Source: a virus
DNA length: 64,000 nt
Virus record (IMG/VR): IMGVR_UViG_3300031857_000054
Coordinates: 43,018-107,017 of that record
Direction: 5' to 3' (one strand)
Positions 1-64,000 of this stretch are shown one piece after another (positions within the stretch are counted from its first letter, which is position 1; the number at the start of each line of letters is the position of its first letter). The notes beneath the pieces are model-generated. The model was not told the DNA's origin. It made no database searches and worked only from the letters and a program-made list of their open reading frames with translations. Made by a program: the position numbers and the translations under genes.

Positions 1-507
1 TTGTTTGATGACACTATGACTGTTGCTTACAAAGTAGGAGGCAAATGGGTATTTCACCAATGGATGGCTACCACAGATCCAGGTACTAAAGGTGTTAGAG
101 AATTTCACAATGCTGGTGGAGTAGCAAGACTAGTTCCAGGTCAGTACAGAGGTTCACACGGTATTGGTCTACACCAAGGTAAGTACGAAGCTTTGAAGCA
201 AGCTAAACCAGTGAAGGTTTATCGTGATGCTAACAAAGACATGACTTACGATGAGAATACCATCACTGAGGGTATCTACGGTATCAACATCCACAAAGCT
301 GGTGCAGATTCTACTTTTGTAGAAAACTGGAGCGAAGGATGCCAAGTGTTTAAGCGTGAGAAAGATTTTAACCAATTTATGGAAATCTGTAAACAAGCTC
401 GTGGCATTCATGGTAACTCTTTCACTTACACCTTGATTGAGTCTGGTGACTTTATTGTTGCTGACAAAGTAAAAGGCGAAGCTAAAAGAGCTGCTAAGAA
501 AAAATAA
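1..507 (+). CDS. Putative endolysin, L,D-transpeptidase (YkuD)-like catalytic domain; 5'-truncated by the window
   Basis: GINIH...WSEGCQV matches the H-x(n)-S-x-G-C catalytic motif. ORF is open at position 1. Confidence 0.6.
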   Translation: MFDDTMTVAYKVGGKWVFHQWMATTDPGTKGVREFHNAGGVARLVPGQYRGSHGIGLHQGKYEALKQAKPVKVYRDANKDMTYDENTITEGIYGINIHKAGADSTFVENWSEGCQVFKREKDFNQFMEICKQARGIHGNSFTYTLIESGDFIVADKVKGEAKRAAKKK

Positions 508-962
508 TGAAAAGACTACTCGTTAGTCTTTTAATATTCTTGACTATCTCCTGCAAAGCACAAACTATTGCTAAGGCAGGAGATGGTTGGGATTTAAAGA
601 TTGACTCAGCCATACAACTTATAAAGACCATTGACCCTGAAAAGTACAAAGTCTTTACAGATGTATGTCAAAGAGTTGATTTTTGGAAAAGTTCTTTTTC
701 TTCCACAGGTGTAGTCGAAGGAGACTATACCATACTAGTAGCAGACGCAGACATTAAGTTAAAGTCTATCAATAACTTAGCGGCTGTGTTAGTTCACGAA
801 AGTATGCATTTAGTATTTGTTTTACAAGATGCAGTCATGAGTGAAAAGGAAGAAGAGTATAAGTGCTATTTGTATGAATTATCCTTTATTAAAAACATCC
901 CAACCCCCGAGCCTTGGTTACTGGCAAACCTTTATGAAAAATTGCAAAAATATAAACCATGA
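507..962 (+). CDS. Exported/lipoprotein zinc metallopeptidase-like protein
   Basis: Signal peptide with possible lipobox (LTISC). VHESMH (HExxH) plus a downstream Glu cluster (EKEEE). Confidence 0.6.
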   Translation: MKRLLVSLLIFLTISCKAQTIAKAGDGWDLKIDSAIQLIKTIDPEKYKVFTDVCQRVDFWKSSFSSTGVVEGDYTILVADADIKLKSINNLAAVLVHESMHLVFVLQDAVMSEKEEEYKCYLYELSFIKNIPTPEPWLLANLYEKLQKYKP

Positions 963-2848
963 AAAAAATACTTTTGTTTGCGTTGGGATTGTTTATCCTC
1001 ACTACTAACTTATTTGCACAAAGTGCAAACACTTCTCCTGGAACTGGGCATTGGGTTGTTATCGACTCAGGTTATCAAGTAGCTACAACTACTGTAGGTA
1101 AAACTGTTGCTCCGTTACATTTCTACAACACTTCTACTAGTGAAAAAATTACAGGTATGCAGTTTCGTGTATTTTACGATAACACTGCATTTACTGGTGT
1201 TGTACCTTCTTTGAAGATTTCTACTTCAGATCAGTATCTTCAGTATGTAGATAGTAATTTACAAGGATTTTTAACTGTAACTCTAGCTTACACAGGTTCT
1301 AGTTCTACTTTTAACTATTCTGACGGTGCTACATTTGATTTAACTTTTACTCACGCTGCCGAAGCTATATTTAACAACTTAGATTCTATCAAGACTTTGA
1401 AAGTTGCAGGTGTGAAATCATTTGCAAATAGAGCTGCTACTAACTGGGGTAACGATACCACTTTGGTTGTCTACTCTTATGGTGGTCGTTTCAACCAAAA
1501 GGTTCTTCGCTTTGCTGCTAAGTTTAAAAACGTTACGGGTTCTGATGCTAAGAATCTTTGGGTATCTTTAGAAAAGAAAGCTCCTACAGGTTCTTGGACA
1601 CATGTAGAGTCAAAATCAACTAACTCATTGGGCCACGTAGTATTTAAGAAATTTATTGATACTACCTACTGGGATGTAAGAATGGTTGTTAAAGGCGATA
1701 CAATGACTCCTGGTAACGTATTCTCTACTGCTGATGCACAAAAGATTAACCAAGCAATCCTTGCACAATATACTCCAACAGGATTTGACTACTACACTAT
1801 GGATGTAAACGGAACTAGCGGAGACATTTCTATTGCTGACGTTTACTCTGTATACGGACGTTTGGCAGGAAGATTCTCTTCTTGGCCCAACTCTAAAAAA
1901 GACGTAATGTTCTTTACAGTAGCTGAGTATAATGCTATCAACGGTGCTACTGCTAATCCAACCTCTACTTACGCAACTGTTAACAACTTCAACTATTCTA
2001 TTGACGGTAAAGACTCTATTACTTACTACGTAGCAGTTAAAGGAGACGCAAACTCTACAGGATTTAAAATGGCTCGTTTGACTCCTATTAAAATTGTTAA
2101 CCAAGCAAATGCTAAGAACTACATCATTGACAAAACAGTAAGCTATGATGATCCTTCTTTGGAGACAGTAGAAATCAATATGCCCAAAGTAAAAGTAGAG
2201 GATGGCAATTTGGTGAGCGTACCAGTTAAAGTTTTAACTAACGGTAAAGACCTTACTGCTCTTCAGTTAGACCTTAAATATGATACTGCTTACTTGTCTT
2301 TCAAACAGATTGAAGTAACAGAAAAAATCATGAAGTGGACTGCCTACACAAACCCTTCTAATGGAGTTGTGTCTTGGGGAGGAGCTGACCTTACAAATGA
2401 CAATCTGTTAAAAGACGGAGAACAAGTATTTACTCTTCAGTTCATTGCTAAGAAACCACAGGATTCTTGGGCTACAGCAGCCATCTGGACAGCAGAAAAG
2501 TACGTAGGTGATAACAAGGCTAAGGATATGAACATTAGACCTACTATGGGCATTGTTGAGGTTCGTAGAAAAGGATTGGTATCTATCAACCAAGTAAGTG
2601 ACCTAATAGCATTTCCAAATCCTTCAGAAGGTGCTATCCAAGTACAATTCAAGATAGCCGAAGAGTCTGATGTAAACTTGTCTTTGTACAATGAGGTAGG
2701 TCAGTTAGTCCAAAATATTCTAGACAAGCACATGCCTGTAGGAAACTATAAGTATAGTGTAGATTTAGAAAGATTACCTGACGGAGTTTATATCTTAACT
2801 CTTAAAACAGAAAAACAATTCCTAGATTCTAAACTATTAATCATATGA
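959..2848 (+). CDS. Secreted cohesin/dockerin-like protein with T9SS type A C-terminal sorting domain
   Basis: Sec signal ending LFA-Q. Two cohesin-like segments (ITGMQFRVFYD; VSVPVKV..LTALQLDLKYD). Dockerin-like Ca loop DVNGTSGDISIAD. CTD with FPNP...LYNEVGQLV...LPDGVYILTL...KLLII. Confidence 0.85.
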   Translation: MKKILLFALGLFILTTNLFAQSANTSPGTGHWVVIDSGYQVATTTVGKTVAPLHFYNTSTSEKITGMQFRVFYDNTAFTGVVPSLKISTSDQYLQYVDSNLQGFLTVTLAYTGSSSTFNYSDGATFDLTFTHAAEAIFNNLDSIKTLKVAGVKSFANRAATNWGNDTTLVVYSYGGRFNQKVLRFAAKFKNVTGSDAKNLWVSLEKKAPTGSWTHVESKSTNSLGHVVFKKFIDTTYWDVRMVVKGDTMTPGNVFSTADAQKINQAILAQYTPTGFDYYTMDVNGTSGDISIADVYSVYGRLAGRFSSWPNSKKDVMFFTVAEYNAINGATANPTSTYATVNNFNYSIDGKDSITYYVAVKGDANSTGFKMARLTPIKIVNQANAKNYIIDKTVSYDDPSLETVEINMPKVKVEDGNLVSVPVKVLTNGKDLTALQLDLKYDTAYLSFKQIEVTEKIMKWTAYTNPSNGVVSWGGADLTNDNLLKDGEQVFTLQFIAKKPQDSWATAAIWTAEKYVGDNKAKDMNIRPTMGIVEVRRKGLVSINQVSDLIAFPNPSEGAIQVQFKIAEESDVNLSLYNEVGQLVQNILDKHMPVGNYKYSVDLERLPDGVYILTLKTEKQFLDSKLLII

Positions 2849-3195
2849 AACTAAAAGAAAAATTAGGTTTTGGCCAAGCAGAACCCGTAGCAGTAGCAGA
2901 CAACAATCGTTTCTACTACATGTTGCAACAAATGCAAGCCAATCGTTGGAAAATTACAGCTATTGTATTGGGGTTGTTTACCTTAATCATAGTTGGTATT
3001 AATGCTGCTGTCTTTGTAGGAGCTTCTATTGGAGAAGACTGGAAAGAAATGTTACTTATCCTCTTAGGAGCTTTTGTAGGTAACTTGAACAAAGTAGTTG
3101 ACTACTGGTTCAACTCTGAAGATAGAGACAAAATGTTAATACAGAAGGTGGATGAGGAGGATGGTGTATCTTTGTCAAACACAACTAATCCATAA
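2845..3195 (+). CDS. Two-TM membrane protein, holin-like
   Basis: Two hydrophobic helices ending LLGAFVG..KVVDYWFNS, resembling small phage holin-like proteins with a YxFGS-type tail. Charged C-terminus. Confidence 0.5.
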   Translation: MKLKEKLGFGQAEPVAVADNNRFYYMLQQMQANRWKITAIVLGLFTLIIVGINAAVFVGASIGEDWKEMLLILLGAFVGNLNKVVDYWFNSEDRDKMLIQKVDEEDGVSLSNTTNP

Positions 3196-3199
3196 TATT

Positions 3200-3523
3200 A
3201 TGTCAGAAGAACAAGAAGAAGGCGGAATGTCTGGTGTAAAGAAGGCAATCATCGGAGCAATTACCACAGCGGTAACTGCAGGTGGTGCTTGGTTTGCTAC
3301 TCACTTAGGTGGTGGCGAAGATGAAAAACCAGAAACTCCAGCAGCTGTAGCTGCTCCCGCACCTGTGATTAACATCACTACGAACAACGAACAGAAGCAA
3401 CAGGCAAACACTGGTGGCGGTAATACCGTCATCATTAAGGAAAAGGTAGCACCTGCTGCATCTACTCCTGCCCCTGCTGCTCCTGCATCTAAACCCCAAG
3501 CAGATGAAGAAGATCCTTGGTAG
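3200..3523 (+). CDS. Single-TM protein with Pro/Ala-rich extended tail
   Basis: ATG at 3200 follows the upstream stop and is preferred to 3152. TM AIIGAITTAVTAGGAWF, PA-rich linker, terminal DPW. Confidence 0.7.
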   Translation: MSEEQEEGGMSGVKKAIIGAITTAVTAGGAWFATHLGGGEDEKPETPAAVAAPAPVINITTNNEQKQQANTGGGNTVIIKEKVAPAASTPAPAAPASKPQADEEDPW

Positions 3524-4193
3524 CCTACTGTTAATAATCCTTATCTATGGTTGTGGTTCTATGAAGACCACAACCGAGGATGAGGTTATTGAGAAAAAAG
3601 ATATTTCTAGCGTGTCTGGATATACTGATTCTATTAAGAAGAACGTACAAGTAATTAGCATGGACATGACTAAAGTGTTGGCTATGTACCCAAGTCTTCA
3701 AGAGAAAAATGTAGGTTTAGGTTTTGCAGAATCCGTATTAGATTATTTAGATGAAACAAATCGTTTTGTATTTACTGAAGAGAAGGGTGAAATCAAGGAA
3801 AGGATGGTAACTCAATTCAAAGCTTCTAAAAAAGGAGTCTTTGAAGAACCTATTGACGGCAAAGGAAAAATTAAAGCTGCCCACTACTTTGTTTATGTAA
3901 CCGTTGCTGATTTTGCAGTAGACGAGGACGAGACTGTACAAGGTGGAAAAGCTAAAGTAGTGGTAACTACTTTTATCCGTTTGCAAGTTCGATTTGTAGA
4001 CGCTAAAACAGGACAAATTTACATTGGTTCTGGTGAAGGCGAATCTATAAAAGTAGGAGAGTCGTTCTTAAAATCTCTAGACGATATGAAGTTTTCTCAA
4101 AGTACCGTAGGTAAGGCAACACGAAAGTCGCTTGAAACAGCAACTACCAAAGTGATTGAAAACCTTATTAGAAACGGTGTCTTTAAGAGCTAA
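3504..4193 (+). CDS. CsgG/HfaB-family lipoprotein
   Basis: Lipobox IYGC. GLGFAESVLDYL..TNRFVFTE and IRLQVRFVDAKTGQI motifs typical of the CsgG/TolB-N-like fold. Confidence 0.8.
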   Translation: MKKILGSLLLIILIYGCGSMKTTTEDEVIEKKDISSVSGYTDSIKKNVQVISMDMTKVLAMYPSLQEKNVGLGFAESVLDYLDETNRFVFTEEKGEIKERMVTQFKASKKGVFEEPIDGKGKIKAAHYFVYVTVADFAVDEDETVQGGKAKVVVTTFIRLQVRFVDAKTGQIYIGSGEGESIKVGESFLKSLDDMKFSQSTVGKATRKSLETATTKVIENLIRNGVFKS

Positions 4194-5619
4194 CATATTA
4201 ATCTTACTATTGAGTATAGGACTGAGTTTAAAAGCTCAGTCCTTTACTTACTCGTACAAAGATCCGTGTACAAAAGAATTAAAGTTCATTCTTGCTGATA
4301 TGAACTCTCCGATAGTAATAAGTTACTACGGACAAGTAAAAAACTTCAGTTACACAGAATTGCAGGACGGTACATTTGACGCTTGGTTAAATTATACTTA
4401 TGCCAATTACAAAACAACAACCCCATGTCAAGGAGTTTTTGCAACAACTACTACAACTACAAGCACAGCAACTATAACTTCTTTAGTAAATAATGTGATG
4501 AATCTTAACTCTTTAACGAGTTTAGATTTATCTTCGACTTCGCTAGGATCAAGTACTTCAGTAGGAAGTACAACATCTTCTGGCACAAATGTAAAAAATG
4601 ACTCTAAAAATGGAAGCTCGAATAACAAAGTTGGTAGTAATGGAAACAATAGTACTACTGATAATTCTGGGAATAATTCTAGTAACAGTGACCAGTCATC
4701 TGGACAAGGGTCCAATACGTCGTCGGAAGGACAAGTAGGCAATGGAAGCAACTCAGGTAATAATTCTAATGGCTCTAATGATGCTGGGGGTAACTCTGGG
4801 AGTGGCTCTAGTTCTTCTTCTAGTGGTGGTGGTAATGGTTCTGGTGGAGGTGGTGGTTCAGGCACCGCAGGTGATAAGAAACCTGAAGAAAAAACTCCTG
4901 AAAAGATAGAAGAACAAAAGAGTGAAACTCAACAAGCAGGTGGAAGTTCGTCTGCAAAAGCCGCTGCTAAAGGGAAAGTAGAAACTCAAAAACCAGCTAT
5001 TCTAGTTACAGGAGATATAGTTGGAGTCCAAACAGTGCAAGATAAAGCACAAGACGCTAGGGCAACAATGTCCTTTACTAGAGTTAAAGGAGACGGTACT
5101 GCCTCTGTTGGACTTGCAGCTGACTATATGGTCAATGCTAAAATAGGAAACTTTAACGGCGTGCGTTCTTGGATGGGCGTTAACAAGAAAGGCAACAAAC
5201 ATATCAATGTTCTTTCGGCAGGAATTAACCTCATGCCAAAGTCTTACAACGGTTCTTTGTTGTTTGTAAGGGTAAACTCGCTGAAGAACTTTACAGCGCT
5301 CTACGGAGCCGCCGCATCGTATGGCGAGTTATTTCAAGAAGAAGTTATATCTACCCTACTGATAGGCGGTTTTATGTATAAGGGACAACTTACTAAACAC
5401 ATAGATGCTACTATTATTGCCGCTAGTGTTTACGCTCCTTATACAAAGTATTACACAGAATCTTTATTTGAATCTCAACCAATTATAGTTCCTTTTCTAA
5501 ACATCAACTACTCACTTACAAAAACTTTTAAGTTCGGACTTACAGGAGGAGGCACGTACATCGCCAATCAGGATGTCGTCAATTATCAAATCTTAATGGG
5601 AGGTAAGTTAAAGATATGA
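4156..5619 (+). CDS. Exported protein with Ser/Gly/Asn low-complexity linker and probable C-terminal outer-membrane beta-barrel
   Basis: Signal ending LKA-Q (start codon uncertain). ~120-aa S/G/N tract. C-terminal ~200 aa of alternating amphipathic strands. Confidence 0.6.
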   Translation: MKTLLETVSLRANILILLLSIGLSLKAQSFTYSYKDPCTKELKFILADMNSPIVISYYGQVKNFSYTELQDGTFDAWLNYTYANYKTTTPCQGVFATTTTTTSTATITSLVNNVMNLNSLTSLDLSSTSLGSSTSVGSTTSSGTNVKNDSKNGSSNNKVGSNGNNSTTDNSGNNSSNSDQSSGQGSNTSSEGQVGNGSNSGNNSNGSNDAGGNSGSGSSSSSSGGGNGSGGGGGSGTAGDKKPEEKTPEKIEEQKSETQQAGGSSSAKAAAKGKVETQKPAILVTGDIVGVQTVQDKAQDARATMSFTRVKGDGTASVGLAADYMVNAKIGNFNGVRSWMGVNKKGNKHINVLSAGINLMPKSYNGSLLFVRVNSLKNFTALYGAAASYGELFQEEVISTLLIGGFMYKGQLTKHIDATIIAASVYAPYTKYYTESLFESQPIIVPFLNINYSLTKTFKFGLTGGGTYIANQDVVNYQILMGGKLKI

Positions 5620-6818
5620 GATGGCTAGTCATTCTACTCTTGTTTGCAAGTCCTCTGAAGGCTCAATTTACTTATTCTGGATACTTGTACAATGCAAACG
5701 GTTCGGGCGCCTCTAACGTTCCCGTAAAAATATACAAGAGTACAGCAGGTGCTACTACTAAGTCAGGTACTTTTGCTAAGATAACTTCAGGTATTCCTTC
5801 AGATAGAGGACGAGGAACTTCAGTACTTCACTCAACTGCTAACACAGATGAAAAGTCTGTGGCTATTACATTTCCTTCTGGCTTTAGTCCTTCTTACGCA
5901 GGAACTAGCTATTCTTCAGGCCACGTTAACGCTAACTCTTGGTTTACTTTTGGAACAAGTTCTAGTACTGGATACAACGGAAATGCTACTAGTCCTAATC
6001 AACCTACTATCCATATTGGGTCGGTGGATAATGGCTCAACAGATAACAACGTTTCTTATGTATCAACTGAAAGTTACACTGATGGAACTTACGGTGATGT
6101 GTTTAGAGTAAGATACGAGGGTAACTGTAAGTACAACCAAACGGGAATCAATTATGTTTGGGATTTATACTTTATTAAAAACCAAGCCTCAAAGCAGATA
6201 GTGGTTTGGAGAACATTCACCGCAGACGGTTCCAACCAAGAAATAATGGGTATATCTACAGGTAGTGCTTGGATGGCAAGTACTCTCGTTACTACTGGTT
6301 CTTTTTCTGGCACTAGTTGGGAGATAAACACAACCTCAACCACTACAACAAGTTCTAATGTACTTGACGCTACTGCATATACTAACTCATCGGGATACTA
6401 CTCTTTCTCAAGAACTACAGTAGCAGGTAATCAATTCACTATTCAAGTCGATGCTCCAACTAGGATTCAAGCCTACACAAACTCAGACATCCAAGCAATA
6501 TCAGACCTCATCCTCAATAAAGTGGTTAAGACTGGGTTGACTTTTCAGATGTTTGACGTAAACGATGACTCTAAAATAACTGTAGCAGATAAATACTACG
6601 TAGCGGCAAGAAAGGCTGGAAGATTTTCTAAGTGGAGAATAGCACCTGATGTCCGTATCTTTACAACAGCACAATATGATGCTATCAAAGCTGCCACAAC
6701 AAATGTAAGAGGAACTTATCCTGGAGTCAGTACTTATACTACTTCTACTCTTACTTCTGGAGGAAGTTTAAGTCTTTACCTAATAGCACCTGGTTATGCA
6801 GGACAAGTAACATACTAA
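5616..6818 (+). CDS. Secreted dockerin-like protein with inserted nidogen(NIDO)-like passenger; paralogue of the 959..2848 central module
   Basis: Signal ending LKA-Q. DVNDDSKITVAD..AGRFSKW..DVRIFTTAQYDAI aligns with DVNGTSGDISIAD..AGRFSSW..DVMFFTVAEYNAI. No T9SS tail. Confidence 0.7.
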   Translation: MRWLVILLLFASPLKAQFTYSGYLYNANGSGASNVPVKIYKSTAGATTKSGTFAKITSGIPSDRGRGTSVLHSTANTDEKSVAITFPSGFSPSYAGTSYSSGHVNANSWFTFGTSSSTGYNGNATSPNQPTIHIGSVDNGSTDNNVSYVSTESYTDGTYGDVFRVRYEGNCKYNQTGINYVWDLYFIKNQASKQIVVWRTFTADGSNQEIMGISTGSAWMASTLVTTGSFSGTSWEINTTSTTTTSSNVLDATAYTNSSGYYSFSRTTVAGNQFTIQVDAPTRIQAYTNSDIQAISDLILNKVVKTGLTFQMFDVNDDSKITVADKYYVAARKAGRFSKWRIAPDVRIFTTAQYDAIKAATTNVRGTYPGVSTYTTSTLTSGGSLSLYLIAPGYAGQVTY

Positions 6819-6819
6819 C

Positions 6820-7260
6820 ATGAAAAAACTAATCATACTCTTAATCCTAGCATTTGCAGGTTCGTTGAATGCACAATGCTACAAAATTGACACCGTTAGA
6901 AACCACACACAACTAAGAACTATTGCAGGTAGGCCTGTAGACTTTGGTATAGTGGCAACGGCTGAACAACTTATCTCTGCCAAGTATTCGCTGTGCGATA
7001 CAGGCATTGGAGTTGACCTTGCAATTAACACAATTGCTATGCCTCAAAGACTAATTAACATTGCAGGGTTGCAGTTTTTAAAGAGGGACTATGTAGTCAA
7101 TATGTCCATCACAGCTAATAACATTACACATTATTCTAGGAACGTAAAGACCGTTTATGTCAATGCTATGTTCCTAACTGTAGAGGACATTCCTCACAAC
7201 AAAAAAGCATACTCTAGGGCAGTAGAGAAGTGCTTAATAGATTTAGTTAAGGAGTTGTAG
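6820..7260 (+). CDS. Secreted protein of unknown function
   Basis: Sec signal ending LNA-Q. Last gene of the tightly coupled cassette. Confidence 0.75.
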   Translation: MKKLIILLILAFAGSLNAQCYKIDTVRNHTQLRTIAGRPVDFGIVATAEQLISAKYSLCDTGIGVDLAINTIAMPQRLINIAGLQFLKRDYVVNMSITANNITHYSRNVKTVYVNAMFLTVEDIPHNKKAYSRAVEKCLIDLVKEL

Positions 7261-7349
7261 CCCGTATTTACTGGGGTTTCCAGTTATAATCTTATCTTAA
7301 CTTTAGTTGTTAAGTTTTTAGCTTAACTTACTTAGTTATAACTTTAGAC

Positions 7350-7379
7350 TTGACTTTTTATATTAGGATAGTATATTTG
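7350..7379 (+). promoter_or_regulatory. Bacteroidota primary-sigma promoter (-33/-7)
   Basis: TTG (7350-52), 19-nt spacer, TATATTTG (7372-79), upstream of ATG 7410. Confidence 0.8.
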
Positions 7380-7409
7380 CATTAGTTGTAACAGACAACC
7401 AACCATATT

Positions 7410-7790
7410 ATGAAAAAACTTTTGCGAAAGTACCCTGACCCTATTTTAATTCACAGGGATTACATTGATGTCTTGCTGAGGCTAGCAGGTTATCGCTTAT
7501 CTGATTTATCAGTAACAATTTTAGCATACTCTAGTTACAGAAAAGCATTGACCTCTGAGACTAAGAAAGAGATTGCGGAAAAGTTTAACACAAGCATCCA
7601 AGTAATTTCTAACACAATCACCAAGTTAAGAAAACAACAGTTATTGTTGAAGAACAACTTGAATCCTAAATTGAAACCAGAAAACGACAACCAATCAGCA
7701 TTAACCATTTATTTTACTCTAGAGCCTAAAACTAAAATAAGAAAAACTGTATTGTCAGAAAGTAACATAACGGAACAGACTCCTGCATGA
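7410..7790 (+). CDS. Winged-HTH DNA-binding protein
   Basis: KKEIAEKFNTSIQVISNTITKLRKQQLL helix-turn-helix pattern. Confidence 0.65.
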   Translation: MKKLLRKYPDPILIHRDYIDVLLRLAGYRLSDLSVTILAYSSYRKALTSETKKEIAEKFNTSIQVISNTITKLRKQQLLLKNNLNPKLKPENDNQSALTIYFTLEPKTKIRKTVLSESNITEQTPA

Positions 7791-8347
7791 GAAAAGACCT
7801 TCAAATAGAACTCAAGGTATTTGGATTGTATAGTACGGCAGCCAAAGAGTTAAAGTGCACTAGCTCAGAGGTAGATGAAGTTTATTCTTGGTATTTAGGA
7901 GAAATCGTAGAATCCCTAAAGAAGACCGAGACCAAACAAGTCTACCTCAAAGGCTTAGGACGCTTAAGAGCTAATCCTGCATGCATACCAAATATCCTAT
8001 ACTATAATATTGTAAGGTACATAGACATGGCTGGGTTTATGGTAAAGTTCCCAAAATACCACACCAAAAGTAGAGCAAACTTTATGACTGTTATCTACGA
8101 GAACTACAAAAAACTATACGAAGAGGGTTTGAAGAAGATGGACATTCTTATAAATGAACCTATATTTGATAAGCCTATGTATCACAAACAAAGACAAAGG
8201 CTAGTTAACTTTAACCAAGACAGATTAGAAAAACTATATGAATCCATTTGCAGACTACATGAAGCTGCTGAAGCAGGGAGTAAAGAACGCGGACAAGATA
8301 ATCGAGGGGATCAGCAACAAGACATTGAAAGAATTCAATTTACTTAA
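7787..8347 (+). CDS. HU/IHF-like protein (divergent)
   Basis: Two helices followed by QVYLKGLGRL, resembling the HU V-x-L-x-G-F-G-x-F motif. crAss-like phages carry IHF-like genes near TerL. Confidence 0.5.
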   Translation: MRKDLQIELKVFGLYSTAAKELKCTSSEVDEVYSWYLGEIVESLKKTETKQVYLKGLGRLRANPACIPNILYYNIVRYIDMAGFMVKFPKYHTKSRANFMTVIYENYKKLYEEGLKKMDILINEPIFDKPMYHKQRQRLVNFNQDRLEKLYESICRLHEAAEAGSKERGQDNRGDQQQDIERIQFT

Positions 8348-8612
8348 TGAAGATGATCAGAACCGTATCTCAAACCGAATGGACATATGTAACGCTTGTC
8401 CCTTCAACTCTACTAATGCTAGAGTATCTCCAGAGTACATGGCACTCACGGGTGTCCCATACGCTACTGGAAGAACCGAATCACACTGTGCGTTATGTGG
8501 TTGTGTAATTGAATTTAAAACATCTTGTTTGAGTTGTAACTGTGGAATAGAAACTTGGAACCAAAGACATCCAGAAAAGAAACAAGAACTAAAGTGGACC
8601 AAAAAACCTTAA
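8238..8612 (+). CDS. Cys-rich zinc-finger protein
   Basis: CNACP...HCALCGC...CLSCNC motifs. Overlaps the upstream gene by 110 nt. Confidence 0.7.
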   Translation: MNPFADYMKLLKQGVKNADKIIEGISNKTLKEFNLLNEDDQNRISNRMDICNACPFNSTNARVSPEYMALTGVPYATGRTESHCALCGCVIEFKTSCLSCNCGIETWNQRHPEKKQELKWTKKP

Positions 8613-8623
8613 CACCTACTAAT

Positions 8624-8782
8624 ATGAAAAAACCATCAATCAAATCAAGAGCTAACAAGGTAGAAAACCTTAAGAAAGCTTTCCGTATCCTTAACGGTTG
8701 CGGAGGAAACAAAGGCACTAAGTGCGGAGTTGAAGTTTACTATATGCCAGCAGATAGTAAGCTACAAGAGATTAAAGCTTAA
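8624..8782 (+). CDS. Small basic hypothetical protein (52 aa)
   Basis: ATG 8624 just after the upstream stop with an A-rich leader. Fills the gap in the operon. Confidence 0.6.
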   Translation: MKKPSIKSRANKVENLKKAFRILNGCGGNKGTKCGVEVYYMPADSKLQEIKA

Positions 8783-8785
8783 CCA

Positions 8786-8989
8786 ATGACAAAACAACCA
8801 ACCAACCGTTTAAAACCTGAGAGTAAACCTACTTTCCAAGACAAGTTATTTCTAGTAACTAAAGTCTTTTGGAAAGCAGGTTACTCCTATGGTAAAACAG
8901 GAAGGAATGAAGATTTTTATGCTCGTGTACTGGAAGACTTTGCAGTCATGCCTGAAGACGAGTTTATAGAAAAATACGAATCGCTTTAG
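8786..8989 (+). CDS. Hypothetical protein
   Basis: Tightly packed ORF with phage-like codon usage. Confidence 0.65.
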   Translation: MTKQPTNRLKPESKPTFQDKLFLVTKVFWKAGYSYGKTGRNEDFYARVLEDFAVMPEDEFIEKYESL

Positions 8990-8990
8990 T

Positions 8991-9308
8991 ATGGCACAGA
9001 AAAAACAATCTTACATCTCAGCTGAACTAGAGTGGGCAGAGGAGAAACTTAGAGAATGGAGACAGTATGTGGATTCAAATCCACTACATTCTTTAAAAGA
9101 CCGAGTAGAATGGAAACCAACTTCTAAAGGTGGTTCTATTCCTATGGTAATTGCTTCTATTGAACAACAGATTAAATCAATACGTGATACCATGAAAGAG
9201 TATCTTGCTCTTTTAGATGTGGTAGATAAACTTCGTGAGAAAGAAGAAGCCAAACTTGAGATACGTGGTTCTCAAGAAGTTAATGGCAAGATGAGTAAAT
9301 TTATGTAA
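8991..9308 (+). CDS. Conserved protein upstream of TerL, candidate terminase small subunit
   Basis: Position directly before TerL, helical/coiled-coil character, C-terminal EIRG. Confidence 0.5.
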   Translation: MAQKKQSYISAELEWAEEKLREWRQYVDSNPLHSLKDRVEWKPTSKGGSIPMVIASIEQQIKSIRDTMKEYLALLDVVDKLREKEEAKLEIRGSQEVNGKMSKFM

Positions 9309-9309
9309 T

Positions 9310-11310
9310 ATGCATTTAGATAGTCCAGAGTTTTTTGTCAATATGAAGTCTGTTCCTGATAAGGAATCGTCAGAATATGTTTCTTTTTGGGAAGCAGAAG
9401 ATAAAAAGATTACAGAGGGTATTACCATTAATGGGTTTCACTTTTCTCCTTTTATCTATTGGCATTTAAATTACTGGTCTATTTATGTAGATACAATGGT
9501 AGGCAAAAGACAAGTTCGTAAGTTAGATCGCCCTCAGTTATGGGATACTTACTTGGCTGTCGATGAAACTATCAATAGAGCAGAAAATCATCCTGACGGA
9601 AAGAAGGGAGTTGTGATGGTAGGTTCACGACGTATCTCTAAGTCAGTATTGACTTCCTCGTATATGACCCATAAAGCAGTAACCCAAAAAGGTAGCGACA
9701 ATCTTATCTCTGCTTTGAATGGGCCTGACTTAAAAATTATAACAGAGTACGTAGACTTAGGTTTACGTAATCTTCCAGAATACTTTAAGTTTCCCCGTAT
9801 TGAAGATGATTGGAAGAGACAAGTAACTCTTGGATACAAAGACAAACAAAACGTAAGACATGAATGGTCTAAATTTCACATCCGAAACTTTGACGAAGGC
9901 AACAATACGGAAGCAGCTGCTGGTCTTACTCTATCTTCTTTTATGTTGGAAGAAGGAGGAAAAGGAAAGATTCTCAATTGTTTGGCGGCAACTACTCCTT
10001 GTTTTGACAGTCCATATGGATGGCGTTGTTCTCCTTTTGTCATTGGGACTTCGGGAGATATGACAAAGGCAGGGGATTTGGAAGAGCTTTTCAATAACCC
10101 TGAAGCATACAATTTTCTTCCTGTAGAGTCACTTGACTCTGGTAAATCCTATGGTTTGTTTATCCCAGGAACTAAATCTTTGAAGGTACCAAAAGAACCA
10201 AAATCTCTTGGACTTTACTTAGAGAATGCGGAACCATCGGAATTAGACGATATAACAATTTGGGTATCTGATGAAGACAAAGGAAAAGAATTAATCTTAA
10301 AGTCTAGAGAACAAATTAAGAAATCTAGTGGTCTAGAAGCATACTTGAAGGAGGTAATGTATTATCCTCTGACACACGAAGAATGTTTCCTAGAACTTTC
10401 GCAAAACATCTTTCCTGTGGATCTTCTTCAGGAACAATTGCAAAAGATTACATCACTAGATGCAAATCCAGATTACGTAGAACTAGTGCAGAAGTCAGAT
10501 GGAAGCATTGGTCATAAGTTTACAGATAAGAAACCAGTTCAAAACTTTCCTTCTAAACCAACAGATAACTTAGAAGGTGCAGTTCAGATTTGGGAGTATC
10601 CTATACTAGGGGCACCCTATGGTCTTTATACGGCAGGAACTGACCCATATAAACAGTCACAAGCTAAATACTCAACCTCTTTAGGCTCTACTTATATTTA
10701 CAAACGTGTGCATGATATTGCAGGGGAAGGGTGGCAGAACATAGTAGTAGCAGCGTACACAGGTCGTCCTAAAAAGATTGAACAGTGGTATGAGATGACA
10801 AAGATGTTATTGAAGTACTATAACGCTAAGACACTTTGTGAAAACATGGATATGGGATTCATTCAGCATTGTATTGAAAAGAACGAATCTGCTTTTTTCT
10901 TAGAACGCACACCCTCATTCTTAAATGACATCCACCCTAGTAGTGCAGTAAATCGTGAGTATGGAATACATATGACCAGTGATATTAAAGATTACTTGAA
11001 CTCACTGATTATAGAATACATCACAGAAGTTATAGAAAGAGAGACAGATGCAGAGGGTAACGTCGTAAAAGAAAGATTAGGAGTTACTAGAATACTTGAC
11101 CCTCTACTGCTTAAAGAATTAATTAAGTTTACTCCCAAATTAAACGTCGACCGAGTTATTTCTTTTGGCCTTACTCTTGCTATGGCAAAATCCTTAAACA
11201 GCAAATCAGTAATAGTATCTTCTACACAGGATTCTCGCATGCAAGAGTACTTTAAATCCATGAAATCAAAACAACTTTTCAGGACAACAAGAAGCCCTTT
11301 TAGGTATTAA
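9310..11310 (+). CDS. terL: Terminase large subunit
   Basis: Walker A-like GSRRISKS, Walker B FMLEEGG, coupling motif IGTSG, RNase H-like nuclease AGTDPY...CENMD...NVDRVIS. Confidence 0.93.
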   Translation: MHLDSPEFFVNMKSVPDKESSEYVSFWEAEDKKITEGITINGFHFSPFIYWHLNYWSIYVDTMVGKRQVRKLDRPQLWDTYLAVDETINRAENHPDGKKGVVMVGSRRISKSVLTSSYMTHKAVTQKGSDNLISALNGPDLKIITEYVDLGLRNLPEYFKFPRIEDDWKRQVTLGYKDKQNVRHEWSKFHIRNFDEGNNTEAAAGLTLSSFMLEEGGKGKILNCLAATTPCFDSPYGWRCSPFVIGTSGDMTKAGDLEELFNNPEAYNFLPVESLDSGKSYGLFIPGTKSLKVPKEPKSLGLYLENAEPSELDDITIWVSDEDKGKELILKSREQIKKSSGLEAYLKEVMYYPLTHEECFLELSQNIFPVDLLQEQLQKITSLDANPDYVELVQKSDGSIGHKFTDKKPVQNFPSKPTDNLEGAVQIWEYPILGAPYGLYTAGTDPYKQSQAKYSTSLGSTYIYKRVHDIAGEGWQNIVVAAYTGRPKKIEQWYEMTKMLLKYYNAKTLCENMDMGFIQHCIEKNESAFFLERTPSFLNDIHPSSAVNREYGIHMTSDIKDYLNSLIIEYITEVIERETDAEGNVVKERLGVTRILDPLLLKELIKFTPKLNVDRVISFGLTLAMAKSLNSKSVIVSSTQDSRMQEYFKSMKSKQLFRTTRSPFRY

Positions 11311-11409
11311 ACTACACTTATTTTAAAATTTTGGGTATCAAAATTAAGATTTGGTATTATTTTTACCGCTAGTTATACTTTATAAGTTAATACATTAACA
11401 TCCATTGTT

Positions 11410-13860
11410 ATGATCATAGAAGCACTCAAAGAGTACACTGATGCACTGAATCACGCATACTTTTATCCAGAGCAATTTGTTTCTGCAGCCAAGAAACAAA
11501 AGCCTCAGTGGATTAAATCTACCCTTGACTACTTTGCAAATATTGCATTTGCCCAGTACCGACAAAACATAAAATTCAGAAAAAACTACCGTCTATTTAA
11601 CGGAGAGTTTAACTTTGATGATTACACCAATGAGCCCCAGATACAAGAAATTATTAGTTACCTTTCAGATACTCCTGATCAAGAGCCAGAAATTCCTCAG
11701 CATCTTAAGCATTATCCAATAGTCAACCCACCTATCAATCAATTAAAGGGTGAGTTAATTAACAGACCATTTAAGTATAAGGTCAAAGCTGTTGACGATG
11801 CGAGTGTAGATGAGAACATTGACTTCCGTACTGACTTAATTAAAGAGTTCTTCATGAATAAAATGATGGCTCGTTTAGAAGGAGTACCTGAAGAACAGTT
11901 ACAGCAGATTCAAGAAGAGATGATGGCTGAGATTCAAAACAAAATCTTGGACTACACTTCTACTGCCGAAGAGTGGGGCAACAAAGTACTTAATGCACTT
12001 AAGTATAGTTTCCGTTTAAAAGAAAAGTCTAGTCAAGGTTTCTTAGATTTCTTGATTACAGGACAAGAGTTTCACCACTTCTACCCAGACAATTCAAGAA
12101 TCGGATTTAACTACAAAGTAGAAAACCCATCTAACGTATGGTACTTAGCTAATCGTAATGCTATGTATACTACTGATTGTTGGGCTTTAGGTACTATTGA
12201 AGTTCTTTCTATGTCTGAAATAGTAGAGAGATATAATCTTTCTGGTGAAGAAGTTAAGCACTTGAATAGTCGTTCTTTACAGAATCTTCGTAACAACGAA
12301 TATTCTCCATTGTCTCCTGCACTTCCAGACCCTAATGACCCATTGTGGCAGTTGACATTTGAGAACGTGGGTGACTTTGCCAATGGAGGTATTGACCACA
12401 ACGTATTCTCGTTCAACTCTCAACACGCCTACACAGTAGTTACTTGTTACTGGCAGTCTAAAAAGAAGATATATAAGCGTCAGTACATAGACGAACAAGG
12501 ATACCTTCAAGAACAATTTGTAAGTGAAGACTACAAGTACGATAAAACTATGGGCGATATTGCTCTAGATGAGTTGTGGATTAACGAATGGTGGAAGGGT
12601 ATTAAGATTGGTGCTGACATCTACATTGATGTAGAGCCTCTAGAGTATAGCCAAACTCCTCCAATTGTAGGTATTGTAAACACTACTCGTAATACGCAAG
12701 GCAAATCCTTGCTTGATCTTCTTAAGCCTTACCAAGTTCTTTACAACATTTGTATGAACCAGTTGTGGGAGTTACTTGAGAAAGAGATTGGTGTGGTATT
12801 CTTGGGTGACTTAAAAGTAGTGCCTAAGAAAGATTCTCAAGATCCAATTGAGACAATGCTTTGGAATGCCAAGAATCGTGGTACTTTGTTTATTGATACA
12901 TCTCCAGAGAATACTGGTGGAGCTGTTCAGTTCAACCAAATGTCTCGTGTAGACTTGACTAGAACTGCAGAAATTCAATCTCGTATCCAATTGGCACAAG
13001 CTCTCCGTACAGAGGCATACGAACTTATTGGTGTAACTCGCCAGCGTCTAGGTTCAGTAACTCCCTCTGAGACGGCTACTGCTACTAAAGAAGGACTTAC
13101 TCAATCATTCTCTCAAACAGAAACATGGTTTGCTTGGCATGATAACGTAATGCAACAAGTATATCAAACAATGTTGGAGATGGCTCAGTATACAGAATTG
13201 CAAAAGCCTACCTCTACTTTGAACTACTTAAACTCAGAATTGGAAACTGTATTCTTACGTATAACTAAGAATGAGTTACTCCGTGAGTTGTTTGTATTTG
13301 TGACATCATACGCTGAGGATAGAGTAACACTTGAACAGTTGCGTTCGTTGGCTCAACCCGCACTTCAGAATGGTGCAGAGTTGATTGAGATTTTTGACCT
13401 GTACACCGCTGCCTCAGAACGTTCACTTCGTCACGTATTAGAAGGCGTACAAGAACGTAAAGCTCAATTGCAACAACAGCAAATGGCACAACAGCAACAA
13501 CAGATGGAAATGCAACAACAACAATTCCAAACTAAACTTGCTGCAGATGCTGAACAAAAACAACAAGATGCACAACGTGAGGATATGAACAAAGAACTCG
13601 ACCGTCAGAACAGACTTGACGTAGAGCGTCTGCGTGGTATTGCTAACGAATCTTCTTTCTCACAAGACAAAGATTTGACTCCTCTATTGATACAACAAGC
13701 TAACTTGGCTAAGGAACAATCTAAGATGCGATTTGAGCAACTTAAGAATGCTGACCAAGTTAGTCTTAAGAGTAGAGAGTTAGATTTAAAGGAAAAAGAC
13801 ATCGATACTAAGCTGCAAATAGCTAAGCAAAACAAGAATAAATACGATAAGAAGAAATAA
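11410..13860 (+). CDS. Portal protein
   Basis: 816 aa directly after TerL. crAss-type HYPIVNPPINQLKGE, WINEWWKG, LKPYQVLYNI motifs. Gln-rich coiled-coil C-terminus. Confidence 0.9.
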   Translation: MIIEALKEYTDALNHAYFYPEQFVSAAKKQKPQWIKSTLDYFANIAFAQYRQNIKFRKNYRLFNGEFNFDDYTNEPQIQEIISYLSDTPDQEPEIPQHLKHYPIVNPPINQLKGELINRPFKYKVKAVDDASVDENIDFRTDLIKEFFMNKMMARLEGVPEEQLQQIQEEMMAEIQNKILDYTSTAEEWGNKVLNALKYSFRLKEKSSQGFLDFLITGQEFHHFYPDNSRIGFNYKVENPSNVWYLANRNAMYTTDCWALGTIEVLSMSEIVERYNLSGEEVKHLNSRSLQNLRNNEYSPLSPALPDPNDPLWQLTFENVGDFANGGIDHNVFSFNSQHAYTVVTCYWQSKKKIYKRQYIDEQGYLQEQFVSEDYKYDKTMGDIALDELWINEWWKGIKIGADIYIDVEPLEYSQTPPIVGIVNTTRNTQGKSLLDLLKPYQVLYNICMNQLWELLEKEIGVVFLGDLKVVPKKDSQDPIETMLWNAKNRGTLFIDTSPENTGGAVQFNQMSRVDLTRTAEIQSRIQLAQALRTEAYELIGVTRQRLGSVTPSETATATKEGLTQSFSQTETWFAWHDNVMQQVYQTMLEMAQYTELQKPTSTLNYLNSELETVFLRITKNELLRELFVFVTSYAEDRVTLEQLRSLAQPALQNGAELIEIFDLYTAASERSLRHVLEGVQERKAQLQQQQMAQQQQQMEMQQQQFQTKLAADAEQKQQDAQREDMNKELDRQNRLDVERLRGIANESSFSQDKDLTPLLIQQANLAKEQSKMRFEQLKNADQVSLKSRELDLKEKDIDTKLQIAKQNKNKYDKKK

Positions 13861-13905
13861 GAATTTCACTTTATCTATATTTACACACTCACTTTTTTTA
13901 ACCTA

Positions 13906-13935
13906 TTGTGTTAATTTTTTAATAGGTTAACTTTG
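13906..13935 (+). promoter_or_regulatory. Bacteroidota promoter for scaffold/MCP, overlapped by a 10-bp inverted repeat
   Basis: TTG (13906-08), 19 nt, TAACTTTG (13928-35). TTAACCTATT 13898-907 / AATAGGTTAA 13921-30. Confidence 0.75.
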
Positions 13936-13964
13936 AAAACAGACAAACCAACCAACTAATTGTC

Positions 13965-15176
13965 ATGAATAACAACCCAAACGACGACCAATTAGGTTTA
14001 GACAACCTAGAGTTCTTTGAAAATTTTGCTACTGATGATCCCCTAGAGGATCCCCAGTTTGATCCCAACGCTAATCTTGCCCCTGATATTTTGGGTGGCG
14101 AGAAGATGGACTTAGAAGACGATGACCTTCCTATGGGAGGACAAGGTAAAAAACCAACGGCTCCTGCAACTCCTGCCACTCCTCCAGCCTCTACTCCTAA
14201 TGAAGAAGAAGAGGAAGAAGAAGACGATGACAACAAGTCTGCAGGCAACCAAGAGCTAGAAGATGATGACTTAGAAGATGATTCTGACGACATTAACTAC
14301 TACGAAGCTTTTGGTAAAGGATTGCTGAAGTCAGGACATTTTGATTTAGGTGAGGAAATTGATCCTGACCAAGTAGAATGGACTGAAGAAAGTTTCCTTG
14401 AAATGATGTCTGCTACCGTTGAGAACAAAGCGTGGAAACAACTAGAGGAAATTGCTACTGAGGCTTATGGTCCAGAAGGACTTGAATTGGTGAAAGACCT
14501 TTTCATTAATAAAGTCCCTGTACAACAATACCTTTCTAAGTTCAACGAACAAGTTGCACTTGAAAATGTTGACTTGACTAATCCTCAGAACCAAGAAGCT
14601 ATCTTCCGTGAGTATCTTTCTCGCACTGGTTTAGACCAAGATGAGATTGATGAACAACTTGAATATGCTGTCAAGACTAATAAACTTGAGAACTTCTCAG
14701 AAAAGTACTACGTAAAATTACTTGAACGTAGTAGACAAGAGAGAGAAGTGTTAGCAGAACAAAGTGCTCAGAAACAAAGAGAAGCACAAGAAAGAGAAAA
14801 TGCAAGACAAGAATCTTACATTAAAACTTTGGAAGGTGCAATCAAGACAGGAGATATTAACGGCTTCCCTATCAATCAGAATGAAGCAGCTAACTTATTT
14901 GACTATGTAACTAACAAAAGTTATCAGTTACCTAACGGTCAAAAGATTAGCGAGTTTGAGTTTACCTTGGCAAAGATGCGTCAAGAAGATCCTCAAAAGT
15001 TTCTAGCAGTAGCAAGGTTAGTTCAATCTAACTTAGACCTAGCTCCAGTTAAGAAGAAAGGTGTAAGTGAGGAGACTAACTCAATTTTCCAAGAACTGCA
15101 AAAAAAGTCTAAAAAAGGACCTAAAGGAGAACCTAGAAAAGAGACCCAACTCTTTAGTAATTTCTTCGGTAGATAA
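13965..15176 (+). CDS. Acidic scaffold-like capsid assembly protein
   Basis: Very acidic N-terminus and coiled coil, located between portal and MCP as in crAss-like phages. Confidence 0.7.
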   Translation: MNNNPNDDQLGLDNLEFFENFATDDPLEDPQFDPNANLAPDILGGEKMDLEDDDLPMGGQGKKPTAPATPATPPASTPNEEEEEEEDDDNKSAGNQELEDDDLEDDSDDINYYEAFGKGLLKSGHFDLGEEIDPDQVEWTEESFLEMMSATVENKAWKQLEEIATEAYGPEGLELVKDLFINKVPVQQYLSKFNEQVALENVDLTNPQNQEAIFREYLSRTGLDQDEIDEQLEYAVKTNKLENFSEKYYVKLLERSRQEREVLAEQSAQKQREAQERENARQESYIKTLEGAIKTGDINGFPINQNEAANLFDYVTNKSYQLPNGQKISEFEFTLAKMRQEDPQKFLAVARLVQSNLDLAPVKKKGVSEETNSIFQELQKKSKKGPKGEPRKETQLFSNFFGR

Positions 15177-15205
15177 AATATAAGCACACATAAACTAAAA
15201 ATAAA

Positions 15206-16735
15206 ATGCCTAATCAATCCATTACCAGAGTTAACGGTCGCGTTATAGCTAATGCGCACGTTACCAGCTCTTACTATTCTAAGAATAGTTTGGGTAAGTT
15301 GACCGACAAAAACTTTGTCGAGTCAATGTTGAAAACTAAACCAGACCAGTATGACAAAGTTATGTTGCGTCTGTTCACTGACACTCGCTTGTATTCTAAC
15401 GATTTGTTGGATCTTGTGATGAAGAACGGTAAGCCATTTATGGTTAACGACCCTAATGGTGTCTTCACTTACAAAATCAAGAAGCGTGCTGAACTTCCAA
15501 AAATCATTGCCAACTTTGCTACAACTGTTGCAAAACCTGGTATTGATGGTCAAGAGTTCGAAATCGTATTTGACAAACAAGGTTTTGTTGTAAACGATAT
15601 CATCAGCGCACACCGTTATGAGCAAGAGACTTTGGTACAAATCGTATCTGAGCCTGAGCGTTACCAAAATGGTTTCAAATACCGTTGCCGTGCCGTTGCC
15701 GCTAGTAGCACTGACTTCGTTAACCAACGTTTCTTGGTTGTAGGTACTGAGTACTTCAAAGTAGGTAACGTATTGGGTGAGTACACCACTTCATTCTCTA
15801 GCTTGGGATTGTTCGATGGTCACTTGGAAGTTATGGCTGACGTATTGAGTCAATATGGTGTTGAACACACTATCACTGACTGGGCTGATGCTACTAAACT
15901 TGGTATGCAAACTGACGCTACTGGTAATCCTATGGACTTGACTTACTACACTTTGACTGATCCTACTGCTGAAGCAGAGAAGACAAAGATCGTAGGTTGG
16001 GAACCAACTGTATCTCGTTTGTTGCGTATGGAAATGATGCGCATGAAAGCAAACATGTTGATGTGGGGTCGCCAAGGTCAAGCTAAAGACGAAAGAGGTC
16101 GCTCTACTCGTATGAAGCAAGGTTTGTGGCAGCAATTGCACTTGGGTAACATTATCCAATACGATCGTGGTCAATTCTCTTTGAACTTGATTCGTACTGC
16201 AATTGGTGACTTGTTCTACAACCGTGTATTGATTGCTGATCGTAAAGTAAAAGTTTACACCAACCGTGCAGGTATGGAGTTGGCTTCTTCTGCTATCAAA
16301 AAAGACTTCAACAGTGCGAACTTTATGGTTAACGCTGATAAGTTCATGGATGGTAAAGATCGCTTGAAGCAAGGTTATGCTTTCCAATTTGACCACTACA
16401 TGACTACCGAAACTGGTCCTGTTGAGTTCGTAGAATTGGAACAGTTGAACATGCATGCTACTTTCTTGGAATTGGGACCTAATAAGAAAACTCCTCCAAT
16501 CTTTATCGTACTTGACGTATCTGGTCAAGAAGATTCAGGTATCCGTGAGGTTAAGTTGTCTACTCGTCCTAACATGTACTACCAGTACATCCCAGGTTCA
16601 GTAGGATTCGGAAGCCAACAAACCGTAATTGCTAACAAAGATCCTTATAGCACTTACATCATGAAAGACTTCTGTGGTGTCTTCTTGGAAGATCCAACCA
16701 GAACTGTAATCATTAAAGAATACCCACGCCTCTAA
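15206..16735 (+). CDS. Major capsid protein
   Basis: 509 aa, strongly biased high-expression codons, synteny, followed by a stable hairpin. Confidence 0.9.
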   Translation: MPNQSITRVNGRVIANAHVTSSYYSKNSLGKLTDKNFVESMLKTKPDQYDKVMLRLFTDTRLYSNDLLDLVMKNGKPFMVNDPNGVFTYKIKKRAELPKIIANFATTVAKPGIDGQEFEIVFDKQGFVVNDIISAHRYEQETLVQIVSEPERYQNGFKYRCRAVAASSTDFVNQRFLVVGTEYFKVGNVLGEYTTSFSSLGLFDGHLEVMADVLSQYGVEHTITDWADATKLGMQTDATGNPMDLTYYTLTDPTAEAEKTKIVGWEPTVSRLLRMEMMRMKANMLMWGRQGQAKDERGRSTRMKQGLWQQLHLGNIIQYDRGQFSLNLIRTAIGDLFYNRVLIADRKVKVYTNRAGMELASSAIKKDFNSANFMVNADKFMDGKDRLKQGYAFQFDHYMTTETGPVEFVELEQLNMHATFLELGPNKKTPPIFIVLDVSGQEDSGIREVKLSTRPNMYYQYIPGSVGFGSQQTVIANKDPYSTYIMKDFCGVFLEDPTRTVIIKEYPRL

Positions 16736-16753
16736 TCTAGGCGGTCTTTAGAG

Positions 16754-16777
16754 GGGGAGGGTTCTCGGACTCTCCCC
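16754..16777 (+). terminator. Stem-loop after MCP (mRNA stabiliser or weak terminator)
   Basis: GGGGAGGGTT-ctcg-GACTCTCCCC 10-bp stem with two G:U pairs. No U tract. Confidence 0.5.
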
Positions 16778-16818
16778 TGATAAAGATATTAGATTAACCA
16801 AAACAATCAACCAAAATA

Positions 16819-17760
16819 ATGAAAGGACAAGAAATCGCACGCGGAACAAAGGTTATTAAACCTTACCGCAAAGAACCTGCAAACTCTAGGAGTTTAGAAG
16901 GATCACTGTACAGGGAGGGATTTAATTTCATCCCAGGTACATCAAAAAAGTTTTACCCTCGTGTTGATTCACGTGGAGTAATACGAACAGGACTAGATGA
17001 AAACGCAATGAAGTTGCGAGCAATCGAAGACCCTGAAGTAAGAGAGCAAGAGATGAACCGTATTAAGACTTTAAAAACTTACTACGAATCTATTTTAGAT
17101 GAATCTCTTGACCCTACTAGTACGTTCTATGACGAAATAAAAGAGAATGGGTACACCCTAGAAGATGGAGACAATATCTTTAACTTGGAGAATCCCCGTG
17201 ATGCAATTAACTTCTTTTGGTTACTTGAAACGGATATGGTTGCTCACAGTATAGACGATATTGAAACTGGAAAAGCTGACGGATCTATTGTACGTTTTTA
17301 TGTACACGATGGTGAAGTAGAATCTAAATCCGCTTTTGAACGTAAAAAGCGAATTAACAGTGCGATTGCAGAGTTAGATAGAATGACTGCAGTTAAACGT
17401 AAGAAGATTCAAAAGCTTTTAGGTTTAGGATTGGCTGGAGATGCAAGTGAGGAAGAAGTATACAATGCTCTAGACGAGTATTTGCGTATTCCTGCTACTG
17501 CTCTTGACCAAGACCCAATCGCTGCGTTTACGAAAATCACTAAGTACAGTGAAGAGACCTTGGCTATCAAGTCTCTAATCCGTGAGTTGATTGACTACAA
17601 CGTTATAAGAGTTAAAGGTTCTGTAGTTTATGAAGGAGAGCACGTATGGGCTAGATCAGTAGAAGAGTTAGAATTAACTTTGGCTGACCCTAAGAACTCC
17701 GACATTTACGATGCCTTTAAAGACAAAGTAAAAAACAAAATGAAACTATCCGTTATCTAA
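16819..17760 (+). CDS. Conserved crAss-like protein downstream of MCP
   Basis: Synteny. 313-aa charged helical protein. Confidence 0.7.
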   Translation: MKGQEIARGTKVIKPYRKEPANSRSLEGSLYREGFNFIPGTSKKFYPRVDSRGVIRTGLDENAMKLRAIEDPEVREQEMNRIKTLKTYYESILDESLDPTSTFYDEIKENGYTLEDGDNIFNLENPRDAINFFWLLETDMVAHSIDDIETGKADGSIVRFYVHDGEVESKSAFERKKRINSAIAELDRMTAVKRKKIQKLLGLGLAGDASEEEVYNALDEYLRIPATALDQDPIAAFTKITKYSEETLAIKSLIRELIDYNVIRVKGSVVYEGEHVWARSVEELELTLADPKNSDIYDAFKDKVKNKMKLSVI

Positions 17761-17769
17761 TAACCGAAG

Positions 17770-18486
17770 ATGATACCAGTACAAGAGTTGATATACGAGT
17801 TTAAGTTAAGCTTAAATAAGATGGACAGGCAAGACAACGTGCAAGTCCCTCTAGAAGATATTTTGGTTTTCTTAAATCAGGCTCAATTATCTTGGGTAGA
17901 ATCTAAAGTAGGAGAAAACAACATTTTCAGACACGGATACGAAGGGACAAGAAAGAGAATTGAAGACTTGCAAGTATTGAAAGTTGACGATGTTTCTTTG
18001 ACACTAGTAAAAACAACAGACGTTCTTTATAAAGGCTACAAAGCCAGTTTGAAATCTCTCCCTAACTACATGATGTATGTAATGTCGCATGTAGGTGCAA
18101 GGAAAGAAGATTGTAAAGCAGGTTTAACAGTAGATTTAATTAGACAAAACGATCTGTCAACATTATACTTTGATGCAAACTTCAGCCCCTCCTTTGAATG
18201 GAGAAACACATTTGCAACAATCGGCCAAGATAACATCACTGTATACACTGACGAAAGTTTTGAAATTGAGAATCTTTACCTTACTTACTTAAGATATCCA
18301 AAGCCAATAGATTCAGAAGGCTACATCAACTTAGATGGATTGGATTCAGTAAATATGGACTGTGAACTTCCTTACTATGCTAAATCAGATATTCTGAATT
18401 TAGCTATTAAGTTTGCCGCACAATCAGTAGACAACCAAGGCCAAGCAGCTTTTGCAGAGGACAGAAGTGTTAAAAACTCAGAATAA
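17770..18486 (+). CDS. Tail ring / head-tail adaptor protein
   Basis: EDILVFLNQAQ, GYEGTRKRIEDL and YLRYPKPI..CELP..ILNLAI patterns of crAss ring proteins. Confidence 0.75.
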   Translation: MIPVQELIYEFKLSLNKMDRQDNVQVPLEDILVFLNQAQLSWVESKVGENNIFRHGYEGTRKRIEDLQVLKVDDVSLTLVKTTDVLYKGYKASLKSLPNYMMYVMSHVGARKEDCKAGLTVDLIRQNDLSTLYFDANFSPSFEWRNTFATIGQDNITVYTDESFEIENLYLTYLRYPKPIDSEGYINLDGLDSVNMDCELPYYAKSDILNLAIKFAAQSVDNQGQAAFAEDRSVKNSE

Positions 18487-18503
18487 ACTAATAATATAAA
18501 AAA

Positions 18504-19922
18504 ATGAACTACGATTTCACCCAAGTATTTGTTCCGACTAACAAATACACTACAACTGGAAACGGATTCGATGCACTAGGTGCTCGTATCTTCGGCGTAT
18601 TTACTCCTACCTATGTCGCTAACACCGATCAGTTGGTAGGCTTTCAATCTGTTAACTACACTACTGGTGCTCCAACTCCTTCTACTACACAACCTTTCAA
18701 AGAGATTGTGTTGGCTATGGGTACAGGTACTTCTTACCCTGCCAATAAGTTTGGTAGCTTTAAGTCTCCTGTAATCAGAAAAGGTAAGTTGACTCAAGTT
18801 TCTTACGTGCCTGCTGATGCAAGTGCTGCTAAACAACAAATTACTTATCTTGGTTATGATGAGGTTAACGATTTCAAATCACCTAGTTTTTCTTGTGATG
18901 AGGAATACGTTGTAACCATCAAAATCGATGAGTACTGGTCTAAAGGTGTATTCCAACCAATGATTCAAGAGTCAGTTCGTGTTAAAACTGTAAACTGCTC
19001 AGAGTGCGGTGGTGGTTGTGATGCATTGGATTGCTATGATATTATGGCTTCTGTAGCTAGTAAGATCAATGCTAATCCTTTGTTGAGCAAGTACGTAAAT
19101 GCTACTCACGTATTCAAAGGTTCTGCACCTTCTTACAAGTACACTTTGACTTTGCCTGATGCTGGTAACTCTACTGCAGAAAACGCTGTGTTGACTGCTT
19201 TGCAAGCTTACTACCCATCTGCTACTTACGGTACTATTGCTATCACAACTACTGATACTGATGGTGACACTGATGCTGATGCATTGGGTAACATCTTGTA
19301 CGAAATTGCAACTCCTTTGATTGCAAACGTAGCTGATATGCCTACTTACTTAGGTGTAGCTTGGGAGTCAGTTAAGTCAAGTGCTGGTTCAGTAACTGCT
19401 TGTGGTGTTAAATTGGAAGGTAAAGCATTGGATGCTTTCGGAAACGCTTGTGTTCCTGATGCTGTTCCTTACGTATTCAACTTGGTTCGTTTCCAAGTAG
19501 TTGCGGCTAAAGGTCCTTTCACTACCCAAGACTTCGATATCAACGACTTGACTGGTCCTTGGTATGTTACTAAAACTCAAGATGTTAAGTATGCAATTGG
19601 TGCTGGTTCTGCTATGGCTGAATTGGAGCGTCACTTCTTCCGTAACAACTTGCCTAACGTAGCTGAGTCTGTGTACTACTGGAATCCTATCTACAACGAG
19701 GATGTAAACCAGTTCTTGTATGTAAACAGCACTTTGTTGTACAACGTACTTTCTGTTAAATTCTTGGATGATTCTCCAGTAGGATTTGAAAAGAAATCAG
19801 TAAATAGCCATGAGGTATTGATTATGGTAGACACAACTAACGAAGCTGCTAATAGTGTTATTAGTAGTGCAGGTAGTGTTTCTGCAAACATTCTTGCCTT
19901 CTTTAACTATTTCGCTGCCTAA
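18504..19922 (+). CDS. Abundant structural protein, probable auxiliary capsid protein
   Basis: High-expression codon bias, beta-rich, synteny after a ring gene, followed by a terminator. Confidence 0.6.
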   Translation: MNYDFTQVFVPTNKYTTTGNGFDALGARIFGVFTPTYVANTDQLVGFQSVNYTTGAPTPSTTQPFKEIVLAMGTGTSYPANKFGSFKSPVIRKGKLTQVSYVPADASAAKQQITYLGYDEVNDFKSPSFSCDEEYVVTIKIDEYWSKGVFQPMIQESVRVKTVNCSECGGGCDALDCYDIMASVASKINANPLLSKYVNATHVFKGSAPSYKYTLTLPDAGNSTAENAVLTALQAYYPSATYGTIAITTTDTDGDTDADALGNILYEIATPLIANVADMPTYLGVAWESVKSSAGSVTACGVKLEGKALDAFGNACVPDAVPYVFNLVRFQVVAAKGPFTTQDFDINDLTGPWYVTKTQDVKYAIGAGSAMAELERHFFRNNLPNVAESVYYWNPIYNEDVNQFLYVNSTLLYNVLSVKFLDDSPVGFEKKSVNSHEVLIMVDTTNEAANSVISSAGSVSANILAFFNYFAA

Positions 19923-19935
19923 TTAGACGAATAAT

Positions 19936-19960
19936 GGGGGGACTGAACTCCCCCCTTTTT
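19936..19960 (+). terminator. Rho-independent terminator
   Basis: GGGGGGA-ctgaac-TCCCCCC followed by TTTTT. Confidence 0.85.
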
Positions 19961-19984
19961 CTAACTTTTAAAAAATAAAAAATC

Positions 19985-20434
19985 ATGGCAAAAGATATTA
20001 TTCTTAAACTCGGCACCTACATGACCACTGTTAATAACAAAGACATTGCTGCAGGTGCTATCCCAGGAGCTTCTTTAGAGAAGTTTGTTGTTAACCTTTT
20101 AAAGAGCCCTACTTGCTGCGTTAAGTATGTAACGTTAAGCAAAGGAACTGTAACACAGTCAGGTAGTATTACTACTGCAGTTACATTGAACCAGCCTGCT
20201 GGTGAGATTACAACTGTAAGTGCTACTATTGCTGCAGGTGCAATGTCCTCTTTTACACTTAACAATAGTTTTATTAAAGCTGATTCTGTAATTATGGCTA
20301 CAGTTAACGACACTACTGGTACTGGTCTATTGGCCGTACAAGTTGATGGTATTGTTGCAGGTTCTTGCACAGTATCTCTTGGAGGTGTTGTTGCGAATAC
20401 TGGAGTTGTAATCGTTGGATTTGCAATTATGTAA
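19985..20434 (+). CDS. Small virion structural/decoration protein
   Basis: Thr/Ala/Gly/Val-rich beta protein (GTVTQSGSITTAVTLNQPAGEIT), flanked by terminators. Confidence 0.6.
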   Translation: MAKDIILKLGTYMTTVNNKDIAAGAIPGASLEKFVVNLLKSPTCCVKYVTLSKGTVTQSGSITTAVTLNQPAGEITTVSATIAAGAMSSFTLNNSFIKADSVIMATVNDTTGTGLLAVQVDGIVAGSCTVSLGGVVANTGVVIVGFAIM

Positions 20435-20439
20435 TTAAC

Positions 20440-20462
20440 AGGGGAGAGAAATCTCCCCTTTT
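20440..20462 (+). terminator. Rho-independent terminator
   Basis: AGGGGAGA-gaaa-TCTCCCCT followed by TTT. GNRA loop. Confidence 0.8.
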
Positions 20463-20474
20463 AAAATGAATTAA

Positions 20475-20984
20475 ATGGCTAACTTACAAAGAAATATAGA
20501 AGTTTTAAAAGCTAAGGATTGTGCTTACTTATCAATCCTAGATACCTCGTACTATCCTGAAACTTTAGACGAGGCAAACATTCAAATCACTGCACCTGGT
20601 TATGATATTCCATTTGAATTTGCTTTTACTTTAAATGAAGTAAACGTATACAATTCATACACTTTTGGATTCACTACCAATGCAACGGCAGATTTTGTAG
20701 AATTGCCAGATGGTTTATATACTTTGAACTTAACTACTTGCCCTGACACAGGAGTATGTACTAGATATCACCTACGCACTTGTAGGATTGATTGTAGACT
20801 TGCTGTACAATGGGCTAAGTATGCACAAGATTGTGAGGATGAAAAAATCCTTTACTATCTAGATAAGATTGAGTTTCTGCTACGGGGAGGAGAAGCTAAC
20901 GCAGATTTATGTAACCCCGAAAAAGCAATTGAATTATACAGAAAAGCAGATGACTTACTTAGACGATTTGAACTTGACTGTTAA
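20475..20984 (+). CDS. Virion protein, tail hub-like
   Basis: Ig-like N-terminal half (LPDGLYTL) and helical Cys-containing C-terminus. Synteny with crAss tail-hub genes. Confidence 0.55.
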   Translation: MANLQRNIEVLKAKDCAYLSILDTSYYPETLDEANIQITAPGYDIPFEFAFTLNEVNVYNSYTFGFTTNATADFVELPDGLYTLNLTTCPDTGVCTRYHLRTCRIDCRLAVQWAKYAQDCEDEKILYYLDKIEFLLRGGEANADLCNPEKAIELYRKADDLLRRFELDC

Positions 20985-21138
20985 AGAAAAACTTGCTAAG
21001 GCGGCAGTAAAAGAAATGCAGCATATCAAGTACTTAACAAAACCATACTACAAAAAATCTAGGAAGTATATGCGTTTCTTGAAACTAGCACATTGCTTAG
21101 ATTGTGTAGACACAAACAACCTTAAAATTAAACTATAA
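20950..21138 (+). CDS. Small hypothetical protein (62 aa)
   Basis: ATG 20950 preferred to TTG 20869. Fills the gap to 21151. Confidence 0.55.
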   Translation: MTYLDDLNLTVKEKLAKAAVKEMQHIKYLTKPYYKKSRKYMRFLKLAHCLDCVDTNNLKIKL

Positions 21139-21150
21139 CTACGAAAAATA

Positions 21151-21714
21151 ATGGCAAACAAAGCATACAAACCTTGCTGCGAACCTAACAACTGTGGAGA
21201 GATTATTCCTTCAAAGTGTGTTAAGTATACTGGAACTCCTACTACGGATGGTCCTATTGATAAAGAGTTTACTTGTACTCCTTATCTGAATGACGTTATT
21301 CATTTATTTGATGATAATCTTAAAGACATTATTGGAAAAATCGGTATTAGCAAAACTGCGCTTGATGGTGCTAACTCATCTTGTGGTCTTAATTTGGTTA
21401 ATACTGGTTCTCTTACTACATATGAAGTTAATGATACTAGGTATGTTCAAAGTGAGGTAGTTGTACAACTGTTGAATGTTGTATGTGCTTTACAAAAACA
21501 AGTTAATTACTTGAAGAATGAGAATGTTACTACAGATAGTGGTAATGTATTCTGGCTTGATTTGCCTTTAGACCAAGATTTTAAAACATGGTTAAGTATA
21601 AACGGACAATGCGTTTTAACGGAACCTTGTGTACCTGCTGGTGGTATTACTACTTTACGTGGTTTACTTCAAGCTATGATAACTAAACTTTGTGACTGTT
21701 GCCCAAATCCATAA
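21151..21714 (+). CDS. Cys-rich tail-associated protein
   Basis: CCEPNNC..SKCVKYTG N-terminus resembles that of the next gene (GKCVTYSG). Ends KLCDCC. Confidence 0.6.
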   Translation: MANKAYKPCCEPNNCGEIIPSKCVKYTGTPTTDGPIDKEFTCTPYLNDVIHLFDDNLKDIIGKIGISKTALDGANSSCGLNLVNTGSLTTYEVNDTRYVQSEVVVQLLNVVCALQKQVNYLKNENVTTDSGNVFWLDLPLDQDFKTWLSINGQCVLTEPCVPAGGITTLRGLLQAMITKLCDCCPNP

Positions 21715-21725
21715 TCTAAAATATA

Positions 21726-23651
21726 ATGAGTACTTGTCTTGACTGCTACGGAACCAACACAATAGAACCATGTGCTGAAATTGGATGCCTTTCCACAAAT
21801 TTTGGAAAGTGCGTTACTTACTCAGGCACAGGTTTGTATTGTTCTCTAGGTCCAATTAATACCTTTACCTATTCGGGTACTGCTGTTGCTATAGTTTCTG
21901 AAGTTACCGTGGTAGTTGGTGCTACTGGCGGTTCTGGTTCAGGTGCTACTTTTAGTGTAACTAGAGGACCATCTTCTACATCATACACAATCTCTATTGT
22001 AAATAAAGGTAGCGGATATGCAATAGGAGAAACTCTTACCATTGCTGGTACAGCTGTAGGTGGTACGGCTCCTGCGAATAACATTTCAATTGTAGTAACT
22101 ACACTATCAGCTATTATTGATAGCACCTATACAATGGATGCGGCTATCAAGAATTTGCATGATCGTATCTGTAACTTAACTCCAACTGGTCTTTTATACA
22201 GTGGATTTAACTATGCTTGTCTTCGTCAAGGAGGTAACTTAGAGTCAGTAGGTGCGTCTATTACTACTGCACAAGGATTTGCTGAATCTTCTTCTGCTGC
22301 GTTGTGTGCGTTAAACACACGTTTAAAAGCAGTAGAGACTCCAACCTTTACTGTGCCTGGTTGTGTAACAGGATTAACTTCTGGTGTTTCTACTCTAGGA
22401 GCAATCTTAACTGAGTATGGTAACAAACTTTGTGCTATTGCAGGAGGAACAGGAGGTATTACCATCACTGGAGTAACAGTTCCAGGTAGTTGTACAATGA
22501 CTACTATCCCCTCATCAACTGCCCCTATTGGTACTTGGTTTGATTGGGTAGTAGACAATATGTGCTCAATCACCACGGGATTGAATGCGGCAATTACTTC
22601 AACTAACTCAACCGTAAGTACTATAACTACTTTCTTGGGTAGTACCACGAAATTTAATAACAGTGCAAACTGTTTGACTGCCTTGGGAGGTACAGCAACT
22701 GATTCTGCTCATGCTACTATTGGTTATCTTACCACTAAGGTATGTGCAGTAGACACAACCGTTAACGCTATTCCTTCTTATATTAAGACTGATAGTGTTG
22801 CTCTTAACTGGGTAGGTTGTTTTGGTTCTGCACCATATAGTTACGCTAACACTGCAACTACAATTCAAACTCAATTACAAAGAATTGTAGCCGTATTGAA
22901 TGCTGAGAAAACTGCATACTCTGCAGACTTTGTACTAACTACAGCAGGTTGTGGTTCCAAGATTGTGTCTTTGGCTCCTACTGCTGCTTTCTCTTGTAGT
23001 TCACTTTCTACTTGTTCCATCAATTCTCTTGGAGATGTAATAGTAACCACTCCTGTGAATCCTGATGTACTTTACTATAACGGAACTAACTGGGTTAATA
23101 AAAATATTAACGCATTGGTTACTATGTCAAGTACTGACGGCACAGTGGCAATTACTCCAACTACAACTGCAGGTAACGTAAACTACGATTTGAGTGTTAC
23201 TGGTTTGACAGCTACTAGAGCAAACCTTACTGCAATAGCAGTAACTGGAGCAAACAACACATTCCCTGCAGCTTACCCAACTAGTCCTGGTACTGGATAC
23301 GCTCAAGTAACTAAACAAGGTAGTATTGTGACTTTAGCAGGTAGTATTGAGTTGGTGGTGACAAGTGGACTTACATTAGCTTTTGGTACACCTGTACCTA
23401 TCGCAACTGTGCCTGCTGGATTTAGACCTATAACAGGGCCTATCAGTTTCTACTCAAGAGCATTTAAAAAGGGAACTGCTCCATACAATGATCCTGATGG
23501 TTCTTTTGATGCAAGAATTACCATTGACATAGCAGGTACTGTAAATATAATTCCTTATCCTACATACCCTGCAGCAAGTTTAGTGCTTGCTACTGCTGGT
23601 AGTAAGGTAGAAATATTGTTAGGAGCACACTCCTATAGTATCCTACCATAA
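21726..23651 (+). CDS. Tail fibre / receptor-binding protein
   Basis: GSGY-type beta module, repeated Cys-punctuated helical segments, LGDV..VLYYNGTNWVN fibre motif, C-terminal head with IATVPAGFRP. Confidence 0.75.
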   Translation: MSTCLDCYGTNTIEPCAEIGCLSTNFGKCVTYSGTGLYCSLGPINTFTYSGTAVAIVSEVTVVVGATGGSGSGATFSVTRGPSSTSYTISIVNKGSGYAIGETLTIAGTAVGGTAPANNISIVVTTLSAIIDSTYTMDAAIKNLHDRICNLTPTGLLYSGFNYACLRQGGNLESVGASITTAQGFAESSSAALCALNTRLKAVETPTFTVPGCVTGLTSGVSTLGAILTEYGNKLCAIAGGTGGITITGVTVPGSCTMTTIPSSTAPIGTWFDWVVDNMCSITTGLNAAITSTNSTVSTITTFLGSTTKFNNSANCLTALGGTATDSAHATIGYLTTKVCAVDTTVNAIPSYIKTDSVALNWVGCFGSAPYSYANTATTIQTQLQRIVAVLNAEKTAYSADFVLTTAGCGSKIVSLAPTAAFSCSSLSTCSINSLGDVIVTTPVNPDVLYYNGTNWVNKNINALVTMSSTDGTVAITPTTTAGNVNYDLSVTGLTATRANLTAIAVTGANNTFPAAYPTSPGTGYAQVTKQGSIVTLAGSIELVVTSGLTLAFGTPVPIATVPAGFRPITGPISFYSRAFKKGTAPYNDPDGSFDARITIDIAGTVNIIPYPTYPAASLVLATAGSKVEILLGAHSYSILP

Positions 23652-23722
23652 GATCTTGACAGTTTACTAGGGTTGGTTGTCTGTCAAAACCCCGAATAGA
23701 GCCTAGGCAACTAGGCTCTTTT
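23652..23722 (+). ncRNA. Candidate 3'-UTR-derived regulatory RNA
   Basis: Hairpin TTGACAG/CTGTCAA presenting GGTTGGTTGT in its loop, followed by a terminator. 14-nt complement to the leader at 7391-7404. Confidence 0.35.
23698..23722 (+). terminator. Rho-independent terminator
   Basis: AGAGCCTAG-gcaa-CTAGGCTCT followed by TTT. GNRA loop. Confidence 0.85.
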
Positions 23723-23739
23723 GGTTTAATTAAAAGTAA

Positions 23740-23770
23740 TTGACATTAGTAACAGTTTAAATTATATTTG
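23740..23770 (+). promoter_or_regulatory. Bacteroidota promoter
   Basis: TTG (23740-42), 20 nt, TATATTTG (23763-70), upstream of ATG 23796. Confidence 0.75.
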
Positions 23771-23795
23771 TACAAAAACTAACTTCAAGTAAATT

Positions 23796-24425
23796 ATGAC
23801 AATATCAGATGTAATATCCAGAGTTAGGATTTCTAATAAGTTCATTAGCGATGATGATTTCATGTCTGATAGATTTATTTACAATACCTTAAAAACTAAG
23901 GCAAGTGCAATTCTTAGAAGAGAAATTAATCTTCGTAAGTTATTAAATTCAGACAATGTATACAGTGCGTATGAATGCATTGAGTTAATACTAGCCCCAG
24001 GTGCTGAGTGTGATTTGAATTGTGACATTCGTCGTAGTAAGAAAAAGCTGCCTAAAATAGAAGAAGGGCTATATTCTTATTTTATTCAAGGGGTATTCAA
24101 TACATCTAACTCAGAAGAACTCTTCCCTACTACTATCAGGGATTTTATTAACCACACTAGACTTAGAGTTAAGACTAACCGTTCTTATTACACAATAAGA
24201 AACGGCTACTTGTATGTGTTGAATCCAGATGTAGAGGCAGTCAATATGTACGCTTACTTTACAGAACCTTTAAATCCTAAACCTTGTTCAAGTATGTATG
24301 AGCAAGATTTTAAATTCCCTGAGTACTTGTTGGATAGTTTATTAGAAATGACTAACCAAAGTTTAGTTAACTTCCATAAACTTCCTCAAGAACCATTTAG
24401 TGATAATAAGGATGACGCAATCTAA
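23796..24425 (+). CDS. Tail ring protein
   Basis: MTISDVISRVR start, SDRFI, YYTIRNGYLY, FPEYLLDSL. Synteny with crAss ring genes. Confidence 0.7.
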   Translation: MTISDVISRVRISNKFISDDDFMSDRFIYNTLKTKASAILRREINLRKLLNSDNVYSAYECIELILAPGAECDLNCDIRRSKKKLPKIEEGLYSYFIQGVFNTSNSEELFPTTIRDFINHTRLRVKTNRSYYTIRNGYLYVLNPDVEAVNMYAYFTEPLNPKPCSSMYEQDFKFPEYLLDSLLEMTNQSLVNFHKLPQEPFSDNKDDAI

Positions 24426-24852
24426 GGAAAAACTCTCTTTGAAGTCGGATGTCAATCCTTCTTCAATACAGGCTTATAAGAAGTTTGTAAAGGAGACAGG
24501 TCGCTCTGACATTTCCTATGACAAGTTCCGAAACATTATTCTAAAAGTAAACGAGAAAGTTCTTGAAAAAGTAATGACAGGTAGATACAAAATTAGATTT
24601 CCTAAGATTGGACTACTGTCACTCATCAAGGTAACTCCTACTAAATTATTAAAGAAGATAGACTGGGGACGTTATCACAAAGATGGAGTGTACACAACAT
24701 TTAAAAACTACCATACAGATGGTATGATGTATAGAATTTTCTTTTACTTGTACGAAAGAAAGTATCCTTACTTTGGTTTTTATAATTTTAGGTTAAGCAA
24801 ACCTAACCAAGTAATGTTAGGTCAAAAAATTAAAAACAATGAAATACGATAA
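24412..24852 (+). CDS. IHF/HU-like protein of the tail module
   Basis: IRFPKIGLLSL, IDWGR and NYHTDG patterns. Lies between ring genes as in crAss-like phages. Start could be GTG 24400. Confidence 0.6.
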   Translation: MTQSKEKLSLKSDVNPSSIQAYKKFVKETGRSDISYDKFRNIILKVNEKVLEKVMTGRYKIRFPKIGLLSLIKVTPTKLLKKIDWGRYHKDGVYTTFKNYHTDGMMYRIFFYLYERKYPYFGFYNFRLSKPNQVMLGQKIKNNEIR

Positions 24853-25672
24853 CATTAACTATATAACCTCTGAGCCTTTGATTGCTGAAGTTAAGCAAGA
24901 GTTAAAGACTTACTTTGAAGCTGGTGCTGTAAGTGAGGTTTTAATACCTTCGTTTATAGATCAAGCCCTGAGAAAACTTAAGGTACTTGCTCTTAAGCCT
25001 GAAGAGGCAGTTATTCGTTTTGAGGATTATAAGTCAGAGTTGCCTTATGATTTTTATTTATTAGACTATGCTCTTTCGTATTCATCAGATGTTTACTGGG
25101 ACAATGCAGTGAACTCTCTGACAGGTTCTTGGTATAAAAGTATACAAGCTGATGGCTGTGTTACTGATGCTACTAGCATAGAAATGTACGAAGCAATTAC
25201 AGTACCCATGCCTGGCTTTAGAATCTCTCTTAAACAACCTAGATGGGTTAGAGTTTATGCTGACTCTACTTCTTTGTGTGTGGATGGATGTCCTAACTTA
25301 AAAGCATCTAGTACTGATATCATTAAAATTAATCAACATAAGAAAGCAAGTGCCACCTTCCAAGAGGGTTGTGTATATCTTAAATACTTTTCAAGACCTG
25401 TAGATGACTACGGTATTCCAATGATTCCAGAAATTTTGGAAGTAGAAGAGTATATTAAAGCTTACTTAAAGTATAAATTCTTTGAACAAATGTGGCATTC
25501 AGTAATGGATGAGTCCACAAAACAAGTAACTGATAAATTAACCTACTACAAAAGAGAGCAGTTAGAGAAACTTCAAGCTGCATTTAACTATCTAATGACT
25601 AAATCTAAGCAACAGATAGCAGACTCAATTGTACGTACTCGTAATCGTTTTAGTAAATTCCACATTAGATAA
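24839..25672 (+). CDS. Tail ring / tubular protein
   Basis: SELPYDF and YFSRPVDDYGIPMIP motifs. Directly precedes the muzzle gene. Confidence 0.7.
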   Translation: MKYDNINYITSEPLIAEVKQELKTYFEAGAVSEVLIPSFIDQALRKLKVLALKPEEAVIRFEDYKSELPYDFYLLDYALSYSSDVYWDNAVNSLTGSWYKSIQADGCVTDATSIEMYEAITVPMPGFRISLKQPRWVRVYADSTSLCVDGCPNLKASSTDIIKINQHKKASATFQEGCVYLKYFSRPVDDYGIPMIPEILEVEEYIKAYLKYKFFEQMWHSVMDESTKQVTDKLTYYKREQLEKLQAAFNYLMTKSKQQIADSIVRTRNRFSKFHIR

Positions 25673-28600
25673 TGGAAATTAAAGGTAATCAAAATACCAA
25701 AGGTCTTAACCTAGACTCTTTAAACTGGCAAGTAGAAGGTAGCCAGTTGACATGGGCATTGAACGCAAATATCATGTCCCATGATGGTAATACATTTACC
25801 TATACAAACGAGATGTCCAACCAAGTTTGTGTGGATTTTAGCTCGTTTAAGAACGGATACAAAATTAACGGCCTACTAAATATAATAGAACAGAATAAAG
25901 TAGTTGTGTTCTTAGTAGGTCCAGATGGAAAAGGAGAGATAGGAGTAATTACAAATAACGGTTTAGATTGTGTTGAGTTAGATTCAATAGAAACTGACTG
26001 TGGTTGTGTAGGCGGTAAAGTAATTAAAGACACAGTTGTCAAAGCAACAACTACAGTTACAGCAAACTCAACTACTTGTTTCTATGGTATTATTAACGAG
26101 ACTATAGATGATGGTTCTGGTAACTACGTAAATAACTATGCATTTCACTATGTAGACTGTAATGGAAATAGAGTAAGTGGCAATACAAGTAGCCTCGTAT
26201 TTAAAACAACACAAGAGTGGTATGCCGACTTAGGTTATACCAGTTTTGATGCCAACATGAGTCCTACTTATTTGTCTAAAGTAGTATCTATGATATGCTA
26301 TGATTCTGTAGCAACTATAGACTACATTAATGAACTAGGCACTTCAAGTAATGTGACCCCAATGCAGCATCCTCAACCGTTGTTGTATGATACATTTCCC
26401 TGTGAAGCTACAGTTGTAGAAAAGACTTGTTGCGATTACGAACCTGTGTTAATTGATGAGTGTTGTCAAGATTGTTGTCAAGATTGTTATACTGTTACCT
26501 TGCAAACAGTAAATCCATCAATACCTTCTGGAGGATCTACAGGTCAAGTAGTAATTGAATATACAGACTGTAATGGTATAGTTAGAGGCATAGAAGTACC
26601 TGAAAATACATTTGAAGGGTACGGTTCATTTAACATGATTAAGGACTCTTGGAGAGTAATCCAAAGAGGAAAACCTGGTGTTGATGTAGTAGTTGCAGTA
26701 GAACAAGTTTACTCTACAGGAAACTGCAATCCTTGTTTGAATCCTTCTCCTGAGAATTGCTGTTTGAACTTCGATATTGACTATCCTATTTATGCGACTT
26801 ATAGAGTAGATCAGTGTGAAACTAGAGTATACTTTGTACAGAAGAATAATCCTCCTAGATACTTATCATTGGAGTTTCCTCTAAATAGAGATTCCTGTGG
26901 TGAGTCACAAGATTGTGGAGGCAAGAAACTTGTAACAAAGAAGACTTGTAAAGAGTTAAATATTTTTCCTGATACCTGCCATCCTAAAGTAACTCCAACC
27001 AATGTTTCTAATGGAGGTCAACTTAAAGCAGGTAACTATCAGTTTGCTATTGCATATACAGATGAAGAAGGGGCTGAGTTAACTGATTACTTTGACTTTA
27101 GTCAGCCTATTCCAATTTTTGAAAAGAAACTTACCAACCTTACTGACTACGTTACTAACTATTCTATTACAGTTCAGATAGACCATAAGGTTAATATCTT
27201 TGACTATTTTAATTTAGTAGTAGCGGAGACAATCCAAGGGGCCACTACAAACTATCATTTGATTGGCAACTATAGAGTACAAAAACAGTACTTGATGGAT
27301 TCTATTGTTTACACAGGAGAATACAAATCTACCTTTAGTTCTATTTCTCCTTTGATTAGAACTCCGCACTATAAGAATGCAGGTATCATTGAGAATCAGA
27401 ATGATATCTTGATGATTGCAGATTTGGAAAGAGAGTATCAGTATAACTTCCAGCCTTTTGCAAACAAACTTAAATTGCAGTGGGAAACAGTAAAGATGCC
27501 CCACGGAGACAAGTGGGACTACTCTAATCCTGAGATAGTACACATGTTCCGTACTTATCAAAGGGACGAGGTATATGCTTTCGGTATTAAGTTTAAACTA
27601 AAGACAGGTAAGTATACTGAAGTATTCCATATTCCTGGCAGAGCAAAGAACGCTGCACTTGGAGATACCACTTCGGTTCCTACTTCTAGTACCGATTACT
27701 TTATAGAAGAAGGAGACTGTTCTGATGTAGCAGCACCTAAAGAAAAGTGGGAAGTATACAACACAGCAGGTAACGGTCAGGTATTTGTATCAAACAATCC
27801 TACTGAACTAGAGAAACAATTCTCTTGTGCAATTTTTAACGACAAACGTGGAGAGTTTGCTTATTGGGAATCAAAAGAACTCTATCCATGTAATGAAGAG
27901 ATTTGGGATACTGATGCTTATGGTAATCCTTTGGCAGGACAACCGATTCGTTTTCACAAGTTTCCTGATTCTTTGATATCTCACATTCATGATGGTTTAT
28001 TTAGTACGGGTAATGTTTTTCCTGCTTTTGATAACCAATCTAATATCTATCCTATAGGAGTAAGAGTAGACGCAGATGCATTCAACAATCTACTCAACAC
28101 TTTAACTATTGCTAATCCTGGAGATCCTGCTAACCCTTTCTATGCCAAAGACCTTATCTGCGGATTTGAGTTAGTGTTTGCTTCTCGTGTAGGACATAAA
28201 TCTGTAGTAGCAAAAGGACTTCTTTATGACGTAGGACACTATACCACAGATGACGGTAGTAAAGAATACTACTATCCTAACTATCCTTTCAACGATATTA
28301 ACTGGAGAGGAAGTAGTTCTGTAACAGATCCTTACTTGAGAACATCTGCAGATTGGTACAAACGTCAAGATAGAAGACGTGCTTTTAGCGGAGACCTAGG
28401 AGAGTTTGCACACAATGGTTTTGTAGACAACAACATTATTAACTACAAGCATAATAGATTTACATTCCATTCTCCTGACACACACTTCTCATATCCTAAA
28501 ATCGGTTCAGAACTTAAGTTAGAGACACTTGAGATTGGTTCTGTATTGGGACACTTTGTAGAAGTAGAAGAACATAGTAAGATTAAGTTGTACACGGATA

Positions 28601-31269
28601 AAGTACAGACTATATCTAATCTACTGTCTATGATACTCAACATCAAAGACTATCGTATCATGACTGAGAACTACTTCCAAGACAAGGAAATGTTTGCTCA
28701 GTTGATAGAAAGATTTACTCCTAAAGTAAACCTTGCTTGGCAGTATAATGGTGTCGCTAAGTATAACGGATACTTAACTATTCCAAACTCAGGACATAAA
28801 CGTAGGTCTGTTAAATTTGGTAATTACGCTCCTAGTGAAATCCTAAACTTTGGGCAAGGAGAAAAACCATTCCACAACAGATACAGAGAGTCAAGTGTAT
28901 ATCTTTCACTGAATAGTTCTTTCGATCATCACCACCCTACTCTTTTAGACAACTCTAGATACCTAGCATCTGAACACAACAAGTCTAATCCAACTGATAT
29001 AGATGATAGTAGAACTACTAGAGCATACTACGGTTCAGTAAAAGTTTATCGTCCAAACCAATATGGACCACTAACTAATTTGCGTTACCTATCTACAGGG
29101 TACTCTGTTGATATTGAAATAAATCCGAATAATGGTTTAGGTCAAGTAGTACAAACTTACTACCCTGCATTTGGTGGTGACACGTTTATTAACGCATTTG
29201 CCCTCAAACGTAAGCATGCTTTCTTCCGTCAGAATCTTGCAGGTAAGCCAGACGACATTCCATTTAACTATTACCTATTCCCCAACTTAGGATATCCAAG
29301 TCATTTCTATGGATTCAATGCTGCAGCTCAAGACGTAGAAGCAGTTTTACAAAGTAGGATTGATCTTATGGTTGCTGCTATAGCAATTGTTGCAGCTGCA
29401 GCTCTTCTTAATTCTGCATTTGGTGATGGTATTGCATTTGGAGAAACAACTACTGCTTTAGCTACAACTGCAGGAAAAATTCTTGTGCTTGATATAGTCA
29501 ATGATTTGTTAGCGTCTACTAAACCTTACATATTCCTAGATAAGGATGAGACGTTTGACAATACTTGGTTAGGAGTAGGTGTAGGGGGAACATATTTCTA
29601 CTACAAGGGAATGGTGTATCTGTTTTCTTATGGACTTCCTATCTTTTTTGTTGAGTCTGATGTAAACGTAGATTTCCGTCATGGCAGAAATGACCGTGAG
29701 GAAAACTTCTACGGAGCAAAAGAACTAGGAGAGATTCCTGACCAGTGGTTACAAGAAGTAAACGTACCAATTAAGTACGATAACTTTTACCACTACAATC
29801 CTACTTATTCTGCTCAGAACGTAATCAATCCAAACTTTGTATATAATGAAGATTGGCCAGAGTTGTATTGCGAAACTGATTTGTATAACCGAGTAGTATA
29901 CTCAGATCCAGCAGGTAAATACGGCAAAGGAGATCCTTGGTTAAACTACAGAAGAGGTAACTACTATGACTTTCCTAAAACTCATGGTAAGTTAATTGCT
30001 TTGAATGGTGTGGAGAATAGCAAAGTGTATGCTCGTTTTGAGAATAACACTAAAGTATACAACGCTATCATTACACTCGACAGCACTAATCCTATTGCAA
30101 TGGAGATTGGTGATGCCAGTATGTTTAAAAGCAAGCCTTTGGAAATGTCTACTGCAGACATTGGATACTTGGGAAGCCAACACAAAGCGTTTATTAAAAC
30201 AACTCATGGTGGGTTCTGGGTAGACGCACGTAGAGGTCACGTATACCAAGTAACTAGTGGAGGTGTAGATGAAATTTCTTTAAGAGGTTCTATGCAATGG
30301 TTTAAAGAAAATCTACCATTTAAGATTCTTAAGGACTTCCCTGACTTCCCTGTAGACAATAACTTCAAAGGTATTGGTATTGCATTGGGATGGGATGAAC
30401 GTTTCCACCGTGTGTTCTTAACTAAACTGGACTTCAGAGTTAAAGAACAATACAGAGGTTTTGTTACTTACGAGAACAAGAAGTTCTATTACAATGATAC
30501 TGAGATTGCATTTGCAGATTTGACTTACTTTGAGAATCATTCATTTACAATCTCTTATAGCGTTCTTCTTAAAGCATGGATTTCATTCCACTCTTTCTTG
30601 CCAAACGCTTACATATCTTTTATAGACCATTTCCAAACAACAACACAGACTGGAACATGGAACCACAACTTGTCTCCACTCACTTACCAAACTTATTACA
30701 ATCGTTTCTATCCTTACATTATTGAATATACTGTAAATAATCTACCTAACACACACGTAGTTAATTCAATTACTTACAATCAAGATATTCATAAGTACTA
30801 CAATAGAAACGACTATTACTCTTTGGGTTCTTACAACGATAAGAATACTCCAAACTTTACTAAGGCTATTGTTTATAACAAAGAGCAAACATCAGGATTG
30901 GTTAATCTAATACCTCAACTTCCTAATGACGCTCGCCAACGTTTGTTGTATCCTAGAGTAACTAGATTTGGTATGGAAGTATTAGTAGGCAAGAGAGACA
31001 ATAAGAATACCTTTAACGGATTCTGGGACGCTACTAATAACAAAGAAAACTTCCAAACACTATTCAGTACTAAGTGGGACGATCTAAGCGCTGACTATCC
31101 AATCGATAAAGTAGTAAATCCAAAAGCAATTATCACAACTACTAGACTAGGAGGAAAGCAAAAGATTCGTGCACCATTCTGTAAGGTTCGTCTTATTCAA
31201 GATAAATTTAACAGATACAAATTCATCAACAACCTACAACTAACACAAACCACTAACTCAGCAATATGA
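25672..31269 (+). CDS. Muzzle / tail stabilisation protein (1865 aa)
   Basis: KGLNLD..WALNAN start, GQLKAGNYQFAIAY, YQRDEVYAFGI, FHSPD, FGGDTFI, WISFHSFLP motifs. Synteny. Confidence 0.85.
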   Translation: MEIKGNQNTKGLNLDSLNWQVEGSQLTWALNANIMSHDGNTFTYTNEMSNQVCVDFSSFKNGYKINGLLNIIEQNKVVVFLVGPDGKGEIGVITNNGLDCVELDSIETDCGCVGGKVIKDTVVKATTTVTANSTTCFYGIINETIDDGSGNYVNNYAFHYVDCNGNRVSGNTSSLVFKTTQEWYADLGYTSFDANMSPTYLSKVVSMICYDSVATIDYINELGTSSNVTPMQHPQPLLYDTFPCEATVVEKTCCDYEPVLIDECCQDCCQDCYTVTLQTVNPSIPSGGSTGQVVIEYTDCNGIVRGIEVPENTFEGYGSFNMIKDSWRVIQRGKPGVDVVVAVEQVYSTGNCNPCLNPSPENCCLNFDIDYPIYATYRVDQCETRVYFVQKNNPPRYLSLEFPLNRDSCGESQDCGGKKLVTKKTCKELNIFPDTCHPKVTPTNVSNGGQLKAGNYQFAIAYTDEEGAELTDYFDFSQPIPIFEKKLTNLTDYVTNYSITVQIDHKVNIFDYFNLVVAETIQGATTNYHLIGNYRVQKQYLMDSIVYTGEYKSTFSSISPLIRTPHYKNAGIIENQNDILMIADLEREYQYNFQPFANKLKLQWETVKMPHGDKWDYSNPEIVHMFRTYQRDEVYAFGIKFKLKTGKYTEVFHIPGRAKNAALGDTTSVPTSSTDYFIEEGDCSDVAAPKEKWEVYNTAGNGQVFVSNNPTELEKQFSCAIFNDKRGEFAYWESKELYPCNEEIWDTDAYGNPLAGQPIRFHKFPDSLISHIHDGLFSTGNVFPAFDNQSNIYPIGVRVDADAFNNLLNTLTIANPGDPANPFYAKDLICGFELVFASRVGHKSVVAKGLLYDVGHYTTDDGSKEYYYPNYPFNDINWRGSSSVTDPYLRTSADWYKRQDRRRAFSGDLGEFAHNGFVDNNIINYKHNRFTFHSPDTHFSYPKIGSELKLETLEIGSVLGHFVEVEEHSKIKLYTDKVQTISNLLSMILNIKDYRIMTENYFQDKEMFAQLIERFTPKVNLAWQYNGVAKYNGYLTIPNSGHKRRSVKFGNYAPSEILNFGQGEKPFHNRYRESSVYLSLNSSFDHHHPTLLDNSRYLASEHNKSNPTDIDDSRTTRAYYGSVKVYRPNQYGPLTNLRYLSTGYSVDIEINPNNGLGQVVQTYYPAFGGDTFINAFALKRKHAFFRQNLAGKPDDIPFNYYLFPNLGYPSHFYGFNAAAQDVEAVLQSRIDLMVAAIAIVAAAALLNSAFGDGIAFGETTTALATTAGKILVLDIVNDLLASTKPYIFLDKDETFDNTWLGVGVGGTYFYYKGMVYLFSYGLPIFFVESDVNVDFRHGRNDREENFYGAKELGEIPDQWLQEVNVPIKYDNFYHYNPTYSAQNVINPNFVYNEDWPELYCETDLYNRVVYSDPAGKYGKGDPWLNYRRGNYYDFPKTHGKLIALNGVENSKVYARFENNTKVYNAIITLDSTNPIAMEIGDASMFKSKPLEMSTADIGYLGSQHKAFIKTTHGGFWVDARRGHVYQVTSGGVDEISLRGSMQWFKENLPFKILKDFPDFPVDNNFKGIGIALGWDERFHRVFLTKLDFRVKEQYRGFVTYENKKFYYNDTEIAFADLTYFENHSFTISYSVLLKAWISFHSFLPNAYISFIDHFQTTTQTGTWNHNLSPLTYQTYYNRFYPYIIEYTVNNLPNTHVVNSITYNQDIHKYYNRNDYYSLGSYNDKNTPNFTKAIVYNKEQTSGLVNLIPQLPNDARQRLLYPRVTRFGMEVLVGKRDNKNTFNGFWDATNNKENFQTLFSTKWDDLSADYPIDKVVNPKAIITTTRLGGKQKIRAPFCKVRLIQDKFNRYKFINNLQLTQTTNSAI

Positions 31270-31643
31270 CACCAGAAGTAATTAGCTCTATGAGACCTGA
31301 AGTGTACTTAGGGCAATTTTTCCAATCGAGAGATATCATACACCTTGCACATCTCCAAACAACTTCATACTCAGAGCATGAAGCTTTAAACAAATACTAT
31401 GATGGCCTACTTGGTCTTCTAGATAGCATGATTGAGTCTTACTTTGGCTGTATCGGAAAAAGAGTCAATATTAAGATTCCTGCATCTGATTACATAAATG
31501 CAGAAACACATCTAAAACAGTTTAAAGAATATGTCAAGAAACATCGCGGAGTTCTAGGTATGGACAGGACAGATGTACAGAATATTTTAGATGAAATAAT
31601 CGCTTTGATTAATAAGACATTATATTTGCTTAGCTTAACTTAA
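31266..31643 (+). CDS. Small ferritin/Dps-like four-helix protein (DUF5856-like)
   Basis: HLAHLQTTSYSEHEALNKYYD..LDSMIE and QNILDEI..LYLL patterns. Confidence 0.7.
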   Translation: MTPEVISSMRPEVYLGQFFQSRDIIHLAHLQTTSYSEHEALNKYYDGLLGLLDSMIESYFGCIGKRVNIKIPASDYINAETHLKQFKEYVKKHRGVLGMDRTDVQNILDEIIALINKTLYLLSLT

Positions 31644-31651
31644 TTATTAAT

Positions 31652-31891
31652 ATGGGTAACTCTAGTTTAAAAGATATGTACTATGCCAAGAAAGGCATGG
31701 AGATGAAAAAAGGTGGTAAGTGGATTCAAAAAGCTATTCAAAAGCCAGGATCATTTACAGCACAAGCGAAGCGTGCAGGTATGTCTACTAGTGCATTCAG
31801 AGAAAAAGTATTAGCTAACAAAGGAAAGTTTTCATCAACTACAGTAAAAAGAGCTAACCTAGCGAAAACTTTATCTAAAATGAAAAAGTAA
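31652..31891 (+). CDS. Small basic internal virion protein
   Basis: Lys-rich, KWIQKAI.KPG..KRANLAKTL. Carries the MKKGG motif. Confidence 0.7.
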   Translation: MGNSSLKDMYYAKKGMEMKKGGKWIQKAIQKPGSFTAQAKRAGMSTSAFREKVLANKGKFSSTTVKRANLAKTLSKMKK

Positions 31892-33345
31892 TGAAGTCTT
31901 CTCTATTTGAACACTACAAAAAGAAGTATGCTGCTGGTGGTAAACTACCAGTACGTAAGACTGGTATGTGGTATCAAGACGGGGACGTTGTAGTTCCTTC
32001 AAACGAGATTACTATGAAGGGTCCAGATGGAGAAAAAGATTACTTTGATTCCCCAATTCTAGGTATTGGACTTTTGTCTGGAGACACACAAGTAATGGAG
32101 CCAGGTAAGGACTACTTGTTTCCTAAAGACAATGCAGTACTAGAAAAGAAAATGCAGATGGGTGCAAAGGTTGCTTCTAAGGATATGACTCCTGAGCAAC
32201 AAGCAAGATTCAATGCATACGTGAGAAGTTCAAATCCTAGCAACATAGCAACTCCTGAGTGGTTAGGTCTTTCTTCTGGCGCTACTAATTATGCCCGTAG
32301 ACTTAATAACATGAGTCAAGAAGATATGATGGGTATGCCTGGAGATATATCAAGCAGAGTAAGTGATGCATTCAAAAGTGGAATAGACTATTCTGTTAAC
32401 TATGGATTACCAAAAAACACAGGTCAAATTACTACAGAAGGTAACTATAATCCTTTTGGACAAAATACTTTAGATAGTTTATATGGCGGTTTGTCTTACA
32501 GTCAATCTTTTCCAAAAGGCTCTGTAAGGTTAACTCCTGAGAAACAGGAGGTAAGACTTAGAGGTAAGGCAGGCAATCTTAAATATAAGAGAGAAATGTC
32601 TGACGAAGAAGTTATCTCTAACTTAGCTTTTGACGTTAACGTTCTTCCTGAAGCACTTAACTTATATGGCGAGGGTAGTATCTCAGATCTTGGAGTAACT
32701 AAAGACCCAACAGGTAAGACTCTTAACTATAAGGATATGCAGACGAATCCTCAATACAATGTGAGAGCAGGTATCAGAGGAGATGTAGGGCCTTTAAACT
32801 ATAACTTAAGTGGAAGTTATAATCCAGAAACAGGCTATACTTATAACGGAGATGCTGAGTTAGCTTTACTTAAAGACAGATTAACTCTTAGTGGAAGTGT
32901 TGCAGGAAGCCAAGCAAAAGGTATGGAATCTATGACTGCAGAAGCAAGAGCAAAACTTGCTAAGAATCTAAATGTAAGAGCAGGATATAGACAGTCTGGA
33001 AATGAACCTGGAAACTTTAATGTAGGTCTAACTTATAATAAGTTTTTTGAAGAAGGAGGCGAAGTTGAAGATGAGGAAGACGAACGTGAGAACGACAAGG
33101 AGATGGTAGAAGGTATTGCAGATATCTTAAGAAGAGTTAAAGATAAAAAGAATAGAAAACAAATTGCCAAGAAGATGGTAGAAGACTTTGACGAAGAAGA
33201 AGTTGAATACAATCTTGACAATTTTATGAAGGCTGCTAAACTCATGCAGATGGGTGGCATGTCTATACCAGGAGTAAATGGTGTTATTGTAGCTAACAGT
33301 AGCCCAACAAGTTTAAAGAGTGCCTACAAGAATAAGAAAAAATGA
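31891..33345 (+). CDS. Modular internal cargo protein with beta-strand-rich central domain
   Basis: Modules separated by YAAGG, MQMGA, FEEGG, MQMGG. No Cys. Confidence 0.7.
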   Translation: MKSSLFEHYKKKYAAGGKLPVRKTGMWYQDGDVVVPSNEITMKGPDGEKDYFDSPILGIGLLSGDTQVMEPGKDYLFPKDNAVLEKKMQMGAKVASKDMTPEQQARFNAYVRSSNPSNIATPEWLGLSSGATNYARRLNNMSQEDMMGMPGDISSRVSDAFKSGIDYSVNYGLPKNTGQITTEGNYNPFGQNTLDSLYGGLSYSQSFPKGSVRLTPEKQEVRLRGKAGNLKYKREMSDEEVISNLAFDVNVLPEALNLYGEGSISDLGVTKDPTGKTLNYKDMQTNPQYNVRAGIRGDVGPLNYNLSGSYNPETGYTYNGDAELALLKDRLTLSGSVAGSQAKGMESMTAEARAKLAKNLNVRAGYRQSGNEPGNFNVGLTYNKFFEEGGEVEDEEDERENDKEMVEGIADILRRVKDKKNRKQIAKKMVEDFDEEEVEYNLDNFMKAAKLMQMGGMSIPGVNGVIVANSSPTSLKSAYKNKKK

Positions 33346-34988
33346 AAAAGCAAATGATAAAACGGGCTGACGGTTCCTACTCTCAACGAGGATTGTGGGA
33401 TAACATTAGAGCGAATAGAGGTAGTGGTAAGAAACCTACCGCAGAAATGCTTAAGCAAGAACGTAAGATTAAATCTAAAATGGAAGAAGGTGGTGTTAAC
33501 AACCCAGGCTTCAAAGCATTGCCAGGATATGTTCAAGCTAAAATCAAAGCCAACATGCAAGAAGGTGGAATGACAGGTTCTGCTGTTGTAGATATCATGG
33601 GTAATCAAATGCAAAAACCTATGATGCAGATGGGAGCAGTAATGCCTCAAACATCAGCAGGACAATCAGTACTTCAAGAAGCTATGATGAACAAGATGCA
33701 GTCTGGTGGTAAGATGCCAGCCGACATTGCACGTGCTCGTTTTATGGCTGCTGCTAAAGGTAACGTAAGTCAAGCTAAAGAAACTGCATCTAGATATGGA
33801 TACAAAATGCAGAACGGTGCTATGAACTTAATGGGAGTTCCTAACATGAATGCAGGTACAGCAGGATTTAATTTCTCTAAAGCCTCTGCATATGCTATGG
33901 CACCCAAAGAGGAGGTTCCTACTGATATAGAAAGAATGGAAGCCGTAGACATCAGAAGAAAACGTTCTTTCTTTGATAGAATGAAAGGCAACATAAGAAA
34001 AGCAGGAAGAGCAGTAGGTATAGGTAGTCCAGCTCCTAAGACAGATTCTCAGCAAGTAATGGATGAAGTAATCGGTCAAGTTAGAGCAGACGAACAAGCA
34101 CGTATAAAATCTAACGCACCTACTAGTGCCGAGAAAAGTAGAACTGCATTTAATAAAATTAAGTCAGGTGATGTATCAATGCAAAACATTGGTGACTACA
34201 TGGAAGGTTTTGGTACTTACTTAAATGCAAGTAGCGATAGAAATGTAGTAACCGACTTGTTTGATATTACAGCAAAAGGTGCTGCTGCAGTTGGTGCTGG
34301 TAATGCAGCAAGTAATATTCTACAAACTAAACAAGCTGCACAAGCAGCAATGCAATCTCCTGTTGGAGCAGCCGTAGATTTAGTAAATCCTTTAAGTATT
34401 GGAGCTAACTTGTTATCAGGTACAACAGATGCAATTGGAGAATTGTCTGCAGGTAACTATGAAGAAGCTACTGGCGTTGCTGCTAAAACAGCAGCACTTG
34501 CCGCTTTAAAAGGTAAAGCAGGAAATGTATCTAAAAATGCTCTAGGTAGAACAGCTAATGCTATTGGTAAAACCAGAGTAGGAAGTGCTGCAAGTAACGC
34601 TATTGGTTCTGCTACTAAACATGGAGTAGGACATCAACTTGAGCATGCAGGACAACACATGTTACTTTCTCCTCTTCTAGCACATAAGAATGGAGGTACT
34701 ATTAAAGATATGTACTACATGAAGAAGGGAGGTCAGTTCCCAGACCGTTACAAGAAGATGGGATTTTCTGGAGTGGATCAACCAAAAAGAACTACTAGTG
34801 GTGGTAAAAGTCATGCAGTAGTTACTAAAGTTGGAGGAAACTATAAGTTAATTCGCTTTGGTCAAGCAGGTGTATCAGGCTCTCCTGAAGGTTCTGCAAG
34901 AAACAAAGCATTCAAAGCACGTCACGCAAAGAATATAGCTAAAGGAAAATCTTCAGCTGCATACTGGGCTAATAAAGTAAAGTGGTAA
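33342..34988 (+). CDS. Modular internal cargo protein (basic micro-domains plus Gly/Ala-rich hydrophobic region)
   Basis: Seven [MH]xxG[GA] motifs. C-terminal basic module KLIRFGQ..FKARH..SAAYWA. No Cys. Confidence 0.7.
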   Translation: MKKQMIKRADGSYSQRGLWDNIRANRGSGKKPTAEMLKQERKIKSKMEEGGVNNPGFKALPGYVQAKIKANMQEGGMTGSAVVDIMGNQMQKPMMQMGAVMPQTSAGQSVLQEAMMNKMQSGGKMPADIARARFMAAAKGNVSQAKETASRYGYKMQNGAMNLMGVPNMNAGTAGFNFSKASAYAMAPKEEVPTDIERMEAVDIRRKRSFFDRMKGNIRKAGRAVGIGSPAPKTDSQQVMDEVIGQVRADEQARIKSNAPTSAEKSRTAFNKIKSGDVSMQNIGDYMEGFGTYLNASSDRNVVTDLFDITAKGAAAVGAGNAASNILQTKQAAQAAMQSPVGAAVDLVNPLSIGANLLSGTTDAIGELSAGNYEEATGVAAKTAALAALKGKAGNVSKNALGRTANAIGKTRVGSAASNAIGSATKHGVGHQLEHAGQHMLLSPLLAHKNGGTIKDMYYMKKGGQFPDRYKKMGFSGVDQPKRTTSGGKSHAVVTKVGGNYKLIRFGQAGVSGSPEGSARNKAFKARHAKNIAKGKSSAAYWANKVKW

Positions 34989-34989
34989 T

Positions 34990-35142
34990 ATGGCAACTAA
35001 AAAATCTACCAAAGTAACTTCTAATTCTTCTTTGTATAAAGAGAAAGGAAAAGTTAGTCGTCCTGGAGTTCACGCTAAAACTAAATCTTCTAAGTTAAAG
35101 CAAAGCAAGAACTACCATAAGGCGAGCAGAGGTCAAGGCTAA
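34990..35142 (+). CDS. Small highly basic protein (50 aa), absent from the ORF track
   Basis: MATKKSTKVTSNSSLYKEKGKVSRPGVHAKTKSSKLKQSKNYHKASRGQG*. Starts 1 nt after the upstream stop and ends just before the next promoter. Confidence 0.75.
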   Translation: MATKKSTKVTSNSSLYKEKGKVSRPGVHAKTKSSKLKQSKNYHKASRGQG

Positions 35143-35149
35143 GTAAGGC

Positions 35150-35179
35150 TTGATTTTTCTTGACAATAGAGTATATTTG
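35150..35179 (+). promoter_or_regulatory. Bacteroidota promoter
   Basis: TTG (35150-52), 19 nt, TATATTTG (35172-79). Confidence 0.8.
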
Positions 35180-35240
35180 TATTTAAACTTTTTAAGTTCA
35201 AGTATACTTAACTTCTAAAGTTAATTAATATTTTAAGTTA

Positions 35241-38120
35241 ATGAATACTGGAAAAAACAGAGTTAAGGGTCTAAAGACGGAACTTTTTAAGAAGAAGTAC
35301 CAAACAGATCCTATGGTTAAGAATCCAACAGATATGTTGGGTATACCTGATATTACTAAAGATATATCTCAGTCATTGCCTAGTAAAGGTACTCCATACG
35401 ATTGGAGTACTGGGGCAGAACCTAACGTTAAACTCCCTGAGTATAACCCAGTTACTATTGATACAAAAGCTGAGAAAGCAGGAGATGAAAAAATTAATAT
35501 AGTAGGGGCAGAAGCAGAACCTTACAAAAGAGATTGGAGAGATTATGCCCGTATGGCTGTAGGTACAACCTCAGCTATTAAAGGTATTTACGATGACATC
35601 CAAACTCGTCAAGACAATACCGAACGTATTCAAAACTTAAATGACCGTCCTCGTTACATGCCTAATGAATATGAGTACATGGCAAGACCAGGAAGCCAAG
35701 GTGTAATCTATGCTAAGCATGGTGCAGAGATTCGCACAGGTACAGATTCAGGTGCAGAAGAAGCAGAGTTAGAGCGTGGTGAGATGTTTATGATGCCTAA
35801 CATGGACACATACATAGTAGGAGGAAAGAAGCATTCTCAAGGAGGTGAAAACTTTGTATTGCCTGAAGGTACTATTGTATTCTCTGACCATCTTAAAGTT
35901 CCAGGGTTAAACAAGACGTTTAGCGATGAAGCTAAAAAATACGACATTACTAAGTACAAAAAAATTCTAGACAACCCACACGCTAAAGCTGTTGATAGAA
36001 GTACTGCAGAAGTTTTGTTTGATAGAAACATGAAAAAACTTCAAGAGTTGTTTCAGATTCAACAAGGAATAAACGGCAACTCTACTGGTGAAATGGAACC
36101 TGAAGGTATGAGAAAAGGTCAGTTTGGTATGGGCAATCCTTCTGCAATCTTTACACCACAACAGCAAGAACAATTTCGCATTAATAACGCAAAGTTTTTT
36201 GGTCCTAATGCTCCAGTAGTTTTAACTCCAGAACAACAAAAAGGGTTCTACATGGGTCAAGGAATGTTCAACAATCCTAACTATACCGAACAAGCGGTGA
36301 CAAAGAGGGATTTTTCTACGCCTTACTCTAGTTGGAATGAAGAGAACTTAAGTACTAAAGCTGATGAAGCTGAAGCAGAGACTAAAAGACAAAAAGACTT
36401 TTTAGACAATCTAAAAGACACTGTAGATAATGCAGTAGCCAACAGCAGAATAGATGCAGATACAGGTATTAGAATGCTTGGCAATATGGAAGATAACTAT
36501 TCTTTCTACAACGCTGCACAGAATCAACCAAACAACCCTGCCACTTTAGGCGCTACTGCTACTCCTAGTCTTAATACAGCCACTGAGCAGAATAAGCAAG
36601 TACTAAGTGACGAGACAGGAACTCAAAGTAAGACTAATGCAGCAGACCCTAGTTCTGTATACTACAAAACTTTACCTAATGGTAAGAAGATCTTTATTGA
36701 GAACCAAGGAGAATTTGCAGGTAAACAATTAGCCGAGCAATATGGCAATGACCCTACTAACTTATTAAGAAATAGATTGAATGAGTTTGGAGACGAACTC
36801 AATCCATTGTTAACAGATGCATTCAACAATACTGTAAAGAATGAAGGCTTAAAAATCAGTAGTGCCGACGAACTAGTAAATATCCTAGAAGGTGGAAACT
36901 CAGACCTAACAGCTATCCGTAACTTCTATAAAGGTATGGGCCAAGAGGCTGAGTTGTTTGACTTCCAGTTAGACAAGGGATACGATCCAGATATCCAAAG
37001 ACAAAAGGCTGCTGAGAAGTACAAAGCTTATATAGAATCTTCACAGTTTGTTGAGGATGTAAAGGCAGGTAGAACTAGTCCTAACTCTTTGCCTTTTTTG
37101 AAGAATAAGCCAGTAGCATACAAAGATGCTAATGGTCAGACTAGGTATAAGATAGATAACCCTGAGTTAAACCTTGATGCTGTACAAAAGTATCAAGCTG
37201 CTTACAAAGCAATTGCTTCTGTAAAACAAGCAGAGAAAAAAAGAGGTAAAGACAAGGACCGTCTTAGAGGATTTAAAGTAGCCCCCGAAGGTTTAGCAGA
37301 CCAAATGTTTTTAGGTATGCCTATCTCTGATGATGATAGACGACACGGTAATACTGCTATGGGCCAATTGTTAGGCTTTGAGGACGAACCTTTGAAACCT
37401 AAAGAGAAACCAGGAGAAGAGCGTAAACGCAAAGATCCAGGAAAAGGTTATAATAAACAACTTGAAGGTGCTACAATGGGTAAGTACAACCCTGAAGGTT
37501 TTGACTATCCTCAGTTAGCTCCTGAGATTTACGGTGTAGCAGCATCTCAGATGTTTGCATATGCACCTATGGACTATAATGCTCCTTACTTGATGCCTCA
37601 AACATTAAACATTCAACCTCAGTTACAAGATATTGACAATTCTTATGTAGCTGCTATGAATGCAGGAGGAGATCCAAACACAGCTTTGATTGCTACACTT
37701 GGTGCTAAGCAGAGAGTATTCTCTGAGAAGCAAAACTTTGATGCACAACAAAGAGCAGCTGCTGACCAGTATAACGCACAAAGTAGATTCCAAGAAGATG
37801 TTTACGATATGCAATCTTTGGATAGAGTATACAATACTTTGATTGCACAAGCAGATGACGCAGTTACTGCACAACGTCAAGCGTTGATTGCCTCTGCTAG
37901 TCAGAAGAGGTCTGTATGGAAACAGGAAGAAGCACGTAAACAATTCTGGTATAACAACTTTGTACGTAGCTTTGACTACGATCCTAAGACTCGTTCCTTG
38001 ACAGTAAAGAAAGATGCTGACAAAGAATTTGCAGCTCAACTAGAAGGTATGTATAGTAATACCGCAGGTATCCCAGAAGTAGATAAAGCTAAAAAGACTA
38101 CAAATACCAAAACCAAATAA
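35241..38120 (+). CDS. Internal cargo/ejection protein (crAss cargo-protein-1-like)
   Basis: AELERGE..GKKHSQGG..IVFSDHLK domain, Gln/Ala-rich helical C-terminus, no Cys, synteny. Confidence 0.7.
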   Translation: MNTGKNRVKGLKTELFKKKYQTDPMVKNPTDMLGIPDITKDISQSLPSKGTPYDWSTGAEPNVKLPEYNPVTIDTKAEKAGDEKINIVGAEAEPYKRDWRDYARMAVGTTSAIKGIYDDIQTRQDNTERIQNLNDRPRYMPNEYEYMARPGSQGVIYAKHGAEIRTGTDSGAEEAELERGEMFMMPNMDTYIVGGKKHSQGGENFVLPEGTIVFSDHLKVPGLNKTFSDEAKKYDITKYKKILDNPHAKAVDRSTAEVLFDRNMKKLQELFQIQQGINGNSTGEMEPEGMRKGQFGMGNPSAIFTPQQQEQFRINNAKFFGPNAPVVLTPEQQKGFYMGQGMFNNPNYTEQAVTKRDFSTPYSSWNEENLSTKADEAEAETKRQKDFLDNLKDTVDNAVANSRIDADTGIRMLGNMEDNYSFYNAAQNQPNNPATLGATATPSLNTATEQNKQVLSDETGTQSKTNAADPSSVYYKTLPNGKKIFIENQGEFAGKQLAEQYGNDPTNLLRNRLNEFGDELNPLLTDAFNNTVKNEGLKISSADELVNILEGGNSDLTAIRNFYKGMGQEAELFDFQLDKGYDPDIQRQKAAEKYKAYIESSQFVEDVKAGRTSPNSLPFLKNKPVAYKDANGQTRYKIDNPELNLDAVQKYQAAYKAIASVKQAEKKRGKDKDRLRGFKVAPEGLADQMFLGMPISDDDRRHGNTAMGQLLGFEDEPLKPKEKPGEERKRKDPGKGYNKQLEGATMGKYNPEGFDYPQLAPEIYGVAASQMFAYAPMDYNAPYLMPQTLNIQPQLQDIDNSYVAAMNAGGDPNTALIATLGAKQRVFSEKQNFDAQQRAAADQYNAQSRFQEDVYDMQSLDRVYNTLIAQADDAVTAQRQALIASASQKRSVWKQEEARKQFWYNNFVRSFDYDPKTRSLTVKKDADKEFAAQLEGMYSNTAGIPEVDKAKKTTNTKTK

Positions 38121-38132
38121 GATAAGTAACCT

Positions 38133-39821
38133 ATGGCTATTTCAGCACAACATACTAGATTTGTCACCAACGATTACGTAAATGCTCTTCCTGCAGACGA
38201 CCTTATAAAGGTTGCAATGAAGAAGCAGGAGATGTATGACGAAGGTCGAAAGCAAATCAAACAGAATCTAGATAACTACGGAAAACTCCGTGGTATGTTA
38301 TTGACAGATGACGAACGTAATTACTTTGACCAAGAGTTAAATAAGTTAGTTAAGAACGTACAGGAGAATGCAGGTTTGGATTTCTCAAACATGAATAACG
38401 TAGAGGCTGTTATTAACTTGGGTAAACCTTTTGAAAATGATGAGTACATTAAGGCAGGTATTGATTGGGGAGTAGAGTATCAGAATCGCCAAAAGCAATT
38501 GTCTGGTGTTGCTAAAGAAAAAAGAAACGCAGATAACGATTTAGTTTACATGTACGATATCCAAGAACACATTGAGAAAGGTGGTCTTGGTAAAAAAGTG
38601 CAGAAGAACAAAGCCTATGTAGAGTACACAGATATTACAAAGGAGTTACGTGAGATTGAAGAGAAGGTATCTGCTGAAACTGCTACTGTATTTAAAGAAG
38701 GTCCTGCAGGATATATTCAACAGGTTGATGTTAAAAGAAAAACTAGAGAGCAAATCATGGCTCGTCTTCAAAACAGTTTAACTCCTGCACAGCAAGCCCA
38801 ACTTCAGATACACGCACAAGCTAATATGTATCGTTTAGGTAACGATGTTCTTTATCAAACTTGGGTAGGTCACAACAAAGAAGAGAAGTTGATGTACGAC
38901 CAAGCTAAGAAAGAAGCAATGCAAGAACGTTCTAGGCTAACGTCTATAGACCCAAAAAAGATGACTGCCCAAGATAAAGCAAACTTGAGAGAAGTAGAAA
39001 GCATTATTCAAAAGAGTGAGAATTACATAACTGCAGCTAACGAAAACATTAATATGAACCCAGATGATTTTGATATGGGTGAATATGTTCCGTTCTTCAC
39101 TAGCAGGTTTATCAGTGGTATTGCAGGTAACTTGACTAAAGAAGAAGTTAAAGTAGAGTTGAAAGAAGATAGAGTGTACATGGAGAACATGAAACACAGA
39201 AACAGATTAGGTGAGATTGCTGCCCAAGGTGCACAGAGTAGATTGACTAAACAGTTTGAGTTTGAGCAAGAGAACTATTCTGTAGGTAGTCAAGTAAGCT
39301 TGAATAGTTTGAAACGAGTTACCAATTACATGAGTAAGGACTTTAAACTAGACACAAGCAAGAAACCTTCTGAACAAATTGATCAGGTTATCAATCAACT
39401 TTATAACTTAAATAACGAGAATGCCGCAAAACTTAGTCCTACTCAAGTAGAACTTTATGCAAGAGAGTTAAGAACTTTGCAAGCTGTTTACAGAACTTAC
39501 GAAGGTTCTAAAGGAAGTAAAGATAAAGTATCATTAAACAGATCACAGGGATTGGGTAGAGTGGAAACATCAATAGATGATTTCCTAACTAGACCTGTAA
39601 CTGATATCTTTAACTCTGGTTTAACTTTGGAGACAATGCAGTTTCGTAAAGACCTAGGAGGTTCTAAAAGTAGCGGAGGTGCCACTCCATCAGAAACAGT
39701 ACAAAAAGAGTGGAATACAAACTACGAAAGAGCAATCAAGTTAGGTCAATCAGAAGAGCAAGCTAGAGCGTCAGCTAATGCAGCAATGAAGAAAAAACTT
39801 GAAGGAAAAGAGACCGAATAA
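38133..39821 (+). CDS. Internal cargo/ejection protein
   Basis: Helical, Cys-free, precedes the giant-protein trio. Confidence 0.65.
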   Translation: MAISAQHTRFVTNDYVNALPADDLIKVAMKKQEMYDEGRKQIKQNLDNYGKLRGMLLTDDERNYFDQELNKLVKNVQENAGLDFSNMNNVEAVINLGKPFENDEYIKAGIDWGVEYQNRQKQLSGVAKEKRNADNDLVYMYDIQEHIEKGGLGKKVQKNKAYVEYTDITKELREIEEKVSAETATVFKEGPAGYIQQVDVKRKTREQIMARLQNSLTPAQQAQLQIHAQANMYRLGNDVLYQTWVGHNKEEKLMYDQAKKEAMQERSRLTSIDPKKMTAQDKANLREVESIIQKSENYITAANENINMNPDDFDMGEYVPFFTSRFISGIAGNLTKEEVKVELKEDRVYMENMKHRNRLGEIAAQGAQSRLTKQFEFEQENYSVGSQVSLNSLKRVTNYMSKDFKLDTSKKPSEQIDQVINQLYNLNNENAAKLSPTQVELYARELRTLQAVYRTYEGSKGSKDKVSLNRSQGLGRVETSIDDFLTRPVTDIFNSGLTLETMQFRKDLGGSKSSGGATPSETVQKEWNTNYERAIKLGQSEEQARASANAAMKKKLEGKETE

Positions 39822-39832
39822 TTAGATTCTAA

Positions 39833-42800
39833 ATGTACACCCCAGGAACAATCAAAGCAATTGGACTGATGTCAAAAGGCGTTAGTTCAGATAGGGCATT
39901 TGCAGAAGGCCGTAATATAGATTTACAAGCAGCACAAACTAGAATAAACTTCTATACTCAAGAAAGTTTAAAGTCTAGTATGCTTACTAGTTTACCTAGT
40001 ACTGCCTCTAGCACTAATATAAATACGCCAGGGGTAGCTTCTACAACTCCTGCAAAGGTTACTAATCCCACCCCTTCTACTACTATTAGTAAAACGTGGG
40101 ATGACATGATAAAAGAAGGCTACAAAAGAAACACAGGAGACGGTTCTTACCTAGCCAATGCACCTGGTATGGTTCAAGCACCCGTAGCAACTGGTTCACA
40201 AAAGAAGTTAAAAACTTTTTTTGATGATAGGTATATGCCTACACAGAAAGAGTTAGAGCAACAAAAGAACATTGAAGTAAAAGATGATTTACTTTATATA
40301 GAGAATTCACTGAAGAATAATGGTTGGGGAGTAAAGAATGCAAATGAAGGGATTCAAGTAGCAGCTCAAAGAACTGCTTCTATCCTAAGTAAGCCTGTGT
40401 CTGAGACTAGCTTAGTCGGAGATTTAACTAGTATGTTGACTCCTGAAAAACAAGCCGAAGTAAAAGAACAAGAGAAACAGAGAGTAAAGTCTTTTGAAAC
40501 TAGTGCTAGTAATTACTTTAAATCTACCAGTATTCCTGATTTAGTAAAAACTAAGAAGTTACTTTATACCGATATTGATGGTCAACTAAAAGATTTAGAG
40601 GAACAGTCTAAGTATTGGAGTCAGTCAGCTATTCGAAGTGGAGATCAACAATCTATTAAGGATAGCCAAGAAAGAGTAGGTAAGATTACTGCAAAGAAAC
40701 TTGAGTTAAACAAACTTAAGAATTCTCTTGAGGATACCTACGAAAAGAGAGTTACTGCTATTAAGAGTAAAGAAACAGTTGGTGCGTTAGAACAGTTAAG
40801 AACTAACTTTAAAACAGACGAAGATTTCTTAAAAAGTCTAGACTCTTTTAAAAACAAAGCAGGTGGATTGGCTACTGTTAGTAGCGACTTTACTAAGGTA
40901 CTTAAAGACATCTACAACGAAAACTACCTTGATAGAGCACTAACTGAAGCGGACATTGAAACAGGGGGTAAGAAGGTAATAAATGAAATTGCTCTTCAGA
41001 GATTTCTAGAAGGCACTCCATTGACTACTGGTGCTTTAGGAGAAGTTAATGAAAGTAGGTATGATGGCTTTAAAGGAGATTTAATCAAATCGCACCTACA
41101 ATTAGGTCAAGGTATTACTACTGAGTTGACCAATAAAGTTATTACTGCGGTAAAAAGACAAGAACAACTTGTTAAAGAAGCTGAGTCGTCTACTATAACT
41201 CCAAACAGACTACAGGAGATTCAGAAAGAAATCTCAGTACTGCAACAAAGTGTTGACTTTAATAAAAAGTTGATTGACAAAACTAGTGAGATTCATAATC
41301 CAGAAGCATTTAAGACAAACAAAGAGCTTACTAACTTCTTAGGTACATATGTAGAAAGAGAAGAAAAGAAAGAAGCTTTAAGTAAGTTTTACTTTAAGCA
41401 GGATTATGGAGTAGCTAAAGGAGCTTATATAGTAGGACGTACTGGTCAAAAGGTAGCACAGGGAGTAGCTCAGCAGTTTTTAGGAAACATAATTGAAGGA
41501 CTAGGAGGTGCTACAGGCTGGGAATGGCTAGAGACAAAAGGACGTAGATTCAATAACGCAGTTACAGTTGAAGAATTAGTAAACTTTGATAAGGTTAACT
41601 CTAGAGGACAATATCAAACTACTGCAGATTTTATTTTTGAAGATGCTGAAGGTAACAGAGAGTACAACCCAAGTGCATTAGTATTCCAAGGAGGTGAGAT
41701 GTTACCTCTAATAGTAGGGTCAATGTATGGTGGTGGTGCCATTGCAGGTGGTGCTGGCCGATTAATGGCTAGGAATTTAAAGACTCTAACTGCAAAAGGA
41801 ATGATGAGTAGTGCAAGAGCAGCACAATTCACAGGCACACTTGCAAAGACTGGTAGTTATAGAGCAGCATTTCAAAATGTAACAGCAGCTAGTAAGAATC
41901 CATTAGTACAACAGTTGAGTGCAAGAGTACCTAACGCAATGAGTATGACTGCAATTGTTTACCCCCAACAGTTTGTCGCTACTTATAGAGACTTATACGA
42001 GAAGGGCGTAGAGAATGCTAGAACTAAGGCACATGCAATTGCGAGTATATCTACAGGAATAGAAGTTCTTACAGAGAACATATTTCCTGATATGAAGTAC
42101 TTAGATGATTTTGCGGAGAAAGGTATCTTCGGCAAAGCCTGGGTAGGTAGTTATCAGCAATACAGAACTTTATATGGCAATGTTTTTGGTGATGCTTTTA
42201 GTCCTACGACTTTAGATTACTTAGCTACAAGATCTTTGAATCTAGCTGGTAAGGGAGCTTCTGTAGGTAGGTTTATGTTGGCTCGTGGAACTGAGGAAGG
42301 AATAGAAGAAGTGTCAGCAGAGTTAATGAACTTCTTTGCTGATAACGAAGGGCTAGCAAACTTAAAAGGAGAACCTGCAAAAGAATTAACAGTTGATGGT
42401 TTGATTACAGCATTTTCAGGAAGTTACTTTACGTTTCCAATCGGAGCAGGTAAACAGATAAAGGCACATAATGAAAATAGAAAGTATGGTGAGATGTACG
42501 ACATCATGCTTAATGCTCAGTACTATAAAAACAAAATAGACCAAGAGTTAAAGGCAGGTAAGATAACAGCCGACAAAGCTGCTACTGCTTTAGGTAAGAT
42601 ACAAGAGTTAGAGGCAATAGAAAAAGAATACGGAGTTCGTAATCTTAAGAATCTAGACAATAAGAAACTAGAGCAGCTAACAGATTTAATGGAAGATCAA
42701 CATCTTCAGTTTGATTACTTTAAGAACATCTTAAAGAAAAACTCAATTGATGAGAAACTTACTTCCTTAGACAAACAGACTTATACTGAAGACCAAAAGA

Positions 42801-45800
42801 AAGAGCTGATAGCTATGTCTGAAGAGGCAGCTAAGACAATAGACCAGTATAAAAAGAAGTCTGATTTCTACAGTCAATTAACAGATGAAGATAAAAAAGG
42901 AGTTCTTGACAATAGTATTAATGGTAAGTTACAGTTAACTCGTTTTGCTAGAACGGAAGACATAGAAAACTTAGGATCAAATCTTGAGGACTATGCGGCG
43001 ACGGTTGTTGCAAGTAGAAGACCTGGTTACTTTGTTGAAAGTATTAGACAGTACAGAGATAACGTCAAAAAGATTAAAGATGAAAGAGAGCAGGCCGAGC
43101 AAGATGCAATTGCAGGAGGCACTTATAATCCTTTAGTTGACGCTATAGAGAACAAAACTCCCACCACTACTCCTACTAGTATTACATCACAAGATGAACT
43201 TCAAGGAGTATTAGCACAAGCTGTCATGGCTCCAGACAGAGGCGGAGACTTAGTTGCTTATTTTAATGGATCATTTGATCAGCAGTTAGAAGCAATTGAA
43301 GCAGATACAGAAAGAGTTACTGCAATGTACTTAGAGTCAGTATCTAGCTCAGGACAAAGTGGTGACACTATAGAAATGCAACCTGATGGTACTGAAGAAA
43401 TCAGTACTCAAGAAAGAGATCCTATAGACAACGATAAGCGAATTGCGGACTTAACAGAAGAACAGCAAGATGAGTTGGCTGAGATGCTTGCTGAACTTAA
43501 TAATCAATACGATGATGTTTTAGAAAGAAAGCAAACTATTGCTAAGGTAGTTGGAACTGCTATAGACGCTGTAGCACCTAGCGAGATAATGGGAATGACT
43601 GATGCAGCTGCTCAGACAGAAGCTTACACAGAGTGGGTTAAAGACTTACTTACTAAAGTAACAGAGGAAGCAGAAGCTGTTAGGCAAGTTATGGCTGATG
43701 ATACTTCTTTAGCTCAGAGTGTTTTCTACGACAAGATATCTTATCTTGAATATAAAGCAGACAATAAAGAAAAAATTGACAAGAAGTTAGCTGAGATTAA
43801 AAAAATTAAAGAAGAGAGAAAAGCTGCTGAAACTCCAACTGTAGAAGAAACAAGAAATAATGTAACTGCTAAAGAGAAGTCAGAGGAAACTGGCAAAGAA
43901 GTTAGCATTGAAGTTCCAGAGTTGATTCAATCAGATGTAACTCCAGAGTTTGCACAAGGTCTTACTGCGTTGGAAACTATGCCAAAGAGTAGACTTACAG
44001 CAACAGCAAGTCAAGCAGCAGGAGATATTGTTACAGATGAAGAGTACAATGCCCAACGTGGTGTTGTTATTCAAAACCTATTAGGAGAAGTTCTAGGTTC
44101 TACTTCCTTGGATTCTGCTTTGGCTAAGATGTACTCTATTATGGAGGCGGCCGAAGTATCAGTAGAAGAGAAAGCAAAAACCTTAGAGTTAATGAAGAAG
44201 GTTGCAAACAGTGAGCCTGTGCTTGAAGAGGACTACACTCACATGTTTGAGTTACTTTTAATCAAAGCAAACCTTGACTTAGCAAAGCTTAAGTTTACAG
44301 GTCCCGAAGCAGAAGTTGAGGTACCAGCAATAGTAGCAACACAGGTTGACGAAAGAACTGCCGAAGAGATAGAAAGAACTACTGCCATTCCTGCTCCTGT
44401 AACTAAGAAAGCAAAGACTAAAAAAGTAGAGGCTAAGATTAGTTTACCTGCAGAACAACCTACTGCTGAAACAAATGTTATTGATACACTAGCAAACAAT
44501 CAAAAGATTGTAAGTGAAGTTAAAGTAGAAGTAGCTACAACAGAGGAAGCAAAATCTGAAGTACAGAGTAAGAATCAAATAGTAAGTACTAGTAAAATAT
44601 ATAGGCCTGGTGACCCAAATGCTAGAACTGCAGAGCATTTTACTATCCAAGAAAAAATTATTGAGTCTGTAGACAAAGAGTTTAGGACTGTTAATACAGC
44701 AGTAGTAGATTTGTTTACTATTGTGGAGCAAGTCTTAGGAGCAGAAACTTTAGTTAAGATGGAAGAAATCTTTGACGAAGTACAATCTAAACCTACACCA
44801 GAAAGACTGCAAGAGTTACGTGGGCAGTTCTTAAAACTATTCCCTGCAAACTTTATGGATATTGGGAAAATTGAATATATGTTTGATACTCAGATGGTTA
44901 AGAATGTTTCTCAGTCTGACTTAACACAAGTTAATGAAAGAAACCTTAATGCTACTGAAACTGAAATTTACCAGGTAAACAAAGGAAGAAAAGTTCCAGA
45001 AGTAAAACTAAAAGATGGTCGTATCATAAAAGATACTGTAGTAAGAGAGAGTAATGGAAAATTACTTTTGTTAAAAGCAGTAGATGTACTGGATGCAAAA
45101 GGTAAACCGATTACAGATAAAGAAGGTAAACCTATTGTTGATAAAACTTGGATTCGTTTTGAGCAAATAGCAAATCCTACTGAGATACTTGCCTACCCAA
45201 TAATAGGAACAGAGCCAATGACTTTTACTGCTTTAAATGTACTAACGTTTACAGTATTAGATGGTGATGGAAAAGTTCAGAAGTATAACAACAATGGGGA
45301 TAAGACAGAGTCAGGTAATAAAGTATTGATAACTTATTTGCCTACAAGTAAAGGAAAAGCAAATCCTACCCCACAGCAAAAAGCATTTGATACTATGAGG
45401 AATTCAGTATCCCAAGGAGAAAGAGTAGTACACAATGTAAAGATTACAGGACCTAGTGATAGTGATTCTGAAGTTACAATGCCAGACAAAACTGTTAAAA
45501 AAGGAAACTATGGATTTACATTCAGTACAGAAACTTTAACCCCTGTAGATAAGACATTACCTATAGCAGAAGTTGAAGAAGAAAAAGCAGTTACTCAAAT
45601 TATTGCAAATAAAGGGAATCAACAAGATTCTGTAAATGCTTTAGAGGTTCTAGTAAAGAAAGCTAAAACTATACCAGATCCTTCTAAAGAAGGTTACTTA
45701 ATTGACGGAGAAAGATATGAGCGTCAGTCAGGCTTCACTAGACGTGTTATGGGTAAGACTCAAGTAGATACAGAAGATTCTGTTATCAACATGGAAAAGG

Positions 45801-46687
45801 GAGCTGCTGTAGGTAACTTGTTAGACATCATTGGACGTGATGTTCTTGGAGGTCGTACCGTAAAATCTTTGAGTGAGTATATCAAAGAAGCAGAAGGTAT
45901 GGGTAAATCTCTGAGAGAAGGTAAAGGATACAAACTTGAGTTTACACAAGAACAGTTTGATGCTTTAGTAGCAGAACTAGAAAGTGTTAAAAAAGAACTT
46001 ACTCGTCAGGGATACAAAGTATATACTGAAGGACTTGTAATCTATCGTAAGTACACTCAGGAAGAAAAGGTAGCTACAGGTTTTGCTGGTGTTGCAGGTG
46101 CTATGGATATTGTAGCAGTAGACAAAGACGGAGGTGTTCATATCATTGACTTCAAGAACAAGAAGTTTAAGAATACTCAAACGTTTAAGTCAAGCATGTA
46201 TAACTCCAATGAACGTTTCCCTTCTAACATTAGTAAGTGGGGTACGCAGCAAACTGCATACGGTGTATTATCAGGTGACTTTGGTTTACCTATTCGTTCA
46301 ATTAATATCTTAGCTTTTGCTTCTCAGTATGAAGAAAGTAATGGAGTTATTACAGTTAATATGTTGAGTAAAGGTAGTGACCAGGTTCCTGTGTTAGCAC
46401 AGAACAAGAGTGACATTTCTGACTCAATTATTAGATTAAAATATGATAGCAAAATTGCTGCACAAATTAATTCACGTACAGTAAAGCCTACTCCTCAACC
46501 ACTTAACAAGGAAGCTGATAAAGTACAACTAGAGACTATCAAAGAAAATGTTCCTGATTTGACTGATTCAGAAGCTAGAAACGCTAGTCTTGTATTATCT
46601 TCGCTAGGTATGAATTTAAACAATGTAAAATCTGGTTTAGATTCTAAAGACGAAAATCCCACCACTAAAAATCCCCCTACCTGTTAA
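39833..46687 (+). CDS. Giant virion ejection protein with C-terminal PD-(D/E)xK nuclease domain
   Basis: 2284 aa. Gly-rich hydrophobic segment. VYTEG..GVAGAMDIVAVD..IIDFK..QQTAY RecB/Cas4-like motifs. Confidence 0.8.
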   Translation: MYTPGTIKAIGLMSKGVSSDRAFAEGRNIDLQAAQTRINFYTQESLKSSMLTSLPSTASSTNINTPGVASTTPAKVTNPTPSTTISKTWDDMIKEGYKRNTGDGSYLANAPGMVQAPVATGSQKKLKTFFDDRYMPTQKELEQQKNIEVKDDLLYIENSLKNNGWGVKNANEGIQVAAQRTASILSKPVSETSLVGDLTSMLTPEKQAEVKEQEKQRVKSFETSASNYFKSTSIPDLVKTKKLLYTDIDGQLKDLEEQSKYWSQSAIRSGDQQSIKDSQERVGKITAKKLELNKLKNSLEDTYEKRVTAIKSKETVGALEQLRTNFKTDEDFLKSLDSFKNKAGGLATVSSDFTKVLKDIYNENYLDRALTEADIETGGKKVINEIALQRFLEGTPLTTGALGEVNESRYDGFKGDLIKSHLQLGQGITTELTNKVITAVKRQEQLVKEAESSTITPNRLQEIQKEISVLQQSVDFNKKLIDKTSEIHNPEAFKTNKELTNFLGTYVEREEKKEALSKFYFKQDYGVAKGAYIVGRTGQKVAQGVAQQFLGNIIEGLGGATGWEWLETKGRRFNNAVTVEELVNFDKVNSRGQYQTTADFIFEDAEGNREYNPSALVFQGGEMLPLIVGSMYGGGAIAGGAGRLMARNLKTLTAKGMMSSARAAQFTGTLAKTGSYRAAFQNVTAASKNPLVQQLSARVPNAMSMTAIVYPQQFVATYRDLYEKGVENARTKAHAIASISTGIEVLTENIFPDMKYLDDFAEKGIFGKAWVGSYQQYRTLYGNVFGDAFSPTTLDYLATRSLNLAGKGASVGRFMLARGTEEGIEEVSAELMNFFADNEGLANLKGEPAKELTVDGLITAFSGSYFTFPIGAGKQIKAHNENRKYGEMYDIMLNAQYYKNKIDQELKAGKITADKAATALGKIQELEAIEKEYGVRNLKNLDNKKLEQLTDLMEDQHLQFDYFKNILKKNSIDEKLTSLDKQTYTEDQKKELIAMSEEAAKTIDQYKKKSDFYSQLTDEDKKGVLDNSINGKLQLTRFARTEDIENLGSNLEDYAATVVASRRPGYFVESIRQYRDNVKKIKDEREQAEQDAIAGGTYNPLVDAIENKTPTTTPTSITSQDELQGVLAQAVMAPDRGGDLVAYFNGSFDQQLEAIEADTERVTAMYLESVSSSGQSGDTIEMQPDGTEEISTQERDPIDNDKRIADLTEEQQDELAEMLAELNNQYDDVLERKQTIAKVVGTAIDAVAPSEIMGMTDAAAQTEAYTEWVKDLLTKVTEEAEAVRQVMADDTSLAQSVFYDKISYLEYKADNKEKIDKKLAEIKKIKEERKAAETPTVEETRNNVTAKEKSEETGKEVSIEVPELIQSDVTPEFAQGLTALETMPKSRLTATASQAAGDIVTDEEYNAQRGVVIQNLLGEVLGSTSLDSALAKMYSIMEAAEVSVEEKAKTLELMKKVANSEPVLEEDYTHMFELLLIKANLDLAKLKFTGPEAEVEVPAIVATQVDERTAEEIERTTAIPAPVTKKAKTKKVEAKISLPAEQPTAETNVIDTLANNQKIVSEVKVEVATTEEAKSEVQSKNQIVSTSKIYRPGDPNARTAEHFTIQEKIIESVDKEFRTVNTAVVDLFTIVEQVLGAETLVKMEEIFDEVQSKPTPERLQELRGQFLKLFPANFMDIGKIEYMFDTQMVKNVSQSDLTQVNERNLNATETEIYQVNKGRKVPEVKLKDGRIIKDTVVRESNGKLLLLKAVDVLDAKGKPITDKEGKPIVDKTWIRFEQIANPTEILAYPIIGTEPMTFTALNVLTFTVLDGDGKVQKYNNNGDKTESGNKVLITYLPTSKGKANPTPQQKAFDTMRNSVSQGERVVHNVKITGPSDSDSEVTMPDKTVKKGNYGFTFSTETLTPVDKTLPIAEVEEEKAVTQIIANKGNQQDSVNALEVLVKKAKTIPDPSKEGYLIDGERYERQSGFTRRVMGKTQVDTEDSVINMEKGAAVGNLLDIIGRDVLGGRTVKSLSEYIKEAEGMGKSLREGKGYKLEFTQEQFDALVAELESVKKELTRQGYKVYTEGLVIYRKYTQEEKVATGFAGVAGAMDIVAVDKDGGVHIIDFKNKKFKNTQTFKSSMYNSNERFPSNISKWGTQQTAYGVLSGDFGLPIRSINILAFASQYEESNGVITVNMLSKGSDQVPVLAQNKSDISDSIIRLKYDSKIAAQINSRTVKPTPQPLNKEADKVQLETIKENVPDLTDSEARNASLVLSSLGMNLNNVKSGLDSKDENPTTKNPPTC

Positions 46688-46689
46688 CA

Positions 46690-49600
46690 ATGAACGCTTG
46701 TAGCATAAAAGGAACGCCCTACGAAGAAGAGTACAGACAGTTTATGTCTGAGGGTCGAATGATATTTGCATGGAATAAAAACAATGAACAGCCTCTAGAT
46801 AAAATAAAAGTAGGTAATGAAGTTGTAGAAAATCCATTGTACACCGAGTTGATGGCTCATCCTATTACACAAGGTAATAGGACAGAGGCATTAAAAATCA
46901 TTGCCGAGACATTTCAAAGCGACTTTACAAGTAAGTATACTCCAGGAGATAATGGACAGTTTTCTTTAGTTCAAGTTATAGATTACCTACAGCAAAAACA
47001 AAAGAGAATTGAGGATGCTTTAGCTCAGAAGATACAGAGTGTAAACGTAACTACAAGTAAAAGTATTAACTTCTATGAGGCTCAGATTAACGGAACCCCG
47101 ACAGAGATTCACTTTAGTGATGCTGAAGGACAAGAAATCTTTGAAACCTTTGAGTACATGCTTGGTGAGTATGGTAGTTGGGCTGAAGTACAACAACAGT
47201 TATTAAGTCATAAGAATAACCTAATCTCTAAGATTGATCCCAACAACGCTACTAGTATAGACATTAAACAACTAAAGGCATTGGTAGAGATATCAGAAAA
47301 CTTTGAGTTGTTTAGAGATTGGTATGAGGACCAAGAAGGTGTAGTAGGTATAGAAGAACTCGAAGCTGAATTAGGAGAGAGTCAAGACTGGAAGACTAAA
47401 GAGAAGTCACAGAAAGAAAGAGCAAGTAAAAGAATCCTTGCACTAGTAACTTCACTGCCGTCTTATAGAAAAGCAAGTGTAGGAGAATACAACTTTGCTG
47501 AGGAGAGACCATACAAAAGTGATGAGAAGGTAATAATCCAAGGAACATTACTAGGTTTACCTAAGTCTGGTGACTTCCAAAAGAACTGGAACTTGTTGAG
47601 TACAGCTTTATCGGGAATTACCGATTATACAAAACAATATGATGAGATTGCAATCTTAGCAAAAACTCATCCTCAGTTTAACAATCTACTAAAAAAGATT
47701 CCTAACCCACGTGTAGCAAACAGTACAAAGACAATCAAACAAATTATGTTTGCTATGGGACTAAAGAGAATCTTTAGTAACCCAGAAACAATAGCTGTAT
47801 CCCTTGACGTAAGTAAGAAAGGTAACTCTGTGTTTGTTACCCAACAGATAAAAGGATTCAGAAACATCAAGAACCTATTCAATCAATTAGACAAAAACTA
47901 CTTTGCGTATAACAAAGACTACGCAATGGTGGGAGATACTGGTACAGAGTTTAACGTAGATAAATTTGTCTCTGACTTTTCAAATCTGTTTTCTAATGAT
48001 GTAGCTAAAGCTGCACTCATGATGAAGGATGTAAAGAAGAAGAAAGAACTTATCAAAGGTTTGTTTACTGGTCCTAATAAAAGTTACTACATCAATGAGT
48101 TTACTAAGTTGTTAAATGCACTAGGAGTAGGGTTATCTAATAAAGAGTATTTACTGCCTTCTAACATTGGTACAACAACTGAAATGTATGCTGAGTACTT
48201 TGCAAGTTTCTCAAACATCTTTGCTAAGTTAAGACTAACTGCTCAAATCAATAGTGAACTTTTAAAGAACAGTAGACCTACAATCAGTATTAAAGGTCCT
48301 TTGGCTTACATAGCAAATGCTGATGCGGCTGTTTTTCCTGATGGAAAGAACCCTTCTGAGGATGTTAAAGCGGCAGCACAACAACTTGTTTCTGATAGAA
48401 AAACTCCATTCAAGATAGAAGGAGTATTTGGTTTCCTACAGAAGAAGCAATCAGAATTAACAAGACTCGTAGAGTACATTAGTTCTTATGATATAGAACT
48501 TCGTCCTAGTTCTTACTTGACTGCAGAAGACAAAAAGAAGTTTATAAGAGGCCCATGGTTTTACTTGACTCAAAACACAAAAGCTGTTAATGAGGCTAGT
48601 AACTATGAAGAGTTAATTACAACTCCAGGTTTTGAAAGATTTGACTACCGCAAGAATCCAGATATTCTTGGATCTGTTTGGTTGACTCGTCTATTTGGTT
48701 TACCTAAAACTGTTAGAGAGATTGAAAGTCGTCCCCTCAATAGTTATAAAAAACAAGAGAAGTTTGGACTTCCTGTAAACCTTGAAATTAGAGACTTCAA
48801 TGGTATAGAGTTCAAGAACATGGGAGAAAAGGTAGGTAAAACTACCACTAACCTACATCCTGGTGATAAAGTTATGCAGGACTTTATGAGTTTCTTTCAA
48901 AGCACAGAGATGGAGAACATCCGTTTTGGAGACAAGTCAAGTTCATTTAGCATTTACTTCAGTAACCCTGTACTTGGAGAGAAGATATATGTCCCTATCT
49001 CTACTAGTAGATTAGAAGGAAAGCCTGATGGTGACGCAGAGATAAGTGCTAAGCAGCAATTCCTAGATACAATGACAGGGTATTTGCAATCTGAGTTCAC
49101 TAGAGTTTTGGATTTGATTAGTAACCCTCAGTCAGCAAATACTACCTATCAGAAGTACGGTAAGAACCTATTTATCTTCGGAGAGATTCTACCTGATATA
49201 GCAGACAAAGTAAAAAATGCAGAGACAAGAGAGCAACTAGTTAGTTTGTACGAACTTGCTGTACAATCACTTCCTGCAGCTTTAGATAACTATTTTAAGA
49301 AAGAAGCAAGTAATCTTGTACGTACTATGGTTAAGACTATGTCTTTGCCTATAGACAGACAATCTAGACCTACTGATGAAAGAACTAGATTGTTGAGTAC
49401 AGTTGCATCTTTGAATAAGTTAAAGTTTGTTAACAGCCAGTTACTTCCAAAAGGCTATGACTTAAAAGTAACTGCAAATAACCTACAGTATCTTGCTGAG
49501 TTGTACATAAAGAATGGATTCATCAACAACGTAGAGTTTATGAAATTCTTTGTAGGTGACTTAGCAAACTTCAATAAGACAGACAAAGATGCTCGTGAGG

Positions 49601-52600
49601 TATTTAAACGTATTCCTTTTACTTCTTCTCCTGGAACTCCTCCATATTGGGATAGCGCTTTACAAGAATTTTTCAAAGAAGATGCTAACCAAGATTCTTT
49701 AAGTAGAATCTACACAGGCACATCACACGCATTTAGTCCTATTGTAAGAACTGTAGTATACAACGATATACTTACGTTTGAGGCAGACGAGTTTGAGAAG
49801 TATAAAGAAGTCTATAACAGTGGTCTATGGGATTCTCTTTCAGAGAACGAACGTTACGAGTATGATGCATACGTAAACAAAAGTGACGAAGAGGCAAATG
49901 CTCAAGGTGTAGTTACTTTAGATTTCTACAGAAACTATCTTATTTCTATTGAAGGTTGGAGTGACGCACAAGAAAAGTCATTCAATGACCAAGTAAGGAT
50001 AGCTCAGATTACCCAAGACCTAAAGAACAATCCTGCTAACGCACAAGACTTAATAGAAGAGCGTAGAGGACTTATTGAAAAGACAGGTAACGTACCATTC
50101 CCTCCTCTTAAGTTGGGACACTATGGACCTATAGTAGAAGATCCAAAGTTGAATGCTTTACACAAGTATTCTTTGGTTCCACTAATACCGAGTGCAATCA
50201 TTGGCAAACAACTTGAAAAACAGTTAGAGTTAATGTATCAGAACAGAGTTGACTATTATACTTTTAAATCTGGTTCTAAGATGGCTAACTACGGAGAGAT
50301 GTTAGATTTCTACAAAGTAGCTGAAGATGCTGATGGCAATCAAATGAAAGTAATGAATGATGCTCTTTCTGATAGGAACGTAACATCTATTCACTTACAT
50401 AACCTAAGACAGCAGCAGTACCAAGCACCTAAGTTTAAAGGAGAAAGTACTCTATCAACTCAGATGATGAAGTTGGTATTTGGAGATTTCTATGAGTTTG
50501 GTGAACTCTCTACTGATTTTACAGAACCTACTAGACAGTATGTAAGTAGTTTGTACGATAGGTTTAAGACTTCGTTGAACGACTTAGTTAAGTTTGAGCA
50601 AGTACGTCTAGAAAGAAAACTAGGAGTAACTAGAAACGCTGAAGGTAAGATAGAAAACATCAATCAACTTCAGTTGGCAAACTACCTTGCAAAAGAGTTT
50701 GAAAAGAAAGAAGTATCAGAATCACTTCGTAAGTATATCCAGGTAGATGATAAAGGTAACTTTAAGTACCCACTAGACGCTATCAATGACAGAAGTCAGA
50801 TAGAATCTATGTTGTTGAATCTAATCAACAGCAAAGTTATTAGTCAAAAAATCTTTGGAGAAAGTTATATTCAGATTGCAGGTTCTGGATTTGAAGCATC
50901 ACGTTTTGCTAAACCTACTAAAGAACAGTTAGAGAAGTATGGTGCAAACGACTTACAGTTCTACAGAGTAGATCCTGTTACAGGTGAGACTCTTCCTATG
51001 GAAGTAAGAGTAGGATTCAATCCTGAGAAACATAGCGGTTTACTTAAACTTATGTATAAGGAAAAACCAGTGGGTACTCTTGAGAATCTAAATGAGATTC
51101 TTAAGTCAGACAATCCATTGGCTCTTAAGTTTAAGGAGAAGTACAAAGAGCAGTTGACTATGGTTGGAGTACGTATTCCTGTACAAGGATTCCAATCAAT
51201 GGAACATGTAATTGTAAAAGAGTTTCTTCCAGAGTCTGCAGGTGCAATTATGATTCTTCCTGCACAGATTGTAGTTAAATCAGGGGGTGACTATGACATT
51301 GACAAACTTACTTTCTTTGAAACAGCGTATGACGAAAATGGTAACGTTATCGATAAAGCATTTGACTTAAAAGACTACGAGAGTAAGTTAGCTGAGCAGA
51401 GAGAACTTAAGAAAGAGAAACAACGTTTGTTAGGAATCCTTAAAGTAATCAAGGATGAGATGAACGAGAACGAGGCGTATGCTCAAAGAGAAGACTTAAA
51501 GAAAGAGTTAAAGAAGTTAGACGCTGAAGTAAAAAAATCACTAAAGAATCTTAACGGCCTACTAAATAGAGAAGAGTTCACAAAAGAAGACAAAGAAAAA
51601 GGACTCGACGAATTATCTGAAAGTAAGTATGCTTTAATGAGAGCAGTAGCTGACTTAAGGTCATTTGATGGGAAGAACGATACTAAAGCCTTAAATGTAA
51701 TGTCTGCTCTTAGAAAGGACTTAGCAGAAGTTAATAAGAAGATTAATCAAGTAGACGATTATAAAAAAGGCATAACTAACAACCTAGTACAAACTCTAAA
51801 AGAAGTATTGTCTATTGGTGAATTGTATGACCACTTAGTAGTTCCTAACAATAATAACATCCTTACCCAGTACACAGGTAAGAGTAGACCGATTAGCACC
51901 ACTCAGGTGTTTAATCCTATGACCTCTTGGAGAATCTACGCAGAGAACATCTTGTCTAAAGATGCTTTGGGTATCGATGCTAAGATTAACACTATGCAAA
52001 AGGAGTTTCAAAGAGCTAATCTTAAGTTCAACAGTAAACTCCTCAATGCCTACTATTTTCCATCAAACAAAGATGCTGAAGGTAACATACAACTAGGAGG
52101 CAAGAAAGACCAAGCAGGTAATCGTATATCTAAAATCCTAAGTGAGTTTATCAATGGTCACGTAGATATTGCAAAAGAAGATTGGATTATTCTTTTGGGT
52201 ATGAACCAAGAGACAAGTCCTCTAGCGCATGCTATGATTCTTGCAGGTACTCCTGTAAAAACAGTTATTGACTTTATTAAGTCTAAGCCAATACAATTGA
52301 TATTGGAGTTATCTAATCGTCCTGTAATCAACCAGAAACTAGACAAGGCATACTTTAGCAAGAACTCTGCTATTGTTTCTCTAATAAAAAGTATAGCATA
52401 CGAGATTACAGATCCAGATATTTCTAAAGAACTACAGTTAATAGCTAAGAATCAGACTGACAATCGAGTAAAAGGAAAGAAAGCATTAGGACAATACATT
52501 GAAACGTTGTTAAGTAATCCTAAGATAAACAAGTACTTAACTAATTTCAATCCAGAAGTAACACTAGTACCTGAAGAAACAGCCTTAAGAGACTTAGCTT

Positions 52601-54186
52601 ACTATCTTCAGTTTGGTGTAGTTGTAGCACAACAAGAAAGTCTAAGAGAACTTACCAGTTTAGCTGATTTTAACACAGCCAACTACAGAACTACTTTCCA
52701 AAGTGTAGAATTGTTGGACAAACAAAGCACATTGAAGAGTGCATTTAATGGAGAGGCAATTGACTTTATGTTTAAAGACTCTGCCTTGGCACAGTTTAAC
52801 GTAGGTTCTTTCACTTTAGATTTGATGAGTGAGACTTTTCCTCTTTCTGACTCTAAAGAAGTACATGCTCAATTGAATAAGATGCTTGAGTTCTCCGAGT
52901 TAGTTTCTGAGGACGAAAGAAGAGAAGCAATTACTCAGTACAAAAACAACCTACTGTACACTCACGTGGCTATGAATGCTAAGAATGAAAATGGTTCTTT
53001 GCTTGAGTACTACAGAGGGAAAGATGGATTGTTTGTTAAAAACATTGAGAACAACATGGCTCAACGTTTTGAAAAATTAGCTTCAAATCCCGATCTAAGA
53101 GGAAACTTCCTATTCAATAACTTATACATAGAAGACGATAACATCTTTGACAGAGAGTTTAGTTTCCATTTAAGAAACATTGAAAGTGTTGAGTATGGTA
53201 AACAGTACAGAGAAGCATTCCTAGAAGGGCTTAATCACGCTGATGCAGAGGTTAGAAGTTTCTTTAAAGACCTAGCATTGGGTTCTTTTATGCAGAACGG
53301 AGCTCACTATAGAAGTAGGGATGTATCTTCAGTAGTTCCCTTTGAGGCTTACGTAGAATACACTGCAACAGCCTATAACGAGCTAATAGACATGAAGGAC
53401 AACAATCCTGAAATGTTTAGCAAGTACTTAAGTCTAGTTGGATTTGCTACTGTGTTATCCAGAGCCAACGGTTCTAGACCTCTAATTGCCCTTCCGTCTT
53501 ATCTTTCTCAGTATCATAAAGAAGCCATTGATGCATTCTATCAATTGACTCCCGAGTTAGTAGAAAAAGTAACTGCACTAGAGAATGCAGTTTTAGGAAA
53601 AGAAGTAAGCCCAGTTACAAAACTAGAAGGACAGATGACATATTCCTATGGTAATGAAAAACGTCCTGATGTTACTGCTACTACTACTTTTGATGCAATT
53701 CTTAGTGGAGAAAGAACTGCTACGACTCGTTTTGAAAAGGACGGTAAATTAGACTATTGGAAAAGTGCTAAAGTAGGAGATATTATTACTTGGAAATCAG
53801 GGGATGGTCGTACTGTAGATGTAGAAGTAACTAAAGCATTACATCCTTTAGTTGGTTCTGGAAAGACTCCAGAGATATGGTCTAAGTTAGAGGGATGGTC
53901 AATAGGTCGTTTTAATACAAAGGTAAGACCTCTGATAAATCAAGCATATCAGATTGAGTTTAAATTAGTTAAGAGTGTAGATGTTACCAATACAAATAGT
54001 TTAAACCAAGATATGTTTGGTCCAGCAGAAACTCCTACTGATGTAGTGCCTCCTCAGAATCCTACTCTTCCTACTACTGATAAAGGTCCAGTTAATCTTA
54101 AGAACAAGTTAAACCCAGGTCAACCTGGCAATGACGAAGGAAACTTAGATGGCTTGGGCTTTGAAGAGGTCAGCTGTGATGTATAA
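46690..54186 (+). CDS. Virion-packaged single-chain two-barrel RNA polymerase (phi14:2 gp66-like) with C-terminal ASCH-like domain
   Basis: 2498 aa. RIPVQG and SGGDYDIDKL (DxDxD at 51289-51303), LSTQMMK, HVDIAKE. FDAILSGERTATTR near the C-terminus. Confidence 0.92.
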   Translation: MNACSIKGTPYEEEYRQFMSEGRMIFAWNKNNEQPLDKIKVGNEVVENPLYTELMAHPITQGNRTEALKIIAETFQSDFTSKYTPGDNGQFSLVQVIDYLQQKQKRIEDALAQKIQSVNVTTSKSINFYEAQINGTPTEIHFSDAEGQEIFETFEYMLGEYGSWAEVQQQLLSHKNNLISKIDPNNATSIDIKQLKALVEISENFELFRDWYEDQEGVVGIEELEAELGESQDWKTKEKSQKERASKRILALVTSLPSYRKASVGEYNFAEERPYKSDEKVIIQGTLLGLPKSGDFQKNWNLLSTALSGITDYTKQYDEIAILAKTHPQFNNLLKKIPNPRVANSTKTIKQIMFAMGLKRIFSNPETIAVSLDVSKKGNSVFVTQQIKGFRNIKNLFNQLDKNYFAYNKDYAMVGDTGTEFNVDKFVSDFSNLFSNDVAKAALMMKDVKKKKELIKGLFTGPNKSYYINEFTKLLNALGVGLSNKEYLLPSNIGTTTEMYAEYFASFSNIFAKLRLTAQINSELLKNSRPTISIKGPLAYIANADAAVFPDGKNPSEDVKAAAQQLVSDRKTPFKIEGVFGFLQKKQSELTRLVEYISSYDIELRPSSYLTAEDKKKFIRGPWFYLTQNTKAVNEASNYEELITTPGFERFDYRKNPDILGSVWLTRLFGLPKTVREIESRPLNSYKKQEKFGLPVNLEIRDFNGIEFKNMGEKVGKTTTNLHPGDKVMQDFMSFFQSTEMENIRFGDKSSSFSIYFSNPVLGEKIYVPISTSRLEGKPDGDAEISAKQQFLDTMTGYLQSEFTRVLDLISNPQSANTTYQKYGKNLFIFGEILPDIADKVKNAETREQLVSLYELAVQSLPAALDNYFKKEASNLVRTMVKTMSLPIDRQSRPTDERTRLLSTVASLNKLKFVNSQLLPKGYDLKVTANNLQYLAELYIKNGFINNVEFMKFFVGDLANFNKTDKDAREVFKRIPFTSSPGTPPYWDSALQEFFKEDANQDSLSRIYTGTSHAFSPIVRTVVYNDILTFEADEFEKYKEVYNSGLWDSLSENERYEYDAYVNKSDEEANAQGVVTLDFYRNYLISIEGWSDAQEKSFNDQVRIAQITQDLKNNPANAQDLIEERRGLIEKTGNVPFPPLKLGHYGPIVEDPKLNALHKYSLVPLIPSAIIGKQLEKQLELMYQNRVDYYTFKSGSKMANYGEMLDFYKVAEDADGNQMKVMNDALSDRNVTSIHLHNLRQQQYQAPKFKGESTLSTQMMKLVFGDFYEFGELSTDFTEPTRQYVSSLYDRFKTSLNDLVKFEQVRLERKLGVTRNAEGKIENINQLQLANYLAKEFEKKEVSESLRKYIQVDDKGNFKYPLDAINDRSQIESMLLNLINSKVISQKIFGESYIQIAGSGFEASRFAKPTKEQLEKYGANDLQFYRVDPVTGETLPMEVRVGFNPEKHSGLLKLMYKEKPVGTLENLNEILKSDNPLALKFKEKYKEQLTMVGVRIPVQGFQSMEHVIVKEFLPESAGAIMILPAQIVVKSGGDYDIDKLTFFETAYDENGNVIDKAFDLKDYESKLAEQRELKKEKQRLLGILKVIKDEMNENEAYAQREDLKKELKKLDAEVKKSLKNLNGLLNREEFTKEDKEKGLDELSESKYALMRAVADLRSFDGKNDTKALNVMSALRKDLAEVNKKINQVDDYKKGITNNLVQTLKEVLSIGELYDHLVVPNNNNILTQYTGKSRPISTTQVFNPMTSWRIYAENILSKDALGIDAKINTMQKEFQRANLKFNSKLLNAYYFPSNKDAEGNIQLGGKKDQAGNRISKILSEFINGHVDIAKEDWIILLGMNQETSPLAHAMILAGTPVKTVIDFIKSKPIQLILELSNRPVINQKLDKAYFSKNSAIVSLIKSIAYEITDPDISKELQLIAKNQTDNRVKGKKALGQYIETLLSNPKINKYLTNFNPEVTLVPEETALRDLAYYLQFGVVVAQQESLRELTSLADFNTANYRTTFQSVELLDKQSTLKSAFNGEAIDFMFKDSALAQFNVGSFTLDLMSETFPLSDSKEVHAQLNKMLEFSELVSEDERREAITQYKNNLLYTHVAMNAKNENGSLLEYYRGKDGLFVKNIENNMAQRFEKLASNPDLRGNFLFNNLYIEDDNIFDREFSFHLRNIESVEYGKQYREAFLEGLNHADAEVRSFFKDLALGSFMQNGAHYRSRDVSSVVPFEAYVEYTATAYNELIDMKDNNPEMFSKYLSLVGFATVLSRANGSRPLIALPSYLSQYHKEAIDAFYQLTPELVEKVTALENAVLGKEVSPVTKLEGQMTYSYGNEKRPDVTATTTFDAILSGERTATTRFEKDGKLDYWKSAKVGDIITWKSGDGRTVDVEVTKALHPLVGSGKTPEIWSKLEGWSIGRFNTKVRPLINQAYQIEFKLVKSVDVTNTNSLNQDMFGPAETPTDVVPPQNPTLPTTDKGPVNLKNKLNPGQPGNDEGNLDGLGFEEVSCDV

Positions 54187-54216
54187 TTGCATTCGTTTAA
54201 AAATCTATTAAATTTG
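54187..54216 (+). promoter_or_regulatory. Bacteroidota promoter abutting the start codon
   Basis: TTG (54187-89), 19 nt, TAAATTTG (54209-16). ATG at 54221. Confidence 0.6.
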
Positions 54217-54220
54217 TATA

Positions 54221-57200
54221 ATGTCTTGTATTGCTAAAATAAAATCACCTGTAAGTGGTAAGTCTATAAATAGTCCTGCGTACTATCAACTAACTTCTTT
54301 CTTTTCTCAAGCAGAGGGAAAGAAGGTATATGAGGCTATGACCACAGATACCTTCAAGGCCAACTTTGGCTTTGATTGGACTAAACCACATATCGGTGCT
54401 AGCACACGGGTAAACTACGCAGGTGAGCCTAAGATTCGTGAGATTAACCAACACCTTAAGTTGGGGATGTCCGAAGAAGAACTACAAGCAGCAGAACAGA
54501 TTGAAGAGATTGGAGTACTTGGTTATTTGGGAGAAACGTTTAGTTCTCCTAAAGCACTTGAGAACATAGGACTAGAGATTCAGTTAAATCCTAAGTTTGA
54601 CATGATTAACTATGAAGTCATTTCTGTAGGAAACAGATTCCAGTTGTCAGTTAAACCTAAAGTAGGAGAGAAAAAACAGTATCCAATAAGTAGAGAGATT
54701 CTTGAGAAGTTTAAGTTTCCTCAGTTTGTTATTGACTCAGTACAGGATTTTAACAACGCAACATTTAAAGAGTTAATAGATAACCTAGCTAGTAACTCAG
54801 AGTTAGAACCTTTCCAACAAGAGATACTTAAGAAGCTGTCTCCCTTGATGTCAAAGAATCCTACACTGAAGTTAGCGTTGTTTGATGACCTCAATGTAAC
54901 TGACGAGTATCAGCGTTCGTTCTACGACCCCAAGACAAACACAGTATACATTGCAAAATCAACTTACACTCCTACTGATAATAAGTTCTTGGCTAGAGAG
55001 ATTATCCACGAAGCAGTACATGCTTTTACAATCTCTATCCTAAATAATCCAAGAAACGCACAAGAGGTACAGTTTGTACAGGAGATGGAACAGTACTTTC
55101 AAAAGTACAGAAACATGAATCCTGAGTTACAAAGCTACTATGGTCTTAAGAACGTAGAGGAGTTTGTATCTGAGTTCCTGTCTAATCCTTACTTCAGAGA
55201 GCAACTACAAGTAGCAGAGGCGCAAAAAGAGGCATCTGCAGGAATCATAGAACGGATGTGGAATAGCATCAAAGGATTCCTTAACAGATACATCTTTGGA
55301 GACATGGGTTCTACCATGTTTGACCAAGTGCAGGAAACCCTAGATGACTACTTTGATTACTTGATGACACTACAGGATTATCCAGAAAGTCCAGCAGAAC
55401 ATCAAGTTAGGTTTAGTCAGCCTTTTCAGAACAGAGAACAGAAGCCAACAATCTATAGTAAGTTAACTGACTTCTACGAATACATTGATAGTAACGTAGA
55501 TAGTACAATTTGGAATCAGTTGAGTCAGAACCTTACTGACATTGGTGGTAAAGAAACAATTGAACTGAGAGCAATCAGTCGTCTTCAAGATACCTTTGGT
55601 AAAATCTCTACATCGGATATTACAGGAAGTTTAATTGCGTCTGGACAGTTTGCAGTTGAGTTAAGACAGTTTACAGCTAAGTTAGAAGAGGATTTAGAAA
55701 TCTTAACTAGAGCTACGTCATACTATAGGCCTGATGTACTCCTTAAGAAGTACAATAGTGCTATTGCAATTGCACAGAGTATTAGAGAACAGATTGAGGG
55801 CTTCCAAAATAACCTAGTAGACCAATTAACTTTTGCTACTTTCTCAGACTACGAAGCTAAGCAACTTAGAGACGTAGCTCAGAAACGATTAGATCTACAG
55901 AAAGAAGTAGCAAATATCGAAGACTATCGGAAGATTATTGAGGATGAGTTAAAAAAATCTAAAGCAGCTGTAGATGCAATTGAAGATAGAGCTAGGCGTG
56001 CCATGCTTGATCCAGTAGCAGAAGTAGCTTCTCGTTTATTTATTAAGATTGCTGAGGACATGAAGAGTCCTGAGCATCCTCTTAGAAAAGAGTTAGCAGA
56101 ATTGCTAGAGAAAAAAGCATACTACGAAAAGGTTGGTAATAAGAAACTACTACTTGACGTTGATAAACAAATCGTAGATGTAAAAAAAGCACTAGCATTT
56201 GCACCTACTCCTGAAAACATTAGAGCCTTATTAAACTCTTCTATGGACCAAGCAATGGCCAATGAAAACATGTTTACTAGGTATCTAAATGTAGGTGGTT
56301 TTTCAGGTGTACCTATTGTAGACATTGTAAATGCTTTTATAAATGCGCATACCACAGATGCAACTAACGATAACTTAGAAAAAGATGCTAAGATTAGAGA
56401 GATAGAAGAACGTATAGCTGCAAGAAATCGTAAGAAAGGGATTGGTAGGAATGTTCTGCAAAGTGTAAAAGGACAATTTACTGTTAAAACTTCTAGCCTT
56501 AAGGACAAGTTTGAAGGATTCTTTAGAGTAGTTCCTATAAAGTATTATGATAAGAAAGGCAATGTCAAAATAGTTACTCAGAAAGTATACAACACTCCTA
56601 TGAAGGAGGCTGAGTTTCAAAATGACTTAGGAGATTTGCAACATGCTTTGTATAAAGCACGTAGAACTGGAGAAGTTGATAAGATTGAAGCAGCTGAAAA
56701 AGCGTTAAAAACATTTTTAGATGACTACTCACAGACTCAGTTTACAAATGACTACTATGAGGCAGAGAAATTATTAAGTGATGATGCTAGAGAAGCACGT
56801 CAAGAGTTACTTAATGAGATAGAAAATTATAGTAGTGTCTTTGGGGATGAGGATTTGGATGTACTTAGGACTAACTCTGTTAGAGGTTCTAAGTCAGAGA
56901 ACGATCCTACCATGCGAGAAATAAGAGCAGCTAAGCGTAGGGCTTATGTGAGATTAGGTTCTATCTATAACGAAGATGGTACTGAAAAACCTATTGGAAG
57001 TAAAGAACGTGATATAGCTGAGTCTATTATTGCTTACAACAAAGCACGTAAGGAGTTAGATGTTGTTGAATTTGTTATTGGAGAAGAGACTCTAAACAAA
57101 TTTAATCAGATTAAAGACCAATTTGTTAGAAGGATATCTGAACTTAAATCTCAGGTTAGCAGTTTACAAGATACACTAGATGCTGCTATAATCGCTAACG

Positions 57201-60200
57201 ACTTATCTCAGGCTGAAGCAATTCAGAGTCTTATATTTAACAAAAAACTAGAGTTAGAAGCTGAAATTAAAAAGCAATCAGACTGGCTTGATGCAAATAG
57301 CAGAGTTGAGATTTTACCTGAGTTCTTTGAAAAGCAGCAAAACTTAAGTGACCAGATTAAAAACATCCTTCTTAAGTACGGAGAGAATCCAGAAGTTACT
57401 GAGAAGTATCAAAGATTATTTAGCGCAGTTAAAGGTTTCAGAGACCAAGACGGGACTATACAAGGTAGTCTAGTTGCAGAAGGACTGACTAAGACTATCA
57501 AGGATATTGAACAGTCTATTGAGGATTTAAAGAAACAGATTAAGAAAGACAGTAACATATCTGATGCAGATCAAAATGCTTTAAAGGCTTTGTTTAGTGA
57601 ACTCTATAATCTGCAGTCAAAAGTAAATACTCCGTACTACACAGAGACAGTAGAGACAATTAAACATAAACTAGAGGCAGATTTAACTGGTGAACAGAAG
57701 ACAGACATATTCAACCAGGCTAATAAAGAAGCTGATGCATTTATGTCTAATGGAAACTTACTTACTTTAAATCAACTTAGGTTGTTAAGTAGTGAGAACT
57801 TTCAACCTGATGAATACTTTGTAGGTAGAAACGCAGAAGACTTTGAAACCCAAGAAAGTGATAAAGAAGCAATAGTGTCTATGTTCAAGGAGATACTTGT
57901 TAGAAAGTATTTGAATGAACAATTAAGAGAAACAGATTGGTATAAGAATAACCACGTTGCTATTACCTACGAGGTTAAGACAGGAAACATGCTTGTGTTT
58001 CCTGACGGTTCGTCTAGGCCAGAGATGAGAGAGGTTACAGAGATGCGACCTATTTACATTTGGAGAAAGACTATCCCCAACAACCAGAAGTATATTAAAA
58101 GAGATAGCCCTAGCTTCGACTGGGCTACTCCTAGAATACGTACCGAGTATAAAAATCCTAACTATAAATTCTTAGGACAAGCACGCCCCCGTACTGATGC
58201 TAAAGACAACAAGTATGTTAACGAAGAGTACACTAAACTAAGTGACGAAGAAAAAGGTATCATGAATGATATCCTTGCAATCTATGAAGATGACCAGCGC
58301 TCTATGCCAGTGTCTCAGAGATTGAAAGGGTATGTAATGCCTAACGTATCTAAAGAAAGTAAAGAAGAGACAGTTGATTACTTCAGACCTTTATATAAAT
58401 TGTATAGCGCCATTAAGTCTTTAAAGGTAGCATTCAAAGAAAACGTTGTAGGGCAAGGAGATGAAGAAATAGAAGTAGACATTAGAGAAGCCCAAAAGAA
58501 AATTAGTAGAAAGACTAATGTACGTTTGATTAAGACAAGGTTCAAAGAGCCACTATCTGAGGGAGCATCTACTGATAATATCTTAGGTGCATTGCATGCA
58601 TACTCAATGTATGCTGCTGAGTTCAAAGGATTACAGAAAGCATTACCTACAGTTTTTGCTATTAGAGATACTTACGCTGCTAAAGGAAAAGAAGCCCGCG
58701 CAAAAAATCCTCAAGACGCTGCAACTGTTTGGCAGAAATTTAAAAGATCTTCTGGCAAGTTAGTAGACTCAGTAGTAGGAGCAGACGAAAGTCAGAAAGA
58801 ACTTATCCTTACTCAGATAGATGACCAGATTGCTAGATTTTTCTATGGTGCTTCTCTCAAAACAGGAAACAATGCAGTAAGTAGAGTGATTGATCGTTTG
58901 GTTAACCACATGACTAATACATTCCAAAAGTATGTGTTAAAGTGGAATCCTATGCGTGTAGTTAAAAACATAACTAGTAACATACTTAATGCCGTAGGAA
59001 ACACTTCTAAGTTTGGTTTAAGTAAAAAAGATATGTTGGCAGGTGTAGCAAAAGCTGCTTACCATAGAGCTGAGATTATAGGACTAGAGCAAGGCATGAC
59101 TAAAATGACTCCTTACGTTGCCAAGTTAATCTATTTTCGAGCCATCCCTCTTGCTGACCCTACTGATTTATACCGTACAATTAACTCAGGATTTGTAACA
59201 CGCTACTTAAACGGAGATAACTATAATGCTCAAATCTTTTCTTCTAATGAGGCTATATCTACAATGGGTATCTATGAAGCGTTTATGGCAAAGACGTATG
59301 TACCATTTGAAGGTCCTAACGCAGCGCCTGGAACAAAGATTAAACTTCAAGATGCTTATGACTATATAGACGGTAAGTTAGTTCCTAAGGAAGGAGTATT
59401 TGGAATTAATCGCAGTAAACTGAATGAGTTAGTTGCTGAACGAAATGACTTTATTATTTCATACTTGCAAACTAATGGAGTTGACAACTACGACAAACTT
59501 TCTACAGTAAAAAAGGTTGAGTTAGGAAAACAACTTGCAGCTAAGTTTGACACTAGAATTAAAGCTGAAGAAGCATTTATCTCTAGTAGAGTTGACAAGT
59601 TAAAAGAAGTAGAACGTGAGATGAGAGATAAAATTTTCCAACTTTATACTGCAACTCAAGGTAACTACACGAGACGTGGTAGGTCCTACTACCAAAGTGT
59701 AGTGTGGTTAAAAGCACTCATGTCGATGAAAGCTTGGTTATTCCCACAAGCAAGCAATATGTATGGTGGTAAAAAGTTTTCTATAACTACAGGTAGAATG
59801 GATCAGGGTATGTACTCTACATTCTTAGGTGCTGTTCGTAGAAAAGCTTTGGGGGTAAGAAGGCAAGGTATGAGTTTGGCTATGGACTATCAGTTTACTG
59901 AAAGAGAAAAGGAAGCTACTCAACGTGTAGGTTGGAACATGGCCAATGCAAGTGTAATGTACTTACTAAGTTACTATATAGTAAACTCAGCTATGCAGGC
60001 TCTTAGAGGAGCAGGTGAAGATGACGATTACAGTGATTGGGCACAGTACTTGATTGCTCAATTAGCACTGGGTATGTTTGATGAAAACGCAGGTTCATTG
60101 AATCCAGTATTTGCACCAGCTATCCAATACAATAAATTTAAAACAGACCCACTTAAGAAACCTTATGAAGAGAAAGGAGTAGCAGGTAGAATCTTAAGTA

Positions 60201-61120
60201 TGGCTTATGTTGCAACATTTGGACAACAGATTGTAACTATAGATAAGATTTTAGATGGCTATGGTCTTTTAGGTGAAGCTGTTGCAAGTATTCCAGGACG
60301 TACTAAAAAGTGGTATGAACGTGGTGCAAGCTTAGGTGATGTTGGAGAAATATTTGATGAACCATACTACGAGATGAGTAGTGATGGCAGTGGATATAGA
60401 TTGGCGAACCCCGCTATACCTTTTAACACAGGCCGAAGTAAGTTTGCAGTAGGATTTAGTAAAGTTATTGGTATGGAAGTAGGTGTTAAGTCTATGGGTA
60501 ATACAGGTTATAGACTTGCACAACAAGTTAAGTTTACTCCTGTTCCTGGAGTTACTAATCCATATGGTAGACTTAACGAGATTAACAGTAGGATGGATGA
60601 TATTTGGGATAGGTGGAGACTTAAGAGTACTGAAGACATCAAAGCTATTGATGATGCCGTTACAAGTGAGACAGATCCAACAACAGGAAAAACAAAGATT
60701 GTAGTAGACGAACAAGCAATTAAAAACATCGGTGGTTTAACTACTATGTCTAAAGAAGACAGAGCAAAGTTTGTAGTAGAGTATGTGAAACTAGCTCAAG
60801 AAAAAGATGCTCTACTTGATCCAAAAACAGGCTATTCTTTCTTAAGGTCATACGAAGAAAACCTACGTGTGTCTCAACAGTTGGGTCAAAAAGAAGCTGC
60901 GCAGAGAGATAAGTTTCTGAAGAAAGTAACAGGATACAAGAAACCTAAATTTGAAATAGGTCCTAAAGGAAAAGAAGTGTTAAAAGAAGCAAGTCAATAC
61001 AGAAAAATGCTTAAGGAAGAGTTAAACAACAACACAAGTTACTATGACTCAATTTACAATGCTAGTCCTGAGGATAGGGAATTGATGGACGAGATAGATA
61101 GAAATCTACCACCTGAATAA
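54221..61120 (+). CDS. Giant virion ejection protein with zincin metallopeptidase domain
   Basis: 2299 aa. FYDPKTNTVYI..IIHEAVH (55007-55021)..EEFVSEFLSNPYF. Long coiled coils. Confidence 0.82.
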   Translation: MSCIAKIKSPVSGKSINSPAYYQLTSFFSQAEGKKVYEAMTTDTFKANFGFDWTKPHIGASTRVNYAGEPKIREINQHLKLGMSEEELQAAEQIEEIGVLGYLGETFSSPKALENIGLEIQLNPKFDMINYEVISVGNRFQLSVKPKVGEKKQYPISREILEKFKFPQFVIDSVQDFNNATFKELIDNLASNSELEPFQQEILKKLSPLMSKNPTLKLALFDDLNVTDEYQRSFYDPKTNTVYIAKSTYTPTDNKFLAREIIHEAVHAFTISILNNPRNAQEVQFVQEMEQYFQKYRNMNPELQSYYGLKNVEEFVSEFLSNPYFREQLQVAEAQKEASAGIIERMWNSIKGFLNRYIFGDMGSTMFDQVQETLDDYFDYLMTLQDYPESPAEHQVRFSQPFQNREQKPTIYSKLTDFYEYIDSNVDSTIWNQLSQNLTDIGGKETIELRAISRLQDTFGKISTSDITGSLIASGQFAVELRQFTAKLEEDLEILTRATSYYRPDVLLKKYNSAIAIAQSIREQIEGFQNNLVDQLTFATFSDYEAKQLRDVAQKRLDLQKEVANIEDYRKIIEDELKKSKAAVDAIEDRARRAMLDPVAEVASRLFIKIAEDMKSPEHPLRKELAELLEKKAYYEKVGNKKLLLDVDKQIVDVKKALAFAPTPENIRALLNSSMDQAMANENMFTRYLNVGGFSGVPIVDIVNAFINAHTTDATNDNLEKDAKIREIEERIAARNRKKGIGRNVLQSVKGQFTVKTSSLKDKFEGFFRVVPIKYYDKKGNVKIVTQKVYNTPMKEAEFQNDLGDLQHALYKARRTGEVDKIEAAEKALKTFLDDYSQTQFTNDYYEAEKLLSDDAREARQELLNEIENYSSVFGDEDLDVLRTNSVRGSKSENDPTMREIRAAKRRAYVRLGSIYNEDGTEKPIGSKERDIAESIIAYNKARKELDVVEFVIGEETLNKFNQIKDQFVRRISELKSQVSSLQDTLDAAIIANDLSQAEAIQSLIFNKKLELEAEIKKQSDWLDANSRVEILPEFFEKQQNLSDQIKNILLKYGENPEVTEKYQRLFSAVKGFRDQDGTIQGSLVAEGLTKTIKDIEQSIEDLKKQIKKDSNISDADQNALKALFSELYNLQSKVNTPYYTETVETIKHKLEADLTGEQKTDIFNQANKEADAFMSNGNLLTLNQLRLLSSENFQPDEYFVGRNAEDFETQESDKEAIVSMFKEILVRKYLNEQLRETDWYKNNHVAITYEVKTGNMLVFPDGSSRPEMREVTEMRPIYIWRKTIPNNQKYIKRDSPSFDWATPRIRTEYKNPNYKFLGQARPRTDAKDNKYVNEEYTKLSDEEKGIMNDILAIYEDDQRSMPVSQRLKGYVMPNVSKESKEETVDYFRPLYKLYSAIKSLKVAFKENVVGQGDEEIEVDIREAQKKISRKTNVRLIKTRFKEPLSEGASTDNILGALHAYSMYAAEFKGLQKALPTVFAIRDTYAAKGKEARAKNPQDAATVWQKFKRSSGKLVDSVVGADESQKELILTQIDDQIARFFYGASLKTGNNAVSRVIDRLVNHMTNTFQKYVLKWNPMRVVKNITSNILNAVGNTSKFGLSKKDMLAGVAKAAYHRAEIIGLEQGMTKMTPYVAKLIYFRAIPLADPTDLYRTINSGFVTRYLNGDNYNAQIFSSNEAISTMGIYEAFMAKTYVPFEGPNAAPGTKIKLQDAYDYIDGKLVPKEGVFGINRSKLNELVAERNDFIISYLQTNGVDNYDKLSTVKKVELGKQLAAKFDTRIKAEEAFISSRVDKLKEVEREMRDKIFQLYTATQGNYTRRGRSYYQSVVWLKALMSMKAWLFPQASNMYGGKKFSITTGRMDQGMYSTFLGAVRRKALGVRRQGMSLAMDYQFTEREKEATQRVGWNMANASVMYLLSYYIVNSAMQALRGAGEDDDYSDWAQYLIAQLALGMFDENAGSLNPVFAPAIQYNKFKTDPLKKPYEEKGVAGRILSMAYVATFGQQIVTIDKILDGYGLLGEAVASIPGRTKKWYERGASLGDVGEIFDEPYYEMSSDGSGYRLANPAIPFNTGRSKFAVGFSKVIGMEVGVKSMGNTGYRLAQQVKFTPVPGVTNPYGRLNEINSRMDDIWDRWRLKSTEDIKAIDDAVTSETDPTTGKTKIVVDEQAIKNIGGLTTMSKEDRAKFVVEYVKLAQEKDALLDPKTGYSFLRSYEENLRVSQQLGQKEAAQRDKFLKKVTGYKKPKFEIGPKGKEVLKEASQYRKMLKEELNNNTSYYDSIYNASPEDRELMDEIDRNLPPE

Positions 61121-61125
61121 ATGAC

Positions 61126-61155
61126 TTGACAAAACTAGAATTAAAAGTAACTTTG
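61126..61155 (+). promoter_or_regulatory. Bacteroidota promoter
   Basis: TTG (61126-28), 19 nt, TAACTTTG (61148-55). Confidence 0.8.
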
Positions 61156-61193
61156 TAATACGAGCCACAAGGCTGGGATAAAACCGATATACT

Positions 61194-61505
61194 ATGAGCG
61201 TAAATGCAGAACAACTATTTAATGAGCAGTCTAAAAAGTTAAGACAGATTGCCGCAAGTACAGGTCTAATGGCAGGAGCTGGAGGCTTTGTACGTTACTC
61301 AACAGGAACTGTAAACGATGTACAGTTTACTGCAATTGTACCACAAGAAGACACAGTCTTTACTTCATTTAAAGTTAATGGAGTAGAACGCTTAACTGCT
61401 AATGGTATGAGTGGAGTTACGTTTAAGCAGTTTGCTTACCTTCCAGGTGGCGGAATTATTACAGGATTTGCTATCTCCTCAGGTAGTATAATTGCTTATA
61501 AGTAA
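61194..61505 (+). CDS. Small beta-rich protein, probably structural
   Basis: 103 aa ending ITGFAISSGSIIAYK, coupled to the next gene. Confidence 0.6.
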   Translation: MSVNAEQLFNEQSKKLRQIAASTGLMAGAGGFVRYSTGTVNDVQFTAIVPQEDTVFTSFKVNGVERLTANGMSGVTFKQFAYLPGGGIITGFAISSGSIIAYK

Positions 61506-63133
61506 TGATTGGGATTGGTATAGGGGTAGTAGGAGGTGGTATAGTAAATCAACTTCCTTTTAGATTTACAGTAAATACGAACAATACCTCAGCAGGTAGT
61601 AGTACAAGTACGCAGTTTAGAATGCCCCTTACTACTTCTACAGGATTAAATATGCGAGTAGATTGGGGGGACGGAACTGTAGAAACAATTGCAAATCATA
61701 CGTTAGCCATTCACACTTATGCAAGTGTAGGTACTTACACTATAAGTGTTACGGGTTCTATTTTAGGATGGCAGTTTAATAATGGAGGAGATAGATTAAA
61801 AATACTTGATATTATCAATTGGGGTAGTTTAAATATTAGTGTTGATGCGGGATTTGCGGGTTGTACAAATTTAACCGCAAGTGCAACAGATGCTCCTACT
61901 ATTACAACTACAAGTTTGGCTACTTATTTTAGAAGTTGTAACAACTTTAATTCGGCAATCGGCTCTTGGAACGTATCAAATGTTCTTAATTTTCATGAAA
62001 TGTTTTATATAAGCGGATTTAACAATGGAAATTCTGCGGATATAAATAATTGGACTATCAGAACAACGGGGTCGGTTTCAATGTCTCAAATGTTTAGACA
62101 ATGCCCATTTAATCAACCAATTGATAATTGGAATACGAGTGCAGTTACTACTATGAACAATATGTTTCACGAAAATAGTTTTAATAGAGACATTAGCAAT
62201 TGGAATGTAGGAAACGTAACAACTATGAATAGGATGTTTTTTGGCAACTATTTTTTCAATCAAGATATTGGTTCTTGGAATACGGGTGCAGTTACTAATA
62301 TGGGAGAAATGTTTCAAAATGCGTCTTCATTTAATCAAAATATTGGAGCATGGAACGTGTCTAATGTTACCAATTTTTCATCTATGTTTAATGGGGCAAC
62401 CGCATTTAATAATGGAGGCTCAGCAGATATAAATAATTGGACAATTAGAACGGCAAGTGCGGTAAGTATGGGTAGTATGTTTAGGAGTTCTTCATTCAAT
62501 CAAAACATTTCAAGTTGGAACACAAGTGCAGTCACGAATATGTCAAGCATGTTTTCATTAAATAGTGCATTCAACCAACCAATTGGCTCATGGAATACAA
62601 GTGCGGTAACTGACATGAATAATATGTTTTCCACATCCAATTTTAATCAAAACATTGGGGCATGGAACGTGTCAAACGTAACAAGTTTCACAAATATGTT
62701 TGGAGCGAATTATTCATTTAACAATGGAGGTTCCTCGGATATTAACAACTGGACAATTAAAAACACGGGTACGGTAAGTATGGCTGGTATGTTTGGAGAT
62801 AGCACATTTAATCAGCCAATAGGAAATTGGAATACAAGTGCGGTAACAAATATGTCATTAATGTTTAGGTTTAATACAACTTTTAATCAAGCTATTGGAA
62901 ATTGGAATGTATCAAATGTAACTAACTTTTCAAGTTTCATGGACGGCAAATCAGCAGCCAACTATTCCGCAGCCAATCTTAATGCCATTTACAATGGATG
63001 GAGTTCAAGATCTGTACAACCTAACTTGAGTATTAGTTTTGGAACTATTAAGTACACTGCAGAGGCTCAAGCAGGTAAAAATATTTTAGATTTTGCACCA
63101 AATAACTGGACAATAGTAGACGGAGGTATATAA
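61505..63133 (+). CDS. DUF285/BspA-type repeat protein with PKD-like domain
   Basis: VDWGDG..HTYASVGTYTI PKD motif, then about 13 repeats of FNQxIGxWNxSxVTxMxxMF. Confidence 0.88.
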   Translation: MIGIGIGVVGGGIVNQLPFRFTVNTNNTSAGSSTSTQFRMPLTTSTGLNMRVDWGDGTVETIANHTLAIHTYASVGTYTISVTGSILGWQFNNGGDRLKILDIINWGSLNISVDAGFAGCTNLTASATDAPTITTTSLATYFRSCNNFNSAIGSWNVSNVLNFHEMFYISGFNNGNSADINNWTIRTTGSVSMSQMFRQCPFNQPIDNWNTSAVTTMNNMFHENSFNRDISNWNVGNVTTMNRMFFGNYFFNQDIGSWNTGAVTNMGEMFQNASSFNQNIGAWNVSNVTNFSSMFNGATAFNNGGSADINNWTIRTASAVSMGSMFRSSSFNQNISSWNTSAVTNMSSMFSLNSAFNQPIGSWNTSAVTDMNNMFSTSNFNQNIGAWNVSNVTSFTNMFGANYSFNNGGSSDINNWTIKNTGTVSMAGMFGDSTFNQPIGNWNTSAVTNMSLMFRFNTTFNQAIGNWNVSNVTNFSSFMDGKSAANYSAANLNAIYNGWSSRSVQPNLSISFGTIKYTAEAQAGKNILDFAPNNWTIVDGGI

Positions 63134-63504
63134 TGAGCGAGATAAAATTTCCAACACAGAGAACATACTTTATCACTTATACTGATACGAGTATTTTTAA
63201 TTATGGTTATATTGATCCAGAACAGCAAATGACAAGCGGTCAACCTGAACTATACCAAACAACAGATGAGCAGGCTTGGATAGTACAATTACAAACTGTA
63301 TTTAATCTTGCTTATCCTATTTTGCCTTACGGTAAAGTATGGGGTTATCAGTATGCTACAGAACATTCAGGCCAAGAAGCACTACAAGAAATTGCAATTG
63401 AGTTTTCTAAGACTCGGTTAAACTCTTTAAGTAACTTTTGGTACATTATTTTTGAAGATGGTATGCAAACAACACTTGGTAATCCTTCTATAGTAAATCT
63501 ATAA
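63133..63504 (+). CDS. Hypothetical protein
   Basis: Translationally coupled (TAATG) to the DUF285 gene. Confidence 0.65.
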   Translation: MSEIKFPTQRTYFITYTDTSIFNYGYIDPEQQMTSGQPELYQTTDEQAWIVQLQTVFNLAYPILPYGKVWGYQYATEHSGQEALQEIAIEFSKTRLNSLSNFWYIIFEDGMQTTLGNPSIVNL

Positions 63505-63510
63505 TAACTA

Positions 63511-63930
63511 ATGAAAACATCAGCACTACTATACACAGGTACAACTCTCTTAGCTTTTTTAGGAACTTACTTCCTTAAGTTAGGAGCAGATAATATAGAA
63601 CAGTACTTAGCTGTAGTTGCTGTTGTGTTTATAGATGGATTCTTTGGGGTCTGGGCAGGAACTAAGATGGAAGGTTTTAAGACGCATAAGGCTCTTAGCG
63701 TGCTTAAAACTTTAATGGTGTGGGTATTTATGCTTACAGGTATTTTAATGATTGAGAAGGGCTTTGAGGGCACTTTCTGGTTAAGTGAGACTATCTGTGC
63801 TCCCTTCATTCTCTTTCAGCTTATAAGTGCACTCAAGAACGCAGCCAGAGCAGGCTTGATAAAGAATGAGTTACTGCAGTTAATCTTAGATAAAATAGAC
63901 CAACACAAAGTAAATGAAAAACAAAATTGA
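63511..63930 (+). CDS. Phage holin family protein
   Basis: Three to four hydrophobic segments. IDGFFGVW and QLISALKNA match the D..TG / E..SI.EN holin pattern. Confidence 0.75.
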   Translation: MKTSALLYTGTTLLAFLGTYFLKLGADNIEQYLAVVAVVFIDGFFGVWAGTKMEGFKTHKALSVLKTLMVWVFMLTGILMIEKGFEGTFWLSETICAPFILFQLISALKNAARAGLIKNELLQLILDKIDQHKVNEKQN

Positions 63931-64000
63931 AGCTATCATAATAGGGCTACTGCTAATAACAGTAGCCTTCTTGTTATGGGAAAGGCAATCCCTAAATAGC
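63914..64000 (+). CDS. Partial N-terminally anchored membrane protein, possibly an i-spanin
   Basis: MKNKIEAIIIGLLLITVAFLLWERQSLNS..., overlaps the holin stop and runs off the window. Confidence 0.45.
   Translation, partial: MKNKIEAIIIGLLLITVAFLLWERQSLNS

Follow-up and report, generated by a model that had tools for sequence, protein, structure and literature searches.

Several phages carry genes for exported proteins or lipoproteins beside their tail-fibre or lysis genes, such as Llp in T5 and Bor and Lom in lambda, the products of which alter the cell surface and protect the progeny or the host cell. Each of these consists of one small gene, with a product directed at a defined protein target, whereas the locus described here, a set of eight genes for exported proteins that adjoins the lysis genes in a crAss-like phage of a Bacteroidota host, consists of multiple parts with predicted glycan-binding heads. 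It also resembles the cellulosome-type scaffolds, in which subunits with differing heads carry one small calcium-loop docking module at a fixed end and a cohesin scaffold is anchored at the surface. However, the cassette is encoded by a phage, a T9SS type A CTD takes the place of the SLH or sortase anchor, its heads are lectin-type domains rather than enzymes, and its docking module, for which binding is putative, has a single canonical calcium loop and scores below the Dockerin_1 cut-off.

“Cryophage” (Bellas et al., 2020; PMC7468147) has genes for proteins with type A CTDs, among them a PA14-domain protein, and its T9SS cargo is highly variable between near-identical genomes and was proposed to alter the host surface. 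In that phage each variable protein has its own CTD, whereas here one CTD-bearing cohesin scaffold is combined with heads that lack a CTD, and a CsgG-like lipoprotein, a barrel and inner-membrane parts are added in a fixed eight-gene order beside the lysis genes. Clusters with CsgG and CsgF are present in lytic aquatic phages, the pelagimyophages and the Methylophilales phage Melnitz, with proposed roles in lysis control or cell capture (PMC7029224; PMC9004378). They share with the cassette a CsgG-superfamily lipoprotein in a small operon without curlin genes, but their CsgG proteins match CsgG directly, have modelled barrel hairpins and are accompanied by CsgF, whereas the lipoprotein of the cassette is far more divergent, has no credible transmembrane hairpins and occurs without CsgF, in phages of Bacteroidota hosts and in a module that includes a T9SS cargo. 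T9SS cargo and CsgG homologues in phages are already part of the literature (PMC7468147; PMC7029224; PMC9004378); the preliminary description of this DNA had overlooked the adjacency of the cassette to holin and endolysin genes in two lineages, its all-or-none presence and the exchange of one of its domains.

A recurrent cassette beside the lysis genes

The window analysed is a stretch of 64,000 nucleotides from the 107-kb genome of the crAss-like phage. The cassette is located at positions 507–7260, between the holin and endolysin genes and the terminase region, and contains eight abutting or overlapping genes, g1 to g8, all on the plus strand. Each has an export signal, as judged from the reading frames and a signal reading (a signal peptide, a lipobox or a transmembrane helix), in agreement with the earlier view that the products act in the envelope. 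The pairs g1/g2, g2/g3 and g6/g7 overlap by four nucleotides and the others have been described as abutting. An alignment of 21 homologues moved the start of g4 to the conserved Met17 (position 3200) of a frame listed from position 3152, so that g3 and g4 abut rather than overlap. The N-terminal signal peptides of g1, g2, g6, g7 and g8 (SPI in five of five) end at an Ala–Gln boundary, as in the Q-rule of the Bacteroidetes (PMC5837995). A crude hydropathy scan of the whole genome identified segments resembling signal peptides or transmembrane helices in 16 of the 95 major reading frames, seven of which are consecutive cassette genes, a clustering that is far from chance.

The GC content of the cassette (0.37–0.39) equals that of the remainder of the phage, which bears out the phage-like composition noted before. 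A chimeric join with other DNA, which had been named as a possible objection for the neighbourhood of position 7260, is ruled out, since the g8-HTH-terminase and endolysin-g1 junctions were both seen again in dozens of independent IMG/VR contigs. The 3' part of the endolysin gene occupies positions 1–507 (phrog_3000, E 5.5e-37; phrog_33083 “endolysin”, E 4.4e-12) and the complete gene, which starts 131 nt upstream of the window, encodes 212 aa. Directly upstream of it is a holin-like gene for 84 aa with two transmembrane segments (genome positions 42623–42877), and the -7-like motif TATTTTTG is located 22 nt upstream of its ATG. The sequence of the intergenic gap that closes the unit (7261–7409) contains a -7-like motif of the Bacteroidota type, TATATTTG, at 7372–7379, 30 nt upstream of the ATG of the HTH gene (7410). 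This motif may represent a promoter, and a motif count found no overall enrichment of such -7-like motifs. Most likely, the cassette is transcribed together with the holin and endolysin genes, late in infection.

The g1–g8 order was found in more than 100 viral contigs from two phage lineages with no terminase or capsid in common, including complete phages of 166–176 kb that lack the terminase and capsid of the window. A scan of 185,579 species genomes returned a single match, a 16.5-kb phage-like contig, and the proposed recurrence in phages as opposed to bacterial chromosomes is thereby upheld. Among close crAss-like relatives the presence of the cassette is all-or-none, and we consider it an accessory phage module that is probably horizontally mobile. 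Homing endonuclease or other inserts were observed inside some cassettes.

In both of these unrelated lineages the cassette always adjoins a holin-endolysin pair: it is located directly 3' of the holin and endolysin A in the crAss-like genomes and in the 166–176 kb phages it is followed directly by a holin-like gene that is homologous and an endolysin B that is unrelated. This constant adjacency could instead indicate a role in lysis, with the cassette serving as an outer-envelope arm of the lysis system in place of spanins. In crAss-like relatives without the cassette, the same slot holds small proteins with a transmembrane segment and a coiled coil or secreted proteins, which never occur together with the cassette, and this also speaks for such a role. 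Yet the genes behind the endolysin in relatives are varied and unrelated envelope genes, one of them thioredoxin-like, so that the slot looks like a hot spot for morons. Moreover, the 6.7-kb module exceeds known spanin or disruptin genes by an order of magnitude, and the marine relatives of the cassette core are not flanked by an endolysin gene within the 19 kb seen. We therefore regard a lysis function as unlikely.

The variable slot could also mean that the cassette is not a system, but a collection of unrelated moron genes gathered by recombination near the lysis genes. The inserts would fit with this, as would the absence of g1 and g3 from part of the lineage-B cassettes, where these genes seem dispensable. 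We disfavor this explanation and give it very little credence, since the all-or-none presence and the order shared by all these contigs from two unrelated lineages argue against it, as do the overlapping reading frames, suggestive of translational coupling, and the module common to g2 and g7. Furthermore, a core consisting of a g2-like cohesin/CTD protein, g5 and g6 is kept in marine phages in which the identity of g5 is down to 33–38%.

A T9SS cargo with cohesins and an exchangeable head

The g2 gene (959–2848) encodes a 629-aa protein with a signal peptide, followed by a weak cohesin-like domain (aa 44–155; 18.3 bits alone), a beta-sandwich (aa 202–248), a dockerin-like module (aa 250–345; nt 1706–1993), a cohesin (aa 405–526; nt 2171–2536; PF00963, 42.9 bits against a cut-off of 24.1) and a type A CTD (aa 552–628; nt 2612–2842; Por_Secre_tail PF18962, 44.2 against a cut-off of 27; TIGR04183, 35 against a cut-off of 23). 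In a six-frame search of the genome, where the CTD scored 47.7 bits and the cohesins 36.6 and 20.6 bits, g2 was the only protein to combine a cohesin with a T9SS type A CTD. Both domains, which had been suggested beforehand, exceed the curated Pfam and NCBIfam cut-offs, and we consider g2, as judged from its sequence, to be a genuine type A cargo of the T9SS that bears cohesins.

The g7 gene (5616–6818) encodes an exported protein of 400 aa, in which the signal peptide and the first strands are conserved (aa 1–43), as are a beta-sandwich and a dockerin-like module near the C-terminus (nt 6468–6740). The head in between (aa 44–243) is a swappable module, as seen in nucleotide comparisons of near-identical phages: nt 5722–6453 are cleanly replaced in a phage that is 96–97% identical to the window, and a C-type lectin head (E 7e-18) is present in a phage of this identity. 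At least five head types are present between the conserved ends of this slot among the relatives, with matches to Lectin_C (58.7–65.7 bits), PA14 (26.5 bits) and GEVED (54 bits). We take these to be carbohydrate-binding or adhesion domain families. The head in the window itself matches no family, lectins included. The tail fibres of near-identical phages with swapped heads differ as well, in the distal part of each of the two, a tentative link between fibre tip and head that comes from one near-identical pair, with no clear pattern in a table of 13 loci.

The module shared by g2 and g7 spans 120 aa (38% identity of g7 to g2 aa 221–341, E 1e-14) and has a DVNxDGxIxxxD calcium loop. Dockerin_1 matched 10 of 26 relatives, and at best the module profile reached E-values of 0.6–2.2 against PDB dockerins. 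The dockerin of the preliminary description is thus better termed dockerin-like: the calcium loop stands, but there is one loop rather than two and the score is below the Pfam cut-off.

Predicted envelope partners with divergent relatives

The most conserved cassette gene is g5 (3504–4193; 80–93% identity across lineages), which encodes a 229-aa lipoprotein with the lipobox IYG-C. No Pfam match was obtained for g5 itself, but 16 of its 43 aligned relatives matched CsgG (PF03783; best E 1.9e-25) and seven matched LpoB, and the family profile matched CsgG of E. coli (3x2r, E 3.9e-5). The AF2 model (pLDDT 81.7) has CsgG 4uv2 as the best Foldseek match (E 1.1e-7), aligns to 6l7a in VIA over 172 residues (Z 12.7, rmsd 3.9) and is closest in BFVD to a phage “CsgG”. 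In the hairpin aligned to TM1 of CsgG, the tip consists of four acidic residues, a Gly-Gly turn and two lysines, whereas the stretch equivalent to TM2 is about 10 residues shorter and modelled as a strand and a short helix. By profile and fold, g5 is a divergent member of the CsgG/LpoB superfamily with no credible membrane hairpins in the model. The CsgG assignment made earlier is retained at the level of superfamily and fold but not of family, and the suggestion of a secretion pore is not supported, the hairpin that would cross the membrane having a charged tip and the second hairpin missing.

Downstream, g6 (4156–5619) encodes a 487-aa outer-membrane protein, in which the signal peptide is followed by a 70-aa N-domain with a cysteine pair (nt 4231–4452) that is kept as far as the marine relatives, a linker of about 190 aa rich in Ser, Gly and Asn, and a C-terminal barrel (nt 4963–5616). 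The AF2 model (pLDDT 82) predicts 12 antiparallel strands and its Foldseek matches are all outer-membrane barrels (TamA, intimin, FapF, NalP and KdgM), which strengthens the previous proposal of a beta-barrel. The order of parts is that of the type Va autotransporters, with a passenger-like N-domain, a linker and a C-terminal 12-stranded barrel, and the neighbours in a wide VIA comparison include EspP and NalP (Z 13.5–13.8) and PorV (6h3i_F, Z 14.4), of the PorV/FadL-type barrels. However, g6 has no autotransporter match in Pfam and its passenger, carried by a disordered stalk, comprises just 70 aa. A higher score was obtained for CymA (Z 17.2), and as all these neighbours are outer-membrane barrels of a generic kind, g6 is not assigned to a subfamily.

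One hypothesis is that g5 forms an outer-membrane pore for curli-like (type VIII-like) secretion of g7, g8 or a fibre protein, with fibres that aggregate cells (“sibling capture”). The affinity of g5 to CsgG by fold and profile, the long Ser/Gly/Asn-rich region of g6, the amyloid secretion barrel FapF among its neighbours and the precedent of pelagimyophages and Melnitz, whose CsgG/CsgF operons lack curlin genes (PMC7029224; PMC9004378), are consistent with this idea. It nevertheless appears improbable, given the charged TM1 tip and shortened TM2 equivalent of g5, its length about 50 residues short of CsgG and its fold, which in VIA is also that of the non-pore lipoproteins LpoB, PelC, LptE and FlgT. 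In addition, CsgA, CsgB, CsgE and CsgF were all absent from the Pfam matches of the cassette, and the marine g6 relatives lack the linker.

The remaining genes encode small proteins. The 116-aa product of g3 (2845–3195) has two strong transmembrane helices (hydropathy score 2.65) and a charged C-terminus, would reside in the inner membrane and is strongly kept (73–97% identity). Likewise, g4 (3200–3523; 107 aa) is predicted to be a type II membrane protein, with an acidic N-terminus, one weaker Gly/Ala/Thr-rich helix, a Pro/Ala-rich extended periplasmic stretch and a C-terminal EE[DE]PW motif that is invariant in the 21 homologues. The exported g1 (507–962; 151 aa) resembles a mini-zincin, in which the signal peptide precedes an HExxH motif with conserved Glu residues further downstream (invariant in 16 homologues: H97, E98, H101, E116, E117, C120, Y121 and E124) and has a weak match to Tox-MPTase2 (E 0.053). 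The exported 146-aa g8 (6820–7260) evolves fastest (31–99% identity) and had no match in searches of PDB and profiles.

In terms of lysis, g4 in the inner membrane and the lipoprotein g5 in the outer membrane could bridge the periplasm, while g6 and g1 destabilize the outer membrane or its tethers, and the proteins at the surface would contribute to the shedding of the coat of the cell at lysis. The g4 and g5 genes overlap, like many spanin gene pairs, and phage CsgGF was suggested by Buchholz et al. to regulate lysis (PMC9004378). But a coiled coil is missing from g4, and g5, a globular CsgG-like protein of 212 aa, is no short Pro-rich o-spanin. Nor is it evident what the fusion or disruption of membranes would gain from swappable lectin, PA14 and GEVED heads, a cohesin scaffold or dependence on the T9SS.

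Known superinfection exclusion proteins are single small genes. We also considered the possibility that g3 to g6 form a barrier across the envelope by which other phages are denied DNA entry or access to their receptor, with the lectin scaffold being secondary. The envelope location of the products, the accessory and mobile nature of the cassette and the strong conservation of g5 and g3, which would need to fit conserved host parts, are in line with such a function. We find it doubtful, however, as no PADLOC defence model matched the cassette, and the T9SS cargo and head swapping are left unexplained. The phages look lytic, as no integrase turned up in the regions examined, and the benefit of exclusion would be limited to the latent period.

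A lectin coat as the favored function

We favor the hypothesis, with a probability of roughly one in two, that the cassette encodes a late-expressed surface scaffold that displays glycan-binding heads. The products would use the Sec, Lol, BAM and type IX pathways of the host, and g2, exported by means of its CTD and presumably anchored on anionic LPS, would provide the scaffold at the exterior of the Bacteroidota cell during infection, with one firm and one weak cohesin in addition to its own dockerin-like module. The interchangeable head protein g7 could plug its dockerin-like module into the g2 cohesin, and may leave the cell together with g2 as a folded complex. The lipoprotein g5 and the stalked barrel g6 would be deeply conserved partners in the outer membrane, g3 and g4 inner-membrane parts and g1 a mini-zincin. 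Against this scaffold stand the missing lectin match for the head in the window, the single calcium loop and low Pfam score of the docking module and the lack of a T9SS CTD in g7, g8 and g1, and the roles of g3, g4, g5, g6 and g8 are not accounted for. The apparatus can hardly be called self-contained, as was first suggested, because g7 and g8 have no demonstrated route across the outer membrane.

The surface remodelling also envisaged at that stage has gained in plausibility, given the lectin-type heads that occupy the g7 slot of relatives. Most likely, the cassette gives the infected cell a surface layer of interchangeable sugar-binding heads, carried on a scaffold that is exported by the T9SS of the host, and the dying cell and its membrane debris would end up with a lectin coat. 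Such a coat may mask glycan receptors, whereby progeny may be protected and other phages excluded, or it may tether neighbouring host cells.

Genomic setting and layout of the cassette

The phage is crAss-like and its source record is a single 107,017-bp IMG/VR virus, 92% complete according to CheckV. The large terminase gave a match to phrog_6681 (E 1e-93) and is 29-38% identical to the terminases of crAss-like and Flavobacterium/Cellulophaga phages, and the portal protein, which matches phrog_6547, is followed by the major head protein and three giant proteins of 2.3-2.5 kaa. When the first 8 kb were compared by blastn with 50,697 phage records, nothing matched. Upstream of the cassette are three tail-fibre-like genes, a gene for a holin-like protein of 84 aa with two TM helices, and the gene for a 212-aa endolysin, the last 507 nt of which form the start of the window. 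On the 3' side, a 150-nt gap is followed by an HTH gene, four small genes and the terminase gene.

The eight consecutive genes of the preliminary description were confirmed as plus-strand ORFs (g1-g8) at positions 507-7260, where neighboring frames either share 4 nt or directly adjoin, and export signals of the kinds that it listed were recovered: signal peptides in g1, g2, g6, g7 and g8, a lipobox in g5 and two TM helices in g3. Its remark that the cassette looks like the rest of the phage also stands for composition, the two agreeing in GC content. The protein encoded by g4 has a single TM helix, which is weaker and rich in Gly, Ala and Thr; the start conserved in this gene corresponds to Met17 of the listed ORF (window 3200). 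A motor of the GldL/GldM or ExbB/ExbD/TonB type was considered for g3 and g4 and dropped, there being no conserved membrane-embedded acidic residue. In the genome as a whole, hydrophobic segments of the signal peptide or TM kind are found in 16 of the 95 major ORFs, and seven of these 16 are consecutive cassette genes. The predicted cleavage site in g1, g2, g6, g7 and g8 always lies between Ala and Gln, in line with the Q-rule for Bacteroidetes signal peptides (PMC5837995), which has also been seen in phages of P. gingivalis (PMC10367356). From this rule and the C-terminal sorting domain (CTD) of g2, and solely from these two sequence features, we infer that the host is a member of the Bacteroidota.

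The sequence TAnnTTTG, which resembles the -7 element of the Bacteroidota, occurs at window 7372-7379 and, in the part of the same genome just upstream (L001), at L001:14594-14601 and L001:9011-9018. Each of these copies precedes a first ATG by 22-30 nt, namely that of the HTH gene, of the holin gene and of the tail-fibre operon. Over the whole genome the motif shows no enrichment (22 found vs 22 expected), and it is its placement alone that hints at a promoter role. The abutting frames, together with the -7-like motifs before the holin gene and after g8, are the sole grounds for thinking that the cassette might be co-transcribed with the holin and endolysin genes.

A putative T9SS-exported scaffold, a shared dockerin-like module and exchangeable heads

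[quoted passage not shown] The match spans the final 77 residues of the protein, where a sorting domain of about 75 aa is expected, and the N-terminal hydrophobic segment (score 3.12) is a predicted Sec signal peptide that would be cleaved between Ala and Gln. The cohesin call likewise held, with a PF00963 match of 42.9 bits for the whole protein against a cut-off of 24.1 and of 36.6 bits for the domain at aa 405-526 by itself; a second cohesin-like stretch at aa 44-155 scored 18.3-20.6 bits, under the cut-off. According to the six-frame search, g2 is the sole CTD-bearing and the sole cohesin-bearing protein of the genome.

The proteins encoded by g2 and g7 have a module in common (g2 aa 221-341 aligned to g7 aa 256-371, 38% identity, E 1e-14), which was located to aa 250-345 and aa 285-375, respectively. 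It had been called a dockerin, a name that stands in part. The alignment contains one canonical DVNxDGxIxxxD calcium-binding loop, and Dockerin_1 was matched by 10 of 26 homologues of the module (best E 1.1e-4). However, the second tandem loop-helix segment is absent from the alignment, where the upstream part retains only a helix-like xxDxQxIxxxIL, and PF00404 (Dockerin_1) did not match the two copies in the window at E <= 0.1. Full-length relatives scored 15.8-17.1 bits, under the gathering score of 22.9, and a comparison of the module profile with dockerins in the PDB gave E values of 0.6-2.2 only. On these sequence comparisons, we refer to the module as dockerin-like and not as a dockerin.

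The head of g7 is an exchangeable part. In a comparison with a phage whose flanking sequence is 96-97% identical on each side, window 5722-6453 (approximately aa 36-280 of g7) lacks nucleotide similarity, and the ends of the slot, namely the signal peptide and first strands on one side and a C-terminal sandwich with the docking module on the other, are constant. At least five types of the central part were found. Relatives carry C-type lectin (Lectin_C, 58.7-65.7 bits vs a cut-off of 22.6), PA14 (26.5 bits vs 24) or GEVED (54 bits vs 24.4) heads, and the head of the near-identical phage is of the C-type lectin kind. C-type lectin, PA14 and GEVED domains are carbohydrate-binding or adhesion modules. 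The head of the window's own g7 (aa 44-243) gave no family match in Pfam or in the PDB and profile searches. This head type is 89-100% conserved across the two phage lineages that carry the cassette, which is above the conservation of the scaffold and argues for an independent exchange of heads.

The distal parts of both large tail-fibre genes (L001:11205-12314 and L001:12996-14075, at about 39.2-40.3 and 41.0-42.1 kb of the genome, just before the window) are also replaced relative to L052, a near-identical phage (94-97% identical), and this is the same pair that differs in the head of g7. In a cross-table of tail-fibre tip type against head type, just 13 loci were usable, too few for a judgment, and shared ancestry is a confounder.

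The lipoprotein, the barrel and the proposed display of heads

The lipoprotein encoded by g5 has a lipobox (LIYG-C) at residues 13-17, of which the family consensus keeps the G-C. The claim that it belongs to the CsgG family was upheld at the level of superfamily and fold; the window's g5 itself did not match PF03783 at E <= 0.1. Among 43 aligned relatives, 16 matched CsgG (PF03783, best E 1.9e-25) and seven LpoB, and the family profile aligned to E. coli CsgG with an E value of 3.9e-5. The AF2 model (pLDDT 81.7) has a CsgG-like alpha/beta core and CsgG is its closest fold (Foldseek, 4uv2, E 1.1e-7; VIA, 6l7a, Z 12.7, 172 residues aligned, rmsd 3.9), followed at lower rank in VIA by Cj1090c (10.2), PelC (9.6) and LptE (9.4). 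The best viral structural match is a phage "CsgG." A search of the whole library placed the g5 family in 155 clusters at 50% identity.

Lipoproteins of the CsgG family can form secretion pores in the outer membrane, as the preliminary description had noted. The CsgG pore is 36-stranded and takes two amphipathic hairpins from each subunit, but the predicted g5 monomer lacks credible membrane hairpins. The hairpin at aa 128-166, which aligns to the first membrane hairpin of CsgG, carries four acidic residues at its tip, then Gly-Gly and two Lys, and the region of the second hairpin is about 10 residues shorter and is modeled as a strand and a short helix. A pore of the CsgG type is not supported by these features. 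Curli partners are missing too, with no Pfam match to CsgA, CsgB, CsgE or CsgF in any of the eight cassette proteins, and we consider a curli-like pore quite unlikely. A complex prediction of g5 with the g6 barrel and the g6 N-domain scored 0.00 against a mark of 0.32, a result that carries no weight either way.

The beta-barrel proposed for the cassette was identified in g6, in which the last 218 residues form 12 antiparallel strands in the AF2 model (pLDDT 82). The barrel, which follows a signal peptide in the same protein, is predicted to be closed and all of its structural neighbors are outer membrane barrels, including CymA (Z 17.2), the T9SS shuttle protein PorV (Z 14.4) and EspP/NalP (Z 13.5-13.8). 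The order of parts is that of a type Va autotransporter, with an N-domain of 70 aa containing a Cys pair, a Ser/Gly/Asn-rich linker of about 190 aa and then the barrel. However, the Pfam autotransporter beta-domain did not match g6, and CymA outscores NalP and EspP. As for the two ends of the cassette, the mini-zincin-like g1 contains an HExxH motif that never varies, with conserved Glu residues after it, and no relative of known fold was detected for g8; the idea that g8 is a small paralog of g5 was rejected (hhalign probability <1%). Sequence and profile searches against the PDB gave nothing usable for g1, g2, g7 or g8.

We hypothesize, at about even odds, that the cassette encodes a scaffold of the cohesin-dockerin type that shows exchangeable binding heads on the cell surface. 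This reading draws on the fixed docking module, the cohesin partner with its T9SS anchor signal, the Q-rule signal peptides and the barrel with its stalked N-domain. The products would be located at the cell surface, where the cohesin of g2 would dock the dockerin-like module, and g7, which has no CTD of its own, might cross the outer membrane as a folded complex with g2. One purpose of the displayed heads could be to mask the glycan receptor, both on infected cells and on debris. Another could be to tether sibling cells, which fits as well as masking and has been proposed for the curli genes of phages (PMC7029224). A complex for exclusion at the level of the envelope seems improbable to us, as a PADLOC search gave no defence family.

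Recurrence, mobility and the link to lysis genes

The 49 terminase-anchored IMG/VR loci fall into two classes. About 30 of them contain g1-g8 in the same order between the endolysin and HTH genes, and at least 14 contain none of the eight genes, though their terminases are still 75-85% identical. The recurrence of the gene order, which had been put forward as a check, was seen again in 80 g5-anchored loci. The cassette was also identified in complete genomes of 166-176 kb, one of them with terminal repeats, in which no homolog of the window's terminase or capsid protein was found. The order in these genomes is phage GroEL, cassette, a holin-like gene homologous to that of the window's phage and an unrelated endolysin gene (phrog_181, E 1e-65). 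Presence of the same cassette without a common terminase or capsid protein indicates a transfer of the cassette between unrelated lineages of phages. That the genes are morons lined up by chance is highly improbable given that the order is conserved in both. Some copies lack g1 and g3, so that the core consists of g2, g4, g5, g6, g7 and g8. The most conserved genes are g5 (80-93%) and g3, and the least conserved are g8 and g1.

Several additional arrangements were observed in individual loci. In a representative of the larger genomes (L126), the GroEL-type chaperonin gene lies directly 5' of the cassette (L126:5161-6762, phrog_5725, E 6e-144) and a homing-endonuclease-like gene (phrog_314) is inserted between g5 and g6 (L126:10753-11352). 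A two-gene insert (196 and 156 aa, no signal peptides) separates g3 and g4 in 14 loci, for example at L064:8349-9436, and the same gene pair is present in one cassette-less relative (L030). Relatives of g5 with 86-87% identity (P0032, P0114) were found on contigs of 252-307 kb, longer than the genomes of both lineages compared here; these contigs might be a larger phage, a concatemer or bacterial.

A search of 185,579 prokaryote species genomes (one genome per species) yielded one match, a 16.5-kb contig with holin, endolysin and g1-g7 (L051, RFPL01000028.1) that was binned in a Sphingomonadaceae MAG. It appears to be phage sequence placed in the wrong bin, not DNA of a bacterium. This lone match itself carries holin and endolysin genes, and the cassette is thus phage DNA and not a host fragment, in agreement with the original view. 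A chimeric join with host DNA was rejected, as each of the two junctions is found again in many viral contigs that are independent of one another. The families of g5 and g6 comprise 832 and 1,252 database proteins, none of which is labeled by Pfam and nearly all of which are unnamed; one relative of g5 is labeled "LpoB" by JGI. More distant relatives of marine origin, in which g5 is 33-38% identical, have retained g2-like, g5 and g6-like proteins, the first of 940-990 aa with weak cohesin and CTD matches and the last with the same N-domain and barrel. Retention of all three suggests that these parts have long been linked in function. The marine relatives also have a 4Fe-4S ferredoxin gene just 5' of g5 (L137:9710-9997) and, 3' of the barrel gene, another g5-like gene that is shorter (L137:11886-12401).

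In both lineages the cassette touches the holin-endolysin pair, and because of this constant adjacency an accessory role in lysis is the main alternative to the display of heads, though in our view an unlikely one. Of the features expected of a two-component spanin formed by g4 and g5, adjacency to the holin and endolysin genes was the only one found. The periplasmic part of g4 is Pro/Ala-rich without heptads, and g5 is predicted to be a globular protein of 212 aa rather than a short Pro-rich o-spanin, so neither is spanin-like. It is hard to see what lectin heads or T9SS cargo would contribute to membrane disruption, and the slot after the endolysin gene is a variable hot spot. In the cassette-less relatives it contains genes for small proteins, either with TM and coiled-coil segments or secreted, which never occur alongside the cassette and may be spanin equivalents. 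Examples, with loci such as L015:6261-7004 and L034:6757-7432, are a TM and coiled-coil protein, a secreted coiled-coil protein and, in a different clade, a thioredoxin-like protein that is secreted.

Elements of the cassette have precedents, and it is a variation on envelope morons of phages, on T9SS cargo and on assembly by cohesin and dockerin. T9SS cargo of phages, including a variable PA14 protein, has been described (Bellas et al., PMC7468147), as have phage CsgG/CsgF operons without curlin in pelagimyophages and Melnitz (PMC7029224, PMC9004378). In our full-text literature searches, neither cohesin-dockerin modules in phages nor the combined cassette turned up. Phage T9SS cargo, phage CsgG-like proteins and assembly of the cohesin-dockerin type have so far been seen apart, and are here combined in a conserved 6.7-kb, multi-part envelope module. 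It is abundant in viromes from fresh water and the sea, where each gene is represented by hundreds to more than 1,000 protein clusters.

A tentative and rather doubtful extension of the display hypothesis is that the cassette is a mobile "lectin coat" kit of Bacteroidota phages, in which a T9SS-exported cohesin scaffold would take lectin heads, themselves without a CTD and bearing the dockerin-like tag, across by piggy-back secretion in a folded complex. The heads would be swapped together with the fibre tips and bind the same strain-specific receptor glycan, and at lysis the coat would mask the receptor on debris or tie siblings to the bursting cell. If true, this would represent a new class of multi-protein phage device that manages adsorption after the burst.

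The cassette may explain the role of the puzzling CsgG homologs in phages that lack curlin, and it could serve as a natural modular surface-display system for the Bacteroidota. The usual view of lytic phages is that the surface of the cell is left mostly untouched. If our interpretation is true, the cassette would provide a concrete and testable case of a phage that re-dresses its host with exchangeable glycan-binding heads, with a bearing on the loss of progeny to debris, superinfection exclusion and the aggregation of cells in dilute waters.

Follow-up and report, generated by a model that had tools for sequence, protein, structure and literature searches.

A conserved hairpin predicted in the 3'-UTR of crAss-like phages and its complementarity to start regions of phage genes

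An uncultured crAss-like phage of Bacteroidota carries, immediately after the stop codon of a late gene, a conserved RNA hairpin whose loop is complementary to a short signal at the start codons of a few conserved phage genes. Loop and signal change together in a sister clade. On this evidence, which comes from sequence alone, the element is more likely than not an antisense RNA regulator of translation.

Genomic context

The window analysed here is a stretch of 64,000 nucleotides, positions 43018-107017 of a 107-kb IMG/VR virus record (IMGVR_UViG_3300031857_000054). Its terminase, portal and major capsid protein (MCP) match crAss-type PHROG families, and three proteins of about 2,300-2,500 aa follow the gene downstream of the element. 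A near-identity search of the phage collection gave no match, and protein searches found only distant cultured relatives at 21-27% identity, the closest being crAss-like phages of Flavobacterium psychrophilum and Cellulophaga baltica at about 27%. Promoters of the + strand genes fit the Bacteroidota sigma-A pattern TTG-N19-TAnnTTTG, and no leader has a Shine-Dalgarno (SD) sequence. The features discussed below are as follows, all on the + strand.

7350-7379: inferred promoter P1 (TTGAC-N-TATATTTG) of the unit that holds the putative wHTH gene and g8786.
7391-7412: leader of the gene for the 126-aa putative wHTH protein, ACAGACAACCAACC + AUAUU + AUG, a 14-nt perfect complement.
8786-8807: first codons of g8786, which encodes a small protein (AUGACAAAACAACCAACCAACC), the motif lying inside the coding sequence with no promoter nearby.
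13906-13935: inferred promoter P2 (TTG-N19-TAACTTTG) of the unit that runs from the scaffold gene to the hairpins.
13939-13967: leader of the gene in the scaffold position, ACAGACAAACCAACC (1-nt bulge), at the 5' end of the transcript inferred from P2.
16790-16821: leader of the post-MCP gene g16819, UUAACCAAAACAAUCAACCAAAAUA-AUG, the weakest site in this genome.
23649-23651: TAA stop codon of the 641-aa late gene g21726, 4 nt upstream of the first stem.
23656-23687: first hairpin (HP1), a 7-bp stem (UUGACAG 23656-62 / CUGUCAA 23681-87) enclosing an 18-nt loop.
23671-23678: seed core GGUUGGUU in the HP1 loop; in this clade the complementarity extends to 23684 (GGUUGGUUGUCUGU).
23692-23724: second hairpin (HP2), of terminator type, with a lower helix, a 9-bp upper stem, a GCAA (GNRA) tetraloop and a U-rich tail.
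23740-23770: Bacteroidota-type promoter P3 (TTG-N20-TATATTTG) of the next unit, conserved in relatives, preceding tail ring protein 2 (g23796, matching PF25702 CrAss_Ring_2).

The element was first noticed in a sequence-only reading, whose observation is confirmed in every coordinate and match. GGTTGGTTGTCTGT at 23671-23684 is the exact reverse complement of ACAGACAACCAACC at 7391-7404, which ends 5 nt before the ATG at 7410, and the related sites ACAGACAAACCAACC (13939-13953), ACAATCAACC (16803-16812) and ACAACCAACC (8794-8803) are where they were said to be. The region 23645-23730 folds into two hairpins at -31.7 kcal/mol (z = -3.98). However, the exact 14-nt match, which was the main argument of that reading, is not evidence in itself: the window holds 25 exact 14-mer inverted pairs, whereas first-order-Markov randomised sequences give 20.5 on average (range 8-35), and longer chance pairs also exist. 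What is beyond chance is that both copies are intergenic, for which we estimate about 0.01 expected pairs, taking roughly 2% of the sequence as intergenic; the comparative evidence below adds much more. The interpretation offered, a late-transcript-derived trans-acting RNA that tunes translation of regulator and head-assembly genes, is partly supported. The antisense relation to the start regions of the four named genes is real, conserved and covarying, but the conserved core is only 8 nt, no promoter precedes the hairpin, and the hairpin may act as part of the long mRNA, in cis on the scaffold and post-MCP genes, rather than as a discrete trans-acting sRNA. An alternative GGGTT/AACCC pairing, suggested as a means of hiding the seed, exists only in the window's own clade (clade A) and is not conserved.

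Conservation of the two-hairpin element

Searches with the downstream protein and with MCP gave 46 IMG/VR loci and 72 metagenome loci (individual genomes and loci are denoted below by G and L numbers, and clades by letters). The same element follows the stop codon of the upstream gene in all 69 of the loci that hold the ring-protein-2 gene with enough flank, which span MCP identities from 100% down to 66%. In one of them, L217, an HNH-like gene is inserted after the element. The order is the stop codon, a spacer of 4-8 nt, HP1 with a stem of 6-8 bp and a G/U-rich loop, a short linker, HP2 with about 13 pairs and a U-rich tail, and the next promoter. In HP2, RNAalifold finds 13 pairs, 5 of them with compensatory double changes, and almost no broken pairs. 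Its loop is usually a GNRA tetraloop (GCAA, GAAA, GUAA, GAGA or GUGA) but is of UUAAUU type in L144 and L204.

HP1 is conserved mostly in sequence, so that formal stem covariation within the main clade is thin. Pair counting was set aside for this hairpin, as MAFFT mis-registers the 3' strand between clades and an anchored parse took the wrong GTC in clade A; the stem variants are therefore described by inspection. The stem is nevertheless maintained in several ways. At one position A-U alternates with G.U (12 sequences each), a change that keeps pairing only on the + strand RNA. In L028 there is one A-U to G-C change, in L202 the stem is a different one, CAGAG/CUCUG, and in the sister clade it is GUUCA/UGAAC, with AUUCA/UGAAU in L216. 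The loop core GGUUGGUU is invariant in the 26 unique main-clade sequences while its flanks vary. HP2 fits an intrinsic terminator, but the element is not a plain one, since HP1 with its invariant loop is an additional conserved module that the other terminators of the late region lack. Stop-codon readthrough or recoding stimulated by HP1 was considered and set aside, since by inspection in-frame readthrough in this genome would add only 16 residues before a TAG.

The loop word and its complement at start codons

In the full genome, AACCAACC, the complement of the loop core, occurs 8 times on the + strand and GGTTGGTT once, in the hairpin. All 8-mers were tested blind in six whole genomes for enrichment in the windows from -30 to +18 around start codons. 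AACCAACC ranks 3rd, with 26 of its 62 copies in 2.0% of the sequence (binomial p = 1e-27). It is the best word that is neither ATG-containing nor poly-A, on a par with the promoter box TATATTTG. Across eleven genomes, 42 of 77 sense-strand copies lie between -30 and +10 of an ATG, all in the same orientation, and each genome has exactly one conserved intergenic sense-strand GGTTGGTT, which is the hairpin. The same orthologues carry the word in all clades: the putative wHTH gene, g8786, the gene in the scaffold position and the gene after MCP, where other clades have an exact AACCAACC. MCP, portal and terminase do not carry it. The absence from MCP, presumably the most highly expressed gene, counts against the model, as it leaves the biological logic of the target set unexplained. 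In g8786 the (AACC)n repeat lies just after the ATG and is read in different frames in different clades (KQPTN, TNQP, NQPTN), so the constraint is on the nucleotides.

The word and the hairpin could instead be two unrelated features, AACCAACC being an unstructured A/C-rich translational enhancer or a site for a ribosomal or RNA-binding protein, and the hairpin a 3'-end stabiliser or a protein-binding structure, with the complementarity a by-product of composition. In favor of this view, Bacteroidota start regions are A-rich and unstructured (PMC7366714), other A-rich words are also enriched at start codons, and A/C-rich leaders and a G/U loop are complementary partly through composition alone. 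However, AACCAACC is the top A/C word with C pairs among all 8-mers and is exactly the complement of the invariant loop core. In the cultured Flavobacterium phage FpV4 the genes abut at the equivalent place, with no hairpin, and the start-region words are plain A/T strings with none of AACC type. The word is thus not a generic enhancer of Flavobacteriia phages but occurs where the hairpin occurs. Nor was a 16S rRNA partner found: nineteen Bacteroidota 16S genes contain none of GGTTGGTT, GGTTGGT, GTTGGTT, TATTGGTTT or TTGGTTTT. Together with the covariation described next, these results make the by-product explanation unlikely.

Covariation of loop and start regions

The decisive evidence comes from a sister clade at 66-67% MCP identity (L155, L211, L213, L214, L216, and L217). 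The element is at the same place, but the HP1 stem differs in sequence and the 12-nt loop is UUUAUUGGUUUU, while the corresponding start regions read AAAACCAAUAUG. In the whole genome of L155, AACCAACC is absent from start regions (0 of 4 copies), whereas AAAACCAA, the complement of that loop, ranks 6th of all 8-mers (10 of 29 copies). The wHTH, scaffold and post-MCP starts read AAAACCAAU(A)UG.

Smaller matched changes occur within the main clade. Loops ending GGUUGGUU-UUCC go with g8786 starts AUG-GAAAACCAACC (12 nt exact in L144 and L200), whereas loops ending -UCC go with AUG-GAAACCAACC (11 nt in G008, G005, and G010 of clades D/E); the extra base shifts the codons. Clade A/B loops ending -GUCUGU go with ACAGAC-AACCAACC in the wHTH and scaffold leaders. 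The clade E loop start GAUUUAGG matches CCUAAGUC after the word in g8786. However, independent events are few, one deep contrast plus three or four smaller ones, and there are exceptions. In G004 the loop has A where U is expected, L148 and L132 mismatch at g8786, the start regions of clade C read AAACCAAACC and pair poorly, and in L176 the scaffold leader has degenerated.

A double-stranded DNA site for a phage protein, for instance the wHTH protein regulating itself, would also give concerted change of all sites if the binding specificity changed. In this view the site, which the sequence-only reading had offered as its alternative, would be read in either orientation at the wHTH and scaffold promoters and upstream of the ring-protein promoter. 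The best matches are indeed in the wHTH gene's own leader and just downstream of the -7 box of the scaffold promoter, and the hairpin lies about 60-70 nt upstream of P3. Several observations argue against an operator. All 42 start-associated sites have the same orientation relative to transcription, the only conserved opposite-sense copy being the hairpin loop. The sites keep their distance to the ATG, not to the -7 box (that distance is about 6-17 nt by inspection), and in the sister clade the motif abuts AUG. The g8786 and post-MCP sites have no promoter nearby. A-to-G changes in a target that keep G.U pairs, as in the scaffold leader of G002 (AAGCCGACC), would be mismatches in DNA. The word is held in the loop of a stem maintained by RNA-specific wobble and by different stem sequences, and the extent and direction of complementarity differ by target and by clade. 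The wHTH assignment itself rests on sub-threshold Pfam hits. A DNA operator is therefore considered improbable, and these features favor RNA-RNA pairing.

Energetics and specificity of the predicted pairing

The four targets give duplex energies of -14 to -23 kcal/mol, whereas 11 control orthologous start regions give -7 to -13. Own-clade hairpins are better than other-clade hairpins by 3.4, 3.1 and 1.4 kcal/mol for wHTH, g8786 and scaffold, respectively, while control differences lie between -1.0 and +1.6. Own-seed perfect runs average 8-10.6 nt; swapped seeds still give runs of about 7 nt through U:A tracts. When the cost of opening HP1 is included, cofolding of the 75-nt element with each leader gives ddG of -8.1 (wHTH), -10.1 (g8786), -18.0 (scaffold), and -7.1 (post-MCP gene) kcal/mol, against -0.8 to -5.2 for six controls.

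Unbiased duplex scans of both strands of seven genomes are only modestly enriched for start regions: 9 of the 46 top windows, against about 1.7 expected. The wHTH leader is rank 1 of 14,251 windows in this genome and the g8786 start is rank 1 in G005. The g8786 start is also the best predicted target among translation initiation regions in G005, G008, and G010, second in G004, and fourth among the genome-wide windows of L144. However, G009 has no start region in its top 6 windows, and the A/U-rich duplexes of the sister clade score weakly. The modest specificity arises because GC-rich chance duplexes with the stem strand outscore A/U-rich true candidates.

Inferred transcription units and proposed mode of action

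Motif scans suggest three transcription units. P1 drives wHTH through g8786 and the packaging genes; P2 drives the scaffold gene, MCP, the post-MCP gene and onward to g21726, ending at HP2; P3 starts the tail genes. No further TAnnTTTG promoter was found between 13935 and 23740. The element lies between the stop codon of a protein-coding gene and the terminator that it shares with that gene. The scaffold and post-MCP sites lie on the unit inferred, from these motif scans only, to end at HP2, whereas the wHTH and g8786 sites lie on another.

The explanation we favor is that the 75 nt after the stop codon of g21726 (23652-23726) form a two-hairpin RNA at the 3' end of the head-gene transcript, and that the G/U loop of HP1 base-pairs with the A/C signal, which lies 0-21 nt before, or 5-10 nt after, the start codons of the four genes. 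The host phylum uses no SD pairing and needs an unstructured start region for 30S loading, so a duplex there should block loading and lower translation of these genes late in infection. The element would act either after being cut from the mRNA, as a 3'-UTR-derived sRNA, or as part of the mRNA, in trans on wHTH and g8786, and in cis or trans on the scaffold and post-MCP genes. The comparisons above establish the structure, its conservation, the complementarity, the enrichment of the target word at start codons, and the covariation; that a duplex forms in vivo, that its effect on target expression is repression, and that a separate small RNA is released are inferences.

The pairing might be real but its effect positive or structural, as in 5'-3' end pairing that protects the scaffold-to-g21726 transcript from nucleases, or in hand-over of ribosomes terminating 4-8 nt upstream of the hairpin to the paired start regions. 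The scaffold site and HP1 lie at the two inferred ends of one unit, that pair gives the strongest cofold, and the constant proximity of the stop codon to the stem means that terminating ribosomes would open HP1. However, two of the four targets lie on another inferred transcript, the duplexes cover the start codon or the first codons, which normally blocks initiation, and we know of no precedent for trans re-initiation. A positive or structural role is therefore possible but not favored. A still more speculative and quite unlikely view is that the phage clade uses its own start-region address word (AACCAACC or AAAACCAAU) with a matching RNA adaptor placed immediately after a stop codon, where terminating ribosomes would open the hairpin and either expose the seed or be handed to the paired start regions. 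Translation of one late gene would thereby set the output of a regulator, a packaging-module protein and the head-assembly proteins, a phage-private, RNA-based substitute for SD/anti-SD logic.

Relation to known antisense systems

An Rfam scan of 23400-24000 at E<=10 gave only five chance-level hits, all far below gathering score and none to the C4 family. A literature search for the motif string returned only primers and unrelated hits, and one for small RNAs of crAss-like phages gave nothing specific. The element is homologous to none of the following systems. The 3'-UTR-derived sRNAs of Enterobacteria (CpxQ, SroC, and DapZ type) likewise lie between a stop codon and the mRNA's own intrinsic terminator, have no promoter of their own, and use a short conserved seed complementary to several mRNAs. 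Here, however, the host phylum lacks Hfq and ProQ, the seed sits in a hairpin loop rather than a single-stranded 5' stretch, and the putative targets are the phage's own genes, sharing one start-region word. In Bacteroides thetaiotaomicron, which lacks SD pairing and Hfq, the sRNA GibS represses mRNAs by annealing across their start-codon regions (Ryan et al., 2020; PMC7366714), making repression the most likely direction here. GibS, however, is a chromosomal intergenic sRNA with its own promoter and a long unstructured 5' seed, whereas the present element is phage-borne, in a 3' UTR, with an 8-14-nt seed presented in a loop.

The c4 antisense RNA of phages P1 and P7 is a phage-encoded structured RNA made from the same operon system as its targets, and blocks expression of downstream phage genes (icd/ant) by pairing (Citron and Schuster, 1990, cited in PMC8198154). 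Loop and target sequences of c4 differ in a matched way between P1 and P7, as they do here between clades, but the analogy is functional only. c4 lies upstream of its targets in an immunity operon of a temperate phage and controls an antirepressor, whereas the present element lies downstream, in a late structural operon, and addresses several start regions. In the icaR mRNA of Staphylococcus aureus, a 3'-UTR motif pairs with the ribosome-binding region and controls translation (PMC3868564), which would fit a cis action on the scaffold transcript. The icaR motif is an anti-SD (UCCCC) pairing with the SD of the same monocistronic mRNA; here the leaders have no SD, GGUUGGUU faces AACCAACC, and at least two targets lie on another inferred transcript. 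Compared with the 3'-UTR-derived sRNAs, c4 and icaR, the element differs in the host phylum, the loop-presented seed, the shared non-SD address word on several of the phage's own genes, and its position directly after a stop codon.

The crAss-like phages are among the most abundant phages of Bacteroidota, yet almost nothing is known about their post-transcriptional control, and we found no description of a phage-encoded base-pairing RNA for them in the literature searched or in Rfam. The 75-nt RNA, 8-nt seed, four targets and natural compensatory variants would make a compact, directly testable system, and the matched variants between clades would be ready-made orthogonal pairs for synthetic control in Bacteroidota. 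If real, the element defines a small regulon, comprising a regulator, a packaging-module protein, the scaffold and a capsid-associated protein, all addressed through one shared start-region word in a host that lacks SD pairing and Hfq. It could show how translation is tuned in SD-less bacteria and how head-protein stoichiometry is set in these phages.

Promoter-pattern matches and leader classes

Late genes of the window are preceded by six intergenic matches to the Bacteroidota promoter pattern TTG-N17-21-TAnnTTTG, which lie at the following positions of the window:
7350-7379
13906-13935
23740-23770
35150-35179
54187-54216, ending only 5 nt before the ATG at 54221
61126-61155

The match at 54187-54216 would thus give a nearly leaderless mRNA for a giant virion protein. 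Genes of the - strand, presumably early, have a quite different leader class. In the full virus record (G000), outside the window at about genome positions 27000-36000, their leaders contain a GC-rich hairpin followed by a pyrimidine run of the TTTTTTCTTTTCC type, 15-25 nt before the ATG. This suggests a second promoter or leader type, perhaps for the phage's own RNA polymerase. Also outside the window, near the left end of the same record, an A/C-rich stretch (ACCAACCACACAACC...AACCAACC) is found at 1520-1560, within a 1.9-kb non-coding region without ORFs (439-2349).

In clade C and in the sister clade, as seen in the start regions of genomes G003, G007 and G011, the most enriched words are AAACTAAA and TAAACTAA (for example, 18 of 43 copies in G003). 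This is a second, as yet unexplained, leader word, which could pair with UUUUGGUU or UUGGUUUU through one G.U pair.

Other inverted matches and neighboring sequences

In the window, two 16-nt exact inverted matches are longer than the 14-mer shared by the hairpin and the putative wHTH leader: 13531-13546 with 23569-23584, and 20628-20643 with 61359-61374. Both are inside coding sequence, and they serve as examples of chance matches in this window. In the related genome G005 (the record of locus L042), a sense-strand GGTTGGTT near 86029 lies next to a T-arm-like string (GGTTCGATTCC). By inspection, it is probably a phage tRNA gene and unrelated to the 3'-UTR element. In one sister-clade record (L217, 18282-18294 and downstream), an extra gene with an HNH-like motif (..GWHLDHIIP..) is inserted between the 3'-UTR element and the ring-protein-2 gene, but the hairpin itself is left intact.

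Additional hairpins near predicted target genes

Two further hairpins of the window, one of them potential and within a predicted target leader, lie near these genes:
7384-7398, a small potential 5' hairpin in the wHTH leader
16752-16778, a GC-rich hairpin between MCP and the next gene

In clades A/B, the wHTH leader can form the first of these, GUUGU-AACAG-ACAAC (GUUGU-UGAAAG-ACAAC in the related genome G002). It overlaps the 5' half of the predicted target site, so target accessibility may itself be regulated. The hairpin that follows MCP (GGGGGAGGGUUCUCGGACUCUCCCC) has no U-tract. Relatives keep it with changed sequences, for example GGAGGGGG..CCCCCTCC in G003, and it may be an attenuator or a processing or stability element that sets the ratio of MCP to downstream proteins.

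Follow-up and report, generated by a model that had tools for sequence, protein, structure and literature searches.

Cysteines at the facing ends of three giant, probable cargo proteins in a crAss-like phage suggest a head-to-tail disulfide chain

Results and discussion

Three consecutive genes in the window (the whole 64,000-nucleotide stretch of viral DNA analyzed here) encode giant proteins, P1, P2 and P3, which together comprise 7,081 residues and contain only four cysteines, all of them at ends facing a neighboring member. On the basis of sequence comparisons and of analogy with a characterized phage, we consider it probable (roughly 0.7) that these cargo proteins form a head-to-tail disulfide chain in the virion. 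The first-pass annotation had located the four cysteines by manual scan, and the computed counts and open reading frames (ORFs) agreed with it. The genes of the proposed chain and the two preceding ones are as follows:

35241..38120, + strand: 959-aa protein upstream of the chain, 0 Cys, candidate cargo outside the chain
38133..39821, + strand: 562-aa protein upstream of the chain, 0 Cys, candidate cargo outside the chain
39833..46687, + strand: P1, first member of the proposed chain, 2284 aa, homolog of phi14:2 g067 and crAss001 gp47
46690..54186, + strand: P2, middle member, 2498 aa, crAss-type two-barrel virion RNA polymerase with a C-terminal connector module
54221..61120, + strand: P3, last member, 2299 aa, homolog of phi14:2 g065 and crAss001 gp49

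The single cysteine of P1 is residue 2284, encoded by the last codon ahead of the stop (TGT at 46682-46684, + strand). P2 has two cysteines only, residue 4 (TGT, 46699-46701, +) and the third-last residue, 2496 (TGT, 54175-54177, +), and the single cysteine of P3 is residue 3 (TGT, 54227-54229, +). The outer ends, i.e. the N-terminus of P1 and the C-terminus of P3, have none, as had been noticed in the first reading, and this was true in the window as well as in its relatives. With the two upstream proteins included, the five proteins have 4 Cys per 8,602 aa. Homologs of the upstream proteins are likewise free of cysteine (0 Cys in 12 related loci for the 959-aa protein and in 14 for the 562-aa protein). 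The 959-aa protein had no PHROG match; going by gene order only, it may be the positional counterpart of the crAss001 cargo protein gp45/gp46.

Identity of the three proteins

By analogy with cultured phages, P1, P2 and P3 are most likely giant cargo proteins packed and injected by a crAss-like phage. Their genes end a crAss-type structural module, in which PHROG matches identified the terminase (9310-11310), the portal (11410-13860) and the major head protein (15206-16735), with further matches to virion structural proteins extending to 31269. Packaging in the particle and delivery to the host have been established for the phi14:2 and crAss001 homologs of P1-P3, through mass spectrometry of virions and early transcription that resists rifampicin. 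Two catalytic-type motifs were located in P2 and P3:

51289..51303, + strand: DYDID, catalytic DxDxD motif of RNA polymerase, P2 residues 1534-1538, where the core alignment A1 ends
55007..55021, + strand: HEAVH, HExxH zincin-like metalloprotease motif, P3 residues 263-267 (alignment A2)

The label of P2 as an RNA polymerase holds. Residues 1069-1540 match the putative RNA polymerase gp50 of crAss001 in tblastn, which also matched further genes with that annotation, and align to phi14:2 g066, with only about 21-25% identity to those cultured-phage polymerases over the polymerase core. The product of g066 is gp66, for which a crystal structure is available, and the P2 DYDID has its counterpart in the DFDID motif of gp66 (preprint 10.1101/2020.03.07.982082). 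P3 matches phi14:2 g065, annotated as 'RNA polymerase associated protein' (tblastn); the same preprint pointed out a zincin domain in gp65 orthologs (10.1101/2020.03.07.982082). In the P3-type alignment A2 the invariant residues are M1, C3, P10, G13 and H263-E264-H267, and Foldseek matched a model of the P3 head weakly (E ~0.1) to a known zincin, the lethal factor of anthrax.

The cysteine pattern is far from chance

Cysteine makes up 1.01% of the residues (120/11,826) in the remaining 33 ORFs on the + strand. At this rate about 72 cysteines would be expected in the trio as compared with the 4 observed (Poisson P(<=4) ~7e-26), and, assuming uniform placement, the probability that one, two and one cysteines all fall at most 4 residues from the facing ends was ~1.6e-11. 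For 24 terminal residues, ~0.2 Cys are expected at a background of ~1%, in comparison to four observed, all at the facing ends. TGT/TGC codons occur 1, 2 and 1 times in the coding frame of the three genes versus 31-47 and 118-131 times in the two other frames. The cysteine pattern in the trio is far from chance. Conservation at the protein level of the first residues, the cysteine among them, down to 27-35% overall identity makes the start codons of the trio credible.

Conservation of the terminal cysteines in relatives

The terminal-cysteine pattern is conserved across the crassvirus order and was present in every scorable related record, about 90 in total, which correspond to 37 clusters at 90% and 18 clusters at 50% polymerase-core identity. 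In 17 close-to-distant IMG/VR relatives (P2 identity 34-98%, P1 identity down to ~24%) we found the same cysteines and no others, in tails that differ around them, and the pattern held likewise in 78 further loci retrieved by a polymerase-core profile search. In all loci, the P1 homologs have one cysteine within the last 1-19 residues and an N-terminus without cysteine; in the downstream members the N-side cysteine lies at residue 3-6, and no scored locus has a cysteine at the outer end of its first or last chain member. The pattern was also found in cr128_1, cr126_1, five Suoliviridae, p-crAssphage, crAss002 and Flavobacterium phage Fpv1. The tabulation across orthologs proposed in the first-pass annotation thus returned the terminal cysteines as conserved in all scored records. 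Additional internal cysteines, which it had named as a refuting observation, are absent from the trio of the window, but gut lineages carry them (1-3 in crAss001-like P2, 2-26 in Suoliviridae and 19 in the locus L086), so the purge of cysteine is not absolute.

Cysteine pairs follow gene splits, fusions and moved boundaries

As judged from the sequences, the terminal cysteines track gene boundaries, not homologous positions. In many lineages P2 is split into a core ending in cysteine and a protein of 170-330 aa, which has exactly two cysteines, one per end. The fused P2 of the window lacks any internal cysteine, and thus has none at the point where its relatives split. In P1+P2 fusions (L062-L065, Suoliviridae, Fpv1 and L066) the N-terminal cysteine is absent, and all of them retain the C-end/N-end pair toward P3; in L062-L064 the C-terminal cysteine is the sole one of the whole fused protein. 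In the P2+P3 fusions of Intestiviridae only the pair with the upstream protein is retained. Locus L058 has five chain members, and each internal member carries a cysteine at both ends. A zincin-type domain is located in the P1 tail in crAss001 versus the P2 head in L046, L048 and L058, which indicates that the P1/P2 boundary moved across the domain and that the cysteines moved with it. The number of terminal cysteines is always 2 x (members - 1), so that chains carry 2, 4, 6 or 8.

These comparisons bear on the simplest alternative, namely that the terminal cysteines are functionless and selection merely purges the folded interior of ejected proteins, from which floppy ends escape. Cysteine suppression in ejected proteins is indeed known where no chain exists (N4 gp50-52 have 0 Cys; Schitoviridae, PMC11445570), and the tails are poorly conserved. 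However, the cysteine is invariant amid varying surroundings, the equally floppy outer ends of the first and last members never carry one, and a pair appears wherever a gene is newly split and is missing where genes are fused. We regard this explanation as scarcely credible and, for practical purposes, as refuted by the comparative data.

The P2 tail and the P3 head

The cysteine at the C-terminal end of P2 lies in a short conserved element:

54139..54183, + strand: 15-residue acidic C-terminal tail of P2, conserved in alignments, bearing Cys 2496

The same acidic tail closes the small separate protein in split lineages, and across the C-terminal 100 residues of P2-type tails (alignment A3) the cysteine is the only invariant column. 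The net charge is -6 in the last 20 residues of P2 versus +3 in the first 20 of P3. When the head of P3 (residues 1-700) was co-folded with the C-terminal 100 residues of P2, docking of the two received weak support, with a score of 0.54 (runs 0.48, 0.54 and 0.58), as compared with 0.03 for the best control; this mark was reached by 58/80 solved complexes and 2/110 mismatched pairs, with scores of up to 0.60 belonging to 7/80 solved complexes and to both mismatches. The contacts agreed to 23% or more, and the pLDDT of the partner was 41 or higher.

The opposite charges of the conserved, acidic P2 tail and the basic P3 head point to docking of the two ends and not just to a flexible tether, which would suit another reading, in which the facing cysteines do form inter-protein disulfides, only as static staples and not as a thread for a single train. 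Such staples could lock a pre-ejectosome-like cargo core in the capsid or fix a 1:1:1 stoichiometry, and by the time of ejection, or in its course, the links would be cleaved or no longer matter. There are precedents for structural disulfides of this kind: in cyanophage A-4L, a gp27-gp26 disulfide stabilizes a helix-in-cleft contact in a pentameric pre-ejectosome ring above the portal (PMC12002296), and the tail of crAss001 uses disulfides structurally (PMC10172136). On the other hand, a generic staple does not need a strictly linear, gene-ordered chain, and the fused polyproteins found within the same viral order show that covalent continuity of the whole set is compatible with delivery. We consider static staples unlikely.

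It is also conceivable that the terminal cysteines pair at the junctions without a disulfide, by binding a metal ion together with other ligands, or that they act as docking or processing signals. Cysteine pairs alone cannot separate a disulfide from a metal bridge, the P2 tail cysteine is flanked by acidic residues, and a zincin-type motif lies near the junctions. Nevertheless, each side has one cysteine, with no conserved histidine or second cysteine close by, and for A-4L, which has the identical signature, the map shows a disulfide (PMC12002296), which makes pairing of another kind very unlikely. Two specific forms of chemistry were rejected. Because the count of terminal cysteines varies with the number of members, one Zn(Cys)4 site shared by all of them is ruled out, and ligation chemistry that requires an N-terminal cysteine does not fit cysteines at residue 3-6 on one side and 1-19 residues from the end on the other.

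Proposed disulfide chain

In the preferred reading, a head-to-tail disulfide chain, the disulfides would pair in gene order, the C-end of P1 with the N-end of P2 and the C-end of P2 with the N-end of P3, so that in the finished particle three separately translated proteins would become one linear covalent chain of ~7,100 residues. This is the pairing that the first reading of the sequence had put forward, and the conserved cysteines, their behavior at splits and fusions, the cysteine-free outer ends and, by analogy, the A-4L disulfide all argue for it. The chain would mimic the single polyprotein encoded by other crassviruses. Assembly takes place in the reducing cytoplasm and gut crassviruses inhabit anoxic habitats, both of which speak against a chain; presumably, the bond forms post-assembly, once each tail is docked to the head of the protein that follows. 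The partly unfolded cargo would pass the tail channel and the oxidizing periplasm, and cysteines may have been purged elsewhere because an unwanted disulfide would tie these proteins, which have to unfold in part, into knots or branched forms. The chain could aid ordered, stoichiometric ejection and would be opened by reduction in the host cytoplasm. We infer that the cargo may exit as a single covalent train, uncoupled by cytoplasmic reduction. A search for thioredoxin gave no match in this genome, a further point against the chain.

Comparison with known systems

The closest cultured systems are phi14:2 (g067-g066-g065) and crAss001 (gp47, gp50 and gp49), in which P2 corresponds to g066 and gp50, and P3 to g065. 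Like in the window, their cargo genes lie downstream of structural genes and show the same terminal pattern: in phi14:2, cysteines are located at position -1 of g067, 3 and -2 of g066 and 3 of g065, and in crAss001 at -3 of gp47, 5 and -9 of gp50 and 5 of gp49. Unlike the window, crAss001 has one internal cysteine, in gp50, and its gp47 is encoded on the opposite strand, which means that the pattern is not a DNA or translational-coupling effect. In many relatives, the connector module that P2 of the window includes is encoded by a small gene of its own. The cargo proteins of these phages were detected in virions by mass spectrometry and are believed to leave the particle in a partly unfolded state (for crAss001, Bayfield et al. 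2023, PMC10172136), in line with the unfolded passage through the tail assumed in the first-pass annotation. The cargo is not resolved in the crAss001 maps, and the disulfides described in the particle belong to the tail hub and ring proteins and to the gp57 dimer (PMC10172136). Cargo cysteines are unmentioned in that paper and in the phi14:2 preprint (10.1101/2020.03.07.982082).

In the P1+P2 polyproteins of Suoliviridae and the P2+P3 polyproteins of Intestiviridae, the same domains follow in the same order, joined by a peptide bond, which is not reversible by reduction. RNA polymerase 'polyproteins' of other crassviruses have been noted before, with proteolytic cleavage assumed (preprint 10.1101/2020.03.07.982082).

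The Schitoviridae resemble the window in that a giant virion RNA polymerase is ejected with partners and cysteine is strongly suppressed. That the N4 virion polymerase lacks cysteine, as stated in the first reading, was borne out by our counts (0 Cys in each of gp50, gp51 and gp52), and suppression in the ejection proteins of this family (N4 gp50-52, DEV gp71-73) has been published and attributed to passage through the oxidizing periplasm (PMC11445570). N4-type proteins without any cysteine have no possible chain, whereas in the window the interiors are cysteine-free and the four terminal cysteines are conserved. The folds also differ, the N4 polymerase being of the T7-like single-subunit type and that of the window of the two-barrel type.

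The nearest precedent for the link itself comes from the cyanopodophage A4 (Anabaena phage A-4L), in which gp27 (1717 aa) has its sole cysteine at position -3 and its neighbor gp26 (1114 aa), which comes next, has its sole cysteine at position 5. The Cys1715-Cys5 disulfide was seen in the pre-ejectosome by cryo-EM (PNAS 2025, PMC12002296), and the authors propose a chain reaction at ejection (PMC12002296). The first reading had put forward redox-released delivery of a covalent train as a mechanism not known to be described. For crassviruses this stands, in that we found no paper reporting a terminal-cysteine disulfide chain, but one head-to-tail disulfide between ejection proteins has been published for A4 (PMC12002296). 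No blastp or phmmer match below E 0.3 connected A-4L gp26/gp27 with the window proteins, and the A4 chain was not among the Foldseek matches of the P3 head model; by these tests of sequence and fold, the precedent is an analogy, not a homology. A4 lies outside the crassviruses, among the T7-like cyanophages, its pair involves no RNA polymerase, and the rule by which cysteine pairs track gene fission and fusion is undescribed for it. Common to both are consecutive, very large internal virion proteins, otherwise cysteine-free, with the facing-end signature; the sole cysteine of A4 gp27 is preceded by proline. A4 has one link between two proteins, in comparison to two proposed links among three proteins in the window and one to four in its relatives.

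Cysteine content of the giant putative cargo proteins

The window takes up the right-hand 64 kb of a virus record 107 kb long and 92% complete. On the + strand it carries a crAss-type structural module, which also includes several virion structural proteins, and five consecutive large ORFs, the last three of which encode the giant adjacent proteins termed here P1, P2 and P3. The relevant features are as follows.

Features of the window
9310-11310, +, terminase, crAss-type structural module
11410-13860, +, portal, crAss-type structural module
15206-16735, +, major head protein, crAss-type structural module
35241-38120, +, 959-aa protein, first of the five large ORFs, 0 Cys
38133-39821, +, 562-aa protein, second of the five large ORFs, 0 Cys
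39833-46687, +, P1, 2284 aa, counterpart of phi14:2 g067 and crAss001 gp47
46690-54186, +, P2, 2498 aa, predicted crAss-type virion RNA polymerase
54221-61120, +, P3, 2299 aa, match to phi14:2 g065

Residues 1069-1540 of P2 matched proteins annotated as 'putative RNA polymerase' in crAss001 and in many further crassviruses, and the catalytic motif DYDID (residues 1534-1538) formed the end of the core alignment with crAss001 gp50 and phi14:2 g066; by these alignments P2 is predicted to be a crAss-type virion RNA polymerase. P3 matched phi14:2 g065, annotated as 'RNA polymerase associated protein', with an invariant HExxH at residues 263-267. The homology of the trio was obtained only through tblastn and profile-seeded locus searches, as sequence searches of P1, P2 and P3 against PHROG, Pfam and PDB gave no useful match and megablast of P2 against phage records gave none. 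The homologous trio has been detected in virions of phi14:2 and crAss001, where early genes are transcribed by the delivered polymerase (PMC10172136; 10.1101/2020.03.07.982082). The protein encoded after the trio (61505-63133, 542 aa) is very rich in Asn, Ser and Thr (16% Asn), poor in Lys and Glu, and strongly matches PHROGs of unknown function; it is probably a fibre or receptor-binding protein.

Translation of the ORFs with a computed Cys count gave four Cys per 7,081 residues of the trio: the last residue of P1, residues 4 and 2496 of P2, and residue 3 of P3. The four positions named in the first-pass annotation were thus exact to the codon. At the Cys frequency of the rest of the window's proteins (1.01%), about 72 would be expected in the trio; the probability of four or fewer is ~7e-26, and the chance that randomly placed Cys would fall as 1+2+1 within four residues of the facing ends is ~1.6e-11. 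In the non-coding frames of the trio DNA, TGT and TGC were 30 to 130 times commoner than in the coding frame. The opposite of the cargo block is seen at 20475-23651, where three consecutive tail-region proteins (169, 187 and 641 aa) contain 4.7%, 6.4% and 3.0% Cys, which recalls the crAss001 tail, whose ring and hub proteins are stapled by disulfides.

Conservation of the terminal cysteines

A protein-seeded search of IMG/VR yielded 17 loci with P2 identities of 34-98%, and the homologs in all 17 had the identical terminal Cys and no other, with differing tail sequences. A profile of the polymerase core added 78 further-reaching loci, to which twelve named phage records were joined (BK010471 was used in place of NC_024711). 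The IMG/VR loci partly overlap, the contigs of L001-L017 being repeated in L020-L045. The total came to some 90 different records, which fall into 37 clusters when the cores are grouped at 90% identity and into 18 at 50%. Each open frame was read from its first ATG.

The facing-end Cys that the first-pass annotation had noted in a single genome were kept in every record scored (about 90): wherever a protein end faced a fellow member of the block, it carried one. On the N-side it was residue 3-6, on the C-side it lay 1-19 residues from the end, and the two outer ends of the block, where the first member begins and the last one stops, never carried Cys. The cleanest case was phi14:2, with Cys at -1 of g067 (counting back from the C-end), at 3 and -2 of g066 and at 3 of g065. 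Over the last 100 residues of the protein preceding P3, Cys was the sole invariant alignment column.

Several readings of this pattern could be set aside on these data. Intein-like or native-ligation chemistry does not fit the Cys positions, residue 3-6 instead of 1 on the N-side and 1-19 residues from the end on the C-side. Facing pairs in linear order with bare outer ends would not be expected if selection were relaxed at floppy ends, nor if the proteins formed homotypic dimers. A cause at the level of DNA or translational coupling is ruled out by the crAss001-like phages, as crAss001 obeys the rule with gp47 on the opposite strand and these phages keep the Cys of P1 with P1 encoded there.

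Internal Cys were found in named gut-associated lineages (1-3 in crAss001-like P2, up to 26 in cr130_1), whereas the window clade, the marine phage phi14:2 and Fpv1 had none or one, a distribution that, judged from sequence, would fit a redox logic. In the gut crAss001-like loci L069-L097, two internal P2 Cys occupy conserved positions, ~1067 and 994 residues from the C-end, and may pair with each other or make up a metal site; crAss001 itself has only one of the two. An unpaired Cys was seen in Intestiviridae, at -2 of p-crAssphage gp47 (L105, 3588-6161) and at -8 of crAss002 gp30 (L106, 4393-6066). Each of these is the first cargo-like protein upstream of the chain and is followed by a protein without an N-terminal Cys; this lone Cys is unaccounted for by the chain rule.

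Gene splits, fusions and a moved boundary

Between P2 and P3, many lineages had a 'gap' of 550-1000 nt that contained an ORF of 170-330 aa with exactly two Cys, one per end, and the P2 of these lineages was shortened and carried Cys at its C-end. The small protein shares a conserved acidic tail with the C-end of the window P2, which indicates that the window P2 is the fused form; as it has no internal Cys at all, it has none at the point where its relatives are split. P1 and P2 were fused in L062-L065, five Suoliviridae, Fpv1 and L066 (with TGA read as sense), both halves having been checked for homology; these fusions had no N-terminal Cys and retained the pair with P3, and in L062-L064 the C-terminal Cys was the sole Cys of the entire fusion. 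These fusions, which lack exactly the Cys of the P1 C-end and the P2 N-end and keep the other pair, disfavour an intramolecular closure of P2 from N- to C-end combined with a P1-P3 bond. In Intestiviridae, P2 and P3 were fused and a Cys pair remained only at the joint with the upstream protein. L058 had five members and an inserted GIY-YIG-like gene, with Cys at both ends of each internal member. The inserted 215-aa ORF (L058, 17600-18600; GIY-YIG-like N-terminus, 3 Cys) lies between the 1146-aa and 89-aa members and probably encodes a homing endonuclease, its site being close to a gene split or directly at one.

The position of the P1-P2 boundary also differed between lineages. A zincin-type HExxH domain, distinct from that of the P3 head, adjoins this joint on a side that varies: it was found in the gp47 tail of crAss001 (L018; residue 2157 of 2341), in the P2 head of L046, L048 and L058 (residues 204-217), and mid-protein in fusions (near residue 2000 in L063 and L065), and was lacking from P1 and P2 of the window. 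The gp47 tail aligned directly to the P2 head of L046 (E 1e-6), which means that the gene boundary has shifted across a domain. Cys flanked the boundary both in crAss001 and in the shifted-boundary loci (L046, L048, L058). Taken together, the splits, fusions, added members and shifted boundary show that the terminal Cys are not positional homologs but arise anew at each gene boundary. Across the records they numbered 2, 4, 6 or 8, as set by the number of members and always in facing pairs, which excludes a single Zn(Cys)4 or cluster site common to the trio.

Four loci that at first looked like exceptions were resolved. L044 contains N runs, the small ORF of L040 is in fact present, and L066 follows the rule once TGA is read through. 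L056 is not a true P2 split, as it has a single in-frame stop (about 9010-9020) and no new Cys pair; the stop is a nonsense change, a sequencing error or a read-through site. At the split site, alignment of L051 with L053 revealed swapped tail modules, not a clean split. Recoded stops are used by several relatives: the cargo genes of L066 (2462-18792) come out intact only if TGA is read through, at 17 and 15 sites, and four of the five Suoliviridae records (L098, L100, L103 and L104, not cr50_1) have tens of in-frame stops in annotated cargo genes.

Possible docking of the P2 tail on the P3 head

The first 700 residues of P3 were co-folded with the C-terminal 100 of P2, using alignments of 12 rows for both; the score was 0.54 (runs 0.48, 0.54 and 0.58), the best control reaching 0.03, with a contact agreement of at least 23% and a partner pLDDT of at least 41. 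Of 80 solved complexes, 58 reach the mark applied, as do 2 of 110 mismatches, but scores of 0.60 or lower account for only seven of those 80 and for both mismatches, so the co-fold lends weak support to a predicted docking of the P2 tail on the P3 head. The charges (net -6 over 20 residues of the P2 tail, +3 for the P3 head) fit a docked joint. The AlphaFold2 model of the P3 head had a mean pLDDT of 76.9, and Foldseek found nothing in the PDB at E <= 0.001 for it.

Proposed mechanism of cargo delivery

Facing pairs that come and go together, in linear order and with bare outer ends, match the prediction of head-to-tail bonding, and disulfides joining the cargo proteins in this manner are, on the sequence evidence, the most likely origin of the pattern. 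The proteins would be synthesised and packed in the reducing cytoplasm, each tail docking on the head of the next protein, and the joints would oxidise after phage release, turning the cargo into one linear covalent chain that would secure delivery order and stoichiometry. Internal Cys would be selected against because stray disulfides would loop or branch these partly unfolding proteins as they pass the tail, whose constrictions in crAss001 are below 50 Å (PMC10172136), and the oxidising periplasm. In the host cytoplasm, thioredoxin-type reduction would free the polymerase. A thioredoxin was sought in the phage's own genome and not found, and the search for an Erv-type sulfhydryl oxidase gave no match there, its Erv control also matching nowhere. 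That covalent continuity is compatible with function is indicated by the true polyproteins of crassviruses (10.1101/2020.03.07.982082), as the fused cargo forms keep the domain order of the split genes.

In its full form, the proposal is a 'terminal-cysteine code', in which separate crassvirus cargo proteins, the RNA polymerase included, would be joined in gene order as a reversible covalent thread of up to ~1 MDa, which would be drawn through the tail whole and set free by the reducing conditions of the cytoplasm. The genes could be freely cut and pasted because disulfide and peptide bond would be interchangeable at each joint, and the same code, independent or very deeply ancestral, would operate in unrelated podophages such as the cyanopodophage A-4L of Anabaena (A4). 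We give this complete reading a probability of roughly 40%. Its main rival, with which the sequence data are also compatible, holds that the disulfides are real but act as static staples of the cargo core and not as a thread, which is the arrangement drawn for the A4 pre-ejectosome.

Crassviruses are the most abundant phages of the human gut. The crAss001 structure raised the question of how a folded protein cargo of ~700 kDa, with an RNA polymerase in it, passes a narrow tail, and a disulfide chain encoded by gene order offers a concrete and directly testable mechanism of delivery. It would also explain the near-total lack of Cys in the giant cargo proteins, the free switching of lineages between polyproteins and split genes, and how delivery order and stoichiometry could be ensured. 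The facing-Cys rule has practical uses as well: it separates real gene splits from frameshift or nonsense errors in metagenomic contigs, shows which small ORFs of the block are cargo, and can correct start codons, e.g. that of crAss002 gp33 (L106, NC_055828, 15088-15200). The annotated start of gp33 seems to lie 32 codons too far upstream, as an internal Met followed by Ser-Cys (residues 33-35) is the N-terminal motif of p-crAssphage gp44 and all other second members.

Comparison with known systems

The first-pass annotation had presented the linkage as a mechanism not known to be described, and this holds in part. The one-link principle, a single head-to-tail disulfide between ejection proteins, is already published for A4. 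For the crassvirus cargo, full-text literature searches found no paper on terminal Cys linkage, and the cargo Cys are unmentioned in the phi14:2 polymerase preprint, the crAss001 structural atlas and a 2026 N4 paper on crassvirus cargo. What would be new, on the present sequence comparisons, is a multi-link chain with the virion RNA polymerase among its members, conserved across an order and beyond (Fpv1), together with the rule that disulfide and peptide bond interchange at each joint.

Disulfides as such are known from the crAss001 particle, where gp57 and the hub and ring proteins of the tail contain them (PMC10172136). Cys suppression has been described for ejection proteins of Schitoviridae, with the same explanation as that proposed here for crassvirus cargo (PMC11445570); N4 gp50-52 have 0 Cys, which bears out the earlier statement that ejected proteins of the N4 type are Cys-free. 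The closest precedent is A4, whose gp26 and gp27 have no detectable similarity to P1, P2 or P3. Cryo-EM of its pre-ejectosome showed Cys1715 of gp27 bonded to Cys5 of gp26 by a disulfide, which stabilises the gp27 C-terminal helix inserted into gp26 (PMC12002296). In the genome record, the sole Cys of gp27 (1717 aa) is at -3, preceded by Pro, and the sole Cys of gp26 (1114 aa) is residue 5, the same terminal-Cys signature as in the window trio.
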